A stretch of DNA of 64,000 bases from Carcharhinus amblyrhynchos (lineage: Eukaryota), in the NCBI GenBank assembly GCA_965287045.1, contig OZ336885.1:66340001-66404000 (forward strand), in the 5' to 3' direction. A model generated the notes under the pieces. The model made no database searches. It had not been told where the DNA came from and saw nothing but the letters and a program-made list of their open reading frames with translations. Shown in pieces: positions 1 through 64,000 of the stretch (positions are counted from its first letter, which is position 1; every line of letters begins with the position of its first letter). The translations under genes were made by a program, and so were the position numbers.

Positions 1-1428
1 AATAATAATAATAATAATAAATGATAGACTGGGAAGAACTGAGGATAAAGTTTTGCTGCCAGGCATTCGTCACTACGACTTTCCTTGCCAACTCACTTCT
101 TATATGCGCACAGGTTTCTGCAATTATTGTGAATTTAAGTGACTCCCACTCCAACAACCATGGGTGGAAACGATCCGTTCACATTGTTGTAATGGAGATC
201 TGTCAATTTCCATTGAATCTGCACTTATCGAAAACTCTGTTACCGTCCTTTTTCCATCAATTCTCATTGTCACGGTGCCTGAAAATAGCGTTATTCCTTC
301 GACAGAACGTTATTAATGAAAGCTTAATTCTTTTTGAAGCAATATGTCAGGAGTTTACGCACTTCGTTATAAATGAGAAATTCTTCAAGTCGTCTTAGTC
401 AGCTGGAGAACGTTCATGATAGCCAATTTTCTCACGACTTTCAAGTTATTCTCTTAGAGTGCTGCACTCCACCCCCAATCAATAATCATTAATTTACAAT
501 GAATGTGAAAATGAACGGGAATAAAAAAAAGTTATGTTTTACTTTAGAAATGGAGCCTACTGTATTGGTGTATTTCGTAGCAATGACATTATTATTATTC
601 AAAGGCCAAACCGCCATGAAAATAGGACAGGCAACTTAATCAATCAACCTAGTCAAAAATTTAACAAGCTGGCCACTAATATTCATCCTAAATCTTGTCT
701 TGTCACTTTCTGAATCCATCCATTGGTTGGAGATATATTACAAAAATAAATTAATCATTAAGAAGATCAAGGATAAATGGTGTTGTCACCTGAGCCAGAA
801 AATTCTAAGGCTGCTATACCCAATGAGAGGATCTATTAATTGTCATCTCATTGATCAACCAGGCAGCACTCATTCGGGCACTGAGTACGATAATAGTTTC
901 CTGCTCCCAGAAAATTATGCCTTTAGAATTCAAATTAAACACAAGTAGGATTAAAGCATGTTCCAACGAGCTTGATGTTCATACTTCCAAATTGAAGGAA
1001 ATATAGTTATGGGTTCTGAACCACATTACAAGATTTTATTATCCCAAAGTCACACAAAAGAAATGATGTTCTGTTCTCATTATTGTAGTGTGAAATTGAT
1101 TTTATTGGAATACAAAGGGAGGTTGTTTCGTATGTGGTGCGAGCACGTGACTGTTTTTGTTTTTTTTTCCAAACATGTTCTCAAGTTTTAATTAAAACGT
1201 GTATACCATGCATTATAATGTTTTAAATTATATGCGGCTCCTGGATAATAGACTTAATGATTTGTGTATAGGGACTTAATGACCCATAGGAATGCAAATA
1301 TTTCCATGTGATGAGATAGAAACCAATCATGTTTCTTATATTTGGCCATTTACCATAAATAAAACATTTTGTGAATGCACCAAAAAAAAATTCACTCTCA
1401 TTTTGTTTCCATCCTAATTTAAAATGTC

Positions 1429-1483
1429 GTGGTGCCCAAATGAAAGGTGCAATGCTGTGGTGCCCAAATGAAAGGCGCAATGC
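1429..1483. repeat. 28-bp tandem duplication (2 copies)
   Basis: gtggtgcccaaatgaaaggtgcaatgct followed by gtggtgcccaaatgaaaggcgcaatgc. Confidence 0.85.
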
Positions 1484-2523
1484 CGCTTTACTCTCTGTGC
1501 AATAGAACGCATGTCCAATCAAACAAAAAAAATCCCCTAATATGATTGCGTCCAGTCTTTGTGACAATGTTTTGTTCCACGTAATACAATTGACACGCTG
1601 CAAATTTGTTATGGTTCCCCTAGCATCTTACAGTGCACTGCTCTTCCTGATTTGCACACAAATAACCAAGAAGCAAGAACAGCCGTATGATTTTGGGTGC
1701 ATTTTTGCTTTCAGATCTCATTGTCTGATGTTTTATTTCAGATTGGCGCCTGTTGCCGACGACACACAACCTCCATATTTTGACTGGCATGGGTTATCAT
1801 CTCTCCATTATGAAATTAAGTTATGTTATTGCCATGATCCCAAACACATGTGAAATAAAGCTTTGAGTTTGGTGCTGGCCTGAAATCTCTAGGCACCTCT
1901 CCACACACAAAAAAAAACGTCAGTAAGTGTCTGTACTCCATCTTGACAATCAGTCGAAAAACAAGAATCAACTGTGTCCCATGAATAGTCGGGAGGTTTT
2001 CAAATATCGTTTGCGCCACAATGAAAGTACAATTATGCAGGTAAGTTTAGCAACTCGGAAAGTCTCAAAAAGGGTTCACGATGAGGGGGAATTTGCTTTC
2101 TCCTCAACAGTCGCTCATTTAATTTTAGAAACGAACGTGCCTCTTTTGCTGGAAGCATATATTCTGCCTGTTTATCCAAATTATGTTTCAGCCCCTGTCC
2201 AATACTAATTAATTCAAATACTGTCAAATATTCATGGCTATCATTATTGACATCCGTGTTCATGAGGCTGAATAGGCAAATTTTCCAGAAAATAATGAAT
2301 TGAATAGTGATGATTAGCTGCTACGTGAATTATTATCGATTTTAGCAAAGTATGTACAGACGAGTTTGCTTTCATGTTATATGATTTTTAACTGCCATTA
2401 TTAAATAATTGCTCAGAAACATTTGTGCTTTGAATAAATACACCGGATGCATTAGCATTGATATTATTAAGACACTCGTGTTTTTCATATTATCGTTCAT
2501 GTTTTATATTCAAATATATATAG

Positions 2524-2550
2524 ACGAATATCTCATCGATAAAACAAAAG
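2524..2550 (+). CDS. Micro-exon 1 (27 nt): (D)EYLIDKTK
   Basis: tatag|ACG...AAAAG|gtactg; fits 27-nt class (L at 4, K at 7). Confidence 0.8.
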
Positions 2551-3209
2551 GTACTGGCAAAAAAGTCGCTATTTTAGTCGCAACGATGTCGCAGCTCAAA
2601 TTTATTTAATCCTCTGCCCTGTCTGCATTTTTTTTGTAGATTTGCATGTCTAGTCGGAATACTTGCCCAAATAATTTGTTGATGTTGTCAGTATTTGACA
2701 GATCTTCGACACCTACATCGCATGTTCATTTCCGCTGTACAAGTCGCACGTTGCTGTAGGAAGACTTCACCAGGCTATCCATAACAGCGTTTCTTGGAAA
2801 AGATCTACGCTCTGCGGCACTATAGAGTCATGAATGGGGGTGCACATTGTTTAAAAAAAATCATCCTCATCAATAATGAAGGGAAGCCCATCACACCAGT
2901 TCAAAAACAAAGCTGAAACAGATACACCTGGATCGCACTTAGCGAAGTGTTTTAGTTCCAACTAAAATACTAACATTGAAAAACCATCTCCGATAGGCCC
3001 TGTGTCTTAAGCTACTCAAATCTTTCCATTCCAATTCTGTGAATTTATCATCGTCAACTTGAATCACTAAAGCAATAACTGTCACTATTCAGTTCACAGG
3101 AACGTAAACTCGATAATTCACTCCGCAATTTGCTCAATTGCCACGCCAAGGTTTTTCACACGTCAGGTTCCCTCCAAGTTATTCTTCTCTACACGCATTT
3201 ATATATAGG

Positions 3210-3615
3210 TGAAGACAGAGAGGGAGAGAGAGAGAGAGAGAGAGAATTACACAGATAGAAAGAACGGAAGACAGACGACANNNNNNNNNNNNNNNNNNNN
3301 NNNNNNNNNNNNNNNNNNNNNNNNNNNNNNNNNNNNNNNNNNNNNNNNNNNNNNNNNNNNNNNNNNNNNNNNNNNNNNNNNNNNNNNNNNNNNNNNNNNN
3401 NNNNNNNNNNNNNNNNNNNNNNNNNNNNNNNNNAATAGAAAACGAGAGAGACTGATAGGCAGCCAGGCAGACAGACGGACGGATGGGCGGAAGGACGGAT
3501 GGATAGGTGAATTTATGGATTTTGGATTGATGTTTGGATTGGTGAATGATAGGACTGACGGACAGGTAGATGAATGACTAGAAAGATGAAATGTTGGCGC
3601 ACCGGACGGCCAGAT
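3210..3615. repeat. (GA)n and GGAT/GGAC-type microsatellite flanking a 153-N assembly gap (3281-3433)
   Basis: gagagaga tract, run of N, degenerate ggat/ggac/gaca units. Confidence 0.9.
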
Positions 3616-3770
3616 GAAGTTTTCTGCGTACAGAAATGTGTGAACGATTGCAACACAATAGCATGCTCAGGTTGATTTCTACCGGTTTTGATCCCTATCT
3701 TATATAAATGCATGATGTTTAAATGGATTACTGCTCACAATAATTGTTTTGTAAATTTATTTTGTGCTAG

Positions 3771-3806
3771 TAATAGAAACGTTGAAAAGTGATATTGTGG
3801 AAGCAG
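3771..3806 (+). CDS. Micro-exon 2 (36 nt): (V)IETLKSDIVEA
   Basis: gctag|TAATAG...GCAG|gtgagg; second in-frame TAG acceptor 6 nt downstream. Confidence 0.82.
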
Positions 3807-5937
3807 GTGAGGTTTTTTTCACTCCTCTGGACATCCTATTTCTCCAGCATTGAAACATCCTCTCCCTTTCCTTAATTATTGCATTTTCTGAACGCCTTGT
3901 ACACAGGGATGTCTATCAAACATTCTTGCGACTCTTTGAATCAGATCGGTTCATTCCACAGCATTATAATGCTGGAACGCATTACTTGTTGATAATGACA
4001 CAATAGTATTGGCAATACATCATGAAGTGGCATTAATGCAGAGGAACACTGAATTTGATGCATGCACTTTGTCCTTCTGCCGACTCCACTTATGAACTTA
4101 CTATTTTCCTCAAAAGGGTGCTGTGACTCGTCCAACGTCGTTAGTACTCTTCCATTGCTGTCTACTATTTCCACTTCCTTCACATAACTCCTGAAGTTAC
4201 ATCGGCTTAATGCACACCCCCTCCATTTCCGCCCAGCTTCATCCTTCCCACAACTCTGTTCAGATGCAACTCGAGAAGTCACCCAGTTCTGATCTGCCAC
4301 AAGGCCATTCGAGATGCCGAGGCATCAAAAGTCATCCCTTCTGCAACTTCTTTCAAGTCGTGCATCTGCCTAGCACCGGTTTCCGCACTCACTTTAAAGT
4401 TACAGTGGGATAAATACAACTATTACTATCTTGGAGCTCCCGTTTTCTAATTTTCTGCCCAGACGTCGAACTTCCGATTGCAGGACCCCATCCGCTTACC
4501 TTCAACACATTGGTTCGCATGTCAAACAAACGTTGCCTGACCATCTCCCTCAAACCGAATGTGCTCCATGTCACCCTGGTCGCTGGCATCAGGAAGACAA
4601 GTTTTCTTTGAACAACGTCGATAATGACAGGAAACATGATTTTTTTTTCAAATAAATAATAATTGTCTTATCAATAAAGCTCTCCCCTCTTCTTACTTCT
4701 CTCCTATATAGACAACCCTCTCGCCTTGCGACAGATCAGAATCTAACTGCACCCTTTGAGGAAGCAATCTCCTTATCACATTTCCAAACCGAAATCCGAT
4801 TCATGACTTAAACTATAGTGGACCCATGCCATTCCTTTCCATTCGCCCTGGACCACCTGTTGGTCCCCGATTCCCAGACTGCAATGAAGCCTTTACGTTG
4901 TGGTACCGTCATTCTCTCAAGATGTCATTTACGTATTTCTCACCATTGTGTGTTTGAGACTCTTATGCAAATTTTAAAAAATACTTAATTTTGGTTTCTT
5001 TCATTTGCCGATTTTCTGCCCGGCATTGAATGCAATAGACCTTAATGAGCCTAATTGTACGTTGTGTAAACATTTCTTCAAGTTTTCATTCAGCTTCAAT
5101 GAAACAGTGTTGGATCCCCAGAAAAGTAAGGATTTGACAAAACAGATAACAGGAAACTAGGTAGAGAAGAGTGTTTCGCTTTGAATGTAATTGATATTTT
5201 TGGCTCCTTGAAAGCTGTGTAGCCTTAACAGCAAAAATGCGCTCGGAAATTTGTCACGTCTGATATTCCACCATTTGATTACAGTGCTAATTTCATTTGG
5301 GGGATGAAACCTTCAATTGATACATCTATTTTCATGAGCTTAGAAATGCCAAAGTCTCTGCAATGCGAATGAAACATATTTACTCTCCTTATTCTTTTTT
5401 TCTCTCGCTCTCTCTCCCCTTCGAATAGAGCAATGCAGATTCACGTCAATTTCTATTTGCTTTGCTTTAATGTTGCGCCTCCACAACGCTGCCATTCCAT
5501 CAGTTACTGTTCGTCCGAAAGCGTGGCTCTTATACATTGGTGCTCAAGCTCCGGAGAGAAACGTGCAGTCATCCAATTCCTACTCAGACATGCGTGAGAG
5601 AAAACGAAAAATTCCAGCTCATAGCTCCCAAAGATATTGAGAATTGTAGATGGTGATATATTTTAGATTGAATCTCTGCAGTACGAAGAGACCTTCGCCG
5701 TACAAAACGGGCCATTCAAGTAGCATTATTATAGTAAATATTGGTAGGCTGTTTCACACCTGAAGTGTTGTTGTTGGTTGTAACATATAGCACAGTACAG
5801 CAATATTTTAGTTGTCACTAACTTCTGGGGTTTTCTGAAGCGATGGCGTTTGCTGCAAATATGGACCAAGGTCATGTTTGTTTATTTATTCTTTTCTGCC
5901 AGCAATGTTACTCATCCACAAATGTTTATTCCTTTAG

Positions 5938-5964
5938 AAAACGACTTGCTGCAGAAAGAAGCTG
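5938..5964 (+). CDS. Micro-exon 3 (27 nt): (E)NDLLQKEA
   Basis: cctttag|AAAAC...GCTG|gtaatt. Confidence 0.85.
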
Positions 5965-6200
5965 GTAATTATGCAAATCATTTTCATGTGTTTGAGTAAC
6001 TTTTATTCCACTGATTTTTTTTTTTCAGAATTACATTGAGAAAATGTCCACTAATCCTATGACAGTATTATAAATATTACTAGCTTATAAATTAGATAAT
6101 AACTAAGAATGGCTGACATGACAGTTTGGGAATTTCAATTCAGCCAGTCAGATAGATCTGGAAAGAAAACGCTGGCAATTGAACCTTCAAACAATGAAGC

Positions 6201-6202
<2 letters not shown>

Positions 6203-6238
<36 letters not shown>
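6203..6238. repeat. (GT)n microsatellite
   Basis: uninterrupted gt dinucleotide run. Confidence 0.95.
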
Positions 6239-6240
<2 letters not shown>

Positions 6241-7904
6241 CGATAACAGAATCGTTTTCCCTATAGGGAAGGAAATTAACCAATTTCCAACTTCAGACGA
6301 ACAAATATTTAAGTATCCATCTGGCAATTAGTTCATGGCTCTCAAAACTACTGCAGATACACCAGTAACGACGTACCTCTGTTAGCGAAGTAATCGTTAA
6401 GAAAAGCTGTTGTTGATGCATTTTTTATTCTGCCTACAGTTCGTTTTACAACAAGAAATCCAAAGACTTTTTTTTTCATGGCGAAGTTAAACTGGAGCTC
6501 CGATGCTTATTTGTTTAGCATATAATACTAAGTTGCATTTAACATAAGTTGATCTTTATAATTATCTTAAAACTATTTGATACACATGGTCCCTGCCTAT
6601 GACGCTTCGCTATTGGGCGTACAACATTCTCAAGATTCAAGAATTGCTGGACTGGAAAACATATTCGATACAACTATTCCCTGCAAATATATTAAGAAAT
6701 GCTTTGGCTCTCTGACCATAAATTCCTCCTATCAGAATAGTTGCTAGGACGATCAAACCTCACAACTATCACGAAATTTAGTTTCTTGTTCTTCTTTGTA
6801 CGTCATTGTAGATACATAGGTACATATAAATTTGGATCAGGGGTCCATCATTCGGACGTTTGGGTGTTACCTGTTGCTCAACGTGGTTATGGCTGATATT
6901 GTATCTCAGAACTGTTTGCCCGCACTCACACTATAACTTATTTGACCCTGAGAGCCGAGAAATGTTTCGATTTCCTTCCGTTATCGGACAACAAATTTTA
7001 TGAAATTGGGCACACAAAATGGAAGCAAACTAAAGCTACCCTCAGAGCCCCTCCACTAAGAATCACGAAGTGACAGACACCGATCAGGAGGCAAGAGCAT
7101 GCTTTTAGAATGCAAATGAGGGCTAGCACATAAGGGAAGCTGGACAGGATGGCACCTACAGGAACTAAATCCCCACCCCATCAAAATCAGCACCTTTAAA
7201 ACAGTCAAACAATCCATGGAGACACCTAAAAATAGCATAGTTAAGGAAACATTCCTGGCCCCTCAAAACCTCTTTTGAGATCAATGACACACCTATGGTT
7301 CAAACCCCGGAGATTCTAGACTATTAAATAACCGATCAGACAAAACAATTAGCACACACCTAAAACAATTTTCTCAACACTTGGAAACATCGAGACAGAA
7401 TGGCTAAGGTCGAATTCTGTAAATAAAGCATTAGCATTTGAATCGCATACTGCACCGAAGTTCTGGTATAACTGCTGCGAGGGACGGGCAGAGCGCTTTC
7501 GGGACAGTCCGATTGTATGTCCTGACTGTGCTTCTCCGTCGACGTGAAAGAAAATAAAGCTGTGCCGTTATTGAACTTCACCCTGAGTCCGTAGTGGTCG
7601 TTTCGCCCACTCGTGCTAACACTTCTAAGCTATACTTAGTGATTGCCTGTGCAGTCATCTTTGGCAGAACATTGTTTTCGCCATCCTTTGAGTGAATACA
7701 CTTTTCTTGAACTCAGTTCTAAATGGCATACAACGTACCCGATCTGCGGCACTTTTTTTTGTTTGTTTGTTTTTGCCCTCAAGACTGCCCCAGCCAGAGA
7801 AAGTAACAAAGTCCGTCCAGACCATCTGAATTACAGTACGTTCCATCTAGAAATGAATGTAAATGTTTTGTCCGATTTATTTTCAACCAGTTAATGACAT
7901 ATGT

Positions 7905-8027
7905 GGACCAGAATTCTTCTGTTGCGCCAGCCAATGGAATTGTCGGGGACGGATCACACAAGTGCGCATTGACGTCGGGTGGGATTCTCCTGCTTTGAGG
8001 CGCCCGCGACCGGAGAAATCCTAGTCC
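7905..8027. mobile_element. Short non-autonomous DNA element (MITE, possibly Harbinger-type)
   Basis: imperfect terminal inverted repeats ggaccagaattcttct ... ggagaaatcctagtcc around a CpG-rich core. Confidence 0.55.
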
Positions 8028-8829
8028 TGAATATTTAGAGCAGCCCACTTATTCATCACCCTTCAGTCTTCACTAAACAGGAAGTTTCTGGGACATCCGT
8101 TGCCTCCAGCAATCTACTATTCCCCGAATCAAAGCAAACACACTCCCCCGCCTCACCGTTCCATTCCATCCTTCCCGAAATTCTGTTGTTTCATTCTGAA
8201 CTTAAGTTCTCATCATGTTTTCATCAAGCCAATCACTAAATATATACTAGAACGAAATCGAAACATTTCTCAGCTCTCAGGGCGAAATAAGTTACAGTGC
8301 GAGTGCTGACAAACAGTGCCGAGACAGAATATCAGCCATAACCACGTTGAACAGCAGGGCACACCCGATGACACACAGTGGCAGAAGTCGTTCACCTCCT
8401 ATGTGTTTTTCCCTTCATAATGCGTTACGGATCAGCCTTATTGAATTATTACGCGCGTGCGTGCAGGATTGTGCAAATCTTGCATGGGGACTTGGAAACG
8501 ATGGTGTTTCCGCGCATTTTTCCATTATCTTTCAACAGTGAGGAGTTCCTTGGTTTGCAATATGCTGGTTCCGAGACTTTGTATGTGGGTGTGCATGCAG
8601 TTCGATTGGCGTTAATTAGGCGTCCTGAGTCTTTTTTTATGGATGAGCAGTGCAAATAATAAATGCTTGTACTTACTTGCACAACAAAAATACGCGAACT
8701 AATCAATAACTTGCCTCCATTGTTCGGTGTACATACATTTTTCACCATTCCAAGACTACTCTCCAGCACATCAAATTGAGGGCAGCAGTGTTCCCTGTCC
8801 CACGTATTTCTATCCATGCCAAACAATGA

Positions 8830-10560
8830 ATTTAATTCAAGTCGATTCAAGTCATGTCAATTCAAGTCAATTCAATTTAACCTTATTGTCGTTGTAAAAT
8901 GGACACATACAAGAAAAGTGAGCTTGCAGACTCCATAAATTCAAATAAAACAAACAAGTTCAGAAGTCATTTTAAGATACTTCTCATAGTCAGTATTTGT
9001 ACACATGCATATTGAACAATGTCCAGTGCCTGGGGCTATGCTAAAGAACGGAGTTCAGCTGGGTAACAGCTCTGGAGAAAGTGTTGTTCCTGAGCCCGGT
9101 TGTACTGGCACAAAAGCATCTGAAACGTTTCCCAGGTGGCGGGGTGGTGGAGGCGGGGTGGGGGGGGACACGGGGTGGGTTTTGGGGGTTGCTGTCTGTG
9201 GCTGGAATGGTTGGGACCTCTGGTGATGCTGAGAAATCTCCCCAGATAGCATTTGTAATAAATTTCCCGAATGGTAGGCAGTTGGGTGCCGATAATGTAC
9301 TGGTGATTATTGACTGCAGAGTTGTCCAGCCATAAACGCAGCAATTGCGTACCACACCATAATCCAGTTCAACACGATGTTCTCTATTGTGCAACGGGAG
9401 ACGTTTGAGAGAAGAGGGATTATGAGAAATCCGCTGTGATGCGGATGGCCTGGAATTTGAAGCTGAAGAACATTTCCGACTTTATTTTATTGATGTAAAT
9501 GGCGTGTGTCTGTGCTGCCTCTGGACTTCCTGAAGCCCACAGTGAGTTTTTTTTTTGTCCTCTTAGATTTTATAGCATTTTGTTTCAAGCATTCCGCATT
9601 ATTAGATGTTGACCTCCTCCCTCCATGCTTACTCATTGTTGTCAGTTATCAAGTCTACCACGCACCGTCGTCCGTGAACTTAATGATTGTATTGGTGTCA
9701 CGGACAGGCACACGGTCATAGGTGAAAAGGAAGTCGAGAAGGTGGTTCAGCACGCATCCTTGAGGAGCCCGTGTACGTCGGATTAGGGTGAGGGAAGTAA
9801 GGTTATCTAACGGAACAGACTGGTGCCTGTTGGTTTGGAAATCCAGGATCCAATTAAAGAGGAAGATGTTGACTCCTAGAGAATGGGATTTATGAAATAA
9901 CTAGTGGCGTTGATGGTGTTAAATGCAGAGCTCTAGGCAATGAGCAGCATTCTAACCTCGGTGTCACTGCCTTCCAAATGGGACACATCGGAATGAAGAG
10001 TAGCAGAAATAACGTCTTCTGTTGACCTGTTTGCGCGGTAGTCAAACTGGTGGTGGTCAAGACTGTCAGCCACCGGCTTTTAGATAAGTCAGCACCAATC
10101 TCTCGAAGCAATTCATTACAATGGGGATGAGTGCAAGAAGAATTGCAGTCATTCAGGCCCGTGTCATTCAATTGCTTCGGCACTGGAATAATTGTTGTGC
10201 AGTTTAAGCATGCAGGGACCACCGCCCGGGCCAGTGATAGAATGAAGATGCCATTCGCCAACTGATCAGTACACGTCAGGAATGCCGTCGGCCTTGCGTG
10301 TATTCACTCTGCATAGAGTGCTCTTTATGCCAGGCGTAAACAGTGTGAGCACCTGGTCATCCATTGGTACTAAGGCCTTAGTGTTTGGTTCCTTGTTACC
10401 CTTGGCAAAGCGAGCATTGAAGTTGTTGAGCTCATCCGGAAGACAGCAATCTTTGGTCAGAGGGCAGGTGTTCTTGCTTCTGTAATCGGTGATGGATTGA
10501 GTGCATTGCAACATACGGTGGGGGTCTGCATTGAGGGGAAATCGCCCTCAATCTGTAGTC
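8830..10560 (-). mobile_element. Degenerate Rex1/Babar-type LINE (RT and 3' end)
   Basis: minus-strand peptides [49 protein letters not shown]; frameshifted; (ttgaa)-like tail near 8830-8880. Confidence 0.85.
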
Positions 10561-12512
10561 CTCTCTATAAAATCACTGATTATTATTCGTGGTCCGATAT
10601 TGCAGGAACACCTCGCATATTAAAAAGTCCCATCCCTATCTCTGTCATTCCTTGAGTCATGCTGTTTTTTTTATATAGTTGTAATTTCACATGGCGGTTT
10701 ATGTCTTCAACTCAACAACATTGTTTTTGAACACCTGATTTTTTTGCAAACGGGGATCATTCCTCTAATTGTAAGTTTATGTATTTCTATTAAATGGTAA
10801 ATACTAGAAGGCAATTCATGTAAAAATAAATAGTGAATCCTATTGTATTACTTTTGGTAAAATTCAATTTTAAGCAGCATAATTTCTTCACAATGAATTT
10901 TGGAAGGCCGATCTCACTACATAATTTTCGGGAATTTTGACCAGTAGGCAGTTGGAAATGTAGCATGCAAGCAGTGAATGCTGGACTTTCCTCGCGATTT
11001 TTCCAAAGCAGTTAGTGCATGTAACGTTTGAAGCTAGGGGCCGAAGTGCATAGGCATTTGATCGTGGCGGTACGTCTTCTCAGAGGATTTGCAAAAAGCG
11101 AACCTTTAATCATGACTCGGATAAGTAGATGCCATTGATATGCTGACGGGAACGGTAAGCAGAATATTTATCAAGGTCTGTACTGCAGCAACTGAAGAAT
11201 CACATCCAGATGTTGTCACCATTCATTAGGAAGAACATACGAATCTTTATGTGCATACCAGAGATTCTGCTGAATGTTGCTAACAAGGGCTGTAAGTGAA
11301 ATATCAGCTTGGCGAATCCAAATTTGCGGAGGTTGAAGAAAAATAGTTTATGTGGTGATTGTAATAAACCAGCAGCGAAGAGGGTTCTTTTTTCTAACAA
11401 GTTAACCACTGTAAGAGGGCATGTGCAGGATTTTAGGCAAGAGTCAGACACTTTAAGGCGGAACATTTTTTTTTGATAAACAACAACGTCTAGTGACTTT
11501 GATATAGAACGTGAGTTTAATCAATTGAAGAAGGCTGATCAATTGAAAAGTAAATTCAACTGTCGTATTAGTTAAGCAATGTTTAGCGTAATAGCAATAT
11601 CTGAGGACAACTGACTTGACAGGATTATTCTGTAGGCAGACTAATAAGTCTGAATGGCCACATTTTTGCCCTGATGACTAGATTTCTACATGGCTGCAAA
11701 TAAGGGCCACATGCTAATGAAAATTATAAGAATTGACGGAGAATTTTTAATGTAATTTCTGGAAAACGGCGTAGAAAGTTATTCAACGATTGTATTAAGG
11801 CACGTGAGCCAGGTTGGGCTAATTTACAGGGTTTGCCAATTGCTGGCGCTGCACGTTTACTCGCATATAATGTTTGTTTTCCTGCACTTTATCCAATGAT
11901 TAATTGAGAACCCTTTCACCATGTTTTTATTCAGTGAATCCTAATTAACATAACATTTATGTTTGAGGAAAGCAAACGTTTCCTCATTCTGCCATAGTTC
12001 TTTTTTTAGTAAATTTGAGTCCTGGCAGTGTTCATTCATACTGCATTATGTATGTGTTTAATTTATCACCTCAAACAACTTAATTAAAACACATTCTTTT
12101 TTTTGGTAACGATCTCTCGATCGAGAATGATGACATATTCGCTCGCGTTCTTATTTTATGAACGCTCTCTACTCGACCCACCACTGAAGTAAGAGTTTGT
12201 CACCCTTTGCCTATTACTTTAACATTGCTATTGGAGAGTAATATAAATAATTCAAATCAGATCATTGTTATTCGTGGGCTTACATCCTTTCCAGATAATG
12301 GGTCCAATGTGTTCTTCATTTATTCGTTTGGAAATGATTAAGTATAATTCACTATAATACATCCACAAACCGTTATGATGTAAAACACAGGCCAGATTTT
12401 GTGATCAGTTACGATTCGCTTGAATGTGAGAAAGGCTCAAATAGTAGTATAAGCCTTTCTTTGGTTTACTTGCTCGTAGTTATTTACGATTTAGTTTCCT
12501 TTTGTGTGACAG

Positions 12513-12548
12513 AATTGCAGAAACAGAAGGAAATCTGTCAAGGATATG
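12513..12548 (+). CDS. Micro-exon 4 (36 nt): (E)LQKQKEICQGY
   Basis: tgtgacag|AATTG...TATG|gtatgt. Confidence 0.82.
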
Positions 12549-13059
12549 GTATGTTGAATGAAAATTAGTAACTTTGAAAAATATAAGACTTCCCCTGTTT
12601 GTGCCTTAATTGGTTCGTCGTGTGTTATGAATATTACCCTGCAGAGTCAGCTACCCTCCAGCACAACGGACATATTTCCTCAAAGCCACTGGAAAGTCTA
12701 TCAGTCAACACATGGTAAAACCGAATTACACTGTCAGCAGCCAATGTAATCGCAAAAATATAGAAAGAACTTTAAGTCACTGAACGTTGCGCAGAATATG
12801 AGCAACTCAGTGAAGCTCATGGTTAACTTCCAAAAGACACATAATTACGTTCTTGAGCAATAGAGAATTAATAATTTTAGCCCATTCAACATTATCCCTG
12901 CCTCAAAGGAGAAATAAATTAAAAGCAAACACATTAATGCAATGGTCACATTTTTTCCTCTACTATCAGCTTGAAGTCAGGCATCTTCCACATCGAAATA
13001 AAAAAAGACATTCCCCTTATCAAAACTAATTTTGCTGTTGAAACCGTCAATACATTACC

Positions 13060-16000
13060 GACTGGAGCAAAGCAGAGAGGGAGCGATTCGTGTCAGCGGT
13101 GCTGAGAGTAAGAGATTTTTTTTTTAATCTACCTTTTTATCGGAGTTTTTTTTCAGTTCAATCAGTAAACCGGAAGTAGGAAACAAGCGGCACTGCACGT
13201 GTAAAGTCTCCCACCCTTCCTCCTCCTCTAACCTAATAAAAGACTCGGTTGAGAGCAGGTAAAAATAAAGAGAGGAGTGGGAGCAAGGGTAGTAGCAAGT
13301 GGTACGCGAGACTGCGCAAACACAGATGTCAGTCAGTAGTGTGTGGAAGGTTTAAAAATGAGGGCACTCTATCAGCGGGCAGAGGAGTGAGAGGCGCCAG
13401 AGTGAGACGGCTTCAGCGTGAACAGGCAAAGGCCAGGGTAGGTTCCCCTAAGTTTTTGATACTTCAGAGTAGAAAGATGCCAGGCAGGATGTTGGAAAGC
13501 TCCTCTTGCAGGGAGTGTTAGGGAACTGGAGCAGGAGCTGGATTTGAAGTTTATACGTAATAGCTTCATTGCGGTAGTTACGCCAAAGGCACAGAGCACA
13601 GGTAATTAGGTTACCATGAGGTGGAGGAAGGGGAAAGGACAAGTAGAAGAGGGATCCCCTGTGGCCATCCACTCCCCCCGCCCCCCCCCCACCCCGCCCC
13701 CCGCTACTCATTACGTATATTGCTTTGGATACTGTTGTGGACGATTCTTTACCTGGGACAAGCTGTGGCAGCCGAATTTCTGGCACTGAGTCTGGTTCTG
13801 CAGCGCAGAAGGTGGGTGGGGGGGGCGGGGGGGGCGGGGGGGGTGGGGAAAAGGAGAGTTGTAGTGATAAGGGACTCAATAGATAAAGGTACAGACAGAA
13901 GGTTCAGTTGTCGTGACAGAGATTCTTGGATGGTTTGTTGCCTCCCGGGTGCCAGTGTCAGGGATGTCTCTGATAGTGTGCACAGCATTCTGAAGTGGGA
14001 GGGTGATCAGCCAGTTGTCATGGTATACGTTGGTACCAATGACGTAGGAAGGAAGAGTGTGGAGGTCCTGAAGAGTGAGTATAGAGAGCTTGGTAGGATG
14101 CAGGACCCCGAGAGTAGTAATCTCAGGATTTCTACTTGTACCACGTGCCAGTGAGAGTAAGAGCAGGATGCTCAGGCAGATGAACACGTGGCTGAGGAAC
14201 TGGTGTGGGGAGCAGAGTTTCAGATTTCTAGATCGTTGGGACCTCTTCTGGGGAAGGAAGGACGCGTACAAGAGAGGTGGGTTACACCTGAACTAGAGGG
14301 GGATGAACATACTTGCAGGGAGGTTTGCTAGTGTTATTGGGGAGGGATTAAACTAGATTTGCAGGGGGAGGAACCAGGGTGCCAGAGCAGATAGTGGAAC
14401 GGGAGCGAAAATGAATGATAGTTCATGCAAAATCACAAATAGAAGGATTATGTGTGGTGGTAATTATCTTCGGAGGTGTGTCTATTACAGTTCCAGGAGC
14501 ATTGTGCAGAAGGCAGAGGAGTTGAGGGCATCGATTAACACATGGAATTATGACATTATAGCCATTAGTGAAATTTGGTTACGGGGCGGGGCAGGACTAG
14601 CAGCTCAATGTTCCAGAGTTCCAATCTTTCAGAGATAGAGACGGAGGATTGAAGGGTGGGGGTGGCATTGCCAATCAGGGAAAATGTTGCAGCAGTGCTC
14701 AGGCAGGACAGATTAGAGGGCTTGTCTACCGATGTCACATGGGCGGAGATGAGAAACAGGAAAGATATGACCACATTAATGGGGTTGTACTATCGACCAC
14801 CCAATAGTCAGCTAGAATTGGAGGAGCGAATCTGCAGAGAGTTAGCAGCCAACTGCTGGAAACATAAGGTTGTGATAGTAGGGGATTTTATTTTTTCCAC
14901 ATATAGATTGGAACTCCCATACTGGGTGGAGTGGTATTTGTAAAACGTGTTCAGAAAGATTTTCTAAATGAATATGTAGAAGTACCAACTAGAGAGGATG
15001 CAATGTTAGATCTCCTATTCCAAATGAGTTAGGACAAATGACAGAAGTGTTTGTGTGGGGAGGGGGGGTGGGGGGGGCACTTTGTTTCCAGTGATCATAA
15101 CGCCATTAATTTCAACTTGATCATGGATCAAGATAGATCTGATCCTCGGGTTGACGTTCTGAACAGGAAAGAAGGCCAAATTTGAAAAAATGAGAAAGGG
15201 TTTTAAAAGCGTGGATTGGGATGGGCTGTTCTCTGGCAAGGATGTGATTGGTAAGTGGGAGGCCTTCAGTGGAGAAATTTTGAGAGTGCTGAGTTTGTAT
15301 GTTCCTGTCAGGATTAAAGACAAAGTGAATAATAATAAGGAACCTTGGTTCTCGAGGGATATTGCACATCTGATTAAGAAGAAGAGAGAGATGTATGGCA
15401 TGCAGAGGCAACAGGGAACAAATACAATCGTTGAGGTGTATAAAAAGTGCAAGAAACTACTTAACAAGGAAATCAGGAGGGCTAAAAGAAGACATGAGGC
15501 TGCTTTTGCAGTCAAGGTGAAGGATAATCCAAAGAGCTTCTACACGTATACTAAGAGCAAAAGGATAATAAGGGAAAAAATTGGTCCTCTTGAAGATCAG
15601 AGTGATCGGTTTTGTATGGAATCAAAAAGAAATGGGGGAGATATTAAATGTTTTTATTGCATTCGTGTTTACTAAGGAAACTGGCATGGAATCTACGGGA
15701 ATCAGGCAAACAAGTAGGGGGGTCATGGAACCTATACAGATTAAAGGAGAGGAGATCTTGCTGTTTTGAGGCAAATCAGAGTAGATAAATCCCCAGGACG
15801 GGTATTCCCTCGGACCTTGAAGGAGACTAGTATTGAAATTGCAGGGGCCTTGGCAGATATATTTAAAATGTCGGTATCCACGGATGAGGTGCCAGATGAT
15901 TGGAGGATAGCTCATGTTCTCTGCTGTTTAAAAACAGGCTCGAAAAATAATCCAGGAAATTATAGGGCAATAAGCTTGTCTTCAGTAGTAGGCAAATTAT

Positions 16001-17335
16001 TGGAAGCAGTAATAAGAGATAGGATCTACAAATACTTGGATAGACAAGGACTTATTAGGGGCAGTCATGGCGTTGTGCGTGGTTGGTCATGTTTAACCAA
16101 TATATTAGCGTTTTTCGAGGAGCTTACTCGGAAAGCGGATGATGGAAAGGCAGCGGATATTGTCAACATGGACTTCAGTAAGGCCTCTGACAAGGCCCTG
16201 CATGGGAAGTTAGTTAGGAAGCTTCAGCCGCTACGTATACATGGAAAGTTAGTACATTGGATTAGACATTTGCTCAATGGAAGAAGCCAGCCAGTGATAG
16301 TGGAGGATTGTTCCTCTGTGTGGAGGCCTGTGACTAGTGGTGTGCCACAGGGATCAGTGCTGGGTCAATTGTTGTTTGTCATCTCTGTCAATGATTTGGA
16401 TGATAATGTGATAAATTTGATGAGCATATTTGCTGATAACACAAAGATTGGAGGTGTAGTGGACAGTGAGGGAGGTTTTCAAAGCTTGTAGAGTGATATG
16501 GACCAGCTAGAAACATGGCAGATGGAGTTTAATGCAGACAAGTGTGAGGTATTGCACTTTGGAAGGACAAACCAAGGTAGAACATACAAGGTAAATGGTA
16601 GGACGCTGAAGAGTGTAGTAGAACAGAGGGATAAGGAATACAGATACATAATTCCCTAAAAGTGGTGTCACAGGTAGATAGGGTCATAAAGAGTGTTTTT
16701 TGGAACATTGGCCTTTATAAATCAAAATATTGAGTATAAGAGTTGGTATGATATGGTGAGGTTGTATAAGACATTGGTGAGGCCGAAGTTAGAGTATTGT
16801 GTGCATTTTGGTCACCTAATTACATGAAGGATATTAATAAGGTTGAAACAGTGCAGAGAAGGTTTACAAAAATGTTGCCGGGACTTGAGAAACTGAGTTA
16901 CAGAGAAAGGTTGAGTAGGTTACGATGCTATTCCCGGCAGTGTACAAGAATGAGTGGAGAGGTGTACAAAATTATGATGGGTATAGAGAGAGTGAATTCA
17001 AACAGGTGTTTTTCTCCACTGAGGATAGGCGAGGGAAAAAAAAACTAGAGGACATTGGCTAAGGGTGAAGAGGTAAACGTTTAAAGGGAATATTGGGGGT
17101 GGGGCGGGCTTCTTCAAACAGAGAGTGGTGGGAGTGCGGAATGAGCTGCCAGATGAAGTGGTAAATGCAGGCTCACGTTTACCATTTAAGAAAAACTTGG
17201 ACAGGTACAAGGATGAGAGGGGTGTGGAGGGATATGTTCCAGGTGCAGGTCAGTGGGACTAGGCAGAAAAATGATTCAGCACAGCCAAGAAGGGCCAGAA
17301 GGCCTGTTTCTGTGCTGTAATGTTCTGTGGTTCTA
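13060..17335 (+). mobile_element. Near full-length but disrupted CR1-clade LINE (5'UTR, SGNH-esterase ORF1, APE-RT ORF2, 3' tail)
   Basis: ORF1 motifs VVVIRDSI...VCCLPGASVRDV...VGTNDVG; ORF2 motifs GLYYRPPN, PGNYRAISLSSVVGKLLE, SGVPQGSVLG, FADNTKIGG; many frameshifts and stops. Confidence 0.93.
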
Positions 17336-17847
17336 GATTTGAGACCATCTTATGTATGTGTTCGGGTCCTATCTAGCACAAACACCCGTTCACCAATTTA
17401 TTTGTTGACTGAACTAGGCCGCTTCTCCTCAAAACACTTCATCAATTTGGTCACAACCTTACTTTCCAATCGCCTCATATGGTAGCCACTCTGATTGTAA
17501 GTCTCCATTTGCAGTTCTTAGATCTGCTGTTTTAATGCAGACAACGTTGACGGAATGAGTTCCAGTTCCGCCGTTGCTGGCAATACCATAAATTAAATGA
17601 GCTTAAATTTCTGGATTAATTCTTCACATTTTCCTGCCTTTCGACCTTGCTGTAATTTCGGAAGCACTTCATAAAGTAGCATTCCAAAATAACTTTTACT
17701 GAAAATCCTAATATTTGATTACATTTCCAACAAAGTTATTTTATTCAGCGAAGCACAATATTATGTTACATACAATGTTTGTATTATATTTTATAATAGA
17801 AGTTATTTTTGTTACTAAAGCCTCTCACTGTTTGATATTGTTTAAAG

Positions 17848-17874
17848 CGCGAGGAAACTCGCATAAAAATGAAG
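17848..17874 (+). CDS. Micro-exon 5 (27 nt): (A)RGNSHKNE
   Basis: tttaaag|CGCG...GAAG|gtaaga; right size and slot, K at 7, but polar residue at 4. Confidence 0.72.
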
Positions 17875-18151
17875 GTAAGAATTTGTTTGGCATTGTCTAT
17901 GCGATTCTATGGCACATTTTGCTTTCATGTTGGAGTCTGGCATTGGGCATGCATCGCGTGCCTCTAAGCACGCGGGATATTCAGTAATATCAGTACTTTG
18001 ACAGTACATTTGTTTATTTCGTAACCATATTTACTTTAAATTACGTTTTGCCTTATACGAAAAATGTCAAGTCCAATGTTATATCCAAAAATGATAGAGG
18101 AAATAATCTTCAGAAGCTTATGTGTACCTTTTGGTTCCCCATTGCGTACAG

Positions 18152-18187
18152 AGATAGCGATGTTGAAGAATACGCTTCTAGATTGTG
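18152..18187 (+). CDS. Micro-exon 6 (36 nt): (E)IAMLKNTLLDC
   Basis: cgtacag|AGATA...TTGTG|gtgagt. Confidence 0.87.
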
Positions 18188-20278
18188 GTGAGTGGGTGCG
18201 ATTAGATTTCTGAAACCTCACGATCGTTAACCTTACTGAAACATCAATAACATCCACGTGAATCGTATTTCCCACATATTAATAATCGACAATTCGTCGA
18301 ATTTGCTAATACTCGTGGTTGAACATGCTAACCGGGTAATACAAATGAACGTTTATTTGGTTGTTACTATGTTGAATTAAATATCTTATATCCCTAAAGG
18401 ATAAACAGTTACCTTAGAAAACATCAGAGAGCAACACGGTTCTTATCGATTAACTTTTCTCCTTGGATGATATTCATGTTATTTTTCGTCAGTTAACCAA
18501 ATCTGCCCTGCAGTTTAATAATGGCGATGAATATCATAGCAAAAATATCACTACATCTGATATCAATTAAGACATAGAAAACTCAAGAGTTAAGAGCATG
18601 AGGCAATGTATATGAATATAATATTTTAGAATTTCTGATCACTAGTAGCTTATAAAGTTTAACAGTGCCAGTAGCATGCTGACTGACATGCGAACCCCAG
18701 ATTATTTTTATTTTTCTGAACACAGAATTATGTTAATTAAACAGCTTAAGCGTCACTCAAAATTGATAAACTTGAGCTGGATTCACAAGAGCCTGACGAA
18801 ACATTATAAACTGCAGGATGAAATAGCCCTAGAAGTAAGGCAGCGCATCTGACGTCAGTTCTACTCTTCGTCATATGGTCTTTTATCATAGCGTTTGCAG
18901 AACTGACTATTAGTTGTTCAAAATATTTCTTAACTAGTTGGGATTGCGAGGCCACTGCTCAGAAATCGATCATTTGGCCTAGGTAATGCATTTAAGCTCC
19001 TGGAAGGTTTGCCCACAGCCATCAGAAATTAATCCCCTAAGTGTACTTGACAGTTCTACTTTTATTTAGCTCATAGCCATCCATCCTGTGACAGCTGCCT
19101 GTAAGGCAGAAAATACTATTTTTTTGTCGCACTGCAAAACGTGGTGAACAAAATCCATGCGTCAGTGATTCGCCGTTTCAAGAAATTAGAGGGTGTTACC
19201 ATAGCGACAGTCATCCAAATACTGTAATTTCAATCTAAACGTTGGGTGTCCTATCAGAAGAATGTATACATATATGAAAAAAGGGTTGTTCAGAGCAATA
19301 GTTCTCAGATTATTCCTAATCATAATATTCAGCATAGGTTAGTTGATGAGTAAAACGTTTCTCTGTGTGTGTTATTTGGGGTGAGAACGTTGCTTGGATC
19401 GTTTCCCAAAATACTTCAGTCAAGGCATTCGAAGTATTAAATTTTGCCATTCAAGTTTGTTTTTGATGTTTTAGGCATGACAGCCAACTACGAAAGAAAG
19501 AAATGCTTGTACAGCATTGGTGTAGCGAACTATCTTTCATTCCAATCACGTGATGTTGAGCACAGCTGTACGAGGTTCCCAATCAGGGAAAAAGCAAACC
19601 GGAACTTGACCACCTTGCCCACTAAGGAATCAGGGCCTTGAAACGGAAAGGTCCATTGACGTCAGGTAGGAATGACCGATCAGGGCCGAACGACACCATA
19701 AAATGACGCCGTGTTCCATTCTCTGACTCGATGACTTGGAAAATGCATACACGATGTGGCCGCACATGTTGATAATTGGCTTGCAGATATTTCCTCTGGC
19801 AATTGCAAACATTTGCTGATTTCTGTAGTTTAACAATGGAACAACACAACAGCAAAACTCTACAACGCTTAGACCAGCACAACCAAAGACAAGTCCAGTG
19901 ACAGGCCTGTTATGTCAAAATCTATTAACGTATGCAGCCTCAATGAGGAGAAATCAATTTATCCAGCAAGGGTTTCACATTTCAAACCTGTTAAACTGAA
20001 CAAGTTTTTTTCTCTGTAATCCCTTCTTGATTTACTCAGCTGCTGCCGAATGTCGATAAGCTTCATTTCCATCTCCGAACAGTCAATCATGTGCAGTTTA
20101 GCAATCTTTCGTAATTCTAAAGATGAACATTCAGAAAAAAAACCTTTGTAATTTCCTTTTGTCCATTCGGTAAGAATTCCAACCTGTAAATCTTTGCTGA
20201 TAATGACAAACTTGTGACAATAATAGTTGTCCTGTCATCCTTCTCAATTCAACAGTATATTTCCTCTGTAACTTACAG

Positions 20279-20305
20279 AACAAAATCTCGCTCAGAAAGA
20301 TGAAG
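20279..20305 (+). CDS. Micro-exon 7 (27 nt): (E)QNLAQKDE
   Basis: cttacag|AACAA...TGAAG|gtacgt. Confidence 0.87.
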
Positions 20306-20654
20306 GTACGTATATACTTTGTATTGAGATTACTTAACTTTTAATCTATCTAGTTTAACATTTACACCCGACATTCAGTTTCATTGACGTGAGTTAAATC
20401 GAATATCTCAGAAGCGCTATGACAGGCGCCAGATGTGGAACGTTCCAGAATCTTGGCTCAAGGTACAGTAACCTGGATATTCTTGGTGACATAAGATGCT
20501 CATTACTACTGCCACTCAATTCAAGTTCAATTGGGCAATCTCGATTCAGTATCCTAAAAAGGAAGATGCCTAGATGTTTATGTGATATATCAATTCAGTG
20601 ATTAATAAGTGTTTCACATTCATGCATAAAATAACTCAGATTGTGTCCTCGCAG

Positions 20655-20690
20655 ATATAATCAAAATGAAAGCCAGTATTAAGCAATGTG
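20655..20690 (+). CDS. Micro-exon 8 (36 nt): (D)IIKMKASIKQC
   Basis: ctcgcag|ATATA...ATGTG|gtgagc. Confidence 0.87.
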
Positions 20691-22072
20691 GTGAGCTATG
20701 TAATTTTAACATGTGCTTAATTTCTTGCTGATAAATCATCTTAATGACTTCTCTGTATCTGCATCTCCCTCGCAGTTGAAATGTCAATTGTCATGATTCT
20801 TCATTGCAATTTTGTTCTTCCTTAGCGTCACACTGCCTTCGACTGGATATTGCACCCAAACATACCTCTTCAAAGAGTGTTGTCAATTTAAGTGCTTCGT
20901 TACGAACATGAGCTCCATAATGTGGACATCCAGGACCAAGTATATCGAAGTGCTGCCGTATTGCTCGGGAAGGCATCTTCCCTGTCAAGGTAAACATAAA
21001 GGATGTTAGGACGCAAGTTCGGAAAATAACATGAGAGCAATTGTTCTTTCATTTATCAATCAAACATTCCTTAATGATGCATTTTAGGGTCGTTATCTCA
21101 TTGCTCCATTTGCACTTAACCCAGAACAAACATGTATGTTCCCTTCTGAGATCCGGAATTTCATCTTTAATATGCCAAATTGATTCTCAACTGGTTTGCA
21201 ATGGCAAACGCCGTTCATCATGTTTTAATCTAGAGGAATATACTCATTTATAAGCTGACTGCCGATTGCGGGGAAAAAGAAGAGAAAAAGACTTTAGTGA
21301 TCAGAACGTTTCGTTGCCAGATGCTGACATTAGACTTACACACAATGTGTTTCTAGATGGCATCCCAAACGATATTTTTGACCAAAGTTTGCTCAGAGTG
21401 GTGCCACGAACATCATTCCAATTAAAAGCACAAAATTATTTCATATGGGTCAACATCACCTTTCATGAAGGTTGTTTTTCAATCATGGGATAACTCTTGA
21501 ACATGTCGCCGGAAATTTTGATTCACGTCCATGATAGAGCATCTGCTTTCAGGTTCTAACAGAGATTTGGCACTTTCAGCAGTACAACGATTGAACATCA
21601 ACTTCCAGATTATTTCAAGGCACTGGATTGAAACTTTCACCTAAAGCATTCTGACTCAGGCGGAGGATGAAGATGTTATTTGATCAAACCAACCCGTCTG
21701 GCAGGAAACACATGCTCACTGATTCGAGAGCCTGGATCGGCCCAACTGGGTCTATGTTAGTTATTTTCTTTATACCAAAAAAAGAGGATTTTTTAACAGA
21801 TAAATTATTGGCATTAATGTTACACTGGATTCAAATATAGAATGATCAGCATTTTCGCTGCAAATTGTTATACTTCTAGGCTAATAGCAATTTCAAATGT
21901 AATTAGAGGACTTGTTTATGGAATTAGTATTGTAATTGGAAACCAAAGAGTTACAGCCAAAGAATAATTGTTATCAGTATTAATTTTTCTCCAGTTGTAT
22001 GCTGCCATGTGGATGACACCTCAATAGTCTTGTTGTTGCAGCGTCAATAATTGTTTCTTTTTTTTCTTGCAG

Positions 22073-22099
22073 ACGGGAAGATGAAGTCCAAAGAGTCAG
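22073..22099 (+). CDS. Micro-exon 9 (27 nt): (D)GKMKSKES
   Basis: long T tract, cttgcag|ACGGG...GTCAG|gtaact. Confidence 0.87.
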
Positions 22100-24115
22100 G
22101 TAACTGCATCTACATATTTTCATGCACGAGCATAAAAAAGCAACGAGATATAAAATGTGGTATCAAATCTGAGAAAGTACATGGCGCAAGTACTTGCATG
22201 GCATAAGTAGAAAAATCATGTAAACTGATCGAACAAGGGTCTATAAATACATACAAAGTGGGGAGAAAGCCGACAAATTTAAAAAATGTTTTAGTGAAAC
22301 AATAAAACAAGCCTCCCTAGATATTGTATCGGTGTAAGAGGGGCCAGGAACAGGTGTGTCTGAGATTGAGTGACTGGTAAAGTTAAACATGCAAGCTAAA
22401 TTGTATGAAATGCCCGCAGTACAAATTGTTCATTCTTCAGTACCACAAACCAGACAGATCCCGGTTATTCATCCAATTTAATTGCATACTTGCATTTGCG
22501 ACCTCCATGACAGCTAAAGAAACCAGAACGACATTCAGTGAATTGTTTTGATCTCAAATCTAAGTTATGTTTTAGCGGTGCAATCACTGTATGGGTAATC
22601 TCTTCACCGGGAACCTTTGTGCAAATCCCTCCTCGGAAATTTGAATAAGCAAGAAGTCTGGAATTGCAAGTTCAATGATGATGATAGAAACATTTTTGAT
22701 AAATCATTTGGATTACGACTGCCATTTAACCTAAATCTGACTCCAATCTTACAACATGGTTAATTCTCAAATTTTTTTGTAGCTGAAATTAATGTGCAAG
22801 TCATGCAATTTAAGATAAATAATGGACATTCACGAAATTCTGGCATTTGCGGCGATGTCAATGTTGCGCAACATAATTTACAAAATATAGTGGCACTTGT
22901 TTTCTGCCTCGCACCTCGTGTCCTGTTATGGTATAACACTAATCAAAAGTTTACCTTCTGACCACGTGCGTTTTTTTCTAAATGACAGTGACTATTCAAT
23001 TGGCCTAATTAACAGTTACCTGTATCACATTAGCTGACACAATGCTTGCTACACTCATTAGATTCTAAGCAGATCGACACCCAAAAATGCGTATTTGTGG
23101 CATAATTTGTGAATGCAGCAGATGGGATTGTATTGAATAACAATAGCATTGGTTTAAATCTTCTTAAAATAAGCAAAAACACTTCAACAACATAACGTTT
23201 CTTCAGACAGTTCCTCTTTGTTTTAAGTTAGATTCATTGGCAGGGCCATTTTACTTCCTTCATGAGACATGTTCTCAACATTACTTTAAGAGGAGACACT
23301 TTTTGCGGAAGGTTCTCAGAGTCATTAGAAATAGAATGCGCCCCTCCCTACGTGCAAAAAAAAATTCTGGCAATATGAAGACGTGGGTTGAAATGTCACA
23401 AGTAACATTTCCTGAATAACGGTCACGCAATTAGCATTTCACACAAGATAGACATTCACCACTATCCCGTCCATTTACCATTAGGAACTTTGCATCGCTC
23501 AACATGAACATACTGTGGAATATCACTCACGAGAAACGCTAGGTCTGTGCATAAATCACTATGGGTGCGCCAACCACGCTTCACTTAATCTACAAACCTG
23601 ACACATTCAAAAGACACAAGTGTGATGGCATATTCCACAGTTGCCCAGATGTTTGCATTACGTGGAAAAAGGGGCGTGTCAGCACCCATAGCTAAGAGCT
23701 TTATGGCGCTTCATCTCGCCCGTCATTTTGAAAGTTGAATCTCTCTGCCCAAGTTAGATTTAATGTGCGCTAACTTCAAGGAGCACTACAGAAAAGCACT
23801 ATAGTCCCTTCGTCATTGCCTTCCAAGCATCCGAATTCTTCGAGTTCAAATAGCAAGCAAATCGGACCGACAGAAAAGGACAACCTCTATTCTATTTGAA
23901 CGATAATCCTATTTATATATTTCGCAGCAAACTTTAATCACAGATTCGCAATAATCCAGCTTTCTGTCCTGCAATTTTCATTTCTCATCTCGAAATATGT
24001 TGAACAGTCTACTGAGATTTGTTCACTTAAATTGGTGTGCTGTCTATTGTGACCGATTCTGCAAAACAAGCCGCACTATCCATGTATGTTACAGTATCTC
24101 CCCTTCCTTCGACAG

Positions 24116-24151
24116 TGGTCGATAAACTAAAAAGTGACTACGAAGATTGTG
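24116..24151 (+). CDS. Micro-exon 10 (36 nt): (V)VDKLKSDYEDC
   Basis: ccttcgacag|TGGTC...TTGTG|gtaagt. Confidence 0.88.
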
Positions 24152-24440
24152 GTAAGTAGATGTTCACTATTTTTTCTCACCAATATTCAGTTCGGGTTCA
24201 TTGTCCCTTTCGAATTAAGCAAACTTTAGCGCACACCACCATAGCGACTGCCTCAGTCGTTCATATCAGAACCGCAGCTTGAACTGAGTCTCCTCCTACA
24301 CAGTTTCAACTCGGCAGTTAAGTGTCACCACGTAAGAACACTAAGTTATCTCAATCTCGATGTTAACTATTTTTTCCCTTAAATGCAGTAGGCTAATTTG
24401 CACTTCCTACTTCATGTAACTCAAGAACTGCACTTTTGCA

Positions 24441-24732
24441 AGGGTAGCATTGCAGCATCACAGTGCCACGACTCTGGGTTCGAGCTCTGGTTTTGTTCAC
24501 GGTCTATGTGGGCTTTGCATGTCCCCTCACCCCCCAACCCCCCGTATCCTCAGGGTGATTCGGGTTCCTCCAGCAGTCTAAATCATGGACTGGTTAGCTG
24601 CATTGGCCATGCTCGAATTGTTTCCCTCAGTGTACCCGAACAGGCACTGGGGTGTCGACTGGAGGATTTTCAAAGTAATGTAATTGCAGTGTCCATATAA
24701 GCCTATTTGTGACACTAATAAATAAACCTTCA
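24441..24732 (+). mobile_element. tRNA-derived SINE (HE1/V-SINE-like), decayed
   Basis: box-B-like gggttcgag, central gttagctgcattggccatgct, 3' tail resembling the copy at 35736-36045. Confidence 0.7.
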
Positions 24733-24927
24733 AGTGTAATGTAATTTCACTTCCTGTTATATCAAGAAAAGTATCCTCACATTTTTGGAACGTGCTGTGA
24801 AAGTTAAATGCCAGCCTGGAATGCTAAAATAAAAGAAGTTGCTCTAGAACTGATAGTTATGTTTGCTTCGTTTCCATGAATGATCTGCCCATCGATTGGT
24901 TAAAAACGATAACATGTTTTCGCGTCC

Positions 24928-25306
24928 CTCATTGAGACGTATAAGATGATGAATGGGATGGATAGGATAGAGGTGGAGAGACTCTTCCCGCTCAAAAAAG
25001 ACAGTAGGACTAGGGGGCACAGCCTCAAGAGGCGGTTTAGAACGGAGTTGAGGAGGAACTTCTTCACTCAAAGGGTGGTGAATCTCTGGAATTCTCTGCC
25101 CTTTGAAGTGGTGGAGGCTGCCTCGCTAAATATTTTTAAGAAGCAGGTTGATGGGTTTCTGATAAGAGAGGGGATTAAGGGTTATGGGGACAGGGCGGGA
25201 AAGTGGAACTGAGCCACGACAGATCAGCCATGATCTTATTGAATGGCGGGGCAGGCTCGAAGGGCCAGATGGCCTACTCCTGCTCCTATTTCTTATGTTC
25301 TTATGT
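24928..25306 (+). mobile_element. 3' fragment of young CR1 family, near-identical to 50950-51345
   Basis: encodes MMNGMDRIEVERLFPLKKDSRTRGHSLK...GKWN; ttcttatg tail; 12-nt internal deletion relative to the long copy. Confidence 0.95.
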
Positions 25307-25843
25307 AAAAACTATGCAATCAAACCTAATGCTGATCGAGGGCCTTTCAGCGACAAAAAAATGATCGTTAAGCCCGGGCAACACTTTTTTTTTCTGAACG
25401 GTGATGATTTACATTCGCACTTAATCCGTTGTTTTTTTTTCTGCGAATTAGTGGTCATTGCACAGGCAAGGAGGCCGGTCGGCCTACAACACCTGAAGTA
25501 GTTCTTTGGAACAAATACCAAATTTCCCACAACTTCACTGTTTCGTCATTATCGTCGTAACTGCCACCGTCAAATGTATAGAGCATTCATGTAAACACAG
25601 AAAGACAATTACTTATATACTCGATTCCATACCGCCACTCAAAGAGAGCTGGCTGCTGCACGATCTCACGCAAGACACTTTCCATGGTGCCACGTCTAGT
25701 AATTGAAAGGATTATGGGCGTGAGTAAGCTAAATGCGACTACGCATTACGCTCGTCTTTTTCTTTATCTTTCAATATGAACATTCAAAAAGCTGTTTTGA
25801 GAGTATAATTTACTATCTATGCCACCCGCCATATTCTCTTTAG

Positions 25844-25870
25844 AACTAAAGCTCGCAAACAAACAGAAAG
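25844..25870 (+). CDS. Micro-exon 11 (27 nt): (E)LKLANKQK
   Basis: ctctttag|AACTA...GAAAG|gtaagg. Confidence 0.88.
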
Positions 25871-26269
25871 GTAAGGGGAGGGGGCTTACTGGACGTTTTA
25901 TGTCTACGTCTTTATCATACGTCTAACTAATTTTCATTCAATTCGAATTTCGTTCTGCAACACATTCCATGTTACCTTGCATCCACTTGCTGAGGGTCGG
26001 ATGTATTACTTTCAGCCGGCATTATTTAAATTTATTCAATTTTTAACAATCCCATATCCAGAAAAAAACGTACAAAAGGCAGAGCAGCATTAAACACTCC
26101 CATCTAATGTTTCCTAGACTGGGGCAAATATTATATCAAATATATGAATATAAATATTTAAAAGAATGATAGATAAGGCAAATGGGTGCGTTTTAGTCAA
26201 GCGGGTCAAGCTTCTCAGGATGCTACACTCAATCAACTTTCATTGAATCAGCACCGTGGCATAGTGGTT

Positions 26270-26582
26270 AACAGTACTCCCTCACTACACTGGACCCTCG
26301 GGGGTCTGCATGTGTAGAGCTTGCATGATCTACCCGTGTTTCCATCGGTTTGTTCCATGTGTTCAGGTTTCCTCCTACAGTCCATATATGTGCACGTTAG
26401 GCAGATTGGTCGTGTTAAATTTTACTTTTGTGTCCCCGGACATGCTGCTTAAAGCAATTCGCCCTGGTAAATGTGTGGGGTTATGTGTATTGGGCACGGG
26501 AGTGGGCCTGTTCTGTCAGAGTAGGTGCAGGCTCGTTGGGCAAAATGGTTTCTGTCAACACTTTCGGGACTGTAAGATTCAG
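26270..26582 (+). mobile_element. tRNA-derived SINE (HE1-like), decayed
   Basis: gcaccgtggcatagtggttaacag head, caggtttcctcctacagtcc core, CR1-like 3' end. Confidence 0.7.
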
Positions 26583-28254
26583 TGATCGTCTCAGTATTTT
26601 GACGTGTTTATTCCAAGTGTACTAATTAAGTTCACCTTCCCACAGCAATTGTACATTTGTAAATACTTACACGGATGTTTGAGATTCGCTAGCAAAACAA
26701 ATATCTGTTGGCCACCCTGATGCCTCTTGGCTTATTCGACAAATGCAAAGGGCAATTGATGGTTATCGTATCATGGTGGCTTCAGAGTCACATATTGCCC
26801 AGACTTTGAAAGGACGGAAGAGTTGCATGCTGAAAAAATGTTCGTGGATTGGACAGTTTGTTTGTTTGCTTTTCCTACCAGCAGATAACTTTGTCATGTC
26901 CACTTCTTCATCGATGAACTTTCAATTTTCATTGCATAAATTACTTCAATTTCATTTCAAAAACTATCGTAGTGACATTGTCCACTGAGTATGAGAATAA
27001 AACTTCACTTCATTGTTACTGGAAAATATCACCTCTCAAAAAACTCCTTTCTAGCTTCAGTATGTTACATTTTCCCACAACACTGTCAATAAAGACGTTT
27101 TATGTACGGATCTGACCATCATCTCTTTCATGACAAAATCCACCCCAACTTTATCCTTTCTATCTCAACGTGAGCAAATTCTGAGCCCTGACTCATTTTG
27201 CTTATATTTTCCCTAATATATCTAAATCGTTTCAAACAAACACAACATGCAGAACACGGGATATTCAGAGGATAACGGTAAGACTGAGGAAATAGGATTT
27301 ACTCATATGTGGTAATTTAGTTTCACTAATTGCCTTCATTGCCATAGGCGATCCTGTCTGATATGCCTCTACTTTGTTTCAGGAATCATCAGCTACAGCA
27401 CCATTCCCTATATTATTAGCTCATGGGACTTCATAAAAACTTACAGAAACACTACATTAAGCTGCAGAAACAAATAACTGAAATGAGTAGAAACATAGTG
27501 AAATAGGCCATTTTTCAAAAAGAAAAACATTCACATTGCATAAAGGTAGGTGGAAATACTGTGAGGATTTTGAAGTGCATTATTGGATTTAAACATTTCT
27601 TCTTGGTTTATCATGTAATTGCGGGAAGCTAATAACATCAGCATTACAGAACCAGTGAAATATTGGAGAACTGTGCAAAATTACAAGGTGAGCTACATCA
27701 CATCATTGATTTCGAAAAATATATTTGGAAATTCATAGCTGAGGAGCTCGAACAATGCAGACCAGTGATTAGATCAATGATGGTTGAACTTAATTCCGGA
27801 TTAATAGGAGCACGCATGGCAGTGCGGTATATTGGCTAATGCCAGGAGATCTGAAAGCTAGTCATGTTTTATATCGCTGGGCAATTCTGATCTGACCAGC
27901 TATTCTGGAAGTCAGATTCTATGCCATATTTGGAATTGTAGCAGACTGCAGTCTGTTGCAATTCGGTCAGTGGATCTATTAATAAATCAATATATAAGGA
28001 ACGCAGTTGATTTCTAAGGATAGAAACAGGTTGTATTTATACGGTTGCTACAATATTACGAAACGTTGCTCACTACTTCTGAGGAAAGTTGGCGTTCGAA
28101 ACAAATCGGATATAAGGTGACGGACATGTTCTCTTAAACTCTGTCATCAAACAGGTGATTGCCCTATCGACACGATATGATGCAAGTAATTTCCGGAAGC
28201 ATAATGTGACGATGGCGGCGTTGGAGTGGGGTAGACACATTAAAACGTCTCGCA

Positions 28255-28362
28255 ACACCAAGTCAAAGTCCAACAGGTTTATTTGGTAGCATGAGCATTC
28301 GGAGCGCTGAAAACTCCGAAAGCTCCTGCTACCAAATAAACCTGTGTGACTTCAACCAGTTT
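28255..28362. mobile_element. Penelope-like terminal sequence in head-to-head (fold-back) arrangement
   Basis: caggtttatttggtagcatgagcattcggag ... ctccgaaagctcctgctaccaaataaacctg; same motif as 53530-53600. Confidence 0.65.
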
Positions 28363-28469
28363 TTTCTTTTGCAAGCAGATGGTGGTTCCTCGGTACACTT
28401 TGAATCGCCAGTTGGGGGAGATTAGTTGGATCAAAACGTTCAATGTAGCTCTGACAATGTCATTAAATT

Positions 28470-28870
28470 CGATTTGATTTGATTTGATTTGATTTATTGT
28501 CACATGATTAACATACAGTGGAAAGTATTCTTTCTTGCGCATTATCGAGACAAAGTATACTGTCCTTGGAAAGTGCAGAATGTAGTGTTCCAGTCATAGA
28601 TTGGGTGTAGAGAAAGATCAACGTAATGCAAGGTAAGCCCATTCAAAAGTCTGACAGCAGCAGGGAAGAAGCTGTTCTTGAGTCGGTTGGCACATGACCA
28701 CAGATTTCGTATTATTTTTCCCCAAGGAAGAAGGTGGAAGAGAGAATGTACAGGGTGTGCGGGGTCCTTAACTAGTTTGGCTGCTTTGCCGAGGCGGTGG
28801 GAAATGTAGTCAGAGTCAATGGATCGGAGGCCGGTTTCGTGATGGATTGGGCTACATTCATGATCTTTCG
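28470..28870 (-). mobile_element. Rex1/Babar-type LINE 3' fragment
   Basis: KAAKLVKDPAHPVHSLFHLLPWGK...RLKNSFFPAAVRLLN; (atcaa)n tail at 28470-28497. Confidence 0.85.
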
Positions 28871-29251
28871 TAGGCAATAAAACAATGAGATTGAATATCA
28901 AACATGGGTCATGATCCAATGCATCTTCCAATATTGACTTAGATTTGCTTCCTCACGTTAATATCGTAAAGCAATGATGTAATCCTCACTTATATGATTG
29001 AATCAAATTCAAGTCATTGTGACAATTTGCATAAACTAGTGTTTACCTGCTGACTTAATTCTAATGTTCCTCAGGGACTCCATACCAACCTTTCCAATTA
29101 ACACTTCATCCACCTGACTTATGGTATCAGATTTGGTCTGTTCCATGACGTAATATGAACAATCAATGTGTTCCTCTCACTTAAATAAATCTTATTCGAT
29201 TCAGACACATATCAAATGAAATTTCAACTTATTCTATTCCGTCATTTGCAG

Positions 29252-29287
29252 CACTCGATAAACTGAAAGAAAACCTTAATGAAATAG
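29252..29287 (+). CDS. Micro-exon 12 (36 nt): (A)LDKLKENLNEI
   Basis: catttgcag|CACTC...AATAG|gtgagt. Confidence 0.88.
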
Positions 29288-31572
29288 GTGAGTAGAATTA
29301 ATTGAATTAATGGTGCCGTGTTGACCTATCAAGTTGTCCTGTTCATTTTTACATTCATCAGTATGAACCTAATTGCCGTTTGGAATGAAAAACAAGTGCT
29401 GAAGACGGTTGTCTTTTGTAAGAAAAATAAAATTGTTGCGGTAGGAAAAAAATCAGATGCATGCATAGAGACGGAAACGTTTGGTTTATTCCTGTCATTG
29501 GAAACGTACATTTATTAGTGTTCTCTGTAGAATAAGGCAAGCGCTTTCGATTCTTTTGGGCCCACAAACTGACCGTTTATCGTTGATATTGAAGCTCGAG
29601 GTCAGAGAATGAAGCAGAGCCCTTGACGACCAGATACGTGCAAATTAGGTTTTTGGAGCTGCATTGAAGACTGGTTGACTTCCCGGTCTCCCCCAACACA
29701 AACTCTATCAACAACATTGTTTCTAACAGAACTAAGGGAGGTCCGTCTCCTGATCGCCTCAATACTCATTCCACAGTAATATCGCAAGATGCAATCATTC
29801 ATCTCATGTCTGATATGGAAATACAACCATGATGACAAAACATAGAGATCGCGTTGTTTGTCCTAACCTTCCCGAATGAGTAATTTAGCTTATACAGCCT
29901 CGTCATCGACGTGTTTCAGAATGTTGGAATTGTTTCCATCTTCTTTCAAGTCCACTTTTTTCCTGAGTGTTCGGCCTCACTCCAGTCTGCAACAGCGCTG
30001 AACATATTTCCTGAGTAATCGTTCAGAGGGCATTTAAACTAGCGAAGAAATCATGGTGCCTTAGTACTTCTCGCTTATTTGGTCTCTCCTTCTTACTTAT
30101 AATCTCTGTCGTGCCTGAGTTTACCCAATTCTTTGATCCATGGTGAATGCACCTCAGAGCGCAGAAACAGAACATTTTGACAGCGCCAAACAAAAAAAAA
30201 GCCATGTCGTTTGTGCGGGTCAGAATGCATGACTTACCATGTTGTCCGTAATTGTCCTTATTCATTATATCCCAAGCATTATGCTGCAGCTCGTCCTTTC
30301 GCAAGTGATCGGGCAACTGCATTTCTCGTTGGTTGTGCTCAGCTGTTTCTTAAGGTATGCCTTAAAAGATTTGTTCGATTAGATATTGCACCTCGTTGCC
30401 ATTTTGGTGAATTCAATCATGCATTCCGAATCGCTCACTGTACTGGTTGGTGGGCTTATTTCGGATTGTGAATATACTGTACCTTCTGGCGGCTAGTGGA
30501 TTTTGAACCTAAAGCGACAACAGAGAACGACCGCTTCTGGGATTAGAGAGCTCTCCATTGTTAATGTTCTGGCGGCACTTTTTTTTGTGCATCCACTGTT
30601 TAAGATAGTGGCAGGCGTTTTTTGGGAAGGGGGAGGGTTCGTGCGGGGTGGAGGTAATAAGGTGGAAATTGTAGTCTGTAGTCCGCCGGCTGTCCCTCAC
30701 ATGGCATTGTTGATGTGAATGGTGACATAGTCGAACTGCCGCCAACGTTTGGAGCACCAGGTTTTGAGATGTGATTTTTTTTTTGCTTACGTGAATGGTG
30801 TCAATGACATTGTTACGGCAAAGTCGGGCTCTCGGTATTTCGGCCAGAGGTCTTCAATATACGTTTTTGCCCGAATTATCCATTGCCTACCCAAACCTAT
30901 CCATAGATTCCTGACCTTCCCGACCGAAATGTTGAAATCATGGCGATCAGTCTGCCACCTTTTGAGAACCGCGCTGACCATTTGTCATTGTTAGCAGGCA
31001 AACCCTCTTTTAGGTTCTAGCAGAGCTGATGACAGGCACACACCCGTTCTACGCTCGGATCAACATGTAAATCACTGGCGGCAAAAAGAAATATAGTCCC
31101 ATAGTCGGCGTTAGAAATGCAGCAACGACCCTAGTTTCATTCTGCCGTTCACTGAAGTGCCGCTACTCCGTGAAATTAAGGTACTCGTCAGCGAGTTTCT
31201 TCTTTTGGCATTCTGCTGCAAGTTGATATTTGGCAGAATGTTCCGTGTCGATCTTTCAAAAGTGCTAAAGTTGCAGTTAATTAATTTCGCCCTGCTGTAA
31301 TTGTATGAGAAGTTAAGATAAAGTTGTTTTATCTTAACTTCTTCCTTTAGTTAGCGCTACATTTTTCGTTCGTTTGTGTTATTTCGTCCTGCCGTTTTGT
31401 TCTGTTAATTTCTCTACTCTCATACTTCCTTTTCTTAGCCACTGTGCAACACCAAGCTTGCCTCTAAACGCTGATAAATAACACATCAGCCACGATCCAG
31501 GCAAATCACACACGCTGATTGTGAATCCTGATACTGCTCTCAGTTTATTCCATTCTATTTATGCTTTACTAG

Positions 31573-31599
31573 GTCTGAATTTAAGCCGCAAAGACAGGG
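31573..31599 (+). CDS. Micro-exon 13 (27 nt): (G)LNLSRKDR
   Basis: tttactag|GTCTG...CAGGG|gtaagc. Confidence 0.86.
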
Positions 31600-32219
31600 G
31601 TAAGCATGCAAATGAAGGGAATTTTTTTTTTTGAAGGAAACGTGGTGCTTTCAAAAATTGCTACTTCAACGCACCAGAGAGTAAACATTATTTTCTTTTT
31701 GAATTACCTCCCTTCCAAAGCACTATTTGGTTTCGTACGGATGTGACAAGTGTTACAAATTTATCGCTACTATCTAAAATAATAGGAAATAAGTCAATGA
31801 GTGAACATTTTTTAATCAGCTTTTTTTTATGTGTTGAATTAAAAATAAACCTTATTTCTTTCACGCAGTTAGAGCCGGAATGTTCTTCTTTACTGGCATG
31901 ACCACCTGTCCGATAGAATTCCACTTAGATGCTGTAATCACCGCGGCAAATACGCGATCGCATAATCCGTAGAAGACAACCAGTCGTGTCCAAATATTAG
32001 CAATACCCGAACGAAAGTAATGATGTCAGCCATTTTGTGTCTTTGACTGTAGAAATCGTCCCGCTCCCTATGTGCCAAACTGAGAGAGCCAACTATGATC
32101 ATAAGGCAATCAACATTATCTAAGCAAATAATACATCTGTGTCGAAAACTGTTAATTTAATTTACGTGAGGCACGCTGGGATGATTGTCCAAAAGTTTCT
32201 GCAGGTAGCAGGATATTTT

Positions 32220-32640
32220 GATACAATGTTTACAAAGGCTTTTAAGATTATGTCATTTGTTTGCCAAAGCAGACCATAGAAGATGAGATAATTGACCTGC
32301 AACAAAATCAAACCCTAATTCATCCACTATTTGTGAGTAGTTCTGGACACCACATTGCATGCAAGATATAAATGCAATTTGGAGGGCATAGTGGAGATTT
32401 ACGAGAATGTTGCAATAATTGGAAAATTGCAAACTACAAAGGGAGGCTTGATAGGCCAAAACAACTCTGTTGGGAAAGATGACTTTGGGACGCATAAATT
32501 TATGAGCATCCTCGAGAGATTGGAAGGACTGGGCTTATTTTCATATAGCCCAATGATCTTGGAATGTAAGATGTATCTTCAACGTAATCGATGAAACCAT
32601 TGGGGGGAAGATTGGGGTGGGGGAAGGGATAAGTCACCAG
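32220..32640 (+). mobile_element. Old CR1 ORF2 3' remnant
   Basis: degenerate F-W-T-P-H / L-E-G-I / ERLEGLGLFS-like segments. Confidence 0.5.
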
Positions 32641-34619
32641 ATAGTTATTGTCGTGTCGAAATGCCTGCTTGGAAATGTAATCGAGACTGAAACCCTCAAA
32701 ACATTGAATAGCTGATTGAGCGTTGAATTCAAATGTGGAATATTGCAGTTCTAGGAACGCAATGTTGGAAATTGGAATTCGACATGCTCGCTGCTTTTTC
32801 CGACCAGCAGGGAAAAAAGTCCAAGTAGCCTGTTCCTGTCTCATTAAATTGTCATGATCAAGTTATGTTTAATTGCAATGAAAGTTTAAGTGATTTACGC
32901 TGGTGCAACGTCATTACACCCCCACCCCAACCACCTATCCCCCCCATCCCGCTCCCTCCCCACCCCCCCCCCCCCCCCCGCCCCGCGCCACCCCACACGC
33001 CCCCACGTCTTTGTCACAGATTGCCTGGTTTACTCTGAATTCGAATCATCCATTCAAGTAATCTCCGAAAAAATGACTTGTTCATCGAACCTTTGAAAGA
33101 TTGCCATTATTGTTCTAAAAGAAATCTCAGTATGTGAAGTCAAGGAAGAGACAGCTGGTATTCAGATAACACATTCCTGTTCTTCGCGTTAAAATACAGA
33201 ACTATTTTTTTAAAAAAAACTACTGGGTATACCTATTTCATTATGCCCTCTGCAGGACGATGTAGTCATTCCCACTGCACTGTTAGCAACTTTTTCGAGT
33301 TTGTTTCACTGAAGTTTCCACTGAATTCATTGCTGAAACGTTTGATGATCCTTTACTTCAACCATATTTGTGAGAACGAGCTGCAATCATGACTACTCTC
33401 TGTGTAAAGGAAAGCACCTTAAACCCCCACTACCTTTTTAGACCATATAGTCATAATAATGGTCTATATTACTGGTAGAATCAAGACATGAGGACAGCAT
33501 GTATCTCTCTATATTTTTGAACCCTTCAATCTTAAAGCCTCAATCCGTGTTTCATCGAACGTCAATGCTATTAATCAAAAGAAAAACACTATGAAGCTGA
33601 AACCCCGGAACTTCAGTAGGTCTGGCAAGAGAAAATAAATGTTTGGAATGTGACATTACGAAGCATCCAAGGAACTAGCAGACGTCATTTTATCAAAATA
33701 TCTGCAGCTCAACATCCAGCTTAACGAATCTGAGTTGAAGATCCTCAAAATGAAAACATTAACTGTTTTTTTTTGGCCTGGATAATGTCAGCACCTTTTG
33801 TATGCTCCATCTTGGATAAATAATCTTTTTTTTGCCATACTTATTAACTTGCCAGTTTGTTCTTTAAATTATTTATTCGGTTTCACTTTTTTTTTCATCT
33901 TATCACAGACTGTAGTACAAGATTAAACGTTTTTGCATGTAGACCTTGACCATGTAGTCTACATTCACAAAACAATCAGGAGTTGCTAATCCCGGCGCCT
34001 GTAGCCAATCAATACGTCTGAACGTGTATTGTTTGAACAAAGCACCGAGCTGAGTCCAGGTAAGCAGTGACCATGCCAAATTAGGTTTCTGAATTAACTC
34101 CTACAGCTGCTATCAGTAAGTAGCTTCAATCAATCTATGTAGTTCACTGGAAGAGAAGACATAATTGCAAACAGAATCCACACTTAAAGCTCAAATGTAC
34201 ACATAGGTATAATAACACGCCAATTCAAAGTTGTAGACAGAAACACACACACACACACAATGCAAGTTTTGGACATGCCAGGTGACTTATCAACGGAAAT
34301 AAATTATTCAATCGTGTCCATGAATGTTTAGAATTCATCGAAAACGGACGCTTACAATCGTCGTGTCGAACCACATTGCTCACAGGGAATGGGTTGAATA
34401 TTTCCTGGAACGGATACTGTATTTTTACATACAATGGGACTTCCCAACAGGAAACCTAAACAAAAATATCCAGGTTCATCCCCAGTTCACGTTTCTGCGT
34501 TGCAATATGCGGATTGGTTCAAAGACTTTTTTTAACAATTAGCTTTGCTCTTATTTGTATTGCACTAGCTATCAGCTCACAACACAAAATATCACGCTTC
34601 TTACTGATGTAATATGCAG

Positions 34620-34655
34620 AATGCAACGAATTAAGGGAGAGCCTTGAAGCTAAAG
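34620..34655 (+). CDS. Micro-exon 14 (36 nt): (E)CNELRESLEAK
   Basis: aatatgcag|AATGC...TAAAG|gtaaat. Confidence 0.84.
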
Positions 34656-35735
34656 GTAAATAAATGCATTATCCATATGTATTCATTAATGTTATTAAGG
34701 TCCAGATGCCGACATTCTGCAATTTGTAGTTCAGGTAGAAATACAAGTAAATCTTGTATGTTCACGTGCCAAGAGATGAAGTGCATAGGCAAATTAATTT
34801 AACGTGCATAGAAGTGTTGTGAGAGAAAAGAAAACATATTCAACGTGTATTTGCGGGTGAGAGGATAGGCGGAACAAATTTGTGTCAAATGCTTCCACTC
34901 ATTCGAACCATGCCACGCAAATGAAAGACTGTTTGGCATGTTGTTGGCGAAATATTTGAGACTCAGGACAATATTACAAGTGTTAATTTTAGTAAAGCTA
35001 CAGTCCCATAAATTTCAGCTATTGCATCCCCCAACATAATGTCAGCAGTGAACATAGTCACTAATGGTAACCAATAATTCAACATCATATGTTCTCCACG
35101 AGGACTGAAACGTTGACCTGAATCGAAGTTGGAAACTTTCAAGCTTTGGCGACTGATTATAATTTGCATAATGTAAGTTGAGGAGAACGACCAGTTCCAA
35201 GACAATTTAAACTACGTATTTCATTTTGATATCCAATCACATTACGATCTTTTACTTCCCCGCCATAAACACACTTTGGATTATCACTGAAAATCGACTT
35301 ATTTGGGCAGCTCTACTTAGGTTGTGCCTGCATGAAAATATCCGAAGATGGAAACCTTGCGTGAGCAAAGTCACCTCTAGGGCTATCAGAAGAATCTGTG
35401 AACATATAATGAAAGAGCTATCCATTCGGCCCCAGTGGGCCCTCTCCGAGTCCCATTCCCCCTCCCACACTGGATAAGATCGTGACTGGTTTGATATTAA
35501 TGCTAAATCTCCATCTCCCATACACGCAATGGCATATTGCCCCTTCATTTTCCAACAGTATCTCCAGATCTTCCGTAGAAAAAGTACAGTGAATGCATCT
35601 GCATGACGCCATTTTTGTTTCGGAATAGAGTTTCAAAAATTCAAGGCTCTCATTTCCGTTAAAAGAGATTTGTTCGGTGTGCAGTGGAATGATAGAGCAC
35701 TCTGCACTCCCCAGGTGGCTGCATATCTGCGACCA

Positions 35736-36045
35736 GAGGCGGCACAGTGGCACATTGGTTAGCACTGCTGCCTGAGATCGTCAGCGACCCGGTTTCGATT
35801 TCGGTTTTGGGTCACTGTATGTGCGGAGTCTTCGCGTTTTTTTCCTGTGTCTTTGGGATTTCTTTCAGGTGCTCCGGTTTCCACCCACAATCCGAAACAA
35901 AAAGTGCTGGTTAGGTGAATTCTCCGTGCTAAATCCTCCATCAGTGCACTTGGACAGACACCGGAGTATGTTGCGTCGGGGATTTTCACAGAACCTTCAT
36001 TGCAGCGTTAATATTAGCCTACTTATGACAATAATAAATTCACTT
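35736..36045 (+). mobile_element. tRNA-derived SINE (HE1/V-SINE-like)
   Basis: ggcggcacagtggcacattggttagcactgctgcct head, box-B-like ggtttcgatt, gtgctccggtttccacccaca core, A-rich tail. Confidence 0.85.
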
Positions 36046-36069
36046 TCAAAAGGTCTGTGAACAAAGAGA

Positions 36070-36592
36070 AATTAAGGCGATCAGAAAATAACAGAAAACG
36101 TTGGACAAATCTCAACACGACTTGCGTCATCTCATAAGAGCATAAGAAATAGGAGCAGGAGTAGGCCATAACGCCTTTCGACCCTGCCCCGCCATTCAAT
36201 AAAATGATGGCAGACCTGAAGTGGATCAGTTCCACTTTCCCGCTTTCTCCCCATAACCCTTAATTCCCTTGTCTATCAGGAATCTATCTACCCGTGACTT
36301 AAATATATTCAACGAGGTAGCCTCCACCACTTCAATGGGTAGAGAATTCCAGAGATTCGCCACCCTTTGAGTGAAGAAGTTCCTCTTCAACTCCGTTCTA
36401 AGGTTCCCCCCCCCGCCCCCTATTTTGAGACTGTTCTGTCCTCGACCCGATCTAGCCCCTTCATTATCTTATATGTCTCAATAAGATCCCCCCCTCAGCC
36501 TTCTAAACTCTAACGAGTACAGGCCCAGTCTATTCAATCTCTCCTCATAAGCTAACCCCCTCATCTCCGGTATCAGCCTCGTAAATCTTCTC
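36070..36592 (-). mobile_element. CR1 3' fragment (same family as 48632-51352, more diverged)
   Basis: cataagaaataggagcaggagtaggcc tail in reverse complement; C-terminal ORF2 remnant. Confidence 0.9.
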
Positions 36593-38631
36593 GGGAAAGA
36601 ACAGAGGTGTTATCATTCCCCTTGTTAGAAATGATTCTTCTTCTGAACTTACTTTAATTTAGAATTCCGTCTCGCAGCATTCCAGGTCACTGCATCATTC
36701 TACCCATTCAGCATTTAAGCGTTCAATTATTCTAATATATTCTCACTCTGGTCGGACTGTTCAGCATCGACAAGCTGCGCTTCCGAATCTCGGCAAGTTT
36801 CATTCGAAAAACAATTGGAAATTCAAAGGCTTTTCTATCCAGAAGGGCAAGGGGCGAAGCCGCACGATAAAATAATCTTCCTTTAAACCCCACTCTACCG
36901 TGAGTTGAGATAATGTCGCCATCCCCTCACTCCCAACATATCACTATGCGGAATTCTGTCCATAACAGCGATCTGACTATATCTAAACCATGTGTAATCC
37001 AACAGTTGAATAGGGCACTTCAGCAGCATTTTCGGTAGGGCAATTCTCGATAGACAATTACTCTAAGATCAAAAAGGATGTAAAGAAACTAGTCTTAATG
37101 TAATATCTACAATAATTTTCTGAATGATCCACAGTTTGAGCAATGTTCAATTTAGAGGGCAAAATGCTGCAGAAAATTAGTCATTTATACTAACCGAACA
37201 CAATTCATAAAGATGACACCAGAATAGAGAGCAAAACAGAACATGTGGAGGTAGTATTAATCAAAAAGAAAGCACAATAGGATTTTTGGAAATTGTGGAG
37301 CATTCTGATTGTACAGAATTTGTTTTCACAATTGTGGAAGACAGAGCCTGGCAGAAATGATAATTAATCAGTAATGAAACACAAAATGGTTTTCATGCTT
37401 ATCTTGTTTACTTAGGAATAATATAGAACGTGGATGTTCTTTCACATGGCTAATTTGCGGCATTAAGTTATCGGAACATGCTGAAGAAACTGAGCCCATG
37501 ACAGCAGTTTAGCAGCGAGAAGCAGGGCTGAAGTTTCGAGAATGATGTCATTGGCAGTGAAGAGCGCGAGGAATGTGTTTCATTTTATGCTGCTCAAAAA
37601 TGGGTAGGTACAGGCCGAGCAAAATAAAGTAGAGAGGAGAGAAAGTGAAAGTACGACATGCCAGTAAACACAGACAACGTGAGTTTTAGTTAGAACGTTC
37701 AGGACACATATCTGCGTTTGCATAAGTGTTAATAACGTAATCAAGCTAACAGCAGTATACAAAGGATATTTGCAGCATAAAGCTGAGAGATGTAGCTGCC
37801 AAACGTTAGCAATATATATAAATGATAAAACCATCGACTGAGATGAAACAGGCTGCCAGGAATTAAAGGGACACCATATCCACAAAGATGCTGATTCAGT
37901 GCTGAATTCTAATATTTAACTTTTAAGTTTCCGCTAATCAATTCTCGTATGGTAAACAATGCGTTGTGCACTTAAAACAGATCAAAAGAATCTTTAACAG
38001 AGGATTATCAAATGTCTGAACAGGCTGCCTGTGATTCGGTCCCCTCCTAAATATTTATTCTGCAACCTTCCCAGTTCAGTTATTCAGTGAACTCGCTCAT
38101 TAAGGCTCCTGTTGAATCTGTGTCCTTCACCCATTGAGAAAGAACATCCCAACTCATAGCCATTACTTGGTTGCTGAAAAACCTTAATCTCAATTTATTG
38201 TAAAATAATCTTTAAACTGCGCCCACGTGCTATCAACATTTCTGTTGGTCGAAACAATTCCTTCAGATTTAATAACGCAAAGCCGTATTGTTTAGCAATC
38301 CAATTATGTTGACTTCAGTATGTGTCACGCACTGATACCTATGAACTTGCCTGGGGGGGAATATTTTCCTTACTGGTCGGTTTCCAGCACCGATCTGCTG
38401 CATCTTTATTTCCATCTTACCATTCCTCTTAAAATAATAATCCGAAATAGCATCAGTCAGAAACTGAATATAGTATTTATTAAAATATTAGCATGGCGAT
38501 CATATCTTTTCGAGTGCTCACACAAAAAAAATGGACCTTGCGGGCAGATCCAACAGTAAATTGAACACAGGAATCTGAATATACTGACATCAATGATTGT
38601 TAACGTTACAAATATGTGTACTTCTGGCTAG

Positions 38632-38658
38632 ATCAAATATTAGCAAAGAAAGAAAAAG
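38632..38658 (+). CDS. Micro-exon 15 (27 nt): (D)QILAKKEK
   Basis: ctggctag|ATCAA...AAAAG|gtaaca. Confidence 0.85.
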
Positions 38659-40161
38659 GTAACATAACTTAATCATTCTGTGTAATGCATAAACGTTTCA
38701 TCTTCGACATCATTTTCATTCATGGATTTTAGAATTCGCTGAAAGACGGTGTTTCGTTCTCAAAAGTCGTGGATTAAGAAACATCCAAATCCCCTCGGAC
38801 CTGAAATCACATTTACCCCACATGAAGTAGCTATCCTCCGCTAAAGTGCATTGGCCATTGAAATGCTATTGCAAGAATGGCGTTCATTGGCACGATAAGA
38901 AAAAAAAACTTCCTATGGATAATTTGTATCCATAACCCTAGAATTTCAGCACACCTTTGAAAATGCCAAACCAAGCCACAAGTCCAACGTTTTTTTTCGG
39001 ATTGTTCAGATTGTTTGCTGTTTATAATGGATTCCCTGTAGATTTCTGGTTTTCAGAATTTATATGAGAAACAACATATAGTTCCAATCATATTTCTTCG
39101 CCCATATGTTACATCAGTTGACCATCACAACTTCAGTTGTCTTAGATAAATACGTTTACTTTTTTTTTGCAATGATTCATCCAGGTTAGGTTGACTGGTT
39201 AGGTTAAAATGTAATTAGAATGAAATATTAATATTTTCCTCGTGTCTGCAGGGTCATGAAATGATGAGAGCTAATTTCACATTTCTGTAAGCTTCTTGCT
39301 ACACTACGTTTATGTATTTAATCACTTCTAGGCAAAAATTAATATCAGGAAGAATATGGGGAGAGTACAGAAGAGGATAACAGATGTTCATTCGAACGTA
39401 TCTGGAAGAAAGTACAGGACAACAGTGCTTTACAACGCACGTTTCCGAAAAATATAAAATATTTGTTGTGTTTCACTACAGCAACTTATGGGAGCATCGG
39501 CAATGGCATCTTCAAATGCGAGGCCCATGCCACCCGAAAGACTATGGCAATATACATATGGAGATGCTGCGCCTTTCAAACTTCTCAGAACGGCAGGCAA
39601 CACCTTGGCTTAAAATTATAACTTCTCCTTCACTTCGCTTAATCATAATCCTGAATGCTGTTGCTGCTGTGTTCCTGGACCACATGGATCGCAACGGTTC
39701 AAGAAGACAGCATTACACAAATTTCTGAATGACACTTACGGAGGGACAGTAAATAGCTGCCTACTCAGATGAGCCTGTATCCCATTAAAAAAAAGACAAC
39801 ACTTGTCCGTGCAACTATTGCTTTACAATGCAATTGTTTACTATATATCTACTCTATGTTCGTTTGTTAAATCGTTTTCCGACAATGCCCTGATATTCAT
39901 TAACTCTTACTCCAGATCGTTCTTTCATGTAGCCCTAATCCATACTATTTCTTACGCCACGCTTCTCTTCCATTCGTTCTCATAATACTGTTTTGCATAT
40001 CCCATTGATTCCTGTGCGTGTTTTGGTTCTGTCAGACAGTGATCAATTGTGAGAAACACGATTCCAACTGCGAACTTATTCAACATTACTTCAATTTTTC
40101 ATTGCTGAATTTAGTGGGTTATAAAGAAACATCAAACTAATCTGTCTCGTTTTCCCAACAG

Positions 40162-40197
40162 AATTGGAGAAACAGCGGAACAGTAACCTGAACTGCG
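40162..40197 (+). CDS. Micro-exon 16 (36 nt): (E)LEKQRNSNLNC
   Basis: ttttcccaacag|AATTG...CTGCG|gtcagt. Confidence 0.83.
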
Positions 40198-41334
40198 GTC
40201 AGTGCAATATCTTGAGATCAATGCCAATATTCAAAATTTGTTCATCTGTCATTCGCGCATCACATACCCAGAATTACGTTGCTATTTCGTTCCCTGGAGA
40301 ACGAATATATCTATTATATGCAGTGCAACTTGAAAAATTAAAAAAATGCAGTTAAAATACTCAGGCAATATAACACTGGATAACTGCAAAGAAGTCTAAC
40401 ACCATGTGGGCATATACTCAAACAGAGGTGAAAAACAAATCTTGATTCTTCAACTGAAGAATGGTAATAATTTCCATCCTTGATGAGGCCCAATATCTGC
40501 AATGGAACTTAACATTACGGAAAATGTGTAACTGTTCTCAGTCGCAATAAATTCAGTTAACATGGAGTTACTACACTATGGGAACTCCCAATGTACTCAT
40601 CACAACGCATGGTTGCAACAAAACATTTTCGGAGGAAAAGCAATTGGAAAGATAACTAAAACCTAAGTAAAAACAGAGCTGTTATGGAACATGCTGGATC
40701 ATAGAAAATATTATGGAAGGCAGAGAAGCTGAAGTGGTACGATATGAAGGCGATGAAGAGGAAAAATGAGTACGGCAGAAACACACTGGAGTGCACTGAC
40801 CTGTAATGATCCTTTCATACTTGCAAATTATCCACGTCAACATATTATTGTCGAATGCAAACAATATCGTAGAGCAGCTTCTGTCCACATCACAAGTGAT
40901 GAGTACCAACTAGTCAACTGTGCCCAGATCTGTGACCTTAGGCTGGGACTAAATAACCAAATCCTGATCATTACAGATGAGACCTCATATTTAACATATT
41001 CCATAAACTCGAAGGACAACCATTACCATCGTCATCGGCGTCATCATCATCATCAACACTACATTTTTCATTTGTGATATGAGTAATCGTAGAGAGTCAT
41101 AATATGCCAACACGGGTTATTGAAGTTTGAGTTGGTTAGATGCAATATAGAAAAATAAAGACGCTTTGTGAATAGGGTGAGATAAATTAGTGTGAGATTT
41201 GTTTTTAGTACATAAATAACGGCATAAAGCAGGCAGGACTGTTTGTTCGTCTGGAACAAATTATACCCCTAAAATGCAGTGATTGCTCTCTTAACACAAT
41301 GACAATAATTTAAGAAAAGCTTTGCATATTGCAG

Positions 41335-41361
41335 AAGAAAGCTTGAGAGTGAAGCAGAAGG
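41335..41361 (+). CDS. Micro-exon 17 (27 nt): (E)ESLRVKQK
   Basis: attgcag|AAGAA...GAAGG|gtaagt. Confidence 0.86.
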
Positions 41362-41389
41362 GTAAGTGAGTTTTTTTTTTGTTCAGTTG

Positions 41390-42305
41390 GTCATAGAGTC
41401 ATAGGAGTTTACAGCATGAAAACAGGCCTTTCGGACCAAACTGTCCATATCACACTTTTTATAATAGCAAGTAATCCCAATTGTTTGCATTTGGCCCATT
41501 TCTTTCTATGCCTGTCTTACACATGTAACTGTCGAAACGATTTTTAAAAGGCAACATTGAAACCACGCTTACTTCTACATCTGGCAGCTTGTTGCAGACG
41601 TTCACTAGCCTCTGTGTGGGAAAAAAAAACTGCCCTGCTGGACCCTTTTGTATCTCTCCTCCTTCATCTTAGCGTATTCCGTCTAGTTTTAGGCTCTCCT
41701 ACATTTGGGAAAAAAACTATTCTATGCCCCTTCATTATTATAAAGACCTCCATGAGACCACACCGGTGCCTCCAGCGATCCAGCGAAAGAAGTCCCTGTC
41801 TATCCAGCCGTTCCTTATAACTCAAACCAACAATTCTCAGTAGCATGCTGGTCAATCTTTTCTGCACACGTTCTAGTTTAACAATATCATTTCCATAATA
41901 GGGCGGCTAGAACTGCATACAGTATTCCAAGCGTAGCCTTCAAAATGTCTTGTACAACTTCGACAAGGCGTTCCAACTATTGTATTCAATGTTCTGACCA
42001 ATGATAGCAATCATGGTGAATACCTTCTTCACCATCCTGTCCAGCTGTGATTGCAATTTCAAGGAGCTGCGAACCTATACTCTTCAATCCCTTTATTCTA
42101 TAACTCTCTCCAACGCCCTACCATTCACTGAGTAAGTCTTGCCCTTGTTCTATCTATCAAAGCCCATCATCTCGCATTCACCTAAATAAAACTCCTTGTG
42201 GTATTATCGGTCCACTGGCCCCATTGATTAAGATCTTGTTGAATTCCAAGATAACCTCTTCACTGTCTACAATGCCAGCAATCTTGGTGTGACCTGCAAA
42301 CTTGC
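41390..42305 (-). mobile_element. CR1 ORF2 3' fragment, minus strand
   Basis: QKRLTSMLLRIVGLSYKERLDRQGLLSL on minus strand; tail near 41390-41430. Confidence 0.85.
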
Positions 42306-42307
42306 GA

Positions 42308-42748
42308 ACGGATGCTGCCTAGTTTGGAGGGCAGGTCTTATGAGGAAAGGTTGAGGGAGCTGAAGCTTTTCTCTTTAGAGCGGAGGACGATGAGAGGCGA
42401 CTTAATAGAGGTTTATAAGATGAGAAGGGGGATAGGTAGAGTGGATGTGCAGAGACTATTTTCTCGGATGGATGTAGCTGTTACGAGGGAGCATAACTAT
42501 AAGGTTCATGGTGGAAGATATAAAAGGATGTCCGAGGTAGATTTTTCACTCAGAGAGTGGTTGGGGTGTGGAATGGCTGCCTGCTGTGATAATGGAGTCG
42601 GACACTTTCGGAACTTTGAAGCGGTTATTGGATTGGCACGTGGAGCACACCAGAATGATAGGGAGTGAGGTAGCTTGATCTTGGGTTTGGACATAGCTGA
42701 GCACAGGTTCGAAGGGCCTGTACTATGCTGTATTGTTCTATGTTTCTA
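42308..42748 (+). mobile_element. CR1 3' fragment, plus strand, abutting or nested in the minus-strand CR1
   Basis: MLPSLEGRSYEERLRELKLFSLERRTMRGDLIEVYK; tail gtattgttctatgtttctat. Confidence 0.88.
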
Positions 42749-42879
42749 TTAAAATATTAACCCAATCATTAATATTGATAACAAAAAACAAAAAAAAAGC
42801 ACCCATACTTAAGGCTGGTCACAAGCCTCCAGTTTGAAAAACAACCTTCTACAATCTTTAACACTTTAATTAACATCAT

Positions 42880-44505
42880 CACATGTGACCTGAAGCAGAG
42901 GGACAGTGTCCCGAAGCCAGAAGGAGTGCAAGTGGTGTATGGTACTCATTGAAAAGCCCCTTCCACTGGAGTGGCCAAGTAAATGCGTTTCTCCCAGCTT
43001 ATTTATGATATCGCAAAATTCTTTGGATTCTGGAATGGTAATGGATGACTGGAAACGTGCTAATATGACGATCTCATTCAAGAAAGGAGAGAGGTGAGAA
43101 GTGGGAAAATGTAGACCAGTCAGCATGACCTCTGTGCTGGGAAAGATGCTGGACTCAGTCGTAAAGGAGGAGGTGACTGAGCATCTGTAAAAGCAAACCT
43201 TAATTCACCAGTGCCAATATGGATTTGTGAAGGGGGAAAATTGCCTGACAAAACTATTGGAGTTATTTGAGTATGTAACCAGCAAGGTAGATATCTATGA
43301 TTCTCTAAATGTGATACATGTGGACGTTCAGAAGGCTTTAATAAAGTGCCACGCCAGAGACTGATCCCAACGGTTAGATTCCAAGAGGTTGAAGGTAGAG
43401 TAGTTAACTTTGATTGAGGACCGGCAGACTAATAGGAAGGTTGGAATAAATGCGTCTTTCTTCATGTGGCGATCAGTAACTCTTGGGGTCGTGCAGGGCT
43501 GAGCTCTCGGAACAAAACAATTTGCAACCTCTATGAATGGCCTACAAGCTGGAACAGAGTGCAACTCAGTATAGTTTGCTGACGACACGAAAAAAAATTG
43601 GGAAAACAAGTTGTGATGAAGAGATTTAGAAGGTTCAAATGGAGATTCACAGCCTCGAGTAAAAGACCTGAATGTGGCAGATGGAGTTTAATGTGGATAA
43701 GTGCGGGGTTTTCCATTTTGGATTGAAAAATAAAATGGCAAATTACTATTTAAATGGGAAAAGGATTAAAAATGAGACGGTGAAGGGGCCTGTGTGTCTT
43801 TGTGCATGAATCTCAATAAGTGGGCTTGCAGATGCAGATCGTCATAAGGAATGTAAACGGTATCATGGCAGTTACCGCAAAGTGTCCAGATTATTAAAAT
43901 AGGAAAGTGTGTTTACAATTATGCAAAGCAATGGTGAGATCAAACTTGGGATGTTGTGTTCAGTTTCGGTAACTTTCATTAAGAAAGAATATGGTTTGCA
44001 CCGGGGGAGCTTCAGAAGATGTTCACTTGATTGATTCCAGGTTGAAGGAGATGCCGTATGCGAAGCGGTTGAGTATCTTGGACTTATAATCGCCAAAGTA
44101 CAGAAGAATGAGGGTGGATTTGATTGAGATGTATAAAATACTTAACAGGGCTGAGAAAGTCAGTGTTAACCAAATGTTCTCCCAATTAGAACAGTTAATG
44201 GGAAGACACCATAGTTGTAGAGTTGTGGGAGGTGATGTTCAAAACAGAGATAAGGAGCAGCTACTTCTCACAGAGGATTGTGAAAATATGGAGTTTTGCT
44301 CCAGGGTGCAATCGATGCAGATCAGTCAATGGATTCACGAAAGCGGTAGATAAATATTTTATCTCAAGTGTGACAAAGGGCTTTGGGGAAAATGCAGTGT
44401 TGTGGAGTTAGGATGAGATGGAGATCAGCCAGATTATATATTATGATGGACCGGGCTCGTAGGCTGTGACTTGCATTCTCACTCTCCCAATGCCTATGTT
44501 CTTAT
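42880..44505 (+). mobile_element. Older degenerate CR1 ORF2 (RT to 3' end)
   Basis: QNSLDSGMVMDDWKRANMTISFKKG, FADDTK, MRVDLIEMYKILN; many stops. Confidence 0.85.
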
Positions 44506-45649
44506 TCTGGTCGCCCTGTTACTACATTTCTGATAGATTTTAATCGAATTGCCACGTTGAATTTATTAACCATTTATGTTTCCATCTGTTTCACAAAAAA
44601 AAGATATTCTGGTGAATATCATTTGCTGGTTAAAAGGATTCAGCCTTTGTTTGTGGAGATCTATATATGTCCTTTTTACCGTTTAAGTTATTCAGTTCAA
44701 ATGCGCCAGTATCTGCAGAGCAATTTGTCTGCTTCATTAGATTTCCAAGGTTGTAGCATGCCTATTGATCACCTCCATCTCAGCTTAACTTTCGAAAGAA
44801 TGCAAAACACGTTTTACGGATTGATACAATTTAAGAAAAAAACAGCAGATGAAGGAAAGCAGAAATTATATAAAAAATGTGCTCAGCAGACCTGATAGCT
44901 TTCTGAAGAAAGACACAGAACTCACAACGCCAGTCTACAATTACGCTTCAACTGATTAATTGAGTTGGACAACGTCCTGGAACAAGGGATATTGGTGACA
45001 TCTGATTTGCATCAGTATTTCTTAGATTTTCTTTTCTCACAGTGAGAAAGGAGAATGACGCGTGTTTAAATGATTAAATCCAAAGATTTAGTATTAGCTG
45101 CTTTCTTCCTCCTCACTGTTAGTCCGCTGGGGGCGGAAGCACTCCCTCAGGTAAAAACGTTGTTTAGAATCCCCTTTTTTTGCGTGTTGCATTTTTGAAG
45201 TGTATCATGACTCAATCATGACCCCTGAAATGAAAAGAATCGAATGCACGGTAAAACTGTTTGGCAGGCTAGAATGTTCTTCTTTCAATTAAGATAAATT
45301 TCCGATGTCCTTAATTCAGGGAATGTATTTTACCAAATATTAATCATTTCATGTTTGACATCACAAAACACTGAGTGCGGGTGAACTTACATGACTTAAC
45401 GTTTAGCCTAGGCTTTCATGCACCCTCAATTTTATTCAACCCAATATAAGTAAACGAACATTAGCCAAACGATTTCAATTTGGCCTGATGAAGCATGATA
45501 TGTATCTGATGTTAACTCCACATATTTTGTCACAATGCTCGGGTTATGGTTCCAGATAATCCCTTTCTTTTAATTGTTGCATTTGAAGTGTTATTCCACA
45601 CTGCCACTAAATGACAATGTTCTTGTAACATTATTGTTTCCCCTGTTAG

Positions 45650-45685
45650 AGATTCAAAAGCTTAAAGAAGACATCAATGATCAAG
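45650..45685 (+). CDS. Micro-exon 18 (36 nt): (E)IQKLKEDINDQ
   Basis: cccctgttag|AGATT...TCAAG|gtgaac. Confidence 0.87.
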
Positions 45686-46529
45686 GTGAACATTAAATAA
45701 TTAATCGTTCATTTGAAAATGGGTAAATGCTGCACCAGTCTTGGCCTTAGGGAAAAAAAGCATGTTCGTTTAATGGTACGTGATTTCACTTCAAAGGGAT
45801 TTTGAACGTTGTTTTGGTACATTCCCTTATCATGTCCACGAACATATAACTCACGATGGATATTGAAAGAACTCAGATATAGACAGAGATTTGTACAAAT
45901 TGGCAGTAATTTGAAAGACAAATCTAGGTCCGTTGTTCTCAATATCTGTTTATCGAAGGCAAATGTCCAGTTTGACGCTGATTATTTGATGAACGGCAAA
46001 TGGGACTGCAAGTTGTTCGCTGTTCCTTGCTGTGAACAATCAACGGGAATCAGTGATGTTTAATTTGGATTCAGATTATGCAACTACAATCATAAAGCGC
46101 TTGCTTATAAAAAAAATTGCACCATGATTGTCTTTGTAGGCGTTGTACTTGAAATGAGATGAAGTTTCGTTGCTCCAAATTGCATGCCTTCCACTCAGAA
46201 ACTAATCATTCGACTAAGGGAATGAGAATAAACTCTACAATGCACACAGCCTTTGTGTTGCGTTCTTCCATATCAGTTATTTAGACAATCCTGCTTTTGT
46301 TATCTTTTGCCTGCATACCGATTCGTCTATGACTTGGACCTTGACATTTACCTCGAGTATCTGGCAGGCAGCAAGCTGTTCATTCTTACACATCTCGGAG
46401 GAGTTCGTGTAACCTTAATTTCGTGTTGGAAGTAATAGCAGCAGTGCTGCCTTTATGATGACTAAATTTGATGTCAGCGTTTTCTGCTTCCACCCTGTCG
46501 ACAGCATGATGTTTGACATTTGAATAAAC

Positions 46530-46940
46530 TTTGTTCTCACTGGAACGGCAGAGATTGAGGGATTACGTGATGGAGGTTTACAAGATTATGAGTGGAATGG
46601 GCAGAGTGGATAGTCAGAAGCTCTTTTCGAAGGTAGAAACATCAACTACGATGGGCCGTTGGCTTAAGGTGAGAGGGGAATGTGTAAAGGGAGTGTGCGA
46701 GACAAGTTTTTGCTTGACACAGAGGGTGCTGAATTTCTAGGACGATCTGCCTAGGGCGATGGTGGGAGCAGGTACGACAGAGGTATGGAAGGGGCAGCTA
46801 AATGAATACATGAAAGGAATGGGAATGGAAGGATATAGATTACGTGCATATGGTTTTTGTTTAGGCAGATATTATGACCGGCGCAGGTTTGGAGAGCTGA
46901 AGGGCCTGCTTCTCTATTGTACTTTTCTTTGTTCTTTGTT
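46530..46940 (+). mobile_element. CR1 3' fragment
   Basis: FSLERQRLRDYVMEVYKIMSGMGRVD...; tail ttctttgttctttgttc. Confidence 0.85.
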
Positions 46941-47594
46941 CCGTTTCATCGAAACTTTGGCTCTAGGTCCGGAAGATAAATGTCACAAACAGTTCCGTCT
47001 TTCATAATAGCTGCAATCTCGCAGTTCTTGCATCACCTTCGTTAATACCATTTTCAACTTAAAGCCACTGTTTTTTCCTGTCTTGTTTTTTTTTTCATTA
47101 AAATGGAGAGAGGAATGTGCCATATATTTGTGGTGTGAGAAGGTAATTGAAGACTACAAACGTGCTTTGTGTTTGCCGCATTTTCTGAGGAAATTAACCG
47201 GTCTTTGTACGCGTAGTAACTTGTGGACCTGTGCTTCAAATGGCCGTAATCCAGGAGCCTGAATACAATGAGGGGGGGGGGGGGGGGGGCGGGGGGGAGA
47301 GGACAGCCTGAGGCTGTGTCAATTGGAATGCACAATAATAAGTCAATTTGAATAAAACAGAACAGACTTTGAGGAGAACTTTCAGGGGGTATAGTAAAAT
47401 GAGGTTTTTCACTATAGGAGAGCTTAGATTTTGGGATAATGTTTAAGAATAAGCGGTGATCCAATTATCTCTGAAATGACAGCAGTTTCTTTATATATTT
47501 AGCTCACTGTAGTTTTTGGGGTTTTGGATTTCTGTTCCCAAACGATCAGTCGCATGAAAAGAACAAACATTATTAAAATTTAAAAAAAGGTGGA

Positions 47595-47790
47595 GAGATG
47601 AATAAATGGAGCGAGAACGAGGTGGATGGACGGACGGAGAGACGGACAGACGGATGGACGGGCCGAGGGACGGAGGGATGGAGGGATGGACAGACGGACG
47701 GACAGCAGGATGGACGGATGGGCAGATGGGTAGATGAATGGATGGATGGATGCATGTATGCATGAATGGTTAGTTGGATGATTCGCAGAT
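47595..47790. repeat. GGAC/GGAT compound microsatellite
   Basis: degenerate ggac/ggat tetramers; explains overlapping Pro/Ser/His ORFs. Confidence 0.9.
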
Positions 47791-47887
47791 GGCAGCCCAA
47801 CATATTGTTCTCTGATAAGAAATAGGTCAAGCTTGTTGATCATTAAATGATTATCTTGGTGCTTTAATCCACTAATATTCCTTGTAG

Positions 47888-47914
47888 AACAACAAATAGG
47901 CAAGAAAGACAGAG
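47888..47914 (+). CDS. Micro-exon 19 (27 nt): (E)QQIGKKDR
   Basis: ccttgtag|AACAA...CAGAG|gtaatt. Confidence 0.87.
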
Positions 47915-48631
47915 GTAATTATACCAACCGTTTATCAGCTAACTTTTTTCGCTATTATGTTTCGTTTTCATTTACATGCTGGTGTTGTATTGCGTGCACA
48001 GATACTGGTTTGCTCTTTCACATTTCACCTTAACCAATTGTATACATTTTGCACGCCTTCAAAGTGATTGTCCTGGAATATATCCACAAACCTAAATATT
48101 TGTGTAAAAGGCTTTGAACGGCTTTGAACTTTCGAACATGTTTTCTCCTGTGCAATAAGAAATACATCATTATAGAAGTAAATCAATGAACATTTGTCAC
48201 ACAAATGGAAAATCTGTTAATTTATTAGTGGCAAATATTTCGCCAACGAAATATAAGAGCGTCTGCATGGATGAAATAAAGGCCCACTCAGAAACATGTA
48301 TGTTGATCCAAAGGCAATCCCTCGAAAATTTAGGGTAATACTAGATTTATATGTTTTATGCGAGAAAATAAATGCTGAACTAAAGTAATTGGAAAAATTG
48401 AGCATTTTCCAGCTCCTTTAATTCTCGTCATGTGCACTATCAGTAGATCCTGCATTGACACTAGACAGGACATTCCACATGCTGACAGATTAAGATTGAA
48501 TATTAAAGTGGCTGCCAAATTGGGAACACGTTGTGGTTCATAACGGTAAGGGTGGGCTTCTGTACAGTGTCACCTTGGGTGATGACTGTAACCAGATAGA
48601 CACCAGCCTCTATAAAGTTGTGATAGGTAAT

Positions 48632-51352
48632 CTGCTGATTAAGGATAGCATCAAGGTGGTAGCAAGGGATGATATTGGAGCCAAGGAGCAGAACGTGGAA
48701 TCGTTGTGGGTGGAGATTAGGAGCAGCAAAGGGAGGAAGACGCTGGTGGGTGTCGTCTATAGGCCCCCGAATAATGATCTGGAGGTGGGGCGGGCTGTTA
48801 ACGCGCAAATAAGTGCGGAGTGCAGGAATGGGACGGCCGTAGTTATGGGGGATTTCAATCTGCATATTGATTGGTCGACCCATGTTGGACGCGGTGGGCT
48901 CGAGGAGGAGTTCTTTGGATGCTGCCAGGATAGTTTCCTGGAACAGTGCGTGTTGGAGCCGACGAGGGAGCGAGCTATCTTGGATCTCGTGCTATGTAAT
49001 GAGGCGGGTAGAATTAGGGACCTTGAGGTGAAGGATCCTCTTGGGGAGAGTGATCATTGTATGGTGGAGTTTCTGGTGCAGATGGAGGAGGAGAAAGTGG
49101 GTTCCCGGACACGCGTACTTTGTTTGAATAGAGGGGAGTACGGTAGGATGAGAGAAGAATTGGCGAATGTGGACTGGGGCAGCGCGTTGGAGGGAGGGTC
49201 TGTTGAGGAGCAGTGGAGGATCTTTAAGGAGATCTTTCTTGGTGCTCAGCGGAAATTTATTCCGATGGTCAAAAAGGACAGTAGGAGGGGAGGTAATAAG
49301 CCGTGGATAACGAAGGAGGTGAAGGAAAGTGTTAAATTAAAAGCGGAGGAATTTAGAGTAGCTAAGAGTAGTGGGCGAGAAGAGGATTGGGAGAGGTTTA
49401 AATGTCAACAAAGATTGACAAAGAAGTTGATAAAGAAGGGTAGGAGAAATTATGAAGCTGGGCTAGCGCTTAATATAAAAAAGGATAACAAGAGTTTTTA
49501 TAAATATATAAAAAGGAAGAGGCTGGCTAGGGTGAACGTTGGTCCTTTAGAGGATGAGAAAGGGGACCTAGTGGTACGGGATGGGGATATGGCTAAGGTA
49601 TTGAATAACTTTTTTGTTTCTGTCTTCACGGAGGAGGACGTGAATAATTTGCCGGGTGTTAGTGATGGAAAGGTGGTCGGACTGGAGGGTCTTAATGACA
49701 TTACTGTTACTAGAGAGGGGGTGCTCGACAGACTGGAGGGGCTGATTGTGGACAATTCCCCAGGACCGAATGGAATGCATCCGAGGATTCTGAAAGAAAT
49801 GGCGGAGGTGATAGTGGATGCCTTGGTGGTTATTTTCCCGACGTCGCTGGATTCCGGGGAAGTGCCGGAGGATTGGAAAACGGCTAATGTTACGCCGTTG
49901 TTTAAGAAGGGTGCCAGGCAAAAGGCGGGGAATTATAGGCCGGTTAGTTTAACGTCTGTGGTACGTAAAATGTTAGAATCCGTCATTAAGGAGGAAATTG
50001 CGAGGCACCTTGAAGGGAATTGCTTGACAGAGCCGACGCAGCACGGTTTCATTAAAGGGAAGTCGTGTCTGACAAATTTACTGGAGTTCTATGAGGATGT
50101 GTCTAGGGCGGTGGATAGAGGAGAGCCGGTGGATGTGGTCTTTCTAGATTTTCAGAAGGCGTTTGACAAAGTACTTCACAAGAGGTTATTGCAGAAGGTC
50201 GAGGGACATGGAGTTGGGGGTAGGGTGTTAGCGTGGATAGAGGATTGGTTGTCAAATAGGAGGCAGAGAGTGGGGGTCAACGGGTGCTATTCGGATTGGC
50301 GGATGGTGACTAGTGGAGTGCCCCAGGGGTCGGTGCTGGGGCCTCAGCTTTTTACCATTTATATAGATGATCTGGAGGAGGGAACCGAGTGTAGGGTGTC
50401 GAAATTTGCTGATGACACCAAGATTGGGAGAACGGCAAATTGTGCGGAGGGTGTGGAGAGCCTGCAGAAGGATCTAGATAGGCTGGGCGAATGGGCCAGG
50501 AAATGGCAAATGGAATTTAATGTTGGCAAGTGTGAGGTGGTTCACTTTGGTAGGAAGAATGGTAGGAAGGACTATTACTTACGAAACGAAAAACTGCAGC
50601 AGGCGACGGTGCAGAGGGACCTCGGGGTCCTTGTGCATGAGTCGCAAAAACCCAGCTTGCAGGTGCAGCAGGTGGTCAGGAAGGCGAATGGGATGCTGGC
50701 CTTCATAGCGAGGGGGATTGAATATAAAAGTAGGGAGGTCTTGCTGCAGCTGTATAGGGCATTGGTGAGGCCGCAGCTGGAGTACTTTGTGCAGTTTTGG
50801 GCGCCGCACCTGCGCAAAGATATTTTGGCCTTGGAGGGAGTGCAGAGGAGGTTTACTAGGCTGATGCCGGAGTTGAGGGGGTTGAGCTATGAGGAGAGGC
50901 TGAATAAACTAGGCTTGTACTCGTTAGAGTTTAGAAGAATGAGGGGAGATCTCATTGAGACGTATAAGATGATGAATGGGATGGATAGGATAGAGGTGGA
51001 GAGACTCTTCCCGCTCAAAAAAGACAGTAGGACTAGGGGGCACAGCCTTAAGATAAAGGGCGGGGGGCGGTTTAGAACGGAGTTGAGGAGGAACTTCTTC
51101 ACTCAAAGGGTGGTGAATCTCTGGAATTCTCTGCCCGTTGAAGTGGTGGAGGCTGCCTCGCTAAATATTTTTAAGACGCGGGTTGATGGGTTTTTGATAA
51201 GAGAGGGGATTAAGGGTTATGGGGAGAGGGCGGGAAAGTGGAACTGAGCCACGACAGATCTGCCATGATCTTATTGAATGGCGGGGCAGGCTCGAAGGGC
51301 TAGATGGCCTACTCCTGCTCCTATTTCTTATGTTCTTATGTTCTTATGTTCT
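48632..51352 (+). mobile_element. Young 5'-truncated CR1 LINE with uninterrupted ORF2 (partial APE endonuclease + reverse transcriptase)
   Basis: stop-free frame to 51247 with VGVVYRPPN, MGDFN, LDLVL, SDH, NYRPVSLTS, GVPQGSVLGP, FADDTK; (ttcttatg)n tail; recognisable CR1 protein starts at LLIKDSI. Confidence 0.96.
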
Positions 51353-51658
51353 AAAAATAAATAATTTGTTCTTTCCTTAGGCTAGTATTCGAGCATCGTT
51401 ACATCATGTCTTGTAATCGTGGCCATGCGTTAAATATTATTGAACAGATATTCGGGCAGGATGTTCAGCCAGATACGAAATCAAAACCAGCCTCTTTGCG
51501 CTACAATGGAGATAATTTTCTGCCGCATTACCATTGGTTGAATCGAGAAAAATATTTCCCATGTGCAGTCGTAAATATTAATGTTTGTCTTTTGTTCACT
51601 CACCCACGCCACATCAACACCTCCTCCCCAACATAACCACCCGCCATTCCCCCATAAG

Positions 51659-51694
51659 AACTGGAAAAGCTGAGGAAGAAGCTTCAAGATTCTG
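51659..51694 (+). CDS. Micro-exon 20 (36 nt): (E)LEKLRKKLQDS
   Basis: cccccataag|AACTG...TTCTG|gtgagc. Confidence 0.86.
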
Positions 51695-53151
51695 GTGAGC
51701 ACTGGGAGCACTTCAGCGTCTTGCGTATTGGTTCATATTTTGATTATTATTTCACGTTTTTGTCACAGCAATACTTTGACGGCTTGTGGCCCAAAGAAAA
51801 AAGGTGTTTACATTGGACATTGACAATATCGACGCTGCATGCTAAATTATTTTGAGTTTATCCCAGTGCGTTTAGTTACCTCATATCAGTAAAATAACTC
51901 AATGTCGGGTGTCAAATTTGCCTCCACAGTGCCGGCGTTTGAGCAGTAGACGATTTCATATTCCAGCCATCATCACTGAACAAAAAAATACGAATGGCGA
52001 GCTTAAAAAAATCAATTTTGAGGACTGATGGAAAAAAAGAGGCAGGGTTACTATTCCTTAAGTGTAAAATATTCTAGTGACCCAACTGTATTTAATAAGA
52101 TGAAAGGAATTATATTTTGCAAAACACACACTATTGCATTGGTGCACACGGCAGTGGAACCATTTCATTTGGTTTCCTATCCAGAAAAATGAATGCATCA
52201 TGCAGGTTGACATGTTGTTACTGCATAGAAAACGTTAGGTTCGGTTCTTCTTATTGACTTTTCGTGGAAATTAGGCATGATCTTTCCACATACCTTTACG
52301 TCCGTCTCTGTCAAACATTGCACCGATCGTAGTTGTGGTTGCTCCATGCGCAATTTCAAAACTCACTCTTCATATGCAAAATCTTTACATATCTTTTCTG
52401 AAGATACGTCGATTAAATAATATCAACCATCCTTTGTTTGTATAGCTCAGTGTAGAACCAGTAAGGAAGCTGCTAACTGGAATAATTTTGTTCAAATATT
52501 AAGACATTCCCATTCGCATATCGTCGACCTTGGAATCTGTGTCCATTCATTTGTTTCAGGCACATTGCCTCTTCGTTTTTTACAATCCCAGAATTGAATA
52601 TGACAACTCCTATTTGGTCTGTAATGTTCTACGATATTGCACGCTTGTGTTGATCTAAACCAGAAGGCCCGAAGCTTAACGTGCACCGAGTTCTATTTAA
52701 AGATCTTCACTCGGTCGCTGTCTTACACTTGTTCCCGATAAAGCAACGGATCGATTTTTAAATGGGCATCTGAATACAAACGTGTTCTTATCCCCAAACA
52801 ATTGTCATCATTCCTTTCAAGCTCACAACTCTCAAACATGTTCGTTTACCGGAACTGGGTCCCTCGACACACGCAGCTATTAATTACTGGCCTATGGGAA
52901 CAATGGCCTGAGTTATCTCAGACCTAATCACAGGTATTCTGTACAAATTATCGCGAGTGTGTCCCTTTCATTCATCGTTGAAGCATTTTTTTTAGAATGC
53001 AAACATTTTACGAAGTGTCTGGGGATCTACATAATTGCAAAAAGACGGTGTCAATTTGATTCTGTTCATAAAAAAGTAATGTTGTATTTTGTTTAAAAAA
53101 AGGCTGCAAAAAAGACTGATGTATCTAAAGTATTATTCATAATCATCTTAG

Positions 53152-53178
53152 AACGAAAAATGACCTCAGATCAAGAAG
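53152..53178 (+). CDS. Micro-exon 21 (27 nt): (E)RKMTSDQE
   Basis: catcttag|AACGA...AGAAG|gtaagg. Confidence 0.84.
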
Positions 53179-53484
53179 GTAAGGAAGCGAATGAATTTCA
53201 ATTCGACAACATTAATTTTCTGTTTGTGTGCACCGTACCTTTTCCCTTTCCTCATCAGAAATATTTTCATAACCAAATATTCAATTGCAATTGCTAGAGA
53301 CTTTTTAAGTGAATCCTTAGAAACCAGGGGGAGGCAGTGTGTTGTTATTTTCCCGCCGCTGGGCAAGAAAAAAAAATAAACTATGCATTCAAGAATATCT
53401 TCAGGATTTTAAGGCCAGCAGGTATTTTCACGACGTGATAAAAAAATGTCGGTCATCAGCCTCCTACGCCTGCCAATGTGCCTG

Positions 53485-53870
53485 ATGTAGAAGTGCCGGT
53501 ATTGGACCGGTGTAAGCACAATAAGACCAGGTTAAAGACCAACAGGCCTATTTGGTAGCACAAGGCACAAGCTTTCAGAACGATGCTCCTTCATCAAGTG
53601 AGTGGAAGTTCTGTTCACAAACAGGGCATATAAAGACACAAACTCAATTTGCAAAATTATGGTTGCAATGTGAATCTTTACAGGTAATCAACACTGAACG
53701 GTAGAGACAATGTGAATGGAGAAGGGGATAAGCAAAGTTTAAAGAAATGTGTATTGTCTCCAGTCAGGAGAGTTAGTGAGATTTTGCAAGCCCAGATAGG
53801 TCGTGGGGGTTACAGATAGTGTGAGCTGAACGCAAGATCCCGATTCAGGCTGTTCTCATGTGTGTGGAAC
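53485..53870 (-). mobile_element. Penelope-like element terminal fragment
   Basis: ggttaaagaccaacaggcctatttggtagcac...gctttc...gctccttcatcaagtgagt, with a degenerate hammerhead-like core on the minus strand. Confidence 0.65.
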
Positions 53871-53871
53871 T

Positions 53872-54460
53872 CCCATCCACTGTGCCCTGCACATCCCGGC
53901 GACAGTTGCGAAGCCAAGAGCCCGGACTTCCTGCTGTGCATGACCTACAACGAAATTAATGAACTGCCCTATCCGGGCTTTCAGGGTATCTGAGACCTGC
54001 CACATACATTGTGCAAGGAGGCCTGGGAGACCCAGCTAGTTTGCCACTGGAAGTCTGGAATGACGGAGAGGAATATAAATTGAGGCTCCGTCACCTTCAC
54101 ATCCACAGGGAGAGGGCCGCCACTGCACCCCCGAAGTTCCATGTGGAGAGCACCTCACAAATGTGATGCATTGTGGTCTTTGACAGACGCCCCTGGCGAT
54201 GGCTCATCTGCTCTGAGAGGGCCTTGTAGGAAGCGTAGAGCTTGTGATCCCTTGACCTCGGCATCCTCTGTCTTCTGTGCACCCTCCCGGGAGGCTGCTC
54301 ACCCACCTCCCTGTCCTCAACAGCAGCCCTTTGCCCTCCTTCCTGAGGACTGGTGGGTGGCTGCTCTACTGGTGGTCTCTCGATGCTCGCCACCTCCTAT
54401 GCCGTTGTCCCCTCCTCCCCCCTCCTCCGCCCCTGTTATCACGAACATGGCCAGCTCAAG
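53872..54460 (-). pseudogene. PIF/Harbinger DDE transposase remnant (N-terminal part)
   Basis: minus-strand peptides RLSKTTMHHICEVL, SFQ, DTLKARIGQFINF...RALGFATVAG...VQGTVDG resemble HARBI1-type transposases; frameshifted. Confidence 0.75.
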
Positions 54461-55043
54461 ATTACTCGAACCCCGAAGCTTTTTTTTTGTATAGTGTCCT
54501 TGAGACATCACCTATATTCTGGATGTTCTCCCGTTCAACCAGCATTCTTGAAAACAATTTCACTCTGATTTCATCTTCATTGACGGCGTGCACTAAACTT
54601 CGCTCATTTCTTCTCCAGTGTACATTCTTCTCCGGCTTATTTCTAAAACAATCTTTGGAAATGCCTAATGTTAAGTTTACAATATAATTAATTCTTGAGT
54701 AAGCAACTTCTTTTTTTCAAAATGATCGTTTTTTTTAATTGTAAAATGTTTTGTTCAACATCTTTGAATTGTTTTCTTAAATGTTTCCTCTTTTTCATTT
54801 GCCGCTAGGTCGTTTTTGCATTCTCTATTTATCCATGTCTACATAACCGATTCTGTATCCCTTCAAAATTATTGTTTTATACTGATATGTGTTGTTCTTA
54901 TACTGAACACAGAATTCATCCAATGATCAGTATGATGATACGATGATGGAAGAATTCACATGATTATTATTTTTAAATATCCCTTTCTTTGCTGAGTATT
55001 AGATATACAAAAGCATTTTGTTTTAGTTTGTGTCCTGTAACAG

Positions 55044-55070
55044 ATCTGTCACCTGCCCTGCCGGGAATGG
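55044..55070 (+). CDS. Candidate additional 27-nt phase-1 micro-exon: (D)LSPALPGM
   Basis: tgtcctgtaacag|ATCTG...AATGG|gtaacg; right size and phase but not heptad-like. Confidence 0.35.
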
Positions 55071-55258
55071 GTAACGTCCACACTTGAAGAATCATTCTTA
55101 CTCGAATAGACTTTTTTTTTCAACCCACATAATCCGAGTCAATATATTACATAGTTTCCATACCTGAGGAAGGAAGATTGTTTAAATTTGTCACAGTCGC
55201 AACCATTAAACTTACCAACATTGCAACTTGTTGCATTAACTCTATATGTTGGATTTAG

Positions 55259-55285
55259 AACTGAAGAAAAAGGGTGGAATCAAAG
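55259..55285 (+). CDS. Micro-exon 22 (27 nt, in a 36-nt slot): (E)LKKKGGIK
   Basis: gatttag|AACTG...CAAAG|gtaagt. Confidence 0.72.
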
Positions 55286-55954
55286 GTAAGTCTGCTCATG
55301 TTCTAACAGATATCTAAAACATTTTTATGAGTTAATCATAAAATACTATCGAAATGAACTGAAACTTACTATAAGTATTCACGCTGTTGTGTCTTAAAAT
55401 CGCGCATATGTGCAAACTTTCAAGAGATATTTTTTAAATAGGCAATCTTGCGGTTTCAAAACTGTGGCAACGGATGAAGCTGGTGAAAGAACAGGGGAAC
55501 TAAAATGCTTCTGTACTTATTTCAGTGGAAATTTTATCAAATATCAAAGAGAAGGCTATTCCGCCAACAAATGTTGTTCCACAATTTGAATAGTTAATAC
55601 TGGCGCATCTAGCTTAAAAATGCCCATGCCCCCATTCCATTGCCATTGGTTTCACTAGCATCCAGACACGCATTGAATTGTGTTCTGAACGTACTCAATG
55701 ATTTAGATTGCACAACTGTCCATGGCAACGATTTCCAATTTTTTTTACCATTGTGAATTTCAGAGTGAAGCAATTCCTCCTTATCTCAGTTGAAATGGCC
55801 TTTCCCTTATGCTGCGATTATGTCACCAGCTGGGCAGAAAGTTTCACTCATATCCCACTTGTCATGTTAGAATGTTTAGGTTTCATTCCGATTCTCCTTC
55901 ATCCTTACTCTAGTCAATTTTGAAGTATTTCGATTATGAAAGACAAACCGACTT

Positions 55955-56060
55955 GGTGCATTGACCTGAACAGGCGCTGGGCTGTGGCAACTATGGGATT
56001 TTCACAATAACTCCATTGTTGCGTTAATGTAAGCCTTACTTCTGTTTAACAAATAAAATA
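55955..56060 (+). mobile_element. SINE 3' fragment
   Basis: gggattttcacaataactccattgttgcgttaatgtaagcc resembles the tail of the SINE at 35736-36045. Confidence 0.6.
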
Positions 56061-56199
56061 CTAAGTTGACTACTGCATCAAATTACAAAGTGAGAGGAAT
56101 CAGTTGTGTTCATTAGTATTTCACGGGCAAAAACTAAAATAATTTATTGCCTTATATTAAGGTTATTGCAGAGGATAACACAAATAGTCTCTTCTATCT

Positions 56200-59100
56200 A
56201 CGATCTGCTCCCCATGACACCATTTCAACTACATCTCAGTTTATCCCCAGAATGTACACCGATGTGAAGGAGAGCAACTGCCTATCTCGTCCCATTGGCT
56301 ATGATGCGCGTGGCGTGTGTTCTCTGGAGGCCCTCAACATTAAGGCCCTGACTGTCTTCCAGGTGCCTGGGACATTTCCATGAGACCTTCTTCATCCCGC
56401 TGCCCCTGATATGCCCCAGTGTCAGAGAGGGGGATGTCAGGAAGTGTAACCACACCACAGTTTCCTATTGAAATCTCTGGCCTGGGCTCCACCCCTTTCT
56501 CTTCCCTTGGGATTCCTGTGGGCACCTATATAACTGTGTGGGACGGAGCGACAATCCACAATGAGCTCCAGAAGCTCCGGGCCTCCTGGCCCCGCCACTT
56601 CTGGAGGGCCACCTGCATCCTTTCCAGGTAGGTTGAGGCCTCTGATATGGCCACTTGAGTCGGGGGCCACTTGTCAATGGCCGCAGCAAGTGACCTCTGA
56701 AACTGGGCCACGCCCTGCACCTTCAGCCATGACACTCTGCAACTGGGCCACGTTCACAAGATCTGATGCTGTAGCTCTTTCTGTCCCAGTGTTGTCCCTC
56801 TGGATCTCCGGTGAGGTCTGGAGCCTCTCAGCCATGGGCCGCAGGACCTAAAGAAATGTGTTCAGCCCCTCAGCTGTCGCCCACTTTATCTCGGCGCGGC
56901 TCTCTGAGAATCTTGTGGTCTGTTATGGACATGGTCATCGTTTGCAGCCTGCCACTCATGCTGACGATTCCCTACCCCAGAACTTCCATCACGGAGGCCA
57001 CCTTTGCACTGTTGGCCTGGGAACCACGAAAGACAGAGAGTATCTGCTCCGCCTGAAAGCTTTCCGATTCCTCCCAACAGCCTTGCAGCTGTAACATTGT
57101 GACCGTCAGCGCCCCATGCATTCCCTGACTTTGTTGCTGCACCTCCAACAGCTGATGAAACAATGGTCTCAGAGCCCAACATTTCGCCTGAAGCCTGCTG
57201 AGTCCTCGCCACTGGCAGGCACCCGCGGGTCAGACGCATGGTATGTTCTTTGCTCCAGCTGATGCACGTTATCAGATCTGTCGTACTCACCAGAAAGTTA
57301 CTCAGAAGCCTCGCAACTAACTGGACACACCATCATGCCAGTATCTATGCTGGTGAGGTGGAAGCTGGCGCCAAAAAATAAAGCACCCTTAGAAGCCTCT
57401 TCTTCCGAGGATGTACCCAACCTCTCTGAATCAGGATGGGCAAGCGCCGTAGCGGGGCCACGGTGCTGGATGGTCCCGTGGAGCCCGGATCTGCCTCTGC
57501 AACACAAGACACAAGTGTAAGGGAAGGAGGGGAATCCGGAATGCACAAATGTGATTCACATTTCTCCATTGAATATAGAACAAAGCACGAAGAATATTAT
57601 ATTACTTCATCAGGCCCGTCAGGTATCCAAGCCTGCAGCGACCAGGCTGCCCATCTGAATTATAACACCTTACCCTTCCGCGGACCATATGCCTCCATTT
57701 CCATTCCATTCACGGAGCTGCAAAAACACTCCTTAAAAGTGTCTCTGGTTTCTGCCTCCGCGACGTCCCTTCACAGTGAGCTCCAGGCGCCCATTGCCCT
57801 CTCTATACAAGTAAACATGCCTCGTACATCTCCTTTAAACAATGCCCGCGCACCCAAAACTGATACCCCCAAGAAAGTGCTTCAAATTGATCGGACGCCC
57901 AATCTTCAAAGGAGGTGAGGACCAAAGGTCCGGCTCACCACTCCCTGTCATCGCCCTCTCTCTGCTGTTATGGGCGGTCTCCGCCTGTGGAGACACAAGG
58001 AGCAATGAAACAAAAGATGGCGCGACTCCTGCAAAGTGGCTCTTAGAATGCTAGCCAATTTACTTTTGAGGGAGGGGGCGGTGTAGGAAGGTGGTGTTTG
58101 GGGGCCAGTGGTAGGAAGCATACAGGCTGGGGATGGAAGGGTCTGGGGACGATTTGAGGGAAGATGTGAGATGGGGATCACCTTCAAAGCTCCTGTTTCC
58201 CTCTTTTCGGGCTCAGTGCCATGGCACTAACCAAGGTGCAGACTGCCTCCCAAATCACCAGCCTCCCTAGGCCTGCGCGTTCCTGGGAGGAAGAGTGTGC
58301 CCCAACTTGCCTCTGCGCATCCAGCAGCCTCCGCAGGTTGGCCTCAGTAAATTGCAGGGCTGACCGTTTTTTTCTCTCTCTCTCTCTACACTGTCTGCCT
58401 CCCTGAGCATCCTTGTTTTATTTTAATGGAGCTGCCCCTCGTTAGGGCTGATCAGCTGCAAGTAGTTTGGCAGCACATTTCAGCATTGTAGATGTATTTT
58501 GCTTGTAAGCATTGAGGGGAGTGCACGTCAGCACTTGAAGGTGTGCTAGCGGGGGAGGGAGTGATTGGGGACAGGGGAGAGTGAGGGAGGTTTCATACAG
58601 CCATCGAATTCGGGAGGAGATGGTGGCTTTGTGCAGAATGGTCCGGGGTGGTGGCGGAGTACACTGTGCATGAGGTTGGTGGGGGAAGAAGGAGGACGGA
58701 TCTCTACCTGAGATCCGTGGCGGCGGGGGGGAGGGGGGGGCGGGGGAAGAGGAGGGAAATCACTCTGACTAAGATCTGTGGAAGGAAGGAGAGTCTACTG
58801 CCATTCAGCCTGAGATCAGTGGGGTGCGGGGGAGACCACAGCCGCTCTGCCTCAGATCAGTGGAGGGGAAGTGAGGTCACCGCCCTCCTGTCTGAAATCA
58901 GTAGGGGGAGGGGGGGCAATGGGGGCCCGCTGCCACTCTGCATGAGATCAGCGGAGGGAAGTGGAGAAGGGCGTCACGATCAGTCTGTATGTTTGATATG
59001 TGAAGGGATAAGGTCTCAGCAATTTTATGGGAGCAGGACAAATTCTGGAGGGTGGCATTATCCGGCCCGGGAGGGGTGTGGCAGGGGAGGAGATGGGAGC

Positions 59101-59330
59101 ATTATATAAAATCTTTTTGCATGGCATTTCGAAGTTCCAATCGCACCTGCAGTGTTTCTGGGGCGCAGAGCCCCGCCCAAAGGTTTGTATAGCGCGATTT
59201 GGAATCGCTGATATTTTTGCAGGCAGACTGTGTATGGGGGCGCCTCAGAACGAGCCAAAAGGTCGGATCTGGAGCAAACCCAGTTTCAAGTCCGCCCAGA
59301 ACTTAGAATGCAAATGGTAAAAGAGGGCCC
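56200..59330 (-). mobile_element. Decayed Harbinger-type DNA transposon carrying Myb/SANT-like ORF remnants
   Basis: GC-rich block; minus-strand LQFTEANLRRLLDA...WEAVCTLVSAM near 58190-58370; terminus-like ggtaaaagagggccc at 59316-59330; left end uncertain. Confidence 0.55.
57570..57850 (-). mobile_element. CR1 3' fragment inserted in the Harbinger remnant
   Basis: reverse-complement CR1 3' end pattern (ggaccatatgcctccattt..., ctctggtttctgcctcc..., gagctccaggcgccca). Confidence 0.55.
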
Positions 59331-59568
59331 AATGTGAATTCACAATCCGCTCCCTGTTATTTTGGCATTTCAGTGCATACCACCGTCGATGGTTATCACT
59401 GCGACCTGGGTTCCGCTAATGTTATCGTAATATTGTCCAATTCTGAGGAAAGTGCAACAAAATGCTATATATATATATTTCAATCTTGTCATATAAAACC
59501 AGGCATGATGTTCTTTTTCCAGAAGTTGCTGTTATTAATCCAAAATGTTTGTCCTTGTTTTATTACAG

Positions 59569-59595
59569 ATGAACAAATGGAGAAGCTGCAACGTG
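59569..59595 (+). CDS. Micro-exon 23 (27 nt): (D)EQMEKLQR
   Basis: ttattacag|ATGAA...ACGTG|gtaaga. Confidence 0.86.
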
Positions 59596-59877
59596 GTAAG
59601 AACCATGACATCACAGTCACTGGAGACTGAAGGATCTGTTCCAACTCGTACATCACCTGATTAGCCGGCGTTTAGCTGAAGCAACGGCACTGGAGAATTG
59701 GGATGGATTCAGTCAATATTGTCAGGGGATGGATTGAAGCAGAGTGCAGAGGTAACAAACAGAAATAAAGGTGAATGCTAGTGCTGGGGGAAAAAAATGT
59801 TGTTCCACTTCAGCTAGCAACAAAGCAGAAAATACTATAATTTGCGAACAAAAGAAGAATCAGCATCAACCACATTT

Positions 59878-60185
59878 CAAAGTGAACTTATCGGCTCACA
59901 TGTAGACTTACATTAACATTACAATGAAGTTATTGTGGAAACCCCCTCATCGCCAGTCTGCAGCATTTGGTTACATCGAGGAAGAATTTAGCATCGCCAG
60001 TGCAACTAACTGGCACCTCATTCAGGCTGTGGGAGGAAACCAAAGCACTCGGAGGAAACCTACAGAGACACCGAAGAAATGTGGGGAGAATGTGCAGACT
60101 CTACCCAAACAGTGGCACGGGCTGGGAATCGAACCCTGATCTCTAGCGCTGTGAGGCACCAATGCTAACCAATGTGCCACTGTGA
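59878..60185 (-). mobile_element. tRNA-derived SINE (HE1/V-SINE-like)
   Basis: reverse complement of cacagtggcacattggttagcattggtgcctcacagcgctagagatcagggttcgattcccagc. Confidence 0.88.
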
Positions 60186-61716
60186 TACAAGTTTGAAAGG
60201 CGCAAAGGTAAACTGCAAGCACAGAGTTATGTCTCTGCATGAAGGAAGAGGTAATCGGCATGTGGCGCAAACATAGTTAAGACACGACACTTAATCATCA
60301 AACACACAAAAAAATTAGAGCTTCTAGAGAAGGGAAATGGAGCTTACGAATTATTAAATGTTAGGGAAGACGTTGTTGTGATTGAAGTATCGCATGTCAC
60401 TGAAGTGGTCAATACCACTTGACCAATGATGAGAATCAGTAAGGGATTAATCATAAGACGAGTTTGGATAGGCTGGAAATGCAATAATTTAGAAAGAGCT
60501 TCAGGGTCTTCTCCTTTGCTCTGGTGTAAAATTCTGCAGCAACATGGTTTCTATTTGAACGTGTTGCAGACATTATCAATCCTGTGTTGTCGAGGCATAA
60601 CGACATTTATGTGAACAAATATTGTGTTTCGAATGACCTTGACATTGTAGTGCACGAGTGCAAACAACGCGTTGACTCAAAACATCGATTATTTACAAGA
60701 AAGGTCCAAACATACTTCACTGCTATAACGAAAACGAAAAACAAGCAATTCACCCATCCCATTCATAAAACGTTTGGCTTGCATATCACGGCATCTGCTG
60801 ATTTTTTTAGAAATAAGCACGTGACACCTAGTGTTGCAAAAGATATATGGGAATCATAAGACACCAGTACCACACATTGACACCAGATTTAGACTCGAAT
60901 TTATCCCTCTAGGAACTTGTCACATTTAAATCACGTGTGGCAAGCACTGTTTCCACTGACCTGCTAGTGACTTGGCCGCCACTCTATTTCTCTTCCAGCT
61001 TCCCAGCTCATGCAACAGTGCCAGTTTTGTTGAAACCAATCACGATTGTAACGTGTTGCATATTCACATTACCCTTTGAGCAAAGATCTTTCTTTTCAAT
61101 TCCATATTAGTTTGCTTGGGGGCAACTATATCCTCGCAACCAACTAACGATACAAGTTCCATAAGAGGAGGTGCCATCTCCATAGCAACTCTGCCAAAAC
61201 CAACGATAAATTTAAAACACGTTTGTTGATTTTCAGCTCTGCAATTTTTTTAATCTATCATGTGCCCCGCCTAATTATTACATCACCCATGTAACTCTAT
61301 ACGCCAGCACGCTTATTGTTGTATAGCCCAGGTTCAAGTGAAGAGCGATTCTGAGATGTAGAGATTCAATGCATTGCCTGGTGGTGTTGAAGAGGCAAAT
61401 TTCACCCGACCGTAAGAAAAATGAATTTTACAGGTAATTGAACAGCGCAATTTCGGCTATGCAGAACTGGTTGGAACTTGGTTCTAATTGCAGGAAACCA
61501 AATAGTCTCTGCATCATAACCAATTGTCCCATTTTGCTGCAGCCATTCCATAGAGATTTTAAAGAATGCAAAATTCACAGCGTTTTACAGGTTCAGGAAT
61601 TGAGATCATATTCCCTGGTTGAAACATCTTAAACTAGGGAGGAGGCGACCATGGTAAGGATTCAATCCTATAGACTTGAGATGAACCGTCATGTGTTGTA
61701 TCGCACCATTATAAAT

Positions 61717-62020
61717 GGCTGCCCTGTGGCACAGTGATTAGAACTGCTGTTGGATTCGATTCCCGGCTTGAGTTACTGTCTGTGTGGAGTTTGCACATTC
61801 TCTCCGTATCTATATGGGTTTCTTCCGGGTGCTTCGATTGCCTCCAACAGCACAAAGACGCGCATGTGAGGTGGATTGGCCATGCTAAATTGCCCATTAG
61901 TGTCAGCACTAACTCGGGTCAATGCATGGGCTACGGGAATATGACCTGGGTGGGATTGCGTTCGGTGTAGACATAAAGGGCCGAATGGCCTTCTTCTGTA
62001 TGGCATGAATCTACGATTTT
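61717..62020 (+). mobile_element. tRNA-derived SINE (HE1-like)
   Basis: gtggcacagtgattagaactgctg head, ttcgattcccggc, ggtggattggccatgctaaattgccc core, gggccgaatggcctt tail. Confidence 0.85.
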
Positions 62021-62281
62021 ATGTGCGATGATTAGAAATCTGGATTTTCTGAAGCAGGGAGATAAACATATTCAGTACTTTCAGATCGCTGCTTATGGAT
62101 TTTATTGGACTCAAAGGAACAAAAAGGTTCTGCAGAAAGAGCCAGAATGTTGAGTTGATTTACACCGTTCTAGCACTATTTTAATCAATTACAAAACCTG
62201 ATCAAACAGCCATAGTTCCCCCTATTAAACATATGTATATTTATATTCGAATAGATACTCAACTCTGCATTTTTTTTTCAG

Positions 62282-62317
62282 AAACACAAGTATTGAAAAA
62301 GAAACTTCAAGATTTAG
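62282..62317 (+). CDS. Micro-exon 24 (36 nt): (E)TQVLKKKLQDL
   Basis: ttttttttcag|AAACA...TTTAG|gtgaga. Confidence 0.88.
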
Positions 62318-63155
62318 GTGAGAAGTGTATTATTGATCATCAAACCACACTGGTACAAATAATAATTCATGAATGTAAATGATGGATTCATCTATTCAAG
62401 GGATTGAGAAAGGAATTCTGTCTATCAGAGGTGTTACATACGGGCCCTATCAGAATGCAAAGTGGCAAACAGGTGTACATTTTTGGCGTATCCGTCTTAG
62501 AAATAGTAGATGTGCACATTGATTAAAGAAAACAAGAAGAGGCCTGACTGAAAATGTATGAAATCAGTGTATTCGGGAGAAAATTTTGGCTCAAAAAACC
62601 AAGAACACCTTCCCCACATTTCAAAACAAAAACCATCCTGATTAATCCTTTACATTTACTGAAGAGGAAATAGAGGCGACTCAATGTTCGTAAAATATAC
62701 CTCTGATGACGCAGTACTTCTTCAGTGCAGTACTGATGCCTCACTCCTTGTTAATGTTCCGAGGAGCTGGAGTTTCCAAGCAAAACATTCAGAAAAAAAA
62801 TAAAATGAGCCGCAGGGAGGCATTGTAAGCAAATATGCAACAAAACAAATGCGCGACATTCGTGTAAAGGGAACACGTTGATTTCAATGAATACATTAGA
62901 ATGACCAAAACTGAGAAATTGAGGGACTAGAGGGTGCATCGGAATATAATTAAGAAGAAAAGGATAAATTCTAAGATGAAATAAGCAGTGCACAATGCAG
63001 AAGATTGGATATCTTACAGGGCACAACTTAAAAACAATGTTTGAGCGGTTTCAATACAACTGAGAGGCAGAGCGGCAAAATTAGAGGCAACATAAAATAA
63101 ACAATGGCTGTGTGCTTAGCTTTTGCTGAAAAGGTGAAAGCTACTAATTGTAGCT

Positions 63156-63246
63156 TCATAAGAACATAAGAAATAGGAGCAGGAGTAGGCTATCCAGCCC
63201 TTCGAGCCTGCCCCGCCATTCAATAAGATCATGGCTGATCTGTCGC
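63156..63246 (-). mobile_element. Very short 3' tail of the young CR1 family
   Basis: cataagaacataagaaataggagcaggagtaggc...tcatggctgatctgtcg is the reverse complement of about 51252-51340. Confidence 0.9.
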
Positions 63247-64000
63247 TGCTCAGTTGCATTCCAGAAATTGCCAACAGCAACAAAGGAATAAAATTCTTAT
63301 CCATAAGTAAACCATGTTGATTGGTTAGTATGTTGGCTCAGATGAGTGGAGACGTTGATACAGATAATGAAGCACGGAACAATTGACCTCCCAGTTTTTT
63401 TGTTTCAACTTTTAACCAGGCAAGGTATTGGTCTGCAGGAGACACCAGGGAATTCTCTGAGCCTTACCTTGTCTACCCTCCCTGTGACACAGTACCGACA
63501 GCAATGTGAGTTATTTTAAAATGCCTTTGGAAGCTCAGTTTGGGACAATTAGCGATCTGCCTATCTGTGTTCCCATTGTGCAACCCACCTCCCAATTCCT
63601 CTCTTAAATTCACGTTAAATTGATAATCTTGCACCTTCCACTCTTGGGACACATGTTTCGTGATATTTTACTATGTACTGCTTTTATTTCTCTTCAGGTG
63701 ACGTTTTCTGTTAATTATTGCTACTGAGCTCACCCCTGTCAGAAGAACTGCAAAACACTAACTGACAGAAATTGCGATCCTACATCTAAACTCACTTGTC
63801 ACTCCAAAATACTTAATCTATTCTGTCTGCTTCCAAGTCTGTTCACACCTTTCCAATAACGCCATTGCTGAACCCAAAGAAAATATGTCGGCAGCCCCCT
63901 CCCCGTCCCCCTATCCCCAGTGCCGTATTGTTTCTTATCAAAAACATTGGCACACATAATCCGTCCAAAAGCCACTCAAGAGAGAACTTGAAACAGTCAT

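Follow-up and report, generated by a model that had tools for sequence, protein, structure and literature searches.

The question raised by this locus is whether two dozen segments of 27 or 36 nt, scattered over almost 60 kb of Carcharhinus amblyrhynchos DNA, are the exons of a gene and, if so, of what kind. The window, that is, the whole stretch of 64,000 nt that was analysed, lies on C16, where the position equals 66340000 plus the window position. The original prediction was of 24 exons bounded by AG and GT, each ending in G and read in one phase-1 frame. Direct check on the sequence located 24 of 24, with AG before, GT after and the terminal G in place (13 are 27 nt long and 11 are 36 nt long, 747 nt in total between 2524 and 62317; Table 1). 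None of them overlaps the repeats of the ~1.26-Mb region. Joined by script, the exons make up 249 codons; phase 1 is free of stops, whereas the two remaining phases contain 26 and 23. The sequencing runs over the locus cover introns as DNA runs do and contain no exon joints, and are uninformative on splicing; exon 5 was covered by none of four runs and exon 6 by one, with no difference listed.

Table 1. Micro-exons of the window, predicted micro-exons 3' of it and the terminal domain exon (window positions)
Feature	Position	Strand	Remarks
Exon 1	2524..2550	+	27 nt; weak acceptor, less certain
Exon 2	3771..3806	+	36 nt; blind scan and direct check
Exon 3	5938..5964	+	27 nt; blind scan and direct check
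Exon 4	12513..12548	+	36 nt; blind scan and direct check
Exon 5	17848..17874	+	27 nt; weak acceptor, alternative acceptor 17821; without core Leu; blind scan
Exon 6	18152..18187	+	36 nt; blind scan and direct check
Exon 7	20279..20305	+	27 nt; blind scan and direct check
Exon 8	20655..20690	+	36 nt; blind scan and direct check
Exon 9	22073..22099	+	27 nt; blind scan and direct check
Exon 10	24116..24151	+	36 nt; blind scan and direct check
Exon 11	25844..25870	+	27 nt; blind scan and direct check
Exon 12	29252..29287	+	36 nt; blind scan and direct check
Exon 13	31573..31599	+	27 nt; blind scan and direct check
Exon 14	34620..34655	+	36 nt; weak acceptor; missed by blind scan
Exon 15	38632..38658	+	27 nt; blind scan and direct check
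Exon 16	40162..40197	+	36 nt; blind scan and direct check
Exon 17	41335..41361	+	27 nt; blind scan and direct check
Exon 18	45650..45685	+	36 nt; blind scan and direct check
Exon 19	47888..47914	+	27 nt; blind scan and direct check
Exon 20	51659..51694	+	36 nt; blind scan and direct check
Exon 21	53152..53178	+	27 nt; opens 27-27-27-36 stutter module; blind scan
Exon 22	55259..55285	+	27 nt; 'B type' (codon 2 hydrophobic), mid-module; blind scan
Exon 23	59569..59595	+	27 nt; third of module; blind scan
Exon 24	62282..62317	+	36 nt; last of module; blind scan
Predicted micro-exon	66005	+	
Predicted micro-exon	68313	+	
Predicted micro-exon	73733	+	
Predicted micro-exon	75014	+	
Predicted micro-exon	76418	+	
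Predicted micro-exon	76581	+	
Predicted micro-exon	89697	+	
Predicted micro-exon	91971	+	
Predicted micro-exon	95465	+	
Terminal B30.2/SPRY exon	96397-96911	+	PF00622 47.9 bits, E 1.7e-12; phase-1 acceptor

Chance was assessed with a blind scan that used generic splice-site weights (approximate frequencies), a terminal G and an open phase-1 frame. On the plus strand it called 12 exons in the 27-nt class and 11 in the 36-nt class, and on the minus strand none of either length; 100 dinucleotide shuffles gave means of 0.95 and 1.04, about two per shuffle against the 23 of the plus strand, with a highest sum of 6. The scan recovered 22 of the 24 exons, missed those at 2524 and 34620, both of which have weak acceptors, and added one at 56775. 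The predicted alternation of 27 and 36 nt proved to be real, with 20 of 22 neighbours alternating in the blind list (permutation p 8e-5). Nine other length classes produced 18 matches in total on the plus strand (7 at 39 nt), so the background of this strand is above the shuffle mean. Leave-one-out profile scores of exons 1, 5 and 13 (12.0, 10.2 and 6.3) overlap the upper end of the antisense background (12.5 and 8.0), and these three exons rest partly on slot filling.

The joined exons show the periodicity of a coiled coil. As had been claimed, the 27+36 pair corresponds to three heptads: the hydrophobic power at 3.5 residues is 16.5, a value reached by none of 20,000 residue shuffles and none of 20,000 exon-order shuffles. 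The core-type positions assigned to the 21-residue unit survived in part. Leu, Ile, Val or Met occupies unit positions 4, 11, 14 and 18 in 9, 9, 8 and 7 of 10 units, but position 7 is Lys in all ten and position 21 is mixed. Lysine is found at 40 of ~185 d sites, so that a canonical dimer core would be weakened.

Extension of the scan into both flanks, which the original prediction had proposed, demonstrated that the array continues from about -807 kb to +95.5 kb. The micro-exons of the supposed 60-kb array are real, but the window is only a slice of an array of ~900 kb, about 15 times its length, that ends in a B30.2 exon. The array comprises 173 predicted exons (~1,730 aa) on one strand throughout, with a largest gap of 30 kb; 154 of the 173 are 27 or 36 nt long and 13 are 21 nt long, the latter opening the array and the 27/36 classes coming later. 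Profile-called exons over 900 kb numbered 130 sense and 4 antisense (one repeat-derived call was later dropped), and the union list holds 173 exons, the added composition rule giving 6 on the antisense strand. No duplication of an exon together with its intron was detected within the window, where copies are 46% alike on average. Recent duplicates are present in the array upstream of the window.

The alternating 27/36 cassette turned out to be one module of two. A search at relaxed thresholds found no 36-nt exons between 53.2 and 62.2 kb, because a 27-27-27-36 module occupies this stretch, and the break in alternation after exon 21 is this second, recurrent module, which adds a coiled-coil stutter. 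Isolated runs of three 27-nt exons are ordered A-B-A in 6 of 8 cases (p 3e-5), the types A and B being defined by hydrophobic position, so that their core columns are partly built in.

The array would be spliced to the B30.2 exon at +96.4 kb. This exon is intact, lies on the strand of the array and is the only family B30.2 in the 1.264 Mb examined. The best solved-structure matches of its profile are BTN3A1 (E 7e-32) and TRIM21 (3e-27). In an unrooted tree of 42 rows chosen from ~270, 18 family rows split from 24 butyrophilin, TRIM and other rows with 100/100 support. The domain is grouped with cartilaginous-fish sequences in a clade separate from those butyrophilins and TRIMs that were sampled. 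The genome holds at least seven paralogous B30.2 exons; six B30.2 ends are within 6 Mb of one chromosome and two more are beside the MHC, on C9 at 103.96 and 106.38 Mb. Linkage to the MHC, which is usual though not universal for butyrophilins, was rejected for the array gene itself: the gene is on C16, whereas C9 (89.6-101.1 Mb) holds every one of the 82 MHC class I matches. All five C16 paralogs examined have sense 27-nt exons upstream of B30.2, and four of them also have 36-nt exons; antisense exons of 27 or 36 nt are absent from the five, whose tails are in similar order.

Automated annotation had been expected to miss or fragment such an array, and public models of relatives are indeed partial or misnamed. 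These models, which are predictions, join such units to B30.2 under unrelated names, often TRIM39-like or A33-like, and are mostly 200-950 aa long. XP_042192744 (a chimaera model of 1,697 aa that bears the name nuclear-pore anchor-like) falls within the B30.2 clade of the array gene, as do XP models from catshark, skate and rays; word searches with the B30.2 exon returned no close ortholog protein. Compared with the maximum of 100 shuffles, a profile of the 9/12-aa exons scored 266 versus 120 in the chimaera (1,697 aa), 189 versus 98 in the catshark (945 aa) and 48 versus 26 in the skate (295 aa), whereas the Narcine model, one of the four tested, did not exceed it (37 versus 40). In the catshark RefSeq model XP_038668997, four peptides joined to B30.2 are 78-89% identical to the predicted micro-exons of the 63.07-Mb paralog, with their order kept. 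A single-sequence structure model of the catshark protein consists of long helices (mean pLDDT 55) and leaves B30.2 unfolded (pLDDT <50). ESM Atlas clusters with SPRY, of 1,277 and 1,579 aa, scored 0.93 and 0.91 against a family member and are either family or look-alikes from other fish.

Taken as a whole, the window contains 24 micro-exons from the middle of ~170 predicted ones over 900 kb, which probably form one gene. Its product would be a coiled-coil rod, 1,700 residues or more in length, followed by B30.2. It is unlikely that the run is made up of separate BG-like genes in tandem, or of alternative transcripts, of which most lack B30.2 and the last alone ends in it. Such an arrangement would agree with the shift of exon classes along the run, 21 nt first and then 27/36, with the modest size of most public models and with the chicken BG multigene family, whose long heptad tails have no terminal B30.2 in the available portions of two sources (PMC8813856, PMC4046983). 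What argues for a single gene is that the run contains no Ig exon and no gap over 30 kb, keeps to one strand and has a counterpart in a chimaera model of 1,697 aa.

In a single gene of this kind, all exons being phase 1-1, each could be gained, lost or skipped without a frameshift, and the heptad register would be kept only by whole modules, either 27+36 nt, which encode 21 aa or three heptads, or 27+27+27+36 nt, which encode 39 aa, made up of five heptads and a four-residue stutter. The alternation of exon lengths is proposed to exist because selection acts on this register. In 3 of 8 comparisons between isoforms of relatives, the difference is a single 9-aa block, so skipping does not always occur in register-keeping pairs. 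Two chains would pair in parallel, with Leu/Ile at a and Leu/Lys/Cys at d, to give a rod ~250 nm long, tipped by two B30.2 heads. Located most likely in the cytosol, the rod might serve as a tether or spacer between a B30.2-bound partner and a putative N-terminal anchor.

The cytosolic location has a competitor, albeit a quite improbable one, in which an N-terminal hydrophobic segment secretes the product or anchors it in the membrane and the d-site cysteines disulfide-link the rod outside the cell. Cysteines are concentrated at d (31 of 40, d being 14% of sites), three public models open with a hydrophobic stretch and a signal-like ATG exon is found at -882.8 kb, ahead of a divergent neighbour gene. 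However, hydrophobic 'first exons' occur at background rate and the signal peptides of public models were set aside; several such exons are an intron pyrimidine tract read into a micro-exon, which can explain the hydrophobic N-termini of these models, and four other models have no hydrophobic start. N-glycosylation sequons show no excess (3 versus 4.4 expected), and BG tails are cytosolic and yet carry Cys, according to part of one source (PMC5938342). At the 5' end, no start exon rises above background (hydrophobic ATG exons, 11 sense versus 6 antisense), and the candidates at -855.6 kb, the best for this gene, and at -855.0 kb lie inside repeats. Upstream of -640 kb, the scan showed no convincing hydrophobic internal exon of transmembrane type. 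At the 63.15-Mb paralog, 10 hydrophobic ATG exons were counted in 200 kb of the 5' end, most of them within the array, which indicates a background rate. At -847.6 kb there is a single-copy exon of 120 nt that is a plausible start but has no paralog match.

Far less probable is that the locus is a conventional butyrophilin or TRIM gene and that the search overlooked its Ig/transmembrane or RING/B-box exons. This reading would accommodate BTN3A1 and TRIM21 as best structure matches and the 21-nt exons that open the array as they do after the BG membrane exon. Against it, none of 138 Cys-containing open frames of at least 95 aa in the stretch that separates two head-to-head arrays (-920 to -790 kb) encodes Ig, RING or B-box, although a strongly diverged Ig exon could escape this search. 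Over 1.264 Mb, the sole match of an Ig pattern (regular expression) was a downstream nectin-like exon, with none in the run, and 0 of 35 genome matches of PF22705 are on C16. Eight family models scanned have SPRY alone over the cut-off, and the tree separates the family B30.2 from the sampled butyrophilin and TRIM domains with 100/100 support. Finally, the idea that the segments match AG/GT by chance or belong to a dead gene can practically be discarded, despite the non-zero plus-strand background in nine other length classes, given the strand and shuffle controls, the open frame, the intact B30.2 exon and a periodicity that depends on exon order.

How far is this architecture new? The literature searched contains no description of such a gene, in line with the original prediction, but a rod of heptad micro-exons ending in B30.2 is known from butyrophilins, so that the array gene is a variation and no new category. 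The Schistosoma MEG products are flatworm secreted proteins, made with extensive exon skipping, and we know of no heptad modules or B30.2 in them. Their symmetric micro-exons, many and short between long introns in the part of the source available (bioRxiv 10.1101/2023.06.21.545858), are shared with the array gene as a likeness of design only. TRIM proteins share the coiled coil followed by B30.2, whereas the array gene has no RING or B-box found and its rod is micro-exon built and an order of magnitude longer. Enterophilins, B30.2 proteins of the guinea pig with a leucine zipper, have a long soluble heptad rod and then B30.2, and are not known to carry Ig. They are far shorter than the array product; the literature searched yielded no paper on their architecture. 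Enterophilin-1 binds sorting nexin 1, as part of one report indicates (PMC13749957).

The predicted likeness to BG and butyrophilin heptad exons was borne out. Butyrophilins (BTN1-3, BTNL, ERMAP) have short heptad exons and then a terminal B30.2/PRY-SPRY exon in the portions available of two sources (PMC6790196, PMC8813856), and among solved structures BTN3A1 matches the array gene's domain best. They differ in having IgV, IgC, a membrane segment and few heptads; the array gene has no Ig found, ~170 exons over 900 kb, mostly of 27/36 nt, and a B30.2 in its own clade. Chicken BG and zipper protein share with it a long coiled coil spelled by tiny exons. For BG, the accessible parts of the sources describe many such exons with a split first codon and variable number (PMC4046983, PMC5938342), and codons 4 and 7 of the 21-nt exon as a and d (PMC5938342), the same phase as in the 27-nt A exon of the array; Cys in the tail is also common to both. 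BG genes carry 13-36 exons of 21 (18, 24) nt, one heptad each, with IgV and a membrane segment and no B30.2, in contrast to the 27+36 or 27-27-27-36 units, ~5 times higher exon number, terminal B30.2 and lack of any IgV found in the array gene.

A broader reading is more doubtful and is offered tentatively: the locus may belong to a family of B30.2 proteins without Ig, so far undescribed, in cartilaginous fish, with genes of up to a megabase. A two-word exon code (27+36; 27-27-27-36) would here spell a coiled coil of 250 nm, and splicing would fix and readjust the length and twist of this coil by whole modules, which would make it a molecular ruler that can be tuned, built from more than 170 micro-exons. 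If splicing follows the prediction, the genomes of sharks, rays and chimaeras contain a cluster of very large genes that annotation fragments and misnames. The array gene would be a clear natural example of an exon structure that follows the geometry of the protein, in which exon lengths that keep the frame but break the register occur mostly in register-restoring combinations, including a dedicated stutter module. The array would then offer a direct test case for pairwise-coupled micro-exon splicing, and it may bear on the origin of butyrophilin and BG tails in the oldest jawed vertebrates.

The micro-exon observation in this window (G000:C16:66340001-66404000, within a genome of 2.9 Gb) is real. 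An initial list of 27-nt and 36-nt segments with AG/GT ends bore out the original prediction of 24 micro-exons. Each of these closes on a G and lies outside repeats, and their total length is 747 nt. A script found the joined segments open in phase 1 only (0 stops, against 26 and 23 in the other phases). Circularity was avoided by a rescan on splice-site weights alone, the weights being generic frequencies. On the + strand the rescan picked up 12 and 11 exons in the 27-nt and 36-nt classes respectively, and on the - strand none of either length, while 100 dinucleotide shuffles gave about one per class and a highest sum of 6. The rescan list recovered 22 of the 24 micro-exons plus one extra, and the proposed 27/36 alternation held at 20 of its 22 steps (p 8e-5). 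Nine other length classes produced 18 matches on the + strand, seven of them of 39 nt at sites that the array does not use, so that the background of this strand is somewhat above the shuffle estimate. The least secure micro-exons are 1, 5, 13 and 14.

The 1.0 Mb lying upstream and the 0.2 Mb downstream were examined as well, and both exon classes were seen to extend past the bounds first proposed. The array exceeds the window: on a scale set by subtracting 66340000 from the genome position, it spans about -807 kb to +95.5 kb of the + strand. A profile scan gave 130 sense exons vs 4 antisense (one repeat-derived call was later dropped). When the profile exons were pooled with those from a composition rule (6 in the antisense control), the originally predicted exons and three hand-added tail exons, 173 predicted exons resulted (5,196 nt, 1,732 aa). 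The 27-nt class has 88 of them and the 36-nt class 66; 13 are 21 nt long, mostly concentrated at the array start, and 6 have other lengths. The largest inter-exon gap is 30 kb. At +96,397 a phase-1 acceptor is followed by a terminal exon of 171 codons with a SPRY match (47.9 bits, E 1.7e-12), the sole SPRY domain within the 1.264 Mb examined. Upstream, a second 27/36-nt array lies head to head on the opposite strand and thereby bounds the gene's 5' end; it may reach the B30.2 exon that lies at 63.74 Mb, 1.7 Mb off, and could start at -882.8 kb, in a signal-like ATG exon, or at -898.9 kb, in an exon of 111 nt, both candidates. A recent tandem duplication was also seen: four copies of one 36-nt exon stand ~10 kb apart, with flanks 86-93% identical (loci L043-L046, -386631 to -358073, + strand).

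Features in and around the micro-exon array
Feature	Position	Strand	Remarks
Young LINE ORF2	window 48500-51247	+	inside intron 19; 915-codon open frame, endonuclease and reverse-transcriptase domains
Further such fragment	window 15745-16491		
Retroviral env frame fragment	L123:3612-3923		PF00429, E 7.5e-8
Nectin-1-like V-set exon of next gene downstream	L010:4956-5306, window scale +148954 (~+149 kb)		E 2e-15
Head-to-head array	G000:C16 about 65.34-65.42 Mb (-996 to -916 kb)	-	

The 27/36 order had been described as unbroken to exon 21. The alternation stands, and the break after it is a second recurrent module, 27-27-27-36; a missing 36-nt exon at this point was ruled out. Between 36-nt exons, a 27-nt exon stood alone in 29 cases; there were also 6 double runs, 8 triple runs and one of six. 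When 27-nt exons were typed as A (hydrophobic at codon 4) or B (hydrophobic at codon 2), 28 of the 29 single runs were type A and 6 of the 8 triples were ordered A-B-A (p 3e-5, types permuted). The hydrophobic columns of the resulting 39-aa module (4, 11, 18, 22, 29, 32 and 36, of which the A/B typing itself partly sets 4, 11 and 22) correspond to five heptads plus four residues, that is, a stutter.

In the first ten 21-aa units (27+36-nt pairs), the 3.5-residue hydrophobic period had a power of 16.5, reached by none of 20,000 residue shuffles and none of 20,000 exon-order shuffles. Because the latter lose the period (mean 1.3), it depends on the alternation. The core proposed at positions 4, 7, 11, 14, 18 and 21 was aliphatic at 4, 11, 14 and 18, but position 7 was Lys in 10/10 units and position 21 was mixed, with Cys in four. 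Across 129 exons, a positions were mostly Leu (117) and Ile (22), and d positions carried Leu (41), Lys (40) and Cys (31, out of 40 Cys in all). With a coiled-coil rise of 0.1485 nm per residue, the predicted rod would be ~257 nm long. A single-sequence structure model of a catshark member gave long helices at low confidence. Exons of the whole array are 68% purine and 45% A, and splicing enhancement could be a second role of the near-fixed Lys codons.

Close paralogs of the B30.2 exon, at 29-58% identity, lie on C16 (60.45, 61.08, 63.07, 63.15 and 63.74 Mb) and on C9 (103.96 and 106.38 Mb). In each of the C16 five, 27-nt exons precede B30.2 on the sense strand, accompanied in four by 36-nt exons, and the tails are similar; a further 200 kb at the 63.15-Mb paralog held 10 and 8 such exons vs 0 and 0 antisense. 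Support for splicing came from predicted models of relatives: in the catshark predicted model XP_038668997, four peptides are 78-89% identical to micro-exons predicted in the 63.07-Mb paralog, in the same order and ending at B30.2. Segmentation into 9- and 12-aa units was far above 100 shuffles in three of four public predicted proteins and not above them in the fourth. Isoforms differed by single 9-aa blocks in 3/8 comparisons, which supports 27-nt exons and indicates that paired skipping is not obligatory.

A profile of eight B30.2 domains was searched against 1.84 billion proteins. Its best matches, of which 10 among the 150 listed were looked into, were single-domain ones from skate, electric ray, chimaera, catshark and the basking, epaulette and whale sharks, automatically named TRIM39-like, TRIM69-like, A33-like, butyrophilin-like or nuclear-pore anchor-like. 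One public protein in the results, 1,721 aa long, has eight stretches of B30.2, and the ESM Atlas holds long SPRY proteins under automatic names. In an unrooted domain tree of 42 rows, picked from about 270 gathered with the family's own profile, the 18 family rows formed one side of a 100/100 branch. MHC class I lies on C9 and the gene on C16; it is thus not MHC-linked, as the two C9 paralogs are. MHC class I-like exons and other B30.2 genes were seen to be greatly expanded at C9 95-101 Mb, C9 109-112 Mb, C41, C46, C53 and C73.

SPRY was present and Ig and RING absent in 8/8 family models scanned. A scan of 138 open frames from the interval separating the head-to-head arrays detected no Ig, RING or B-box, and a pattern search over the array no Ig; butyrophilin-type C2 exons sit on other contigs (C46 and C53 among them), not on C16. 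Three public models open with a hydrophobic stretch. Such starts were not taken as signal peptides: they arise at background rate and are often an intron pyrimidine tract read into a micro-exon. Together with the lack of sequon enrichment, this makes a cytosolic location of the predicted rod the preferred reading.

According to published work, butyrophilins combine Ig, a membrane segment, a few heptad exons and B30.2, and BG antigens, which lack B30.2, combine IgV, a membrane segment and 13-36 exons, each 21 nt long (PMC8813856, PMC4046983, PMC6790196, PMC5938342). Chondrichthyan butyrophilins are listed in PMC12841164, the main text of which does not contain the word 'exon', and searches of listings and abstract openings in the non-subscription literature yielded no description of a micro-exon B30.2 rod family. 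Symmetric exons in one frame, register-keeping modules, a single B30.2 end and a paralog family are established. The whole array would form one transcript, and the chains may pair as a parallel dimer, on the model of BG tails, in which the a and d positions fall at codons 4 and 7 of every exon (PMC5938342). The rod could be a tether or spacer bearing B30.2 heads; the analogy here is the BG zipper protein, described as acting on actin-myosin (PMC4046983, PMC8813856). In its way of working the predicted shark rod is like a BG/butyrophilin tail; unlike butyrophilins and BG, the gene showed no Ig in the tests for membership of those groups. In conclusion, the predicted shark gene is a variant of the butyrophilin/BG heptad-micro-exon design and not a separate category.
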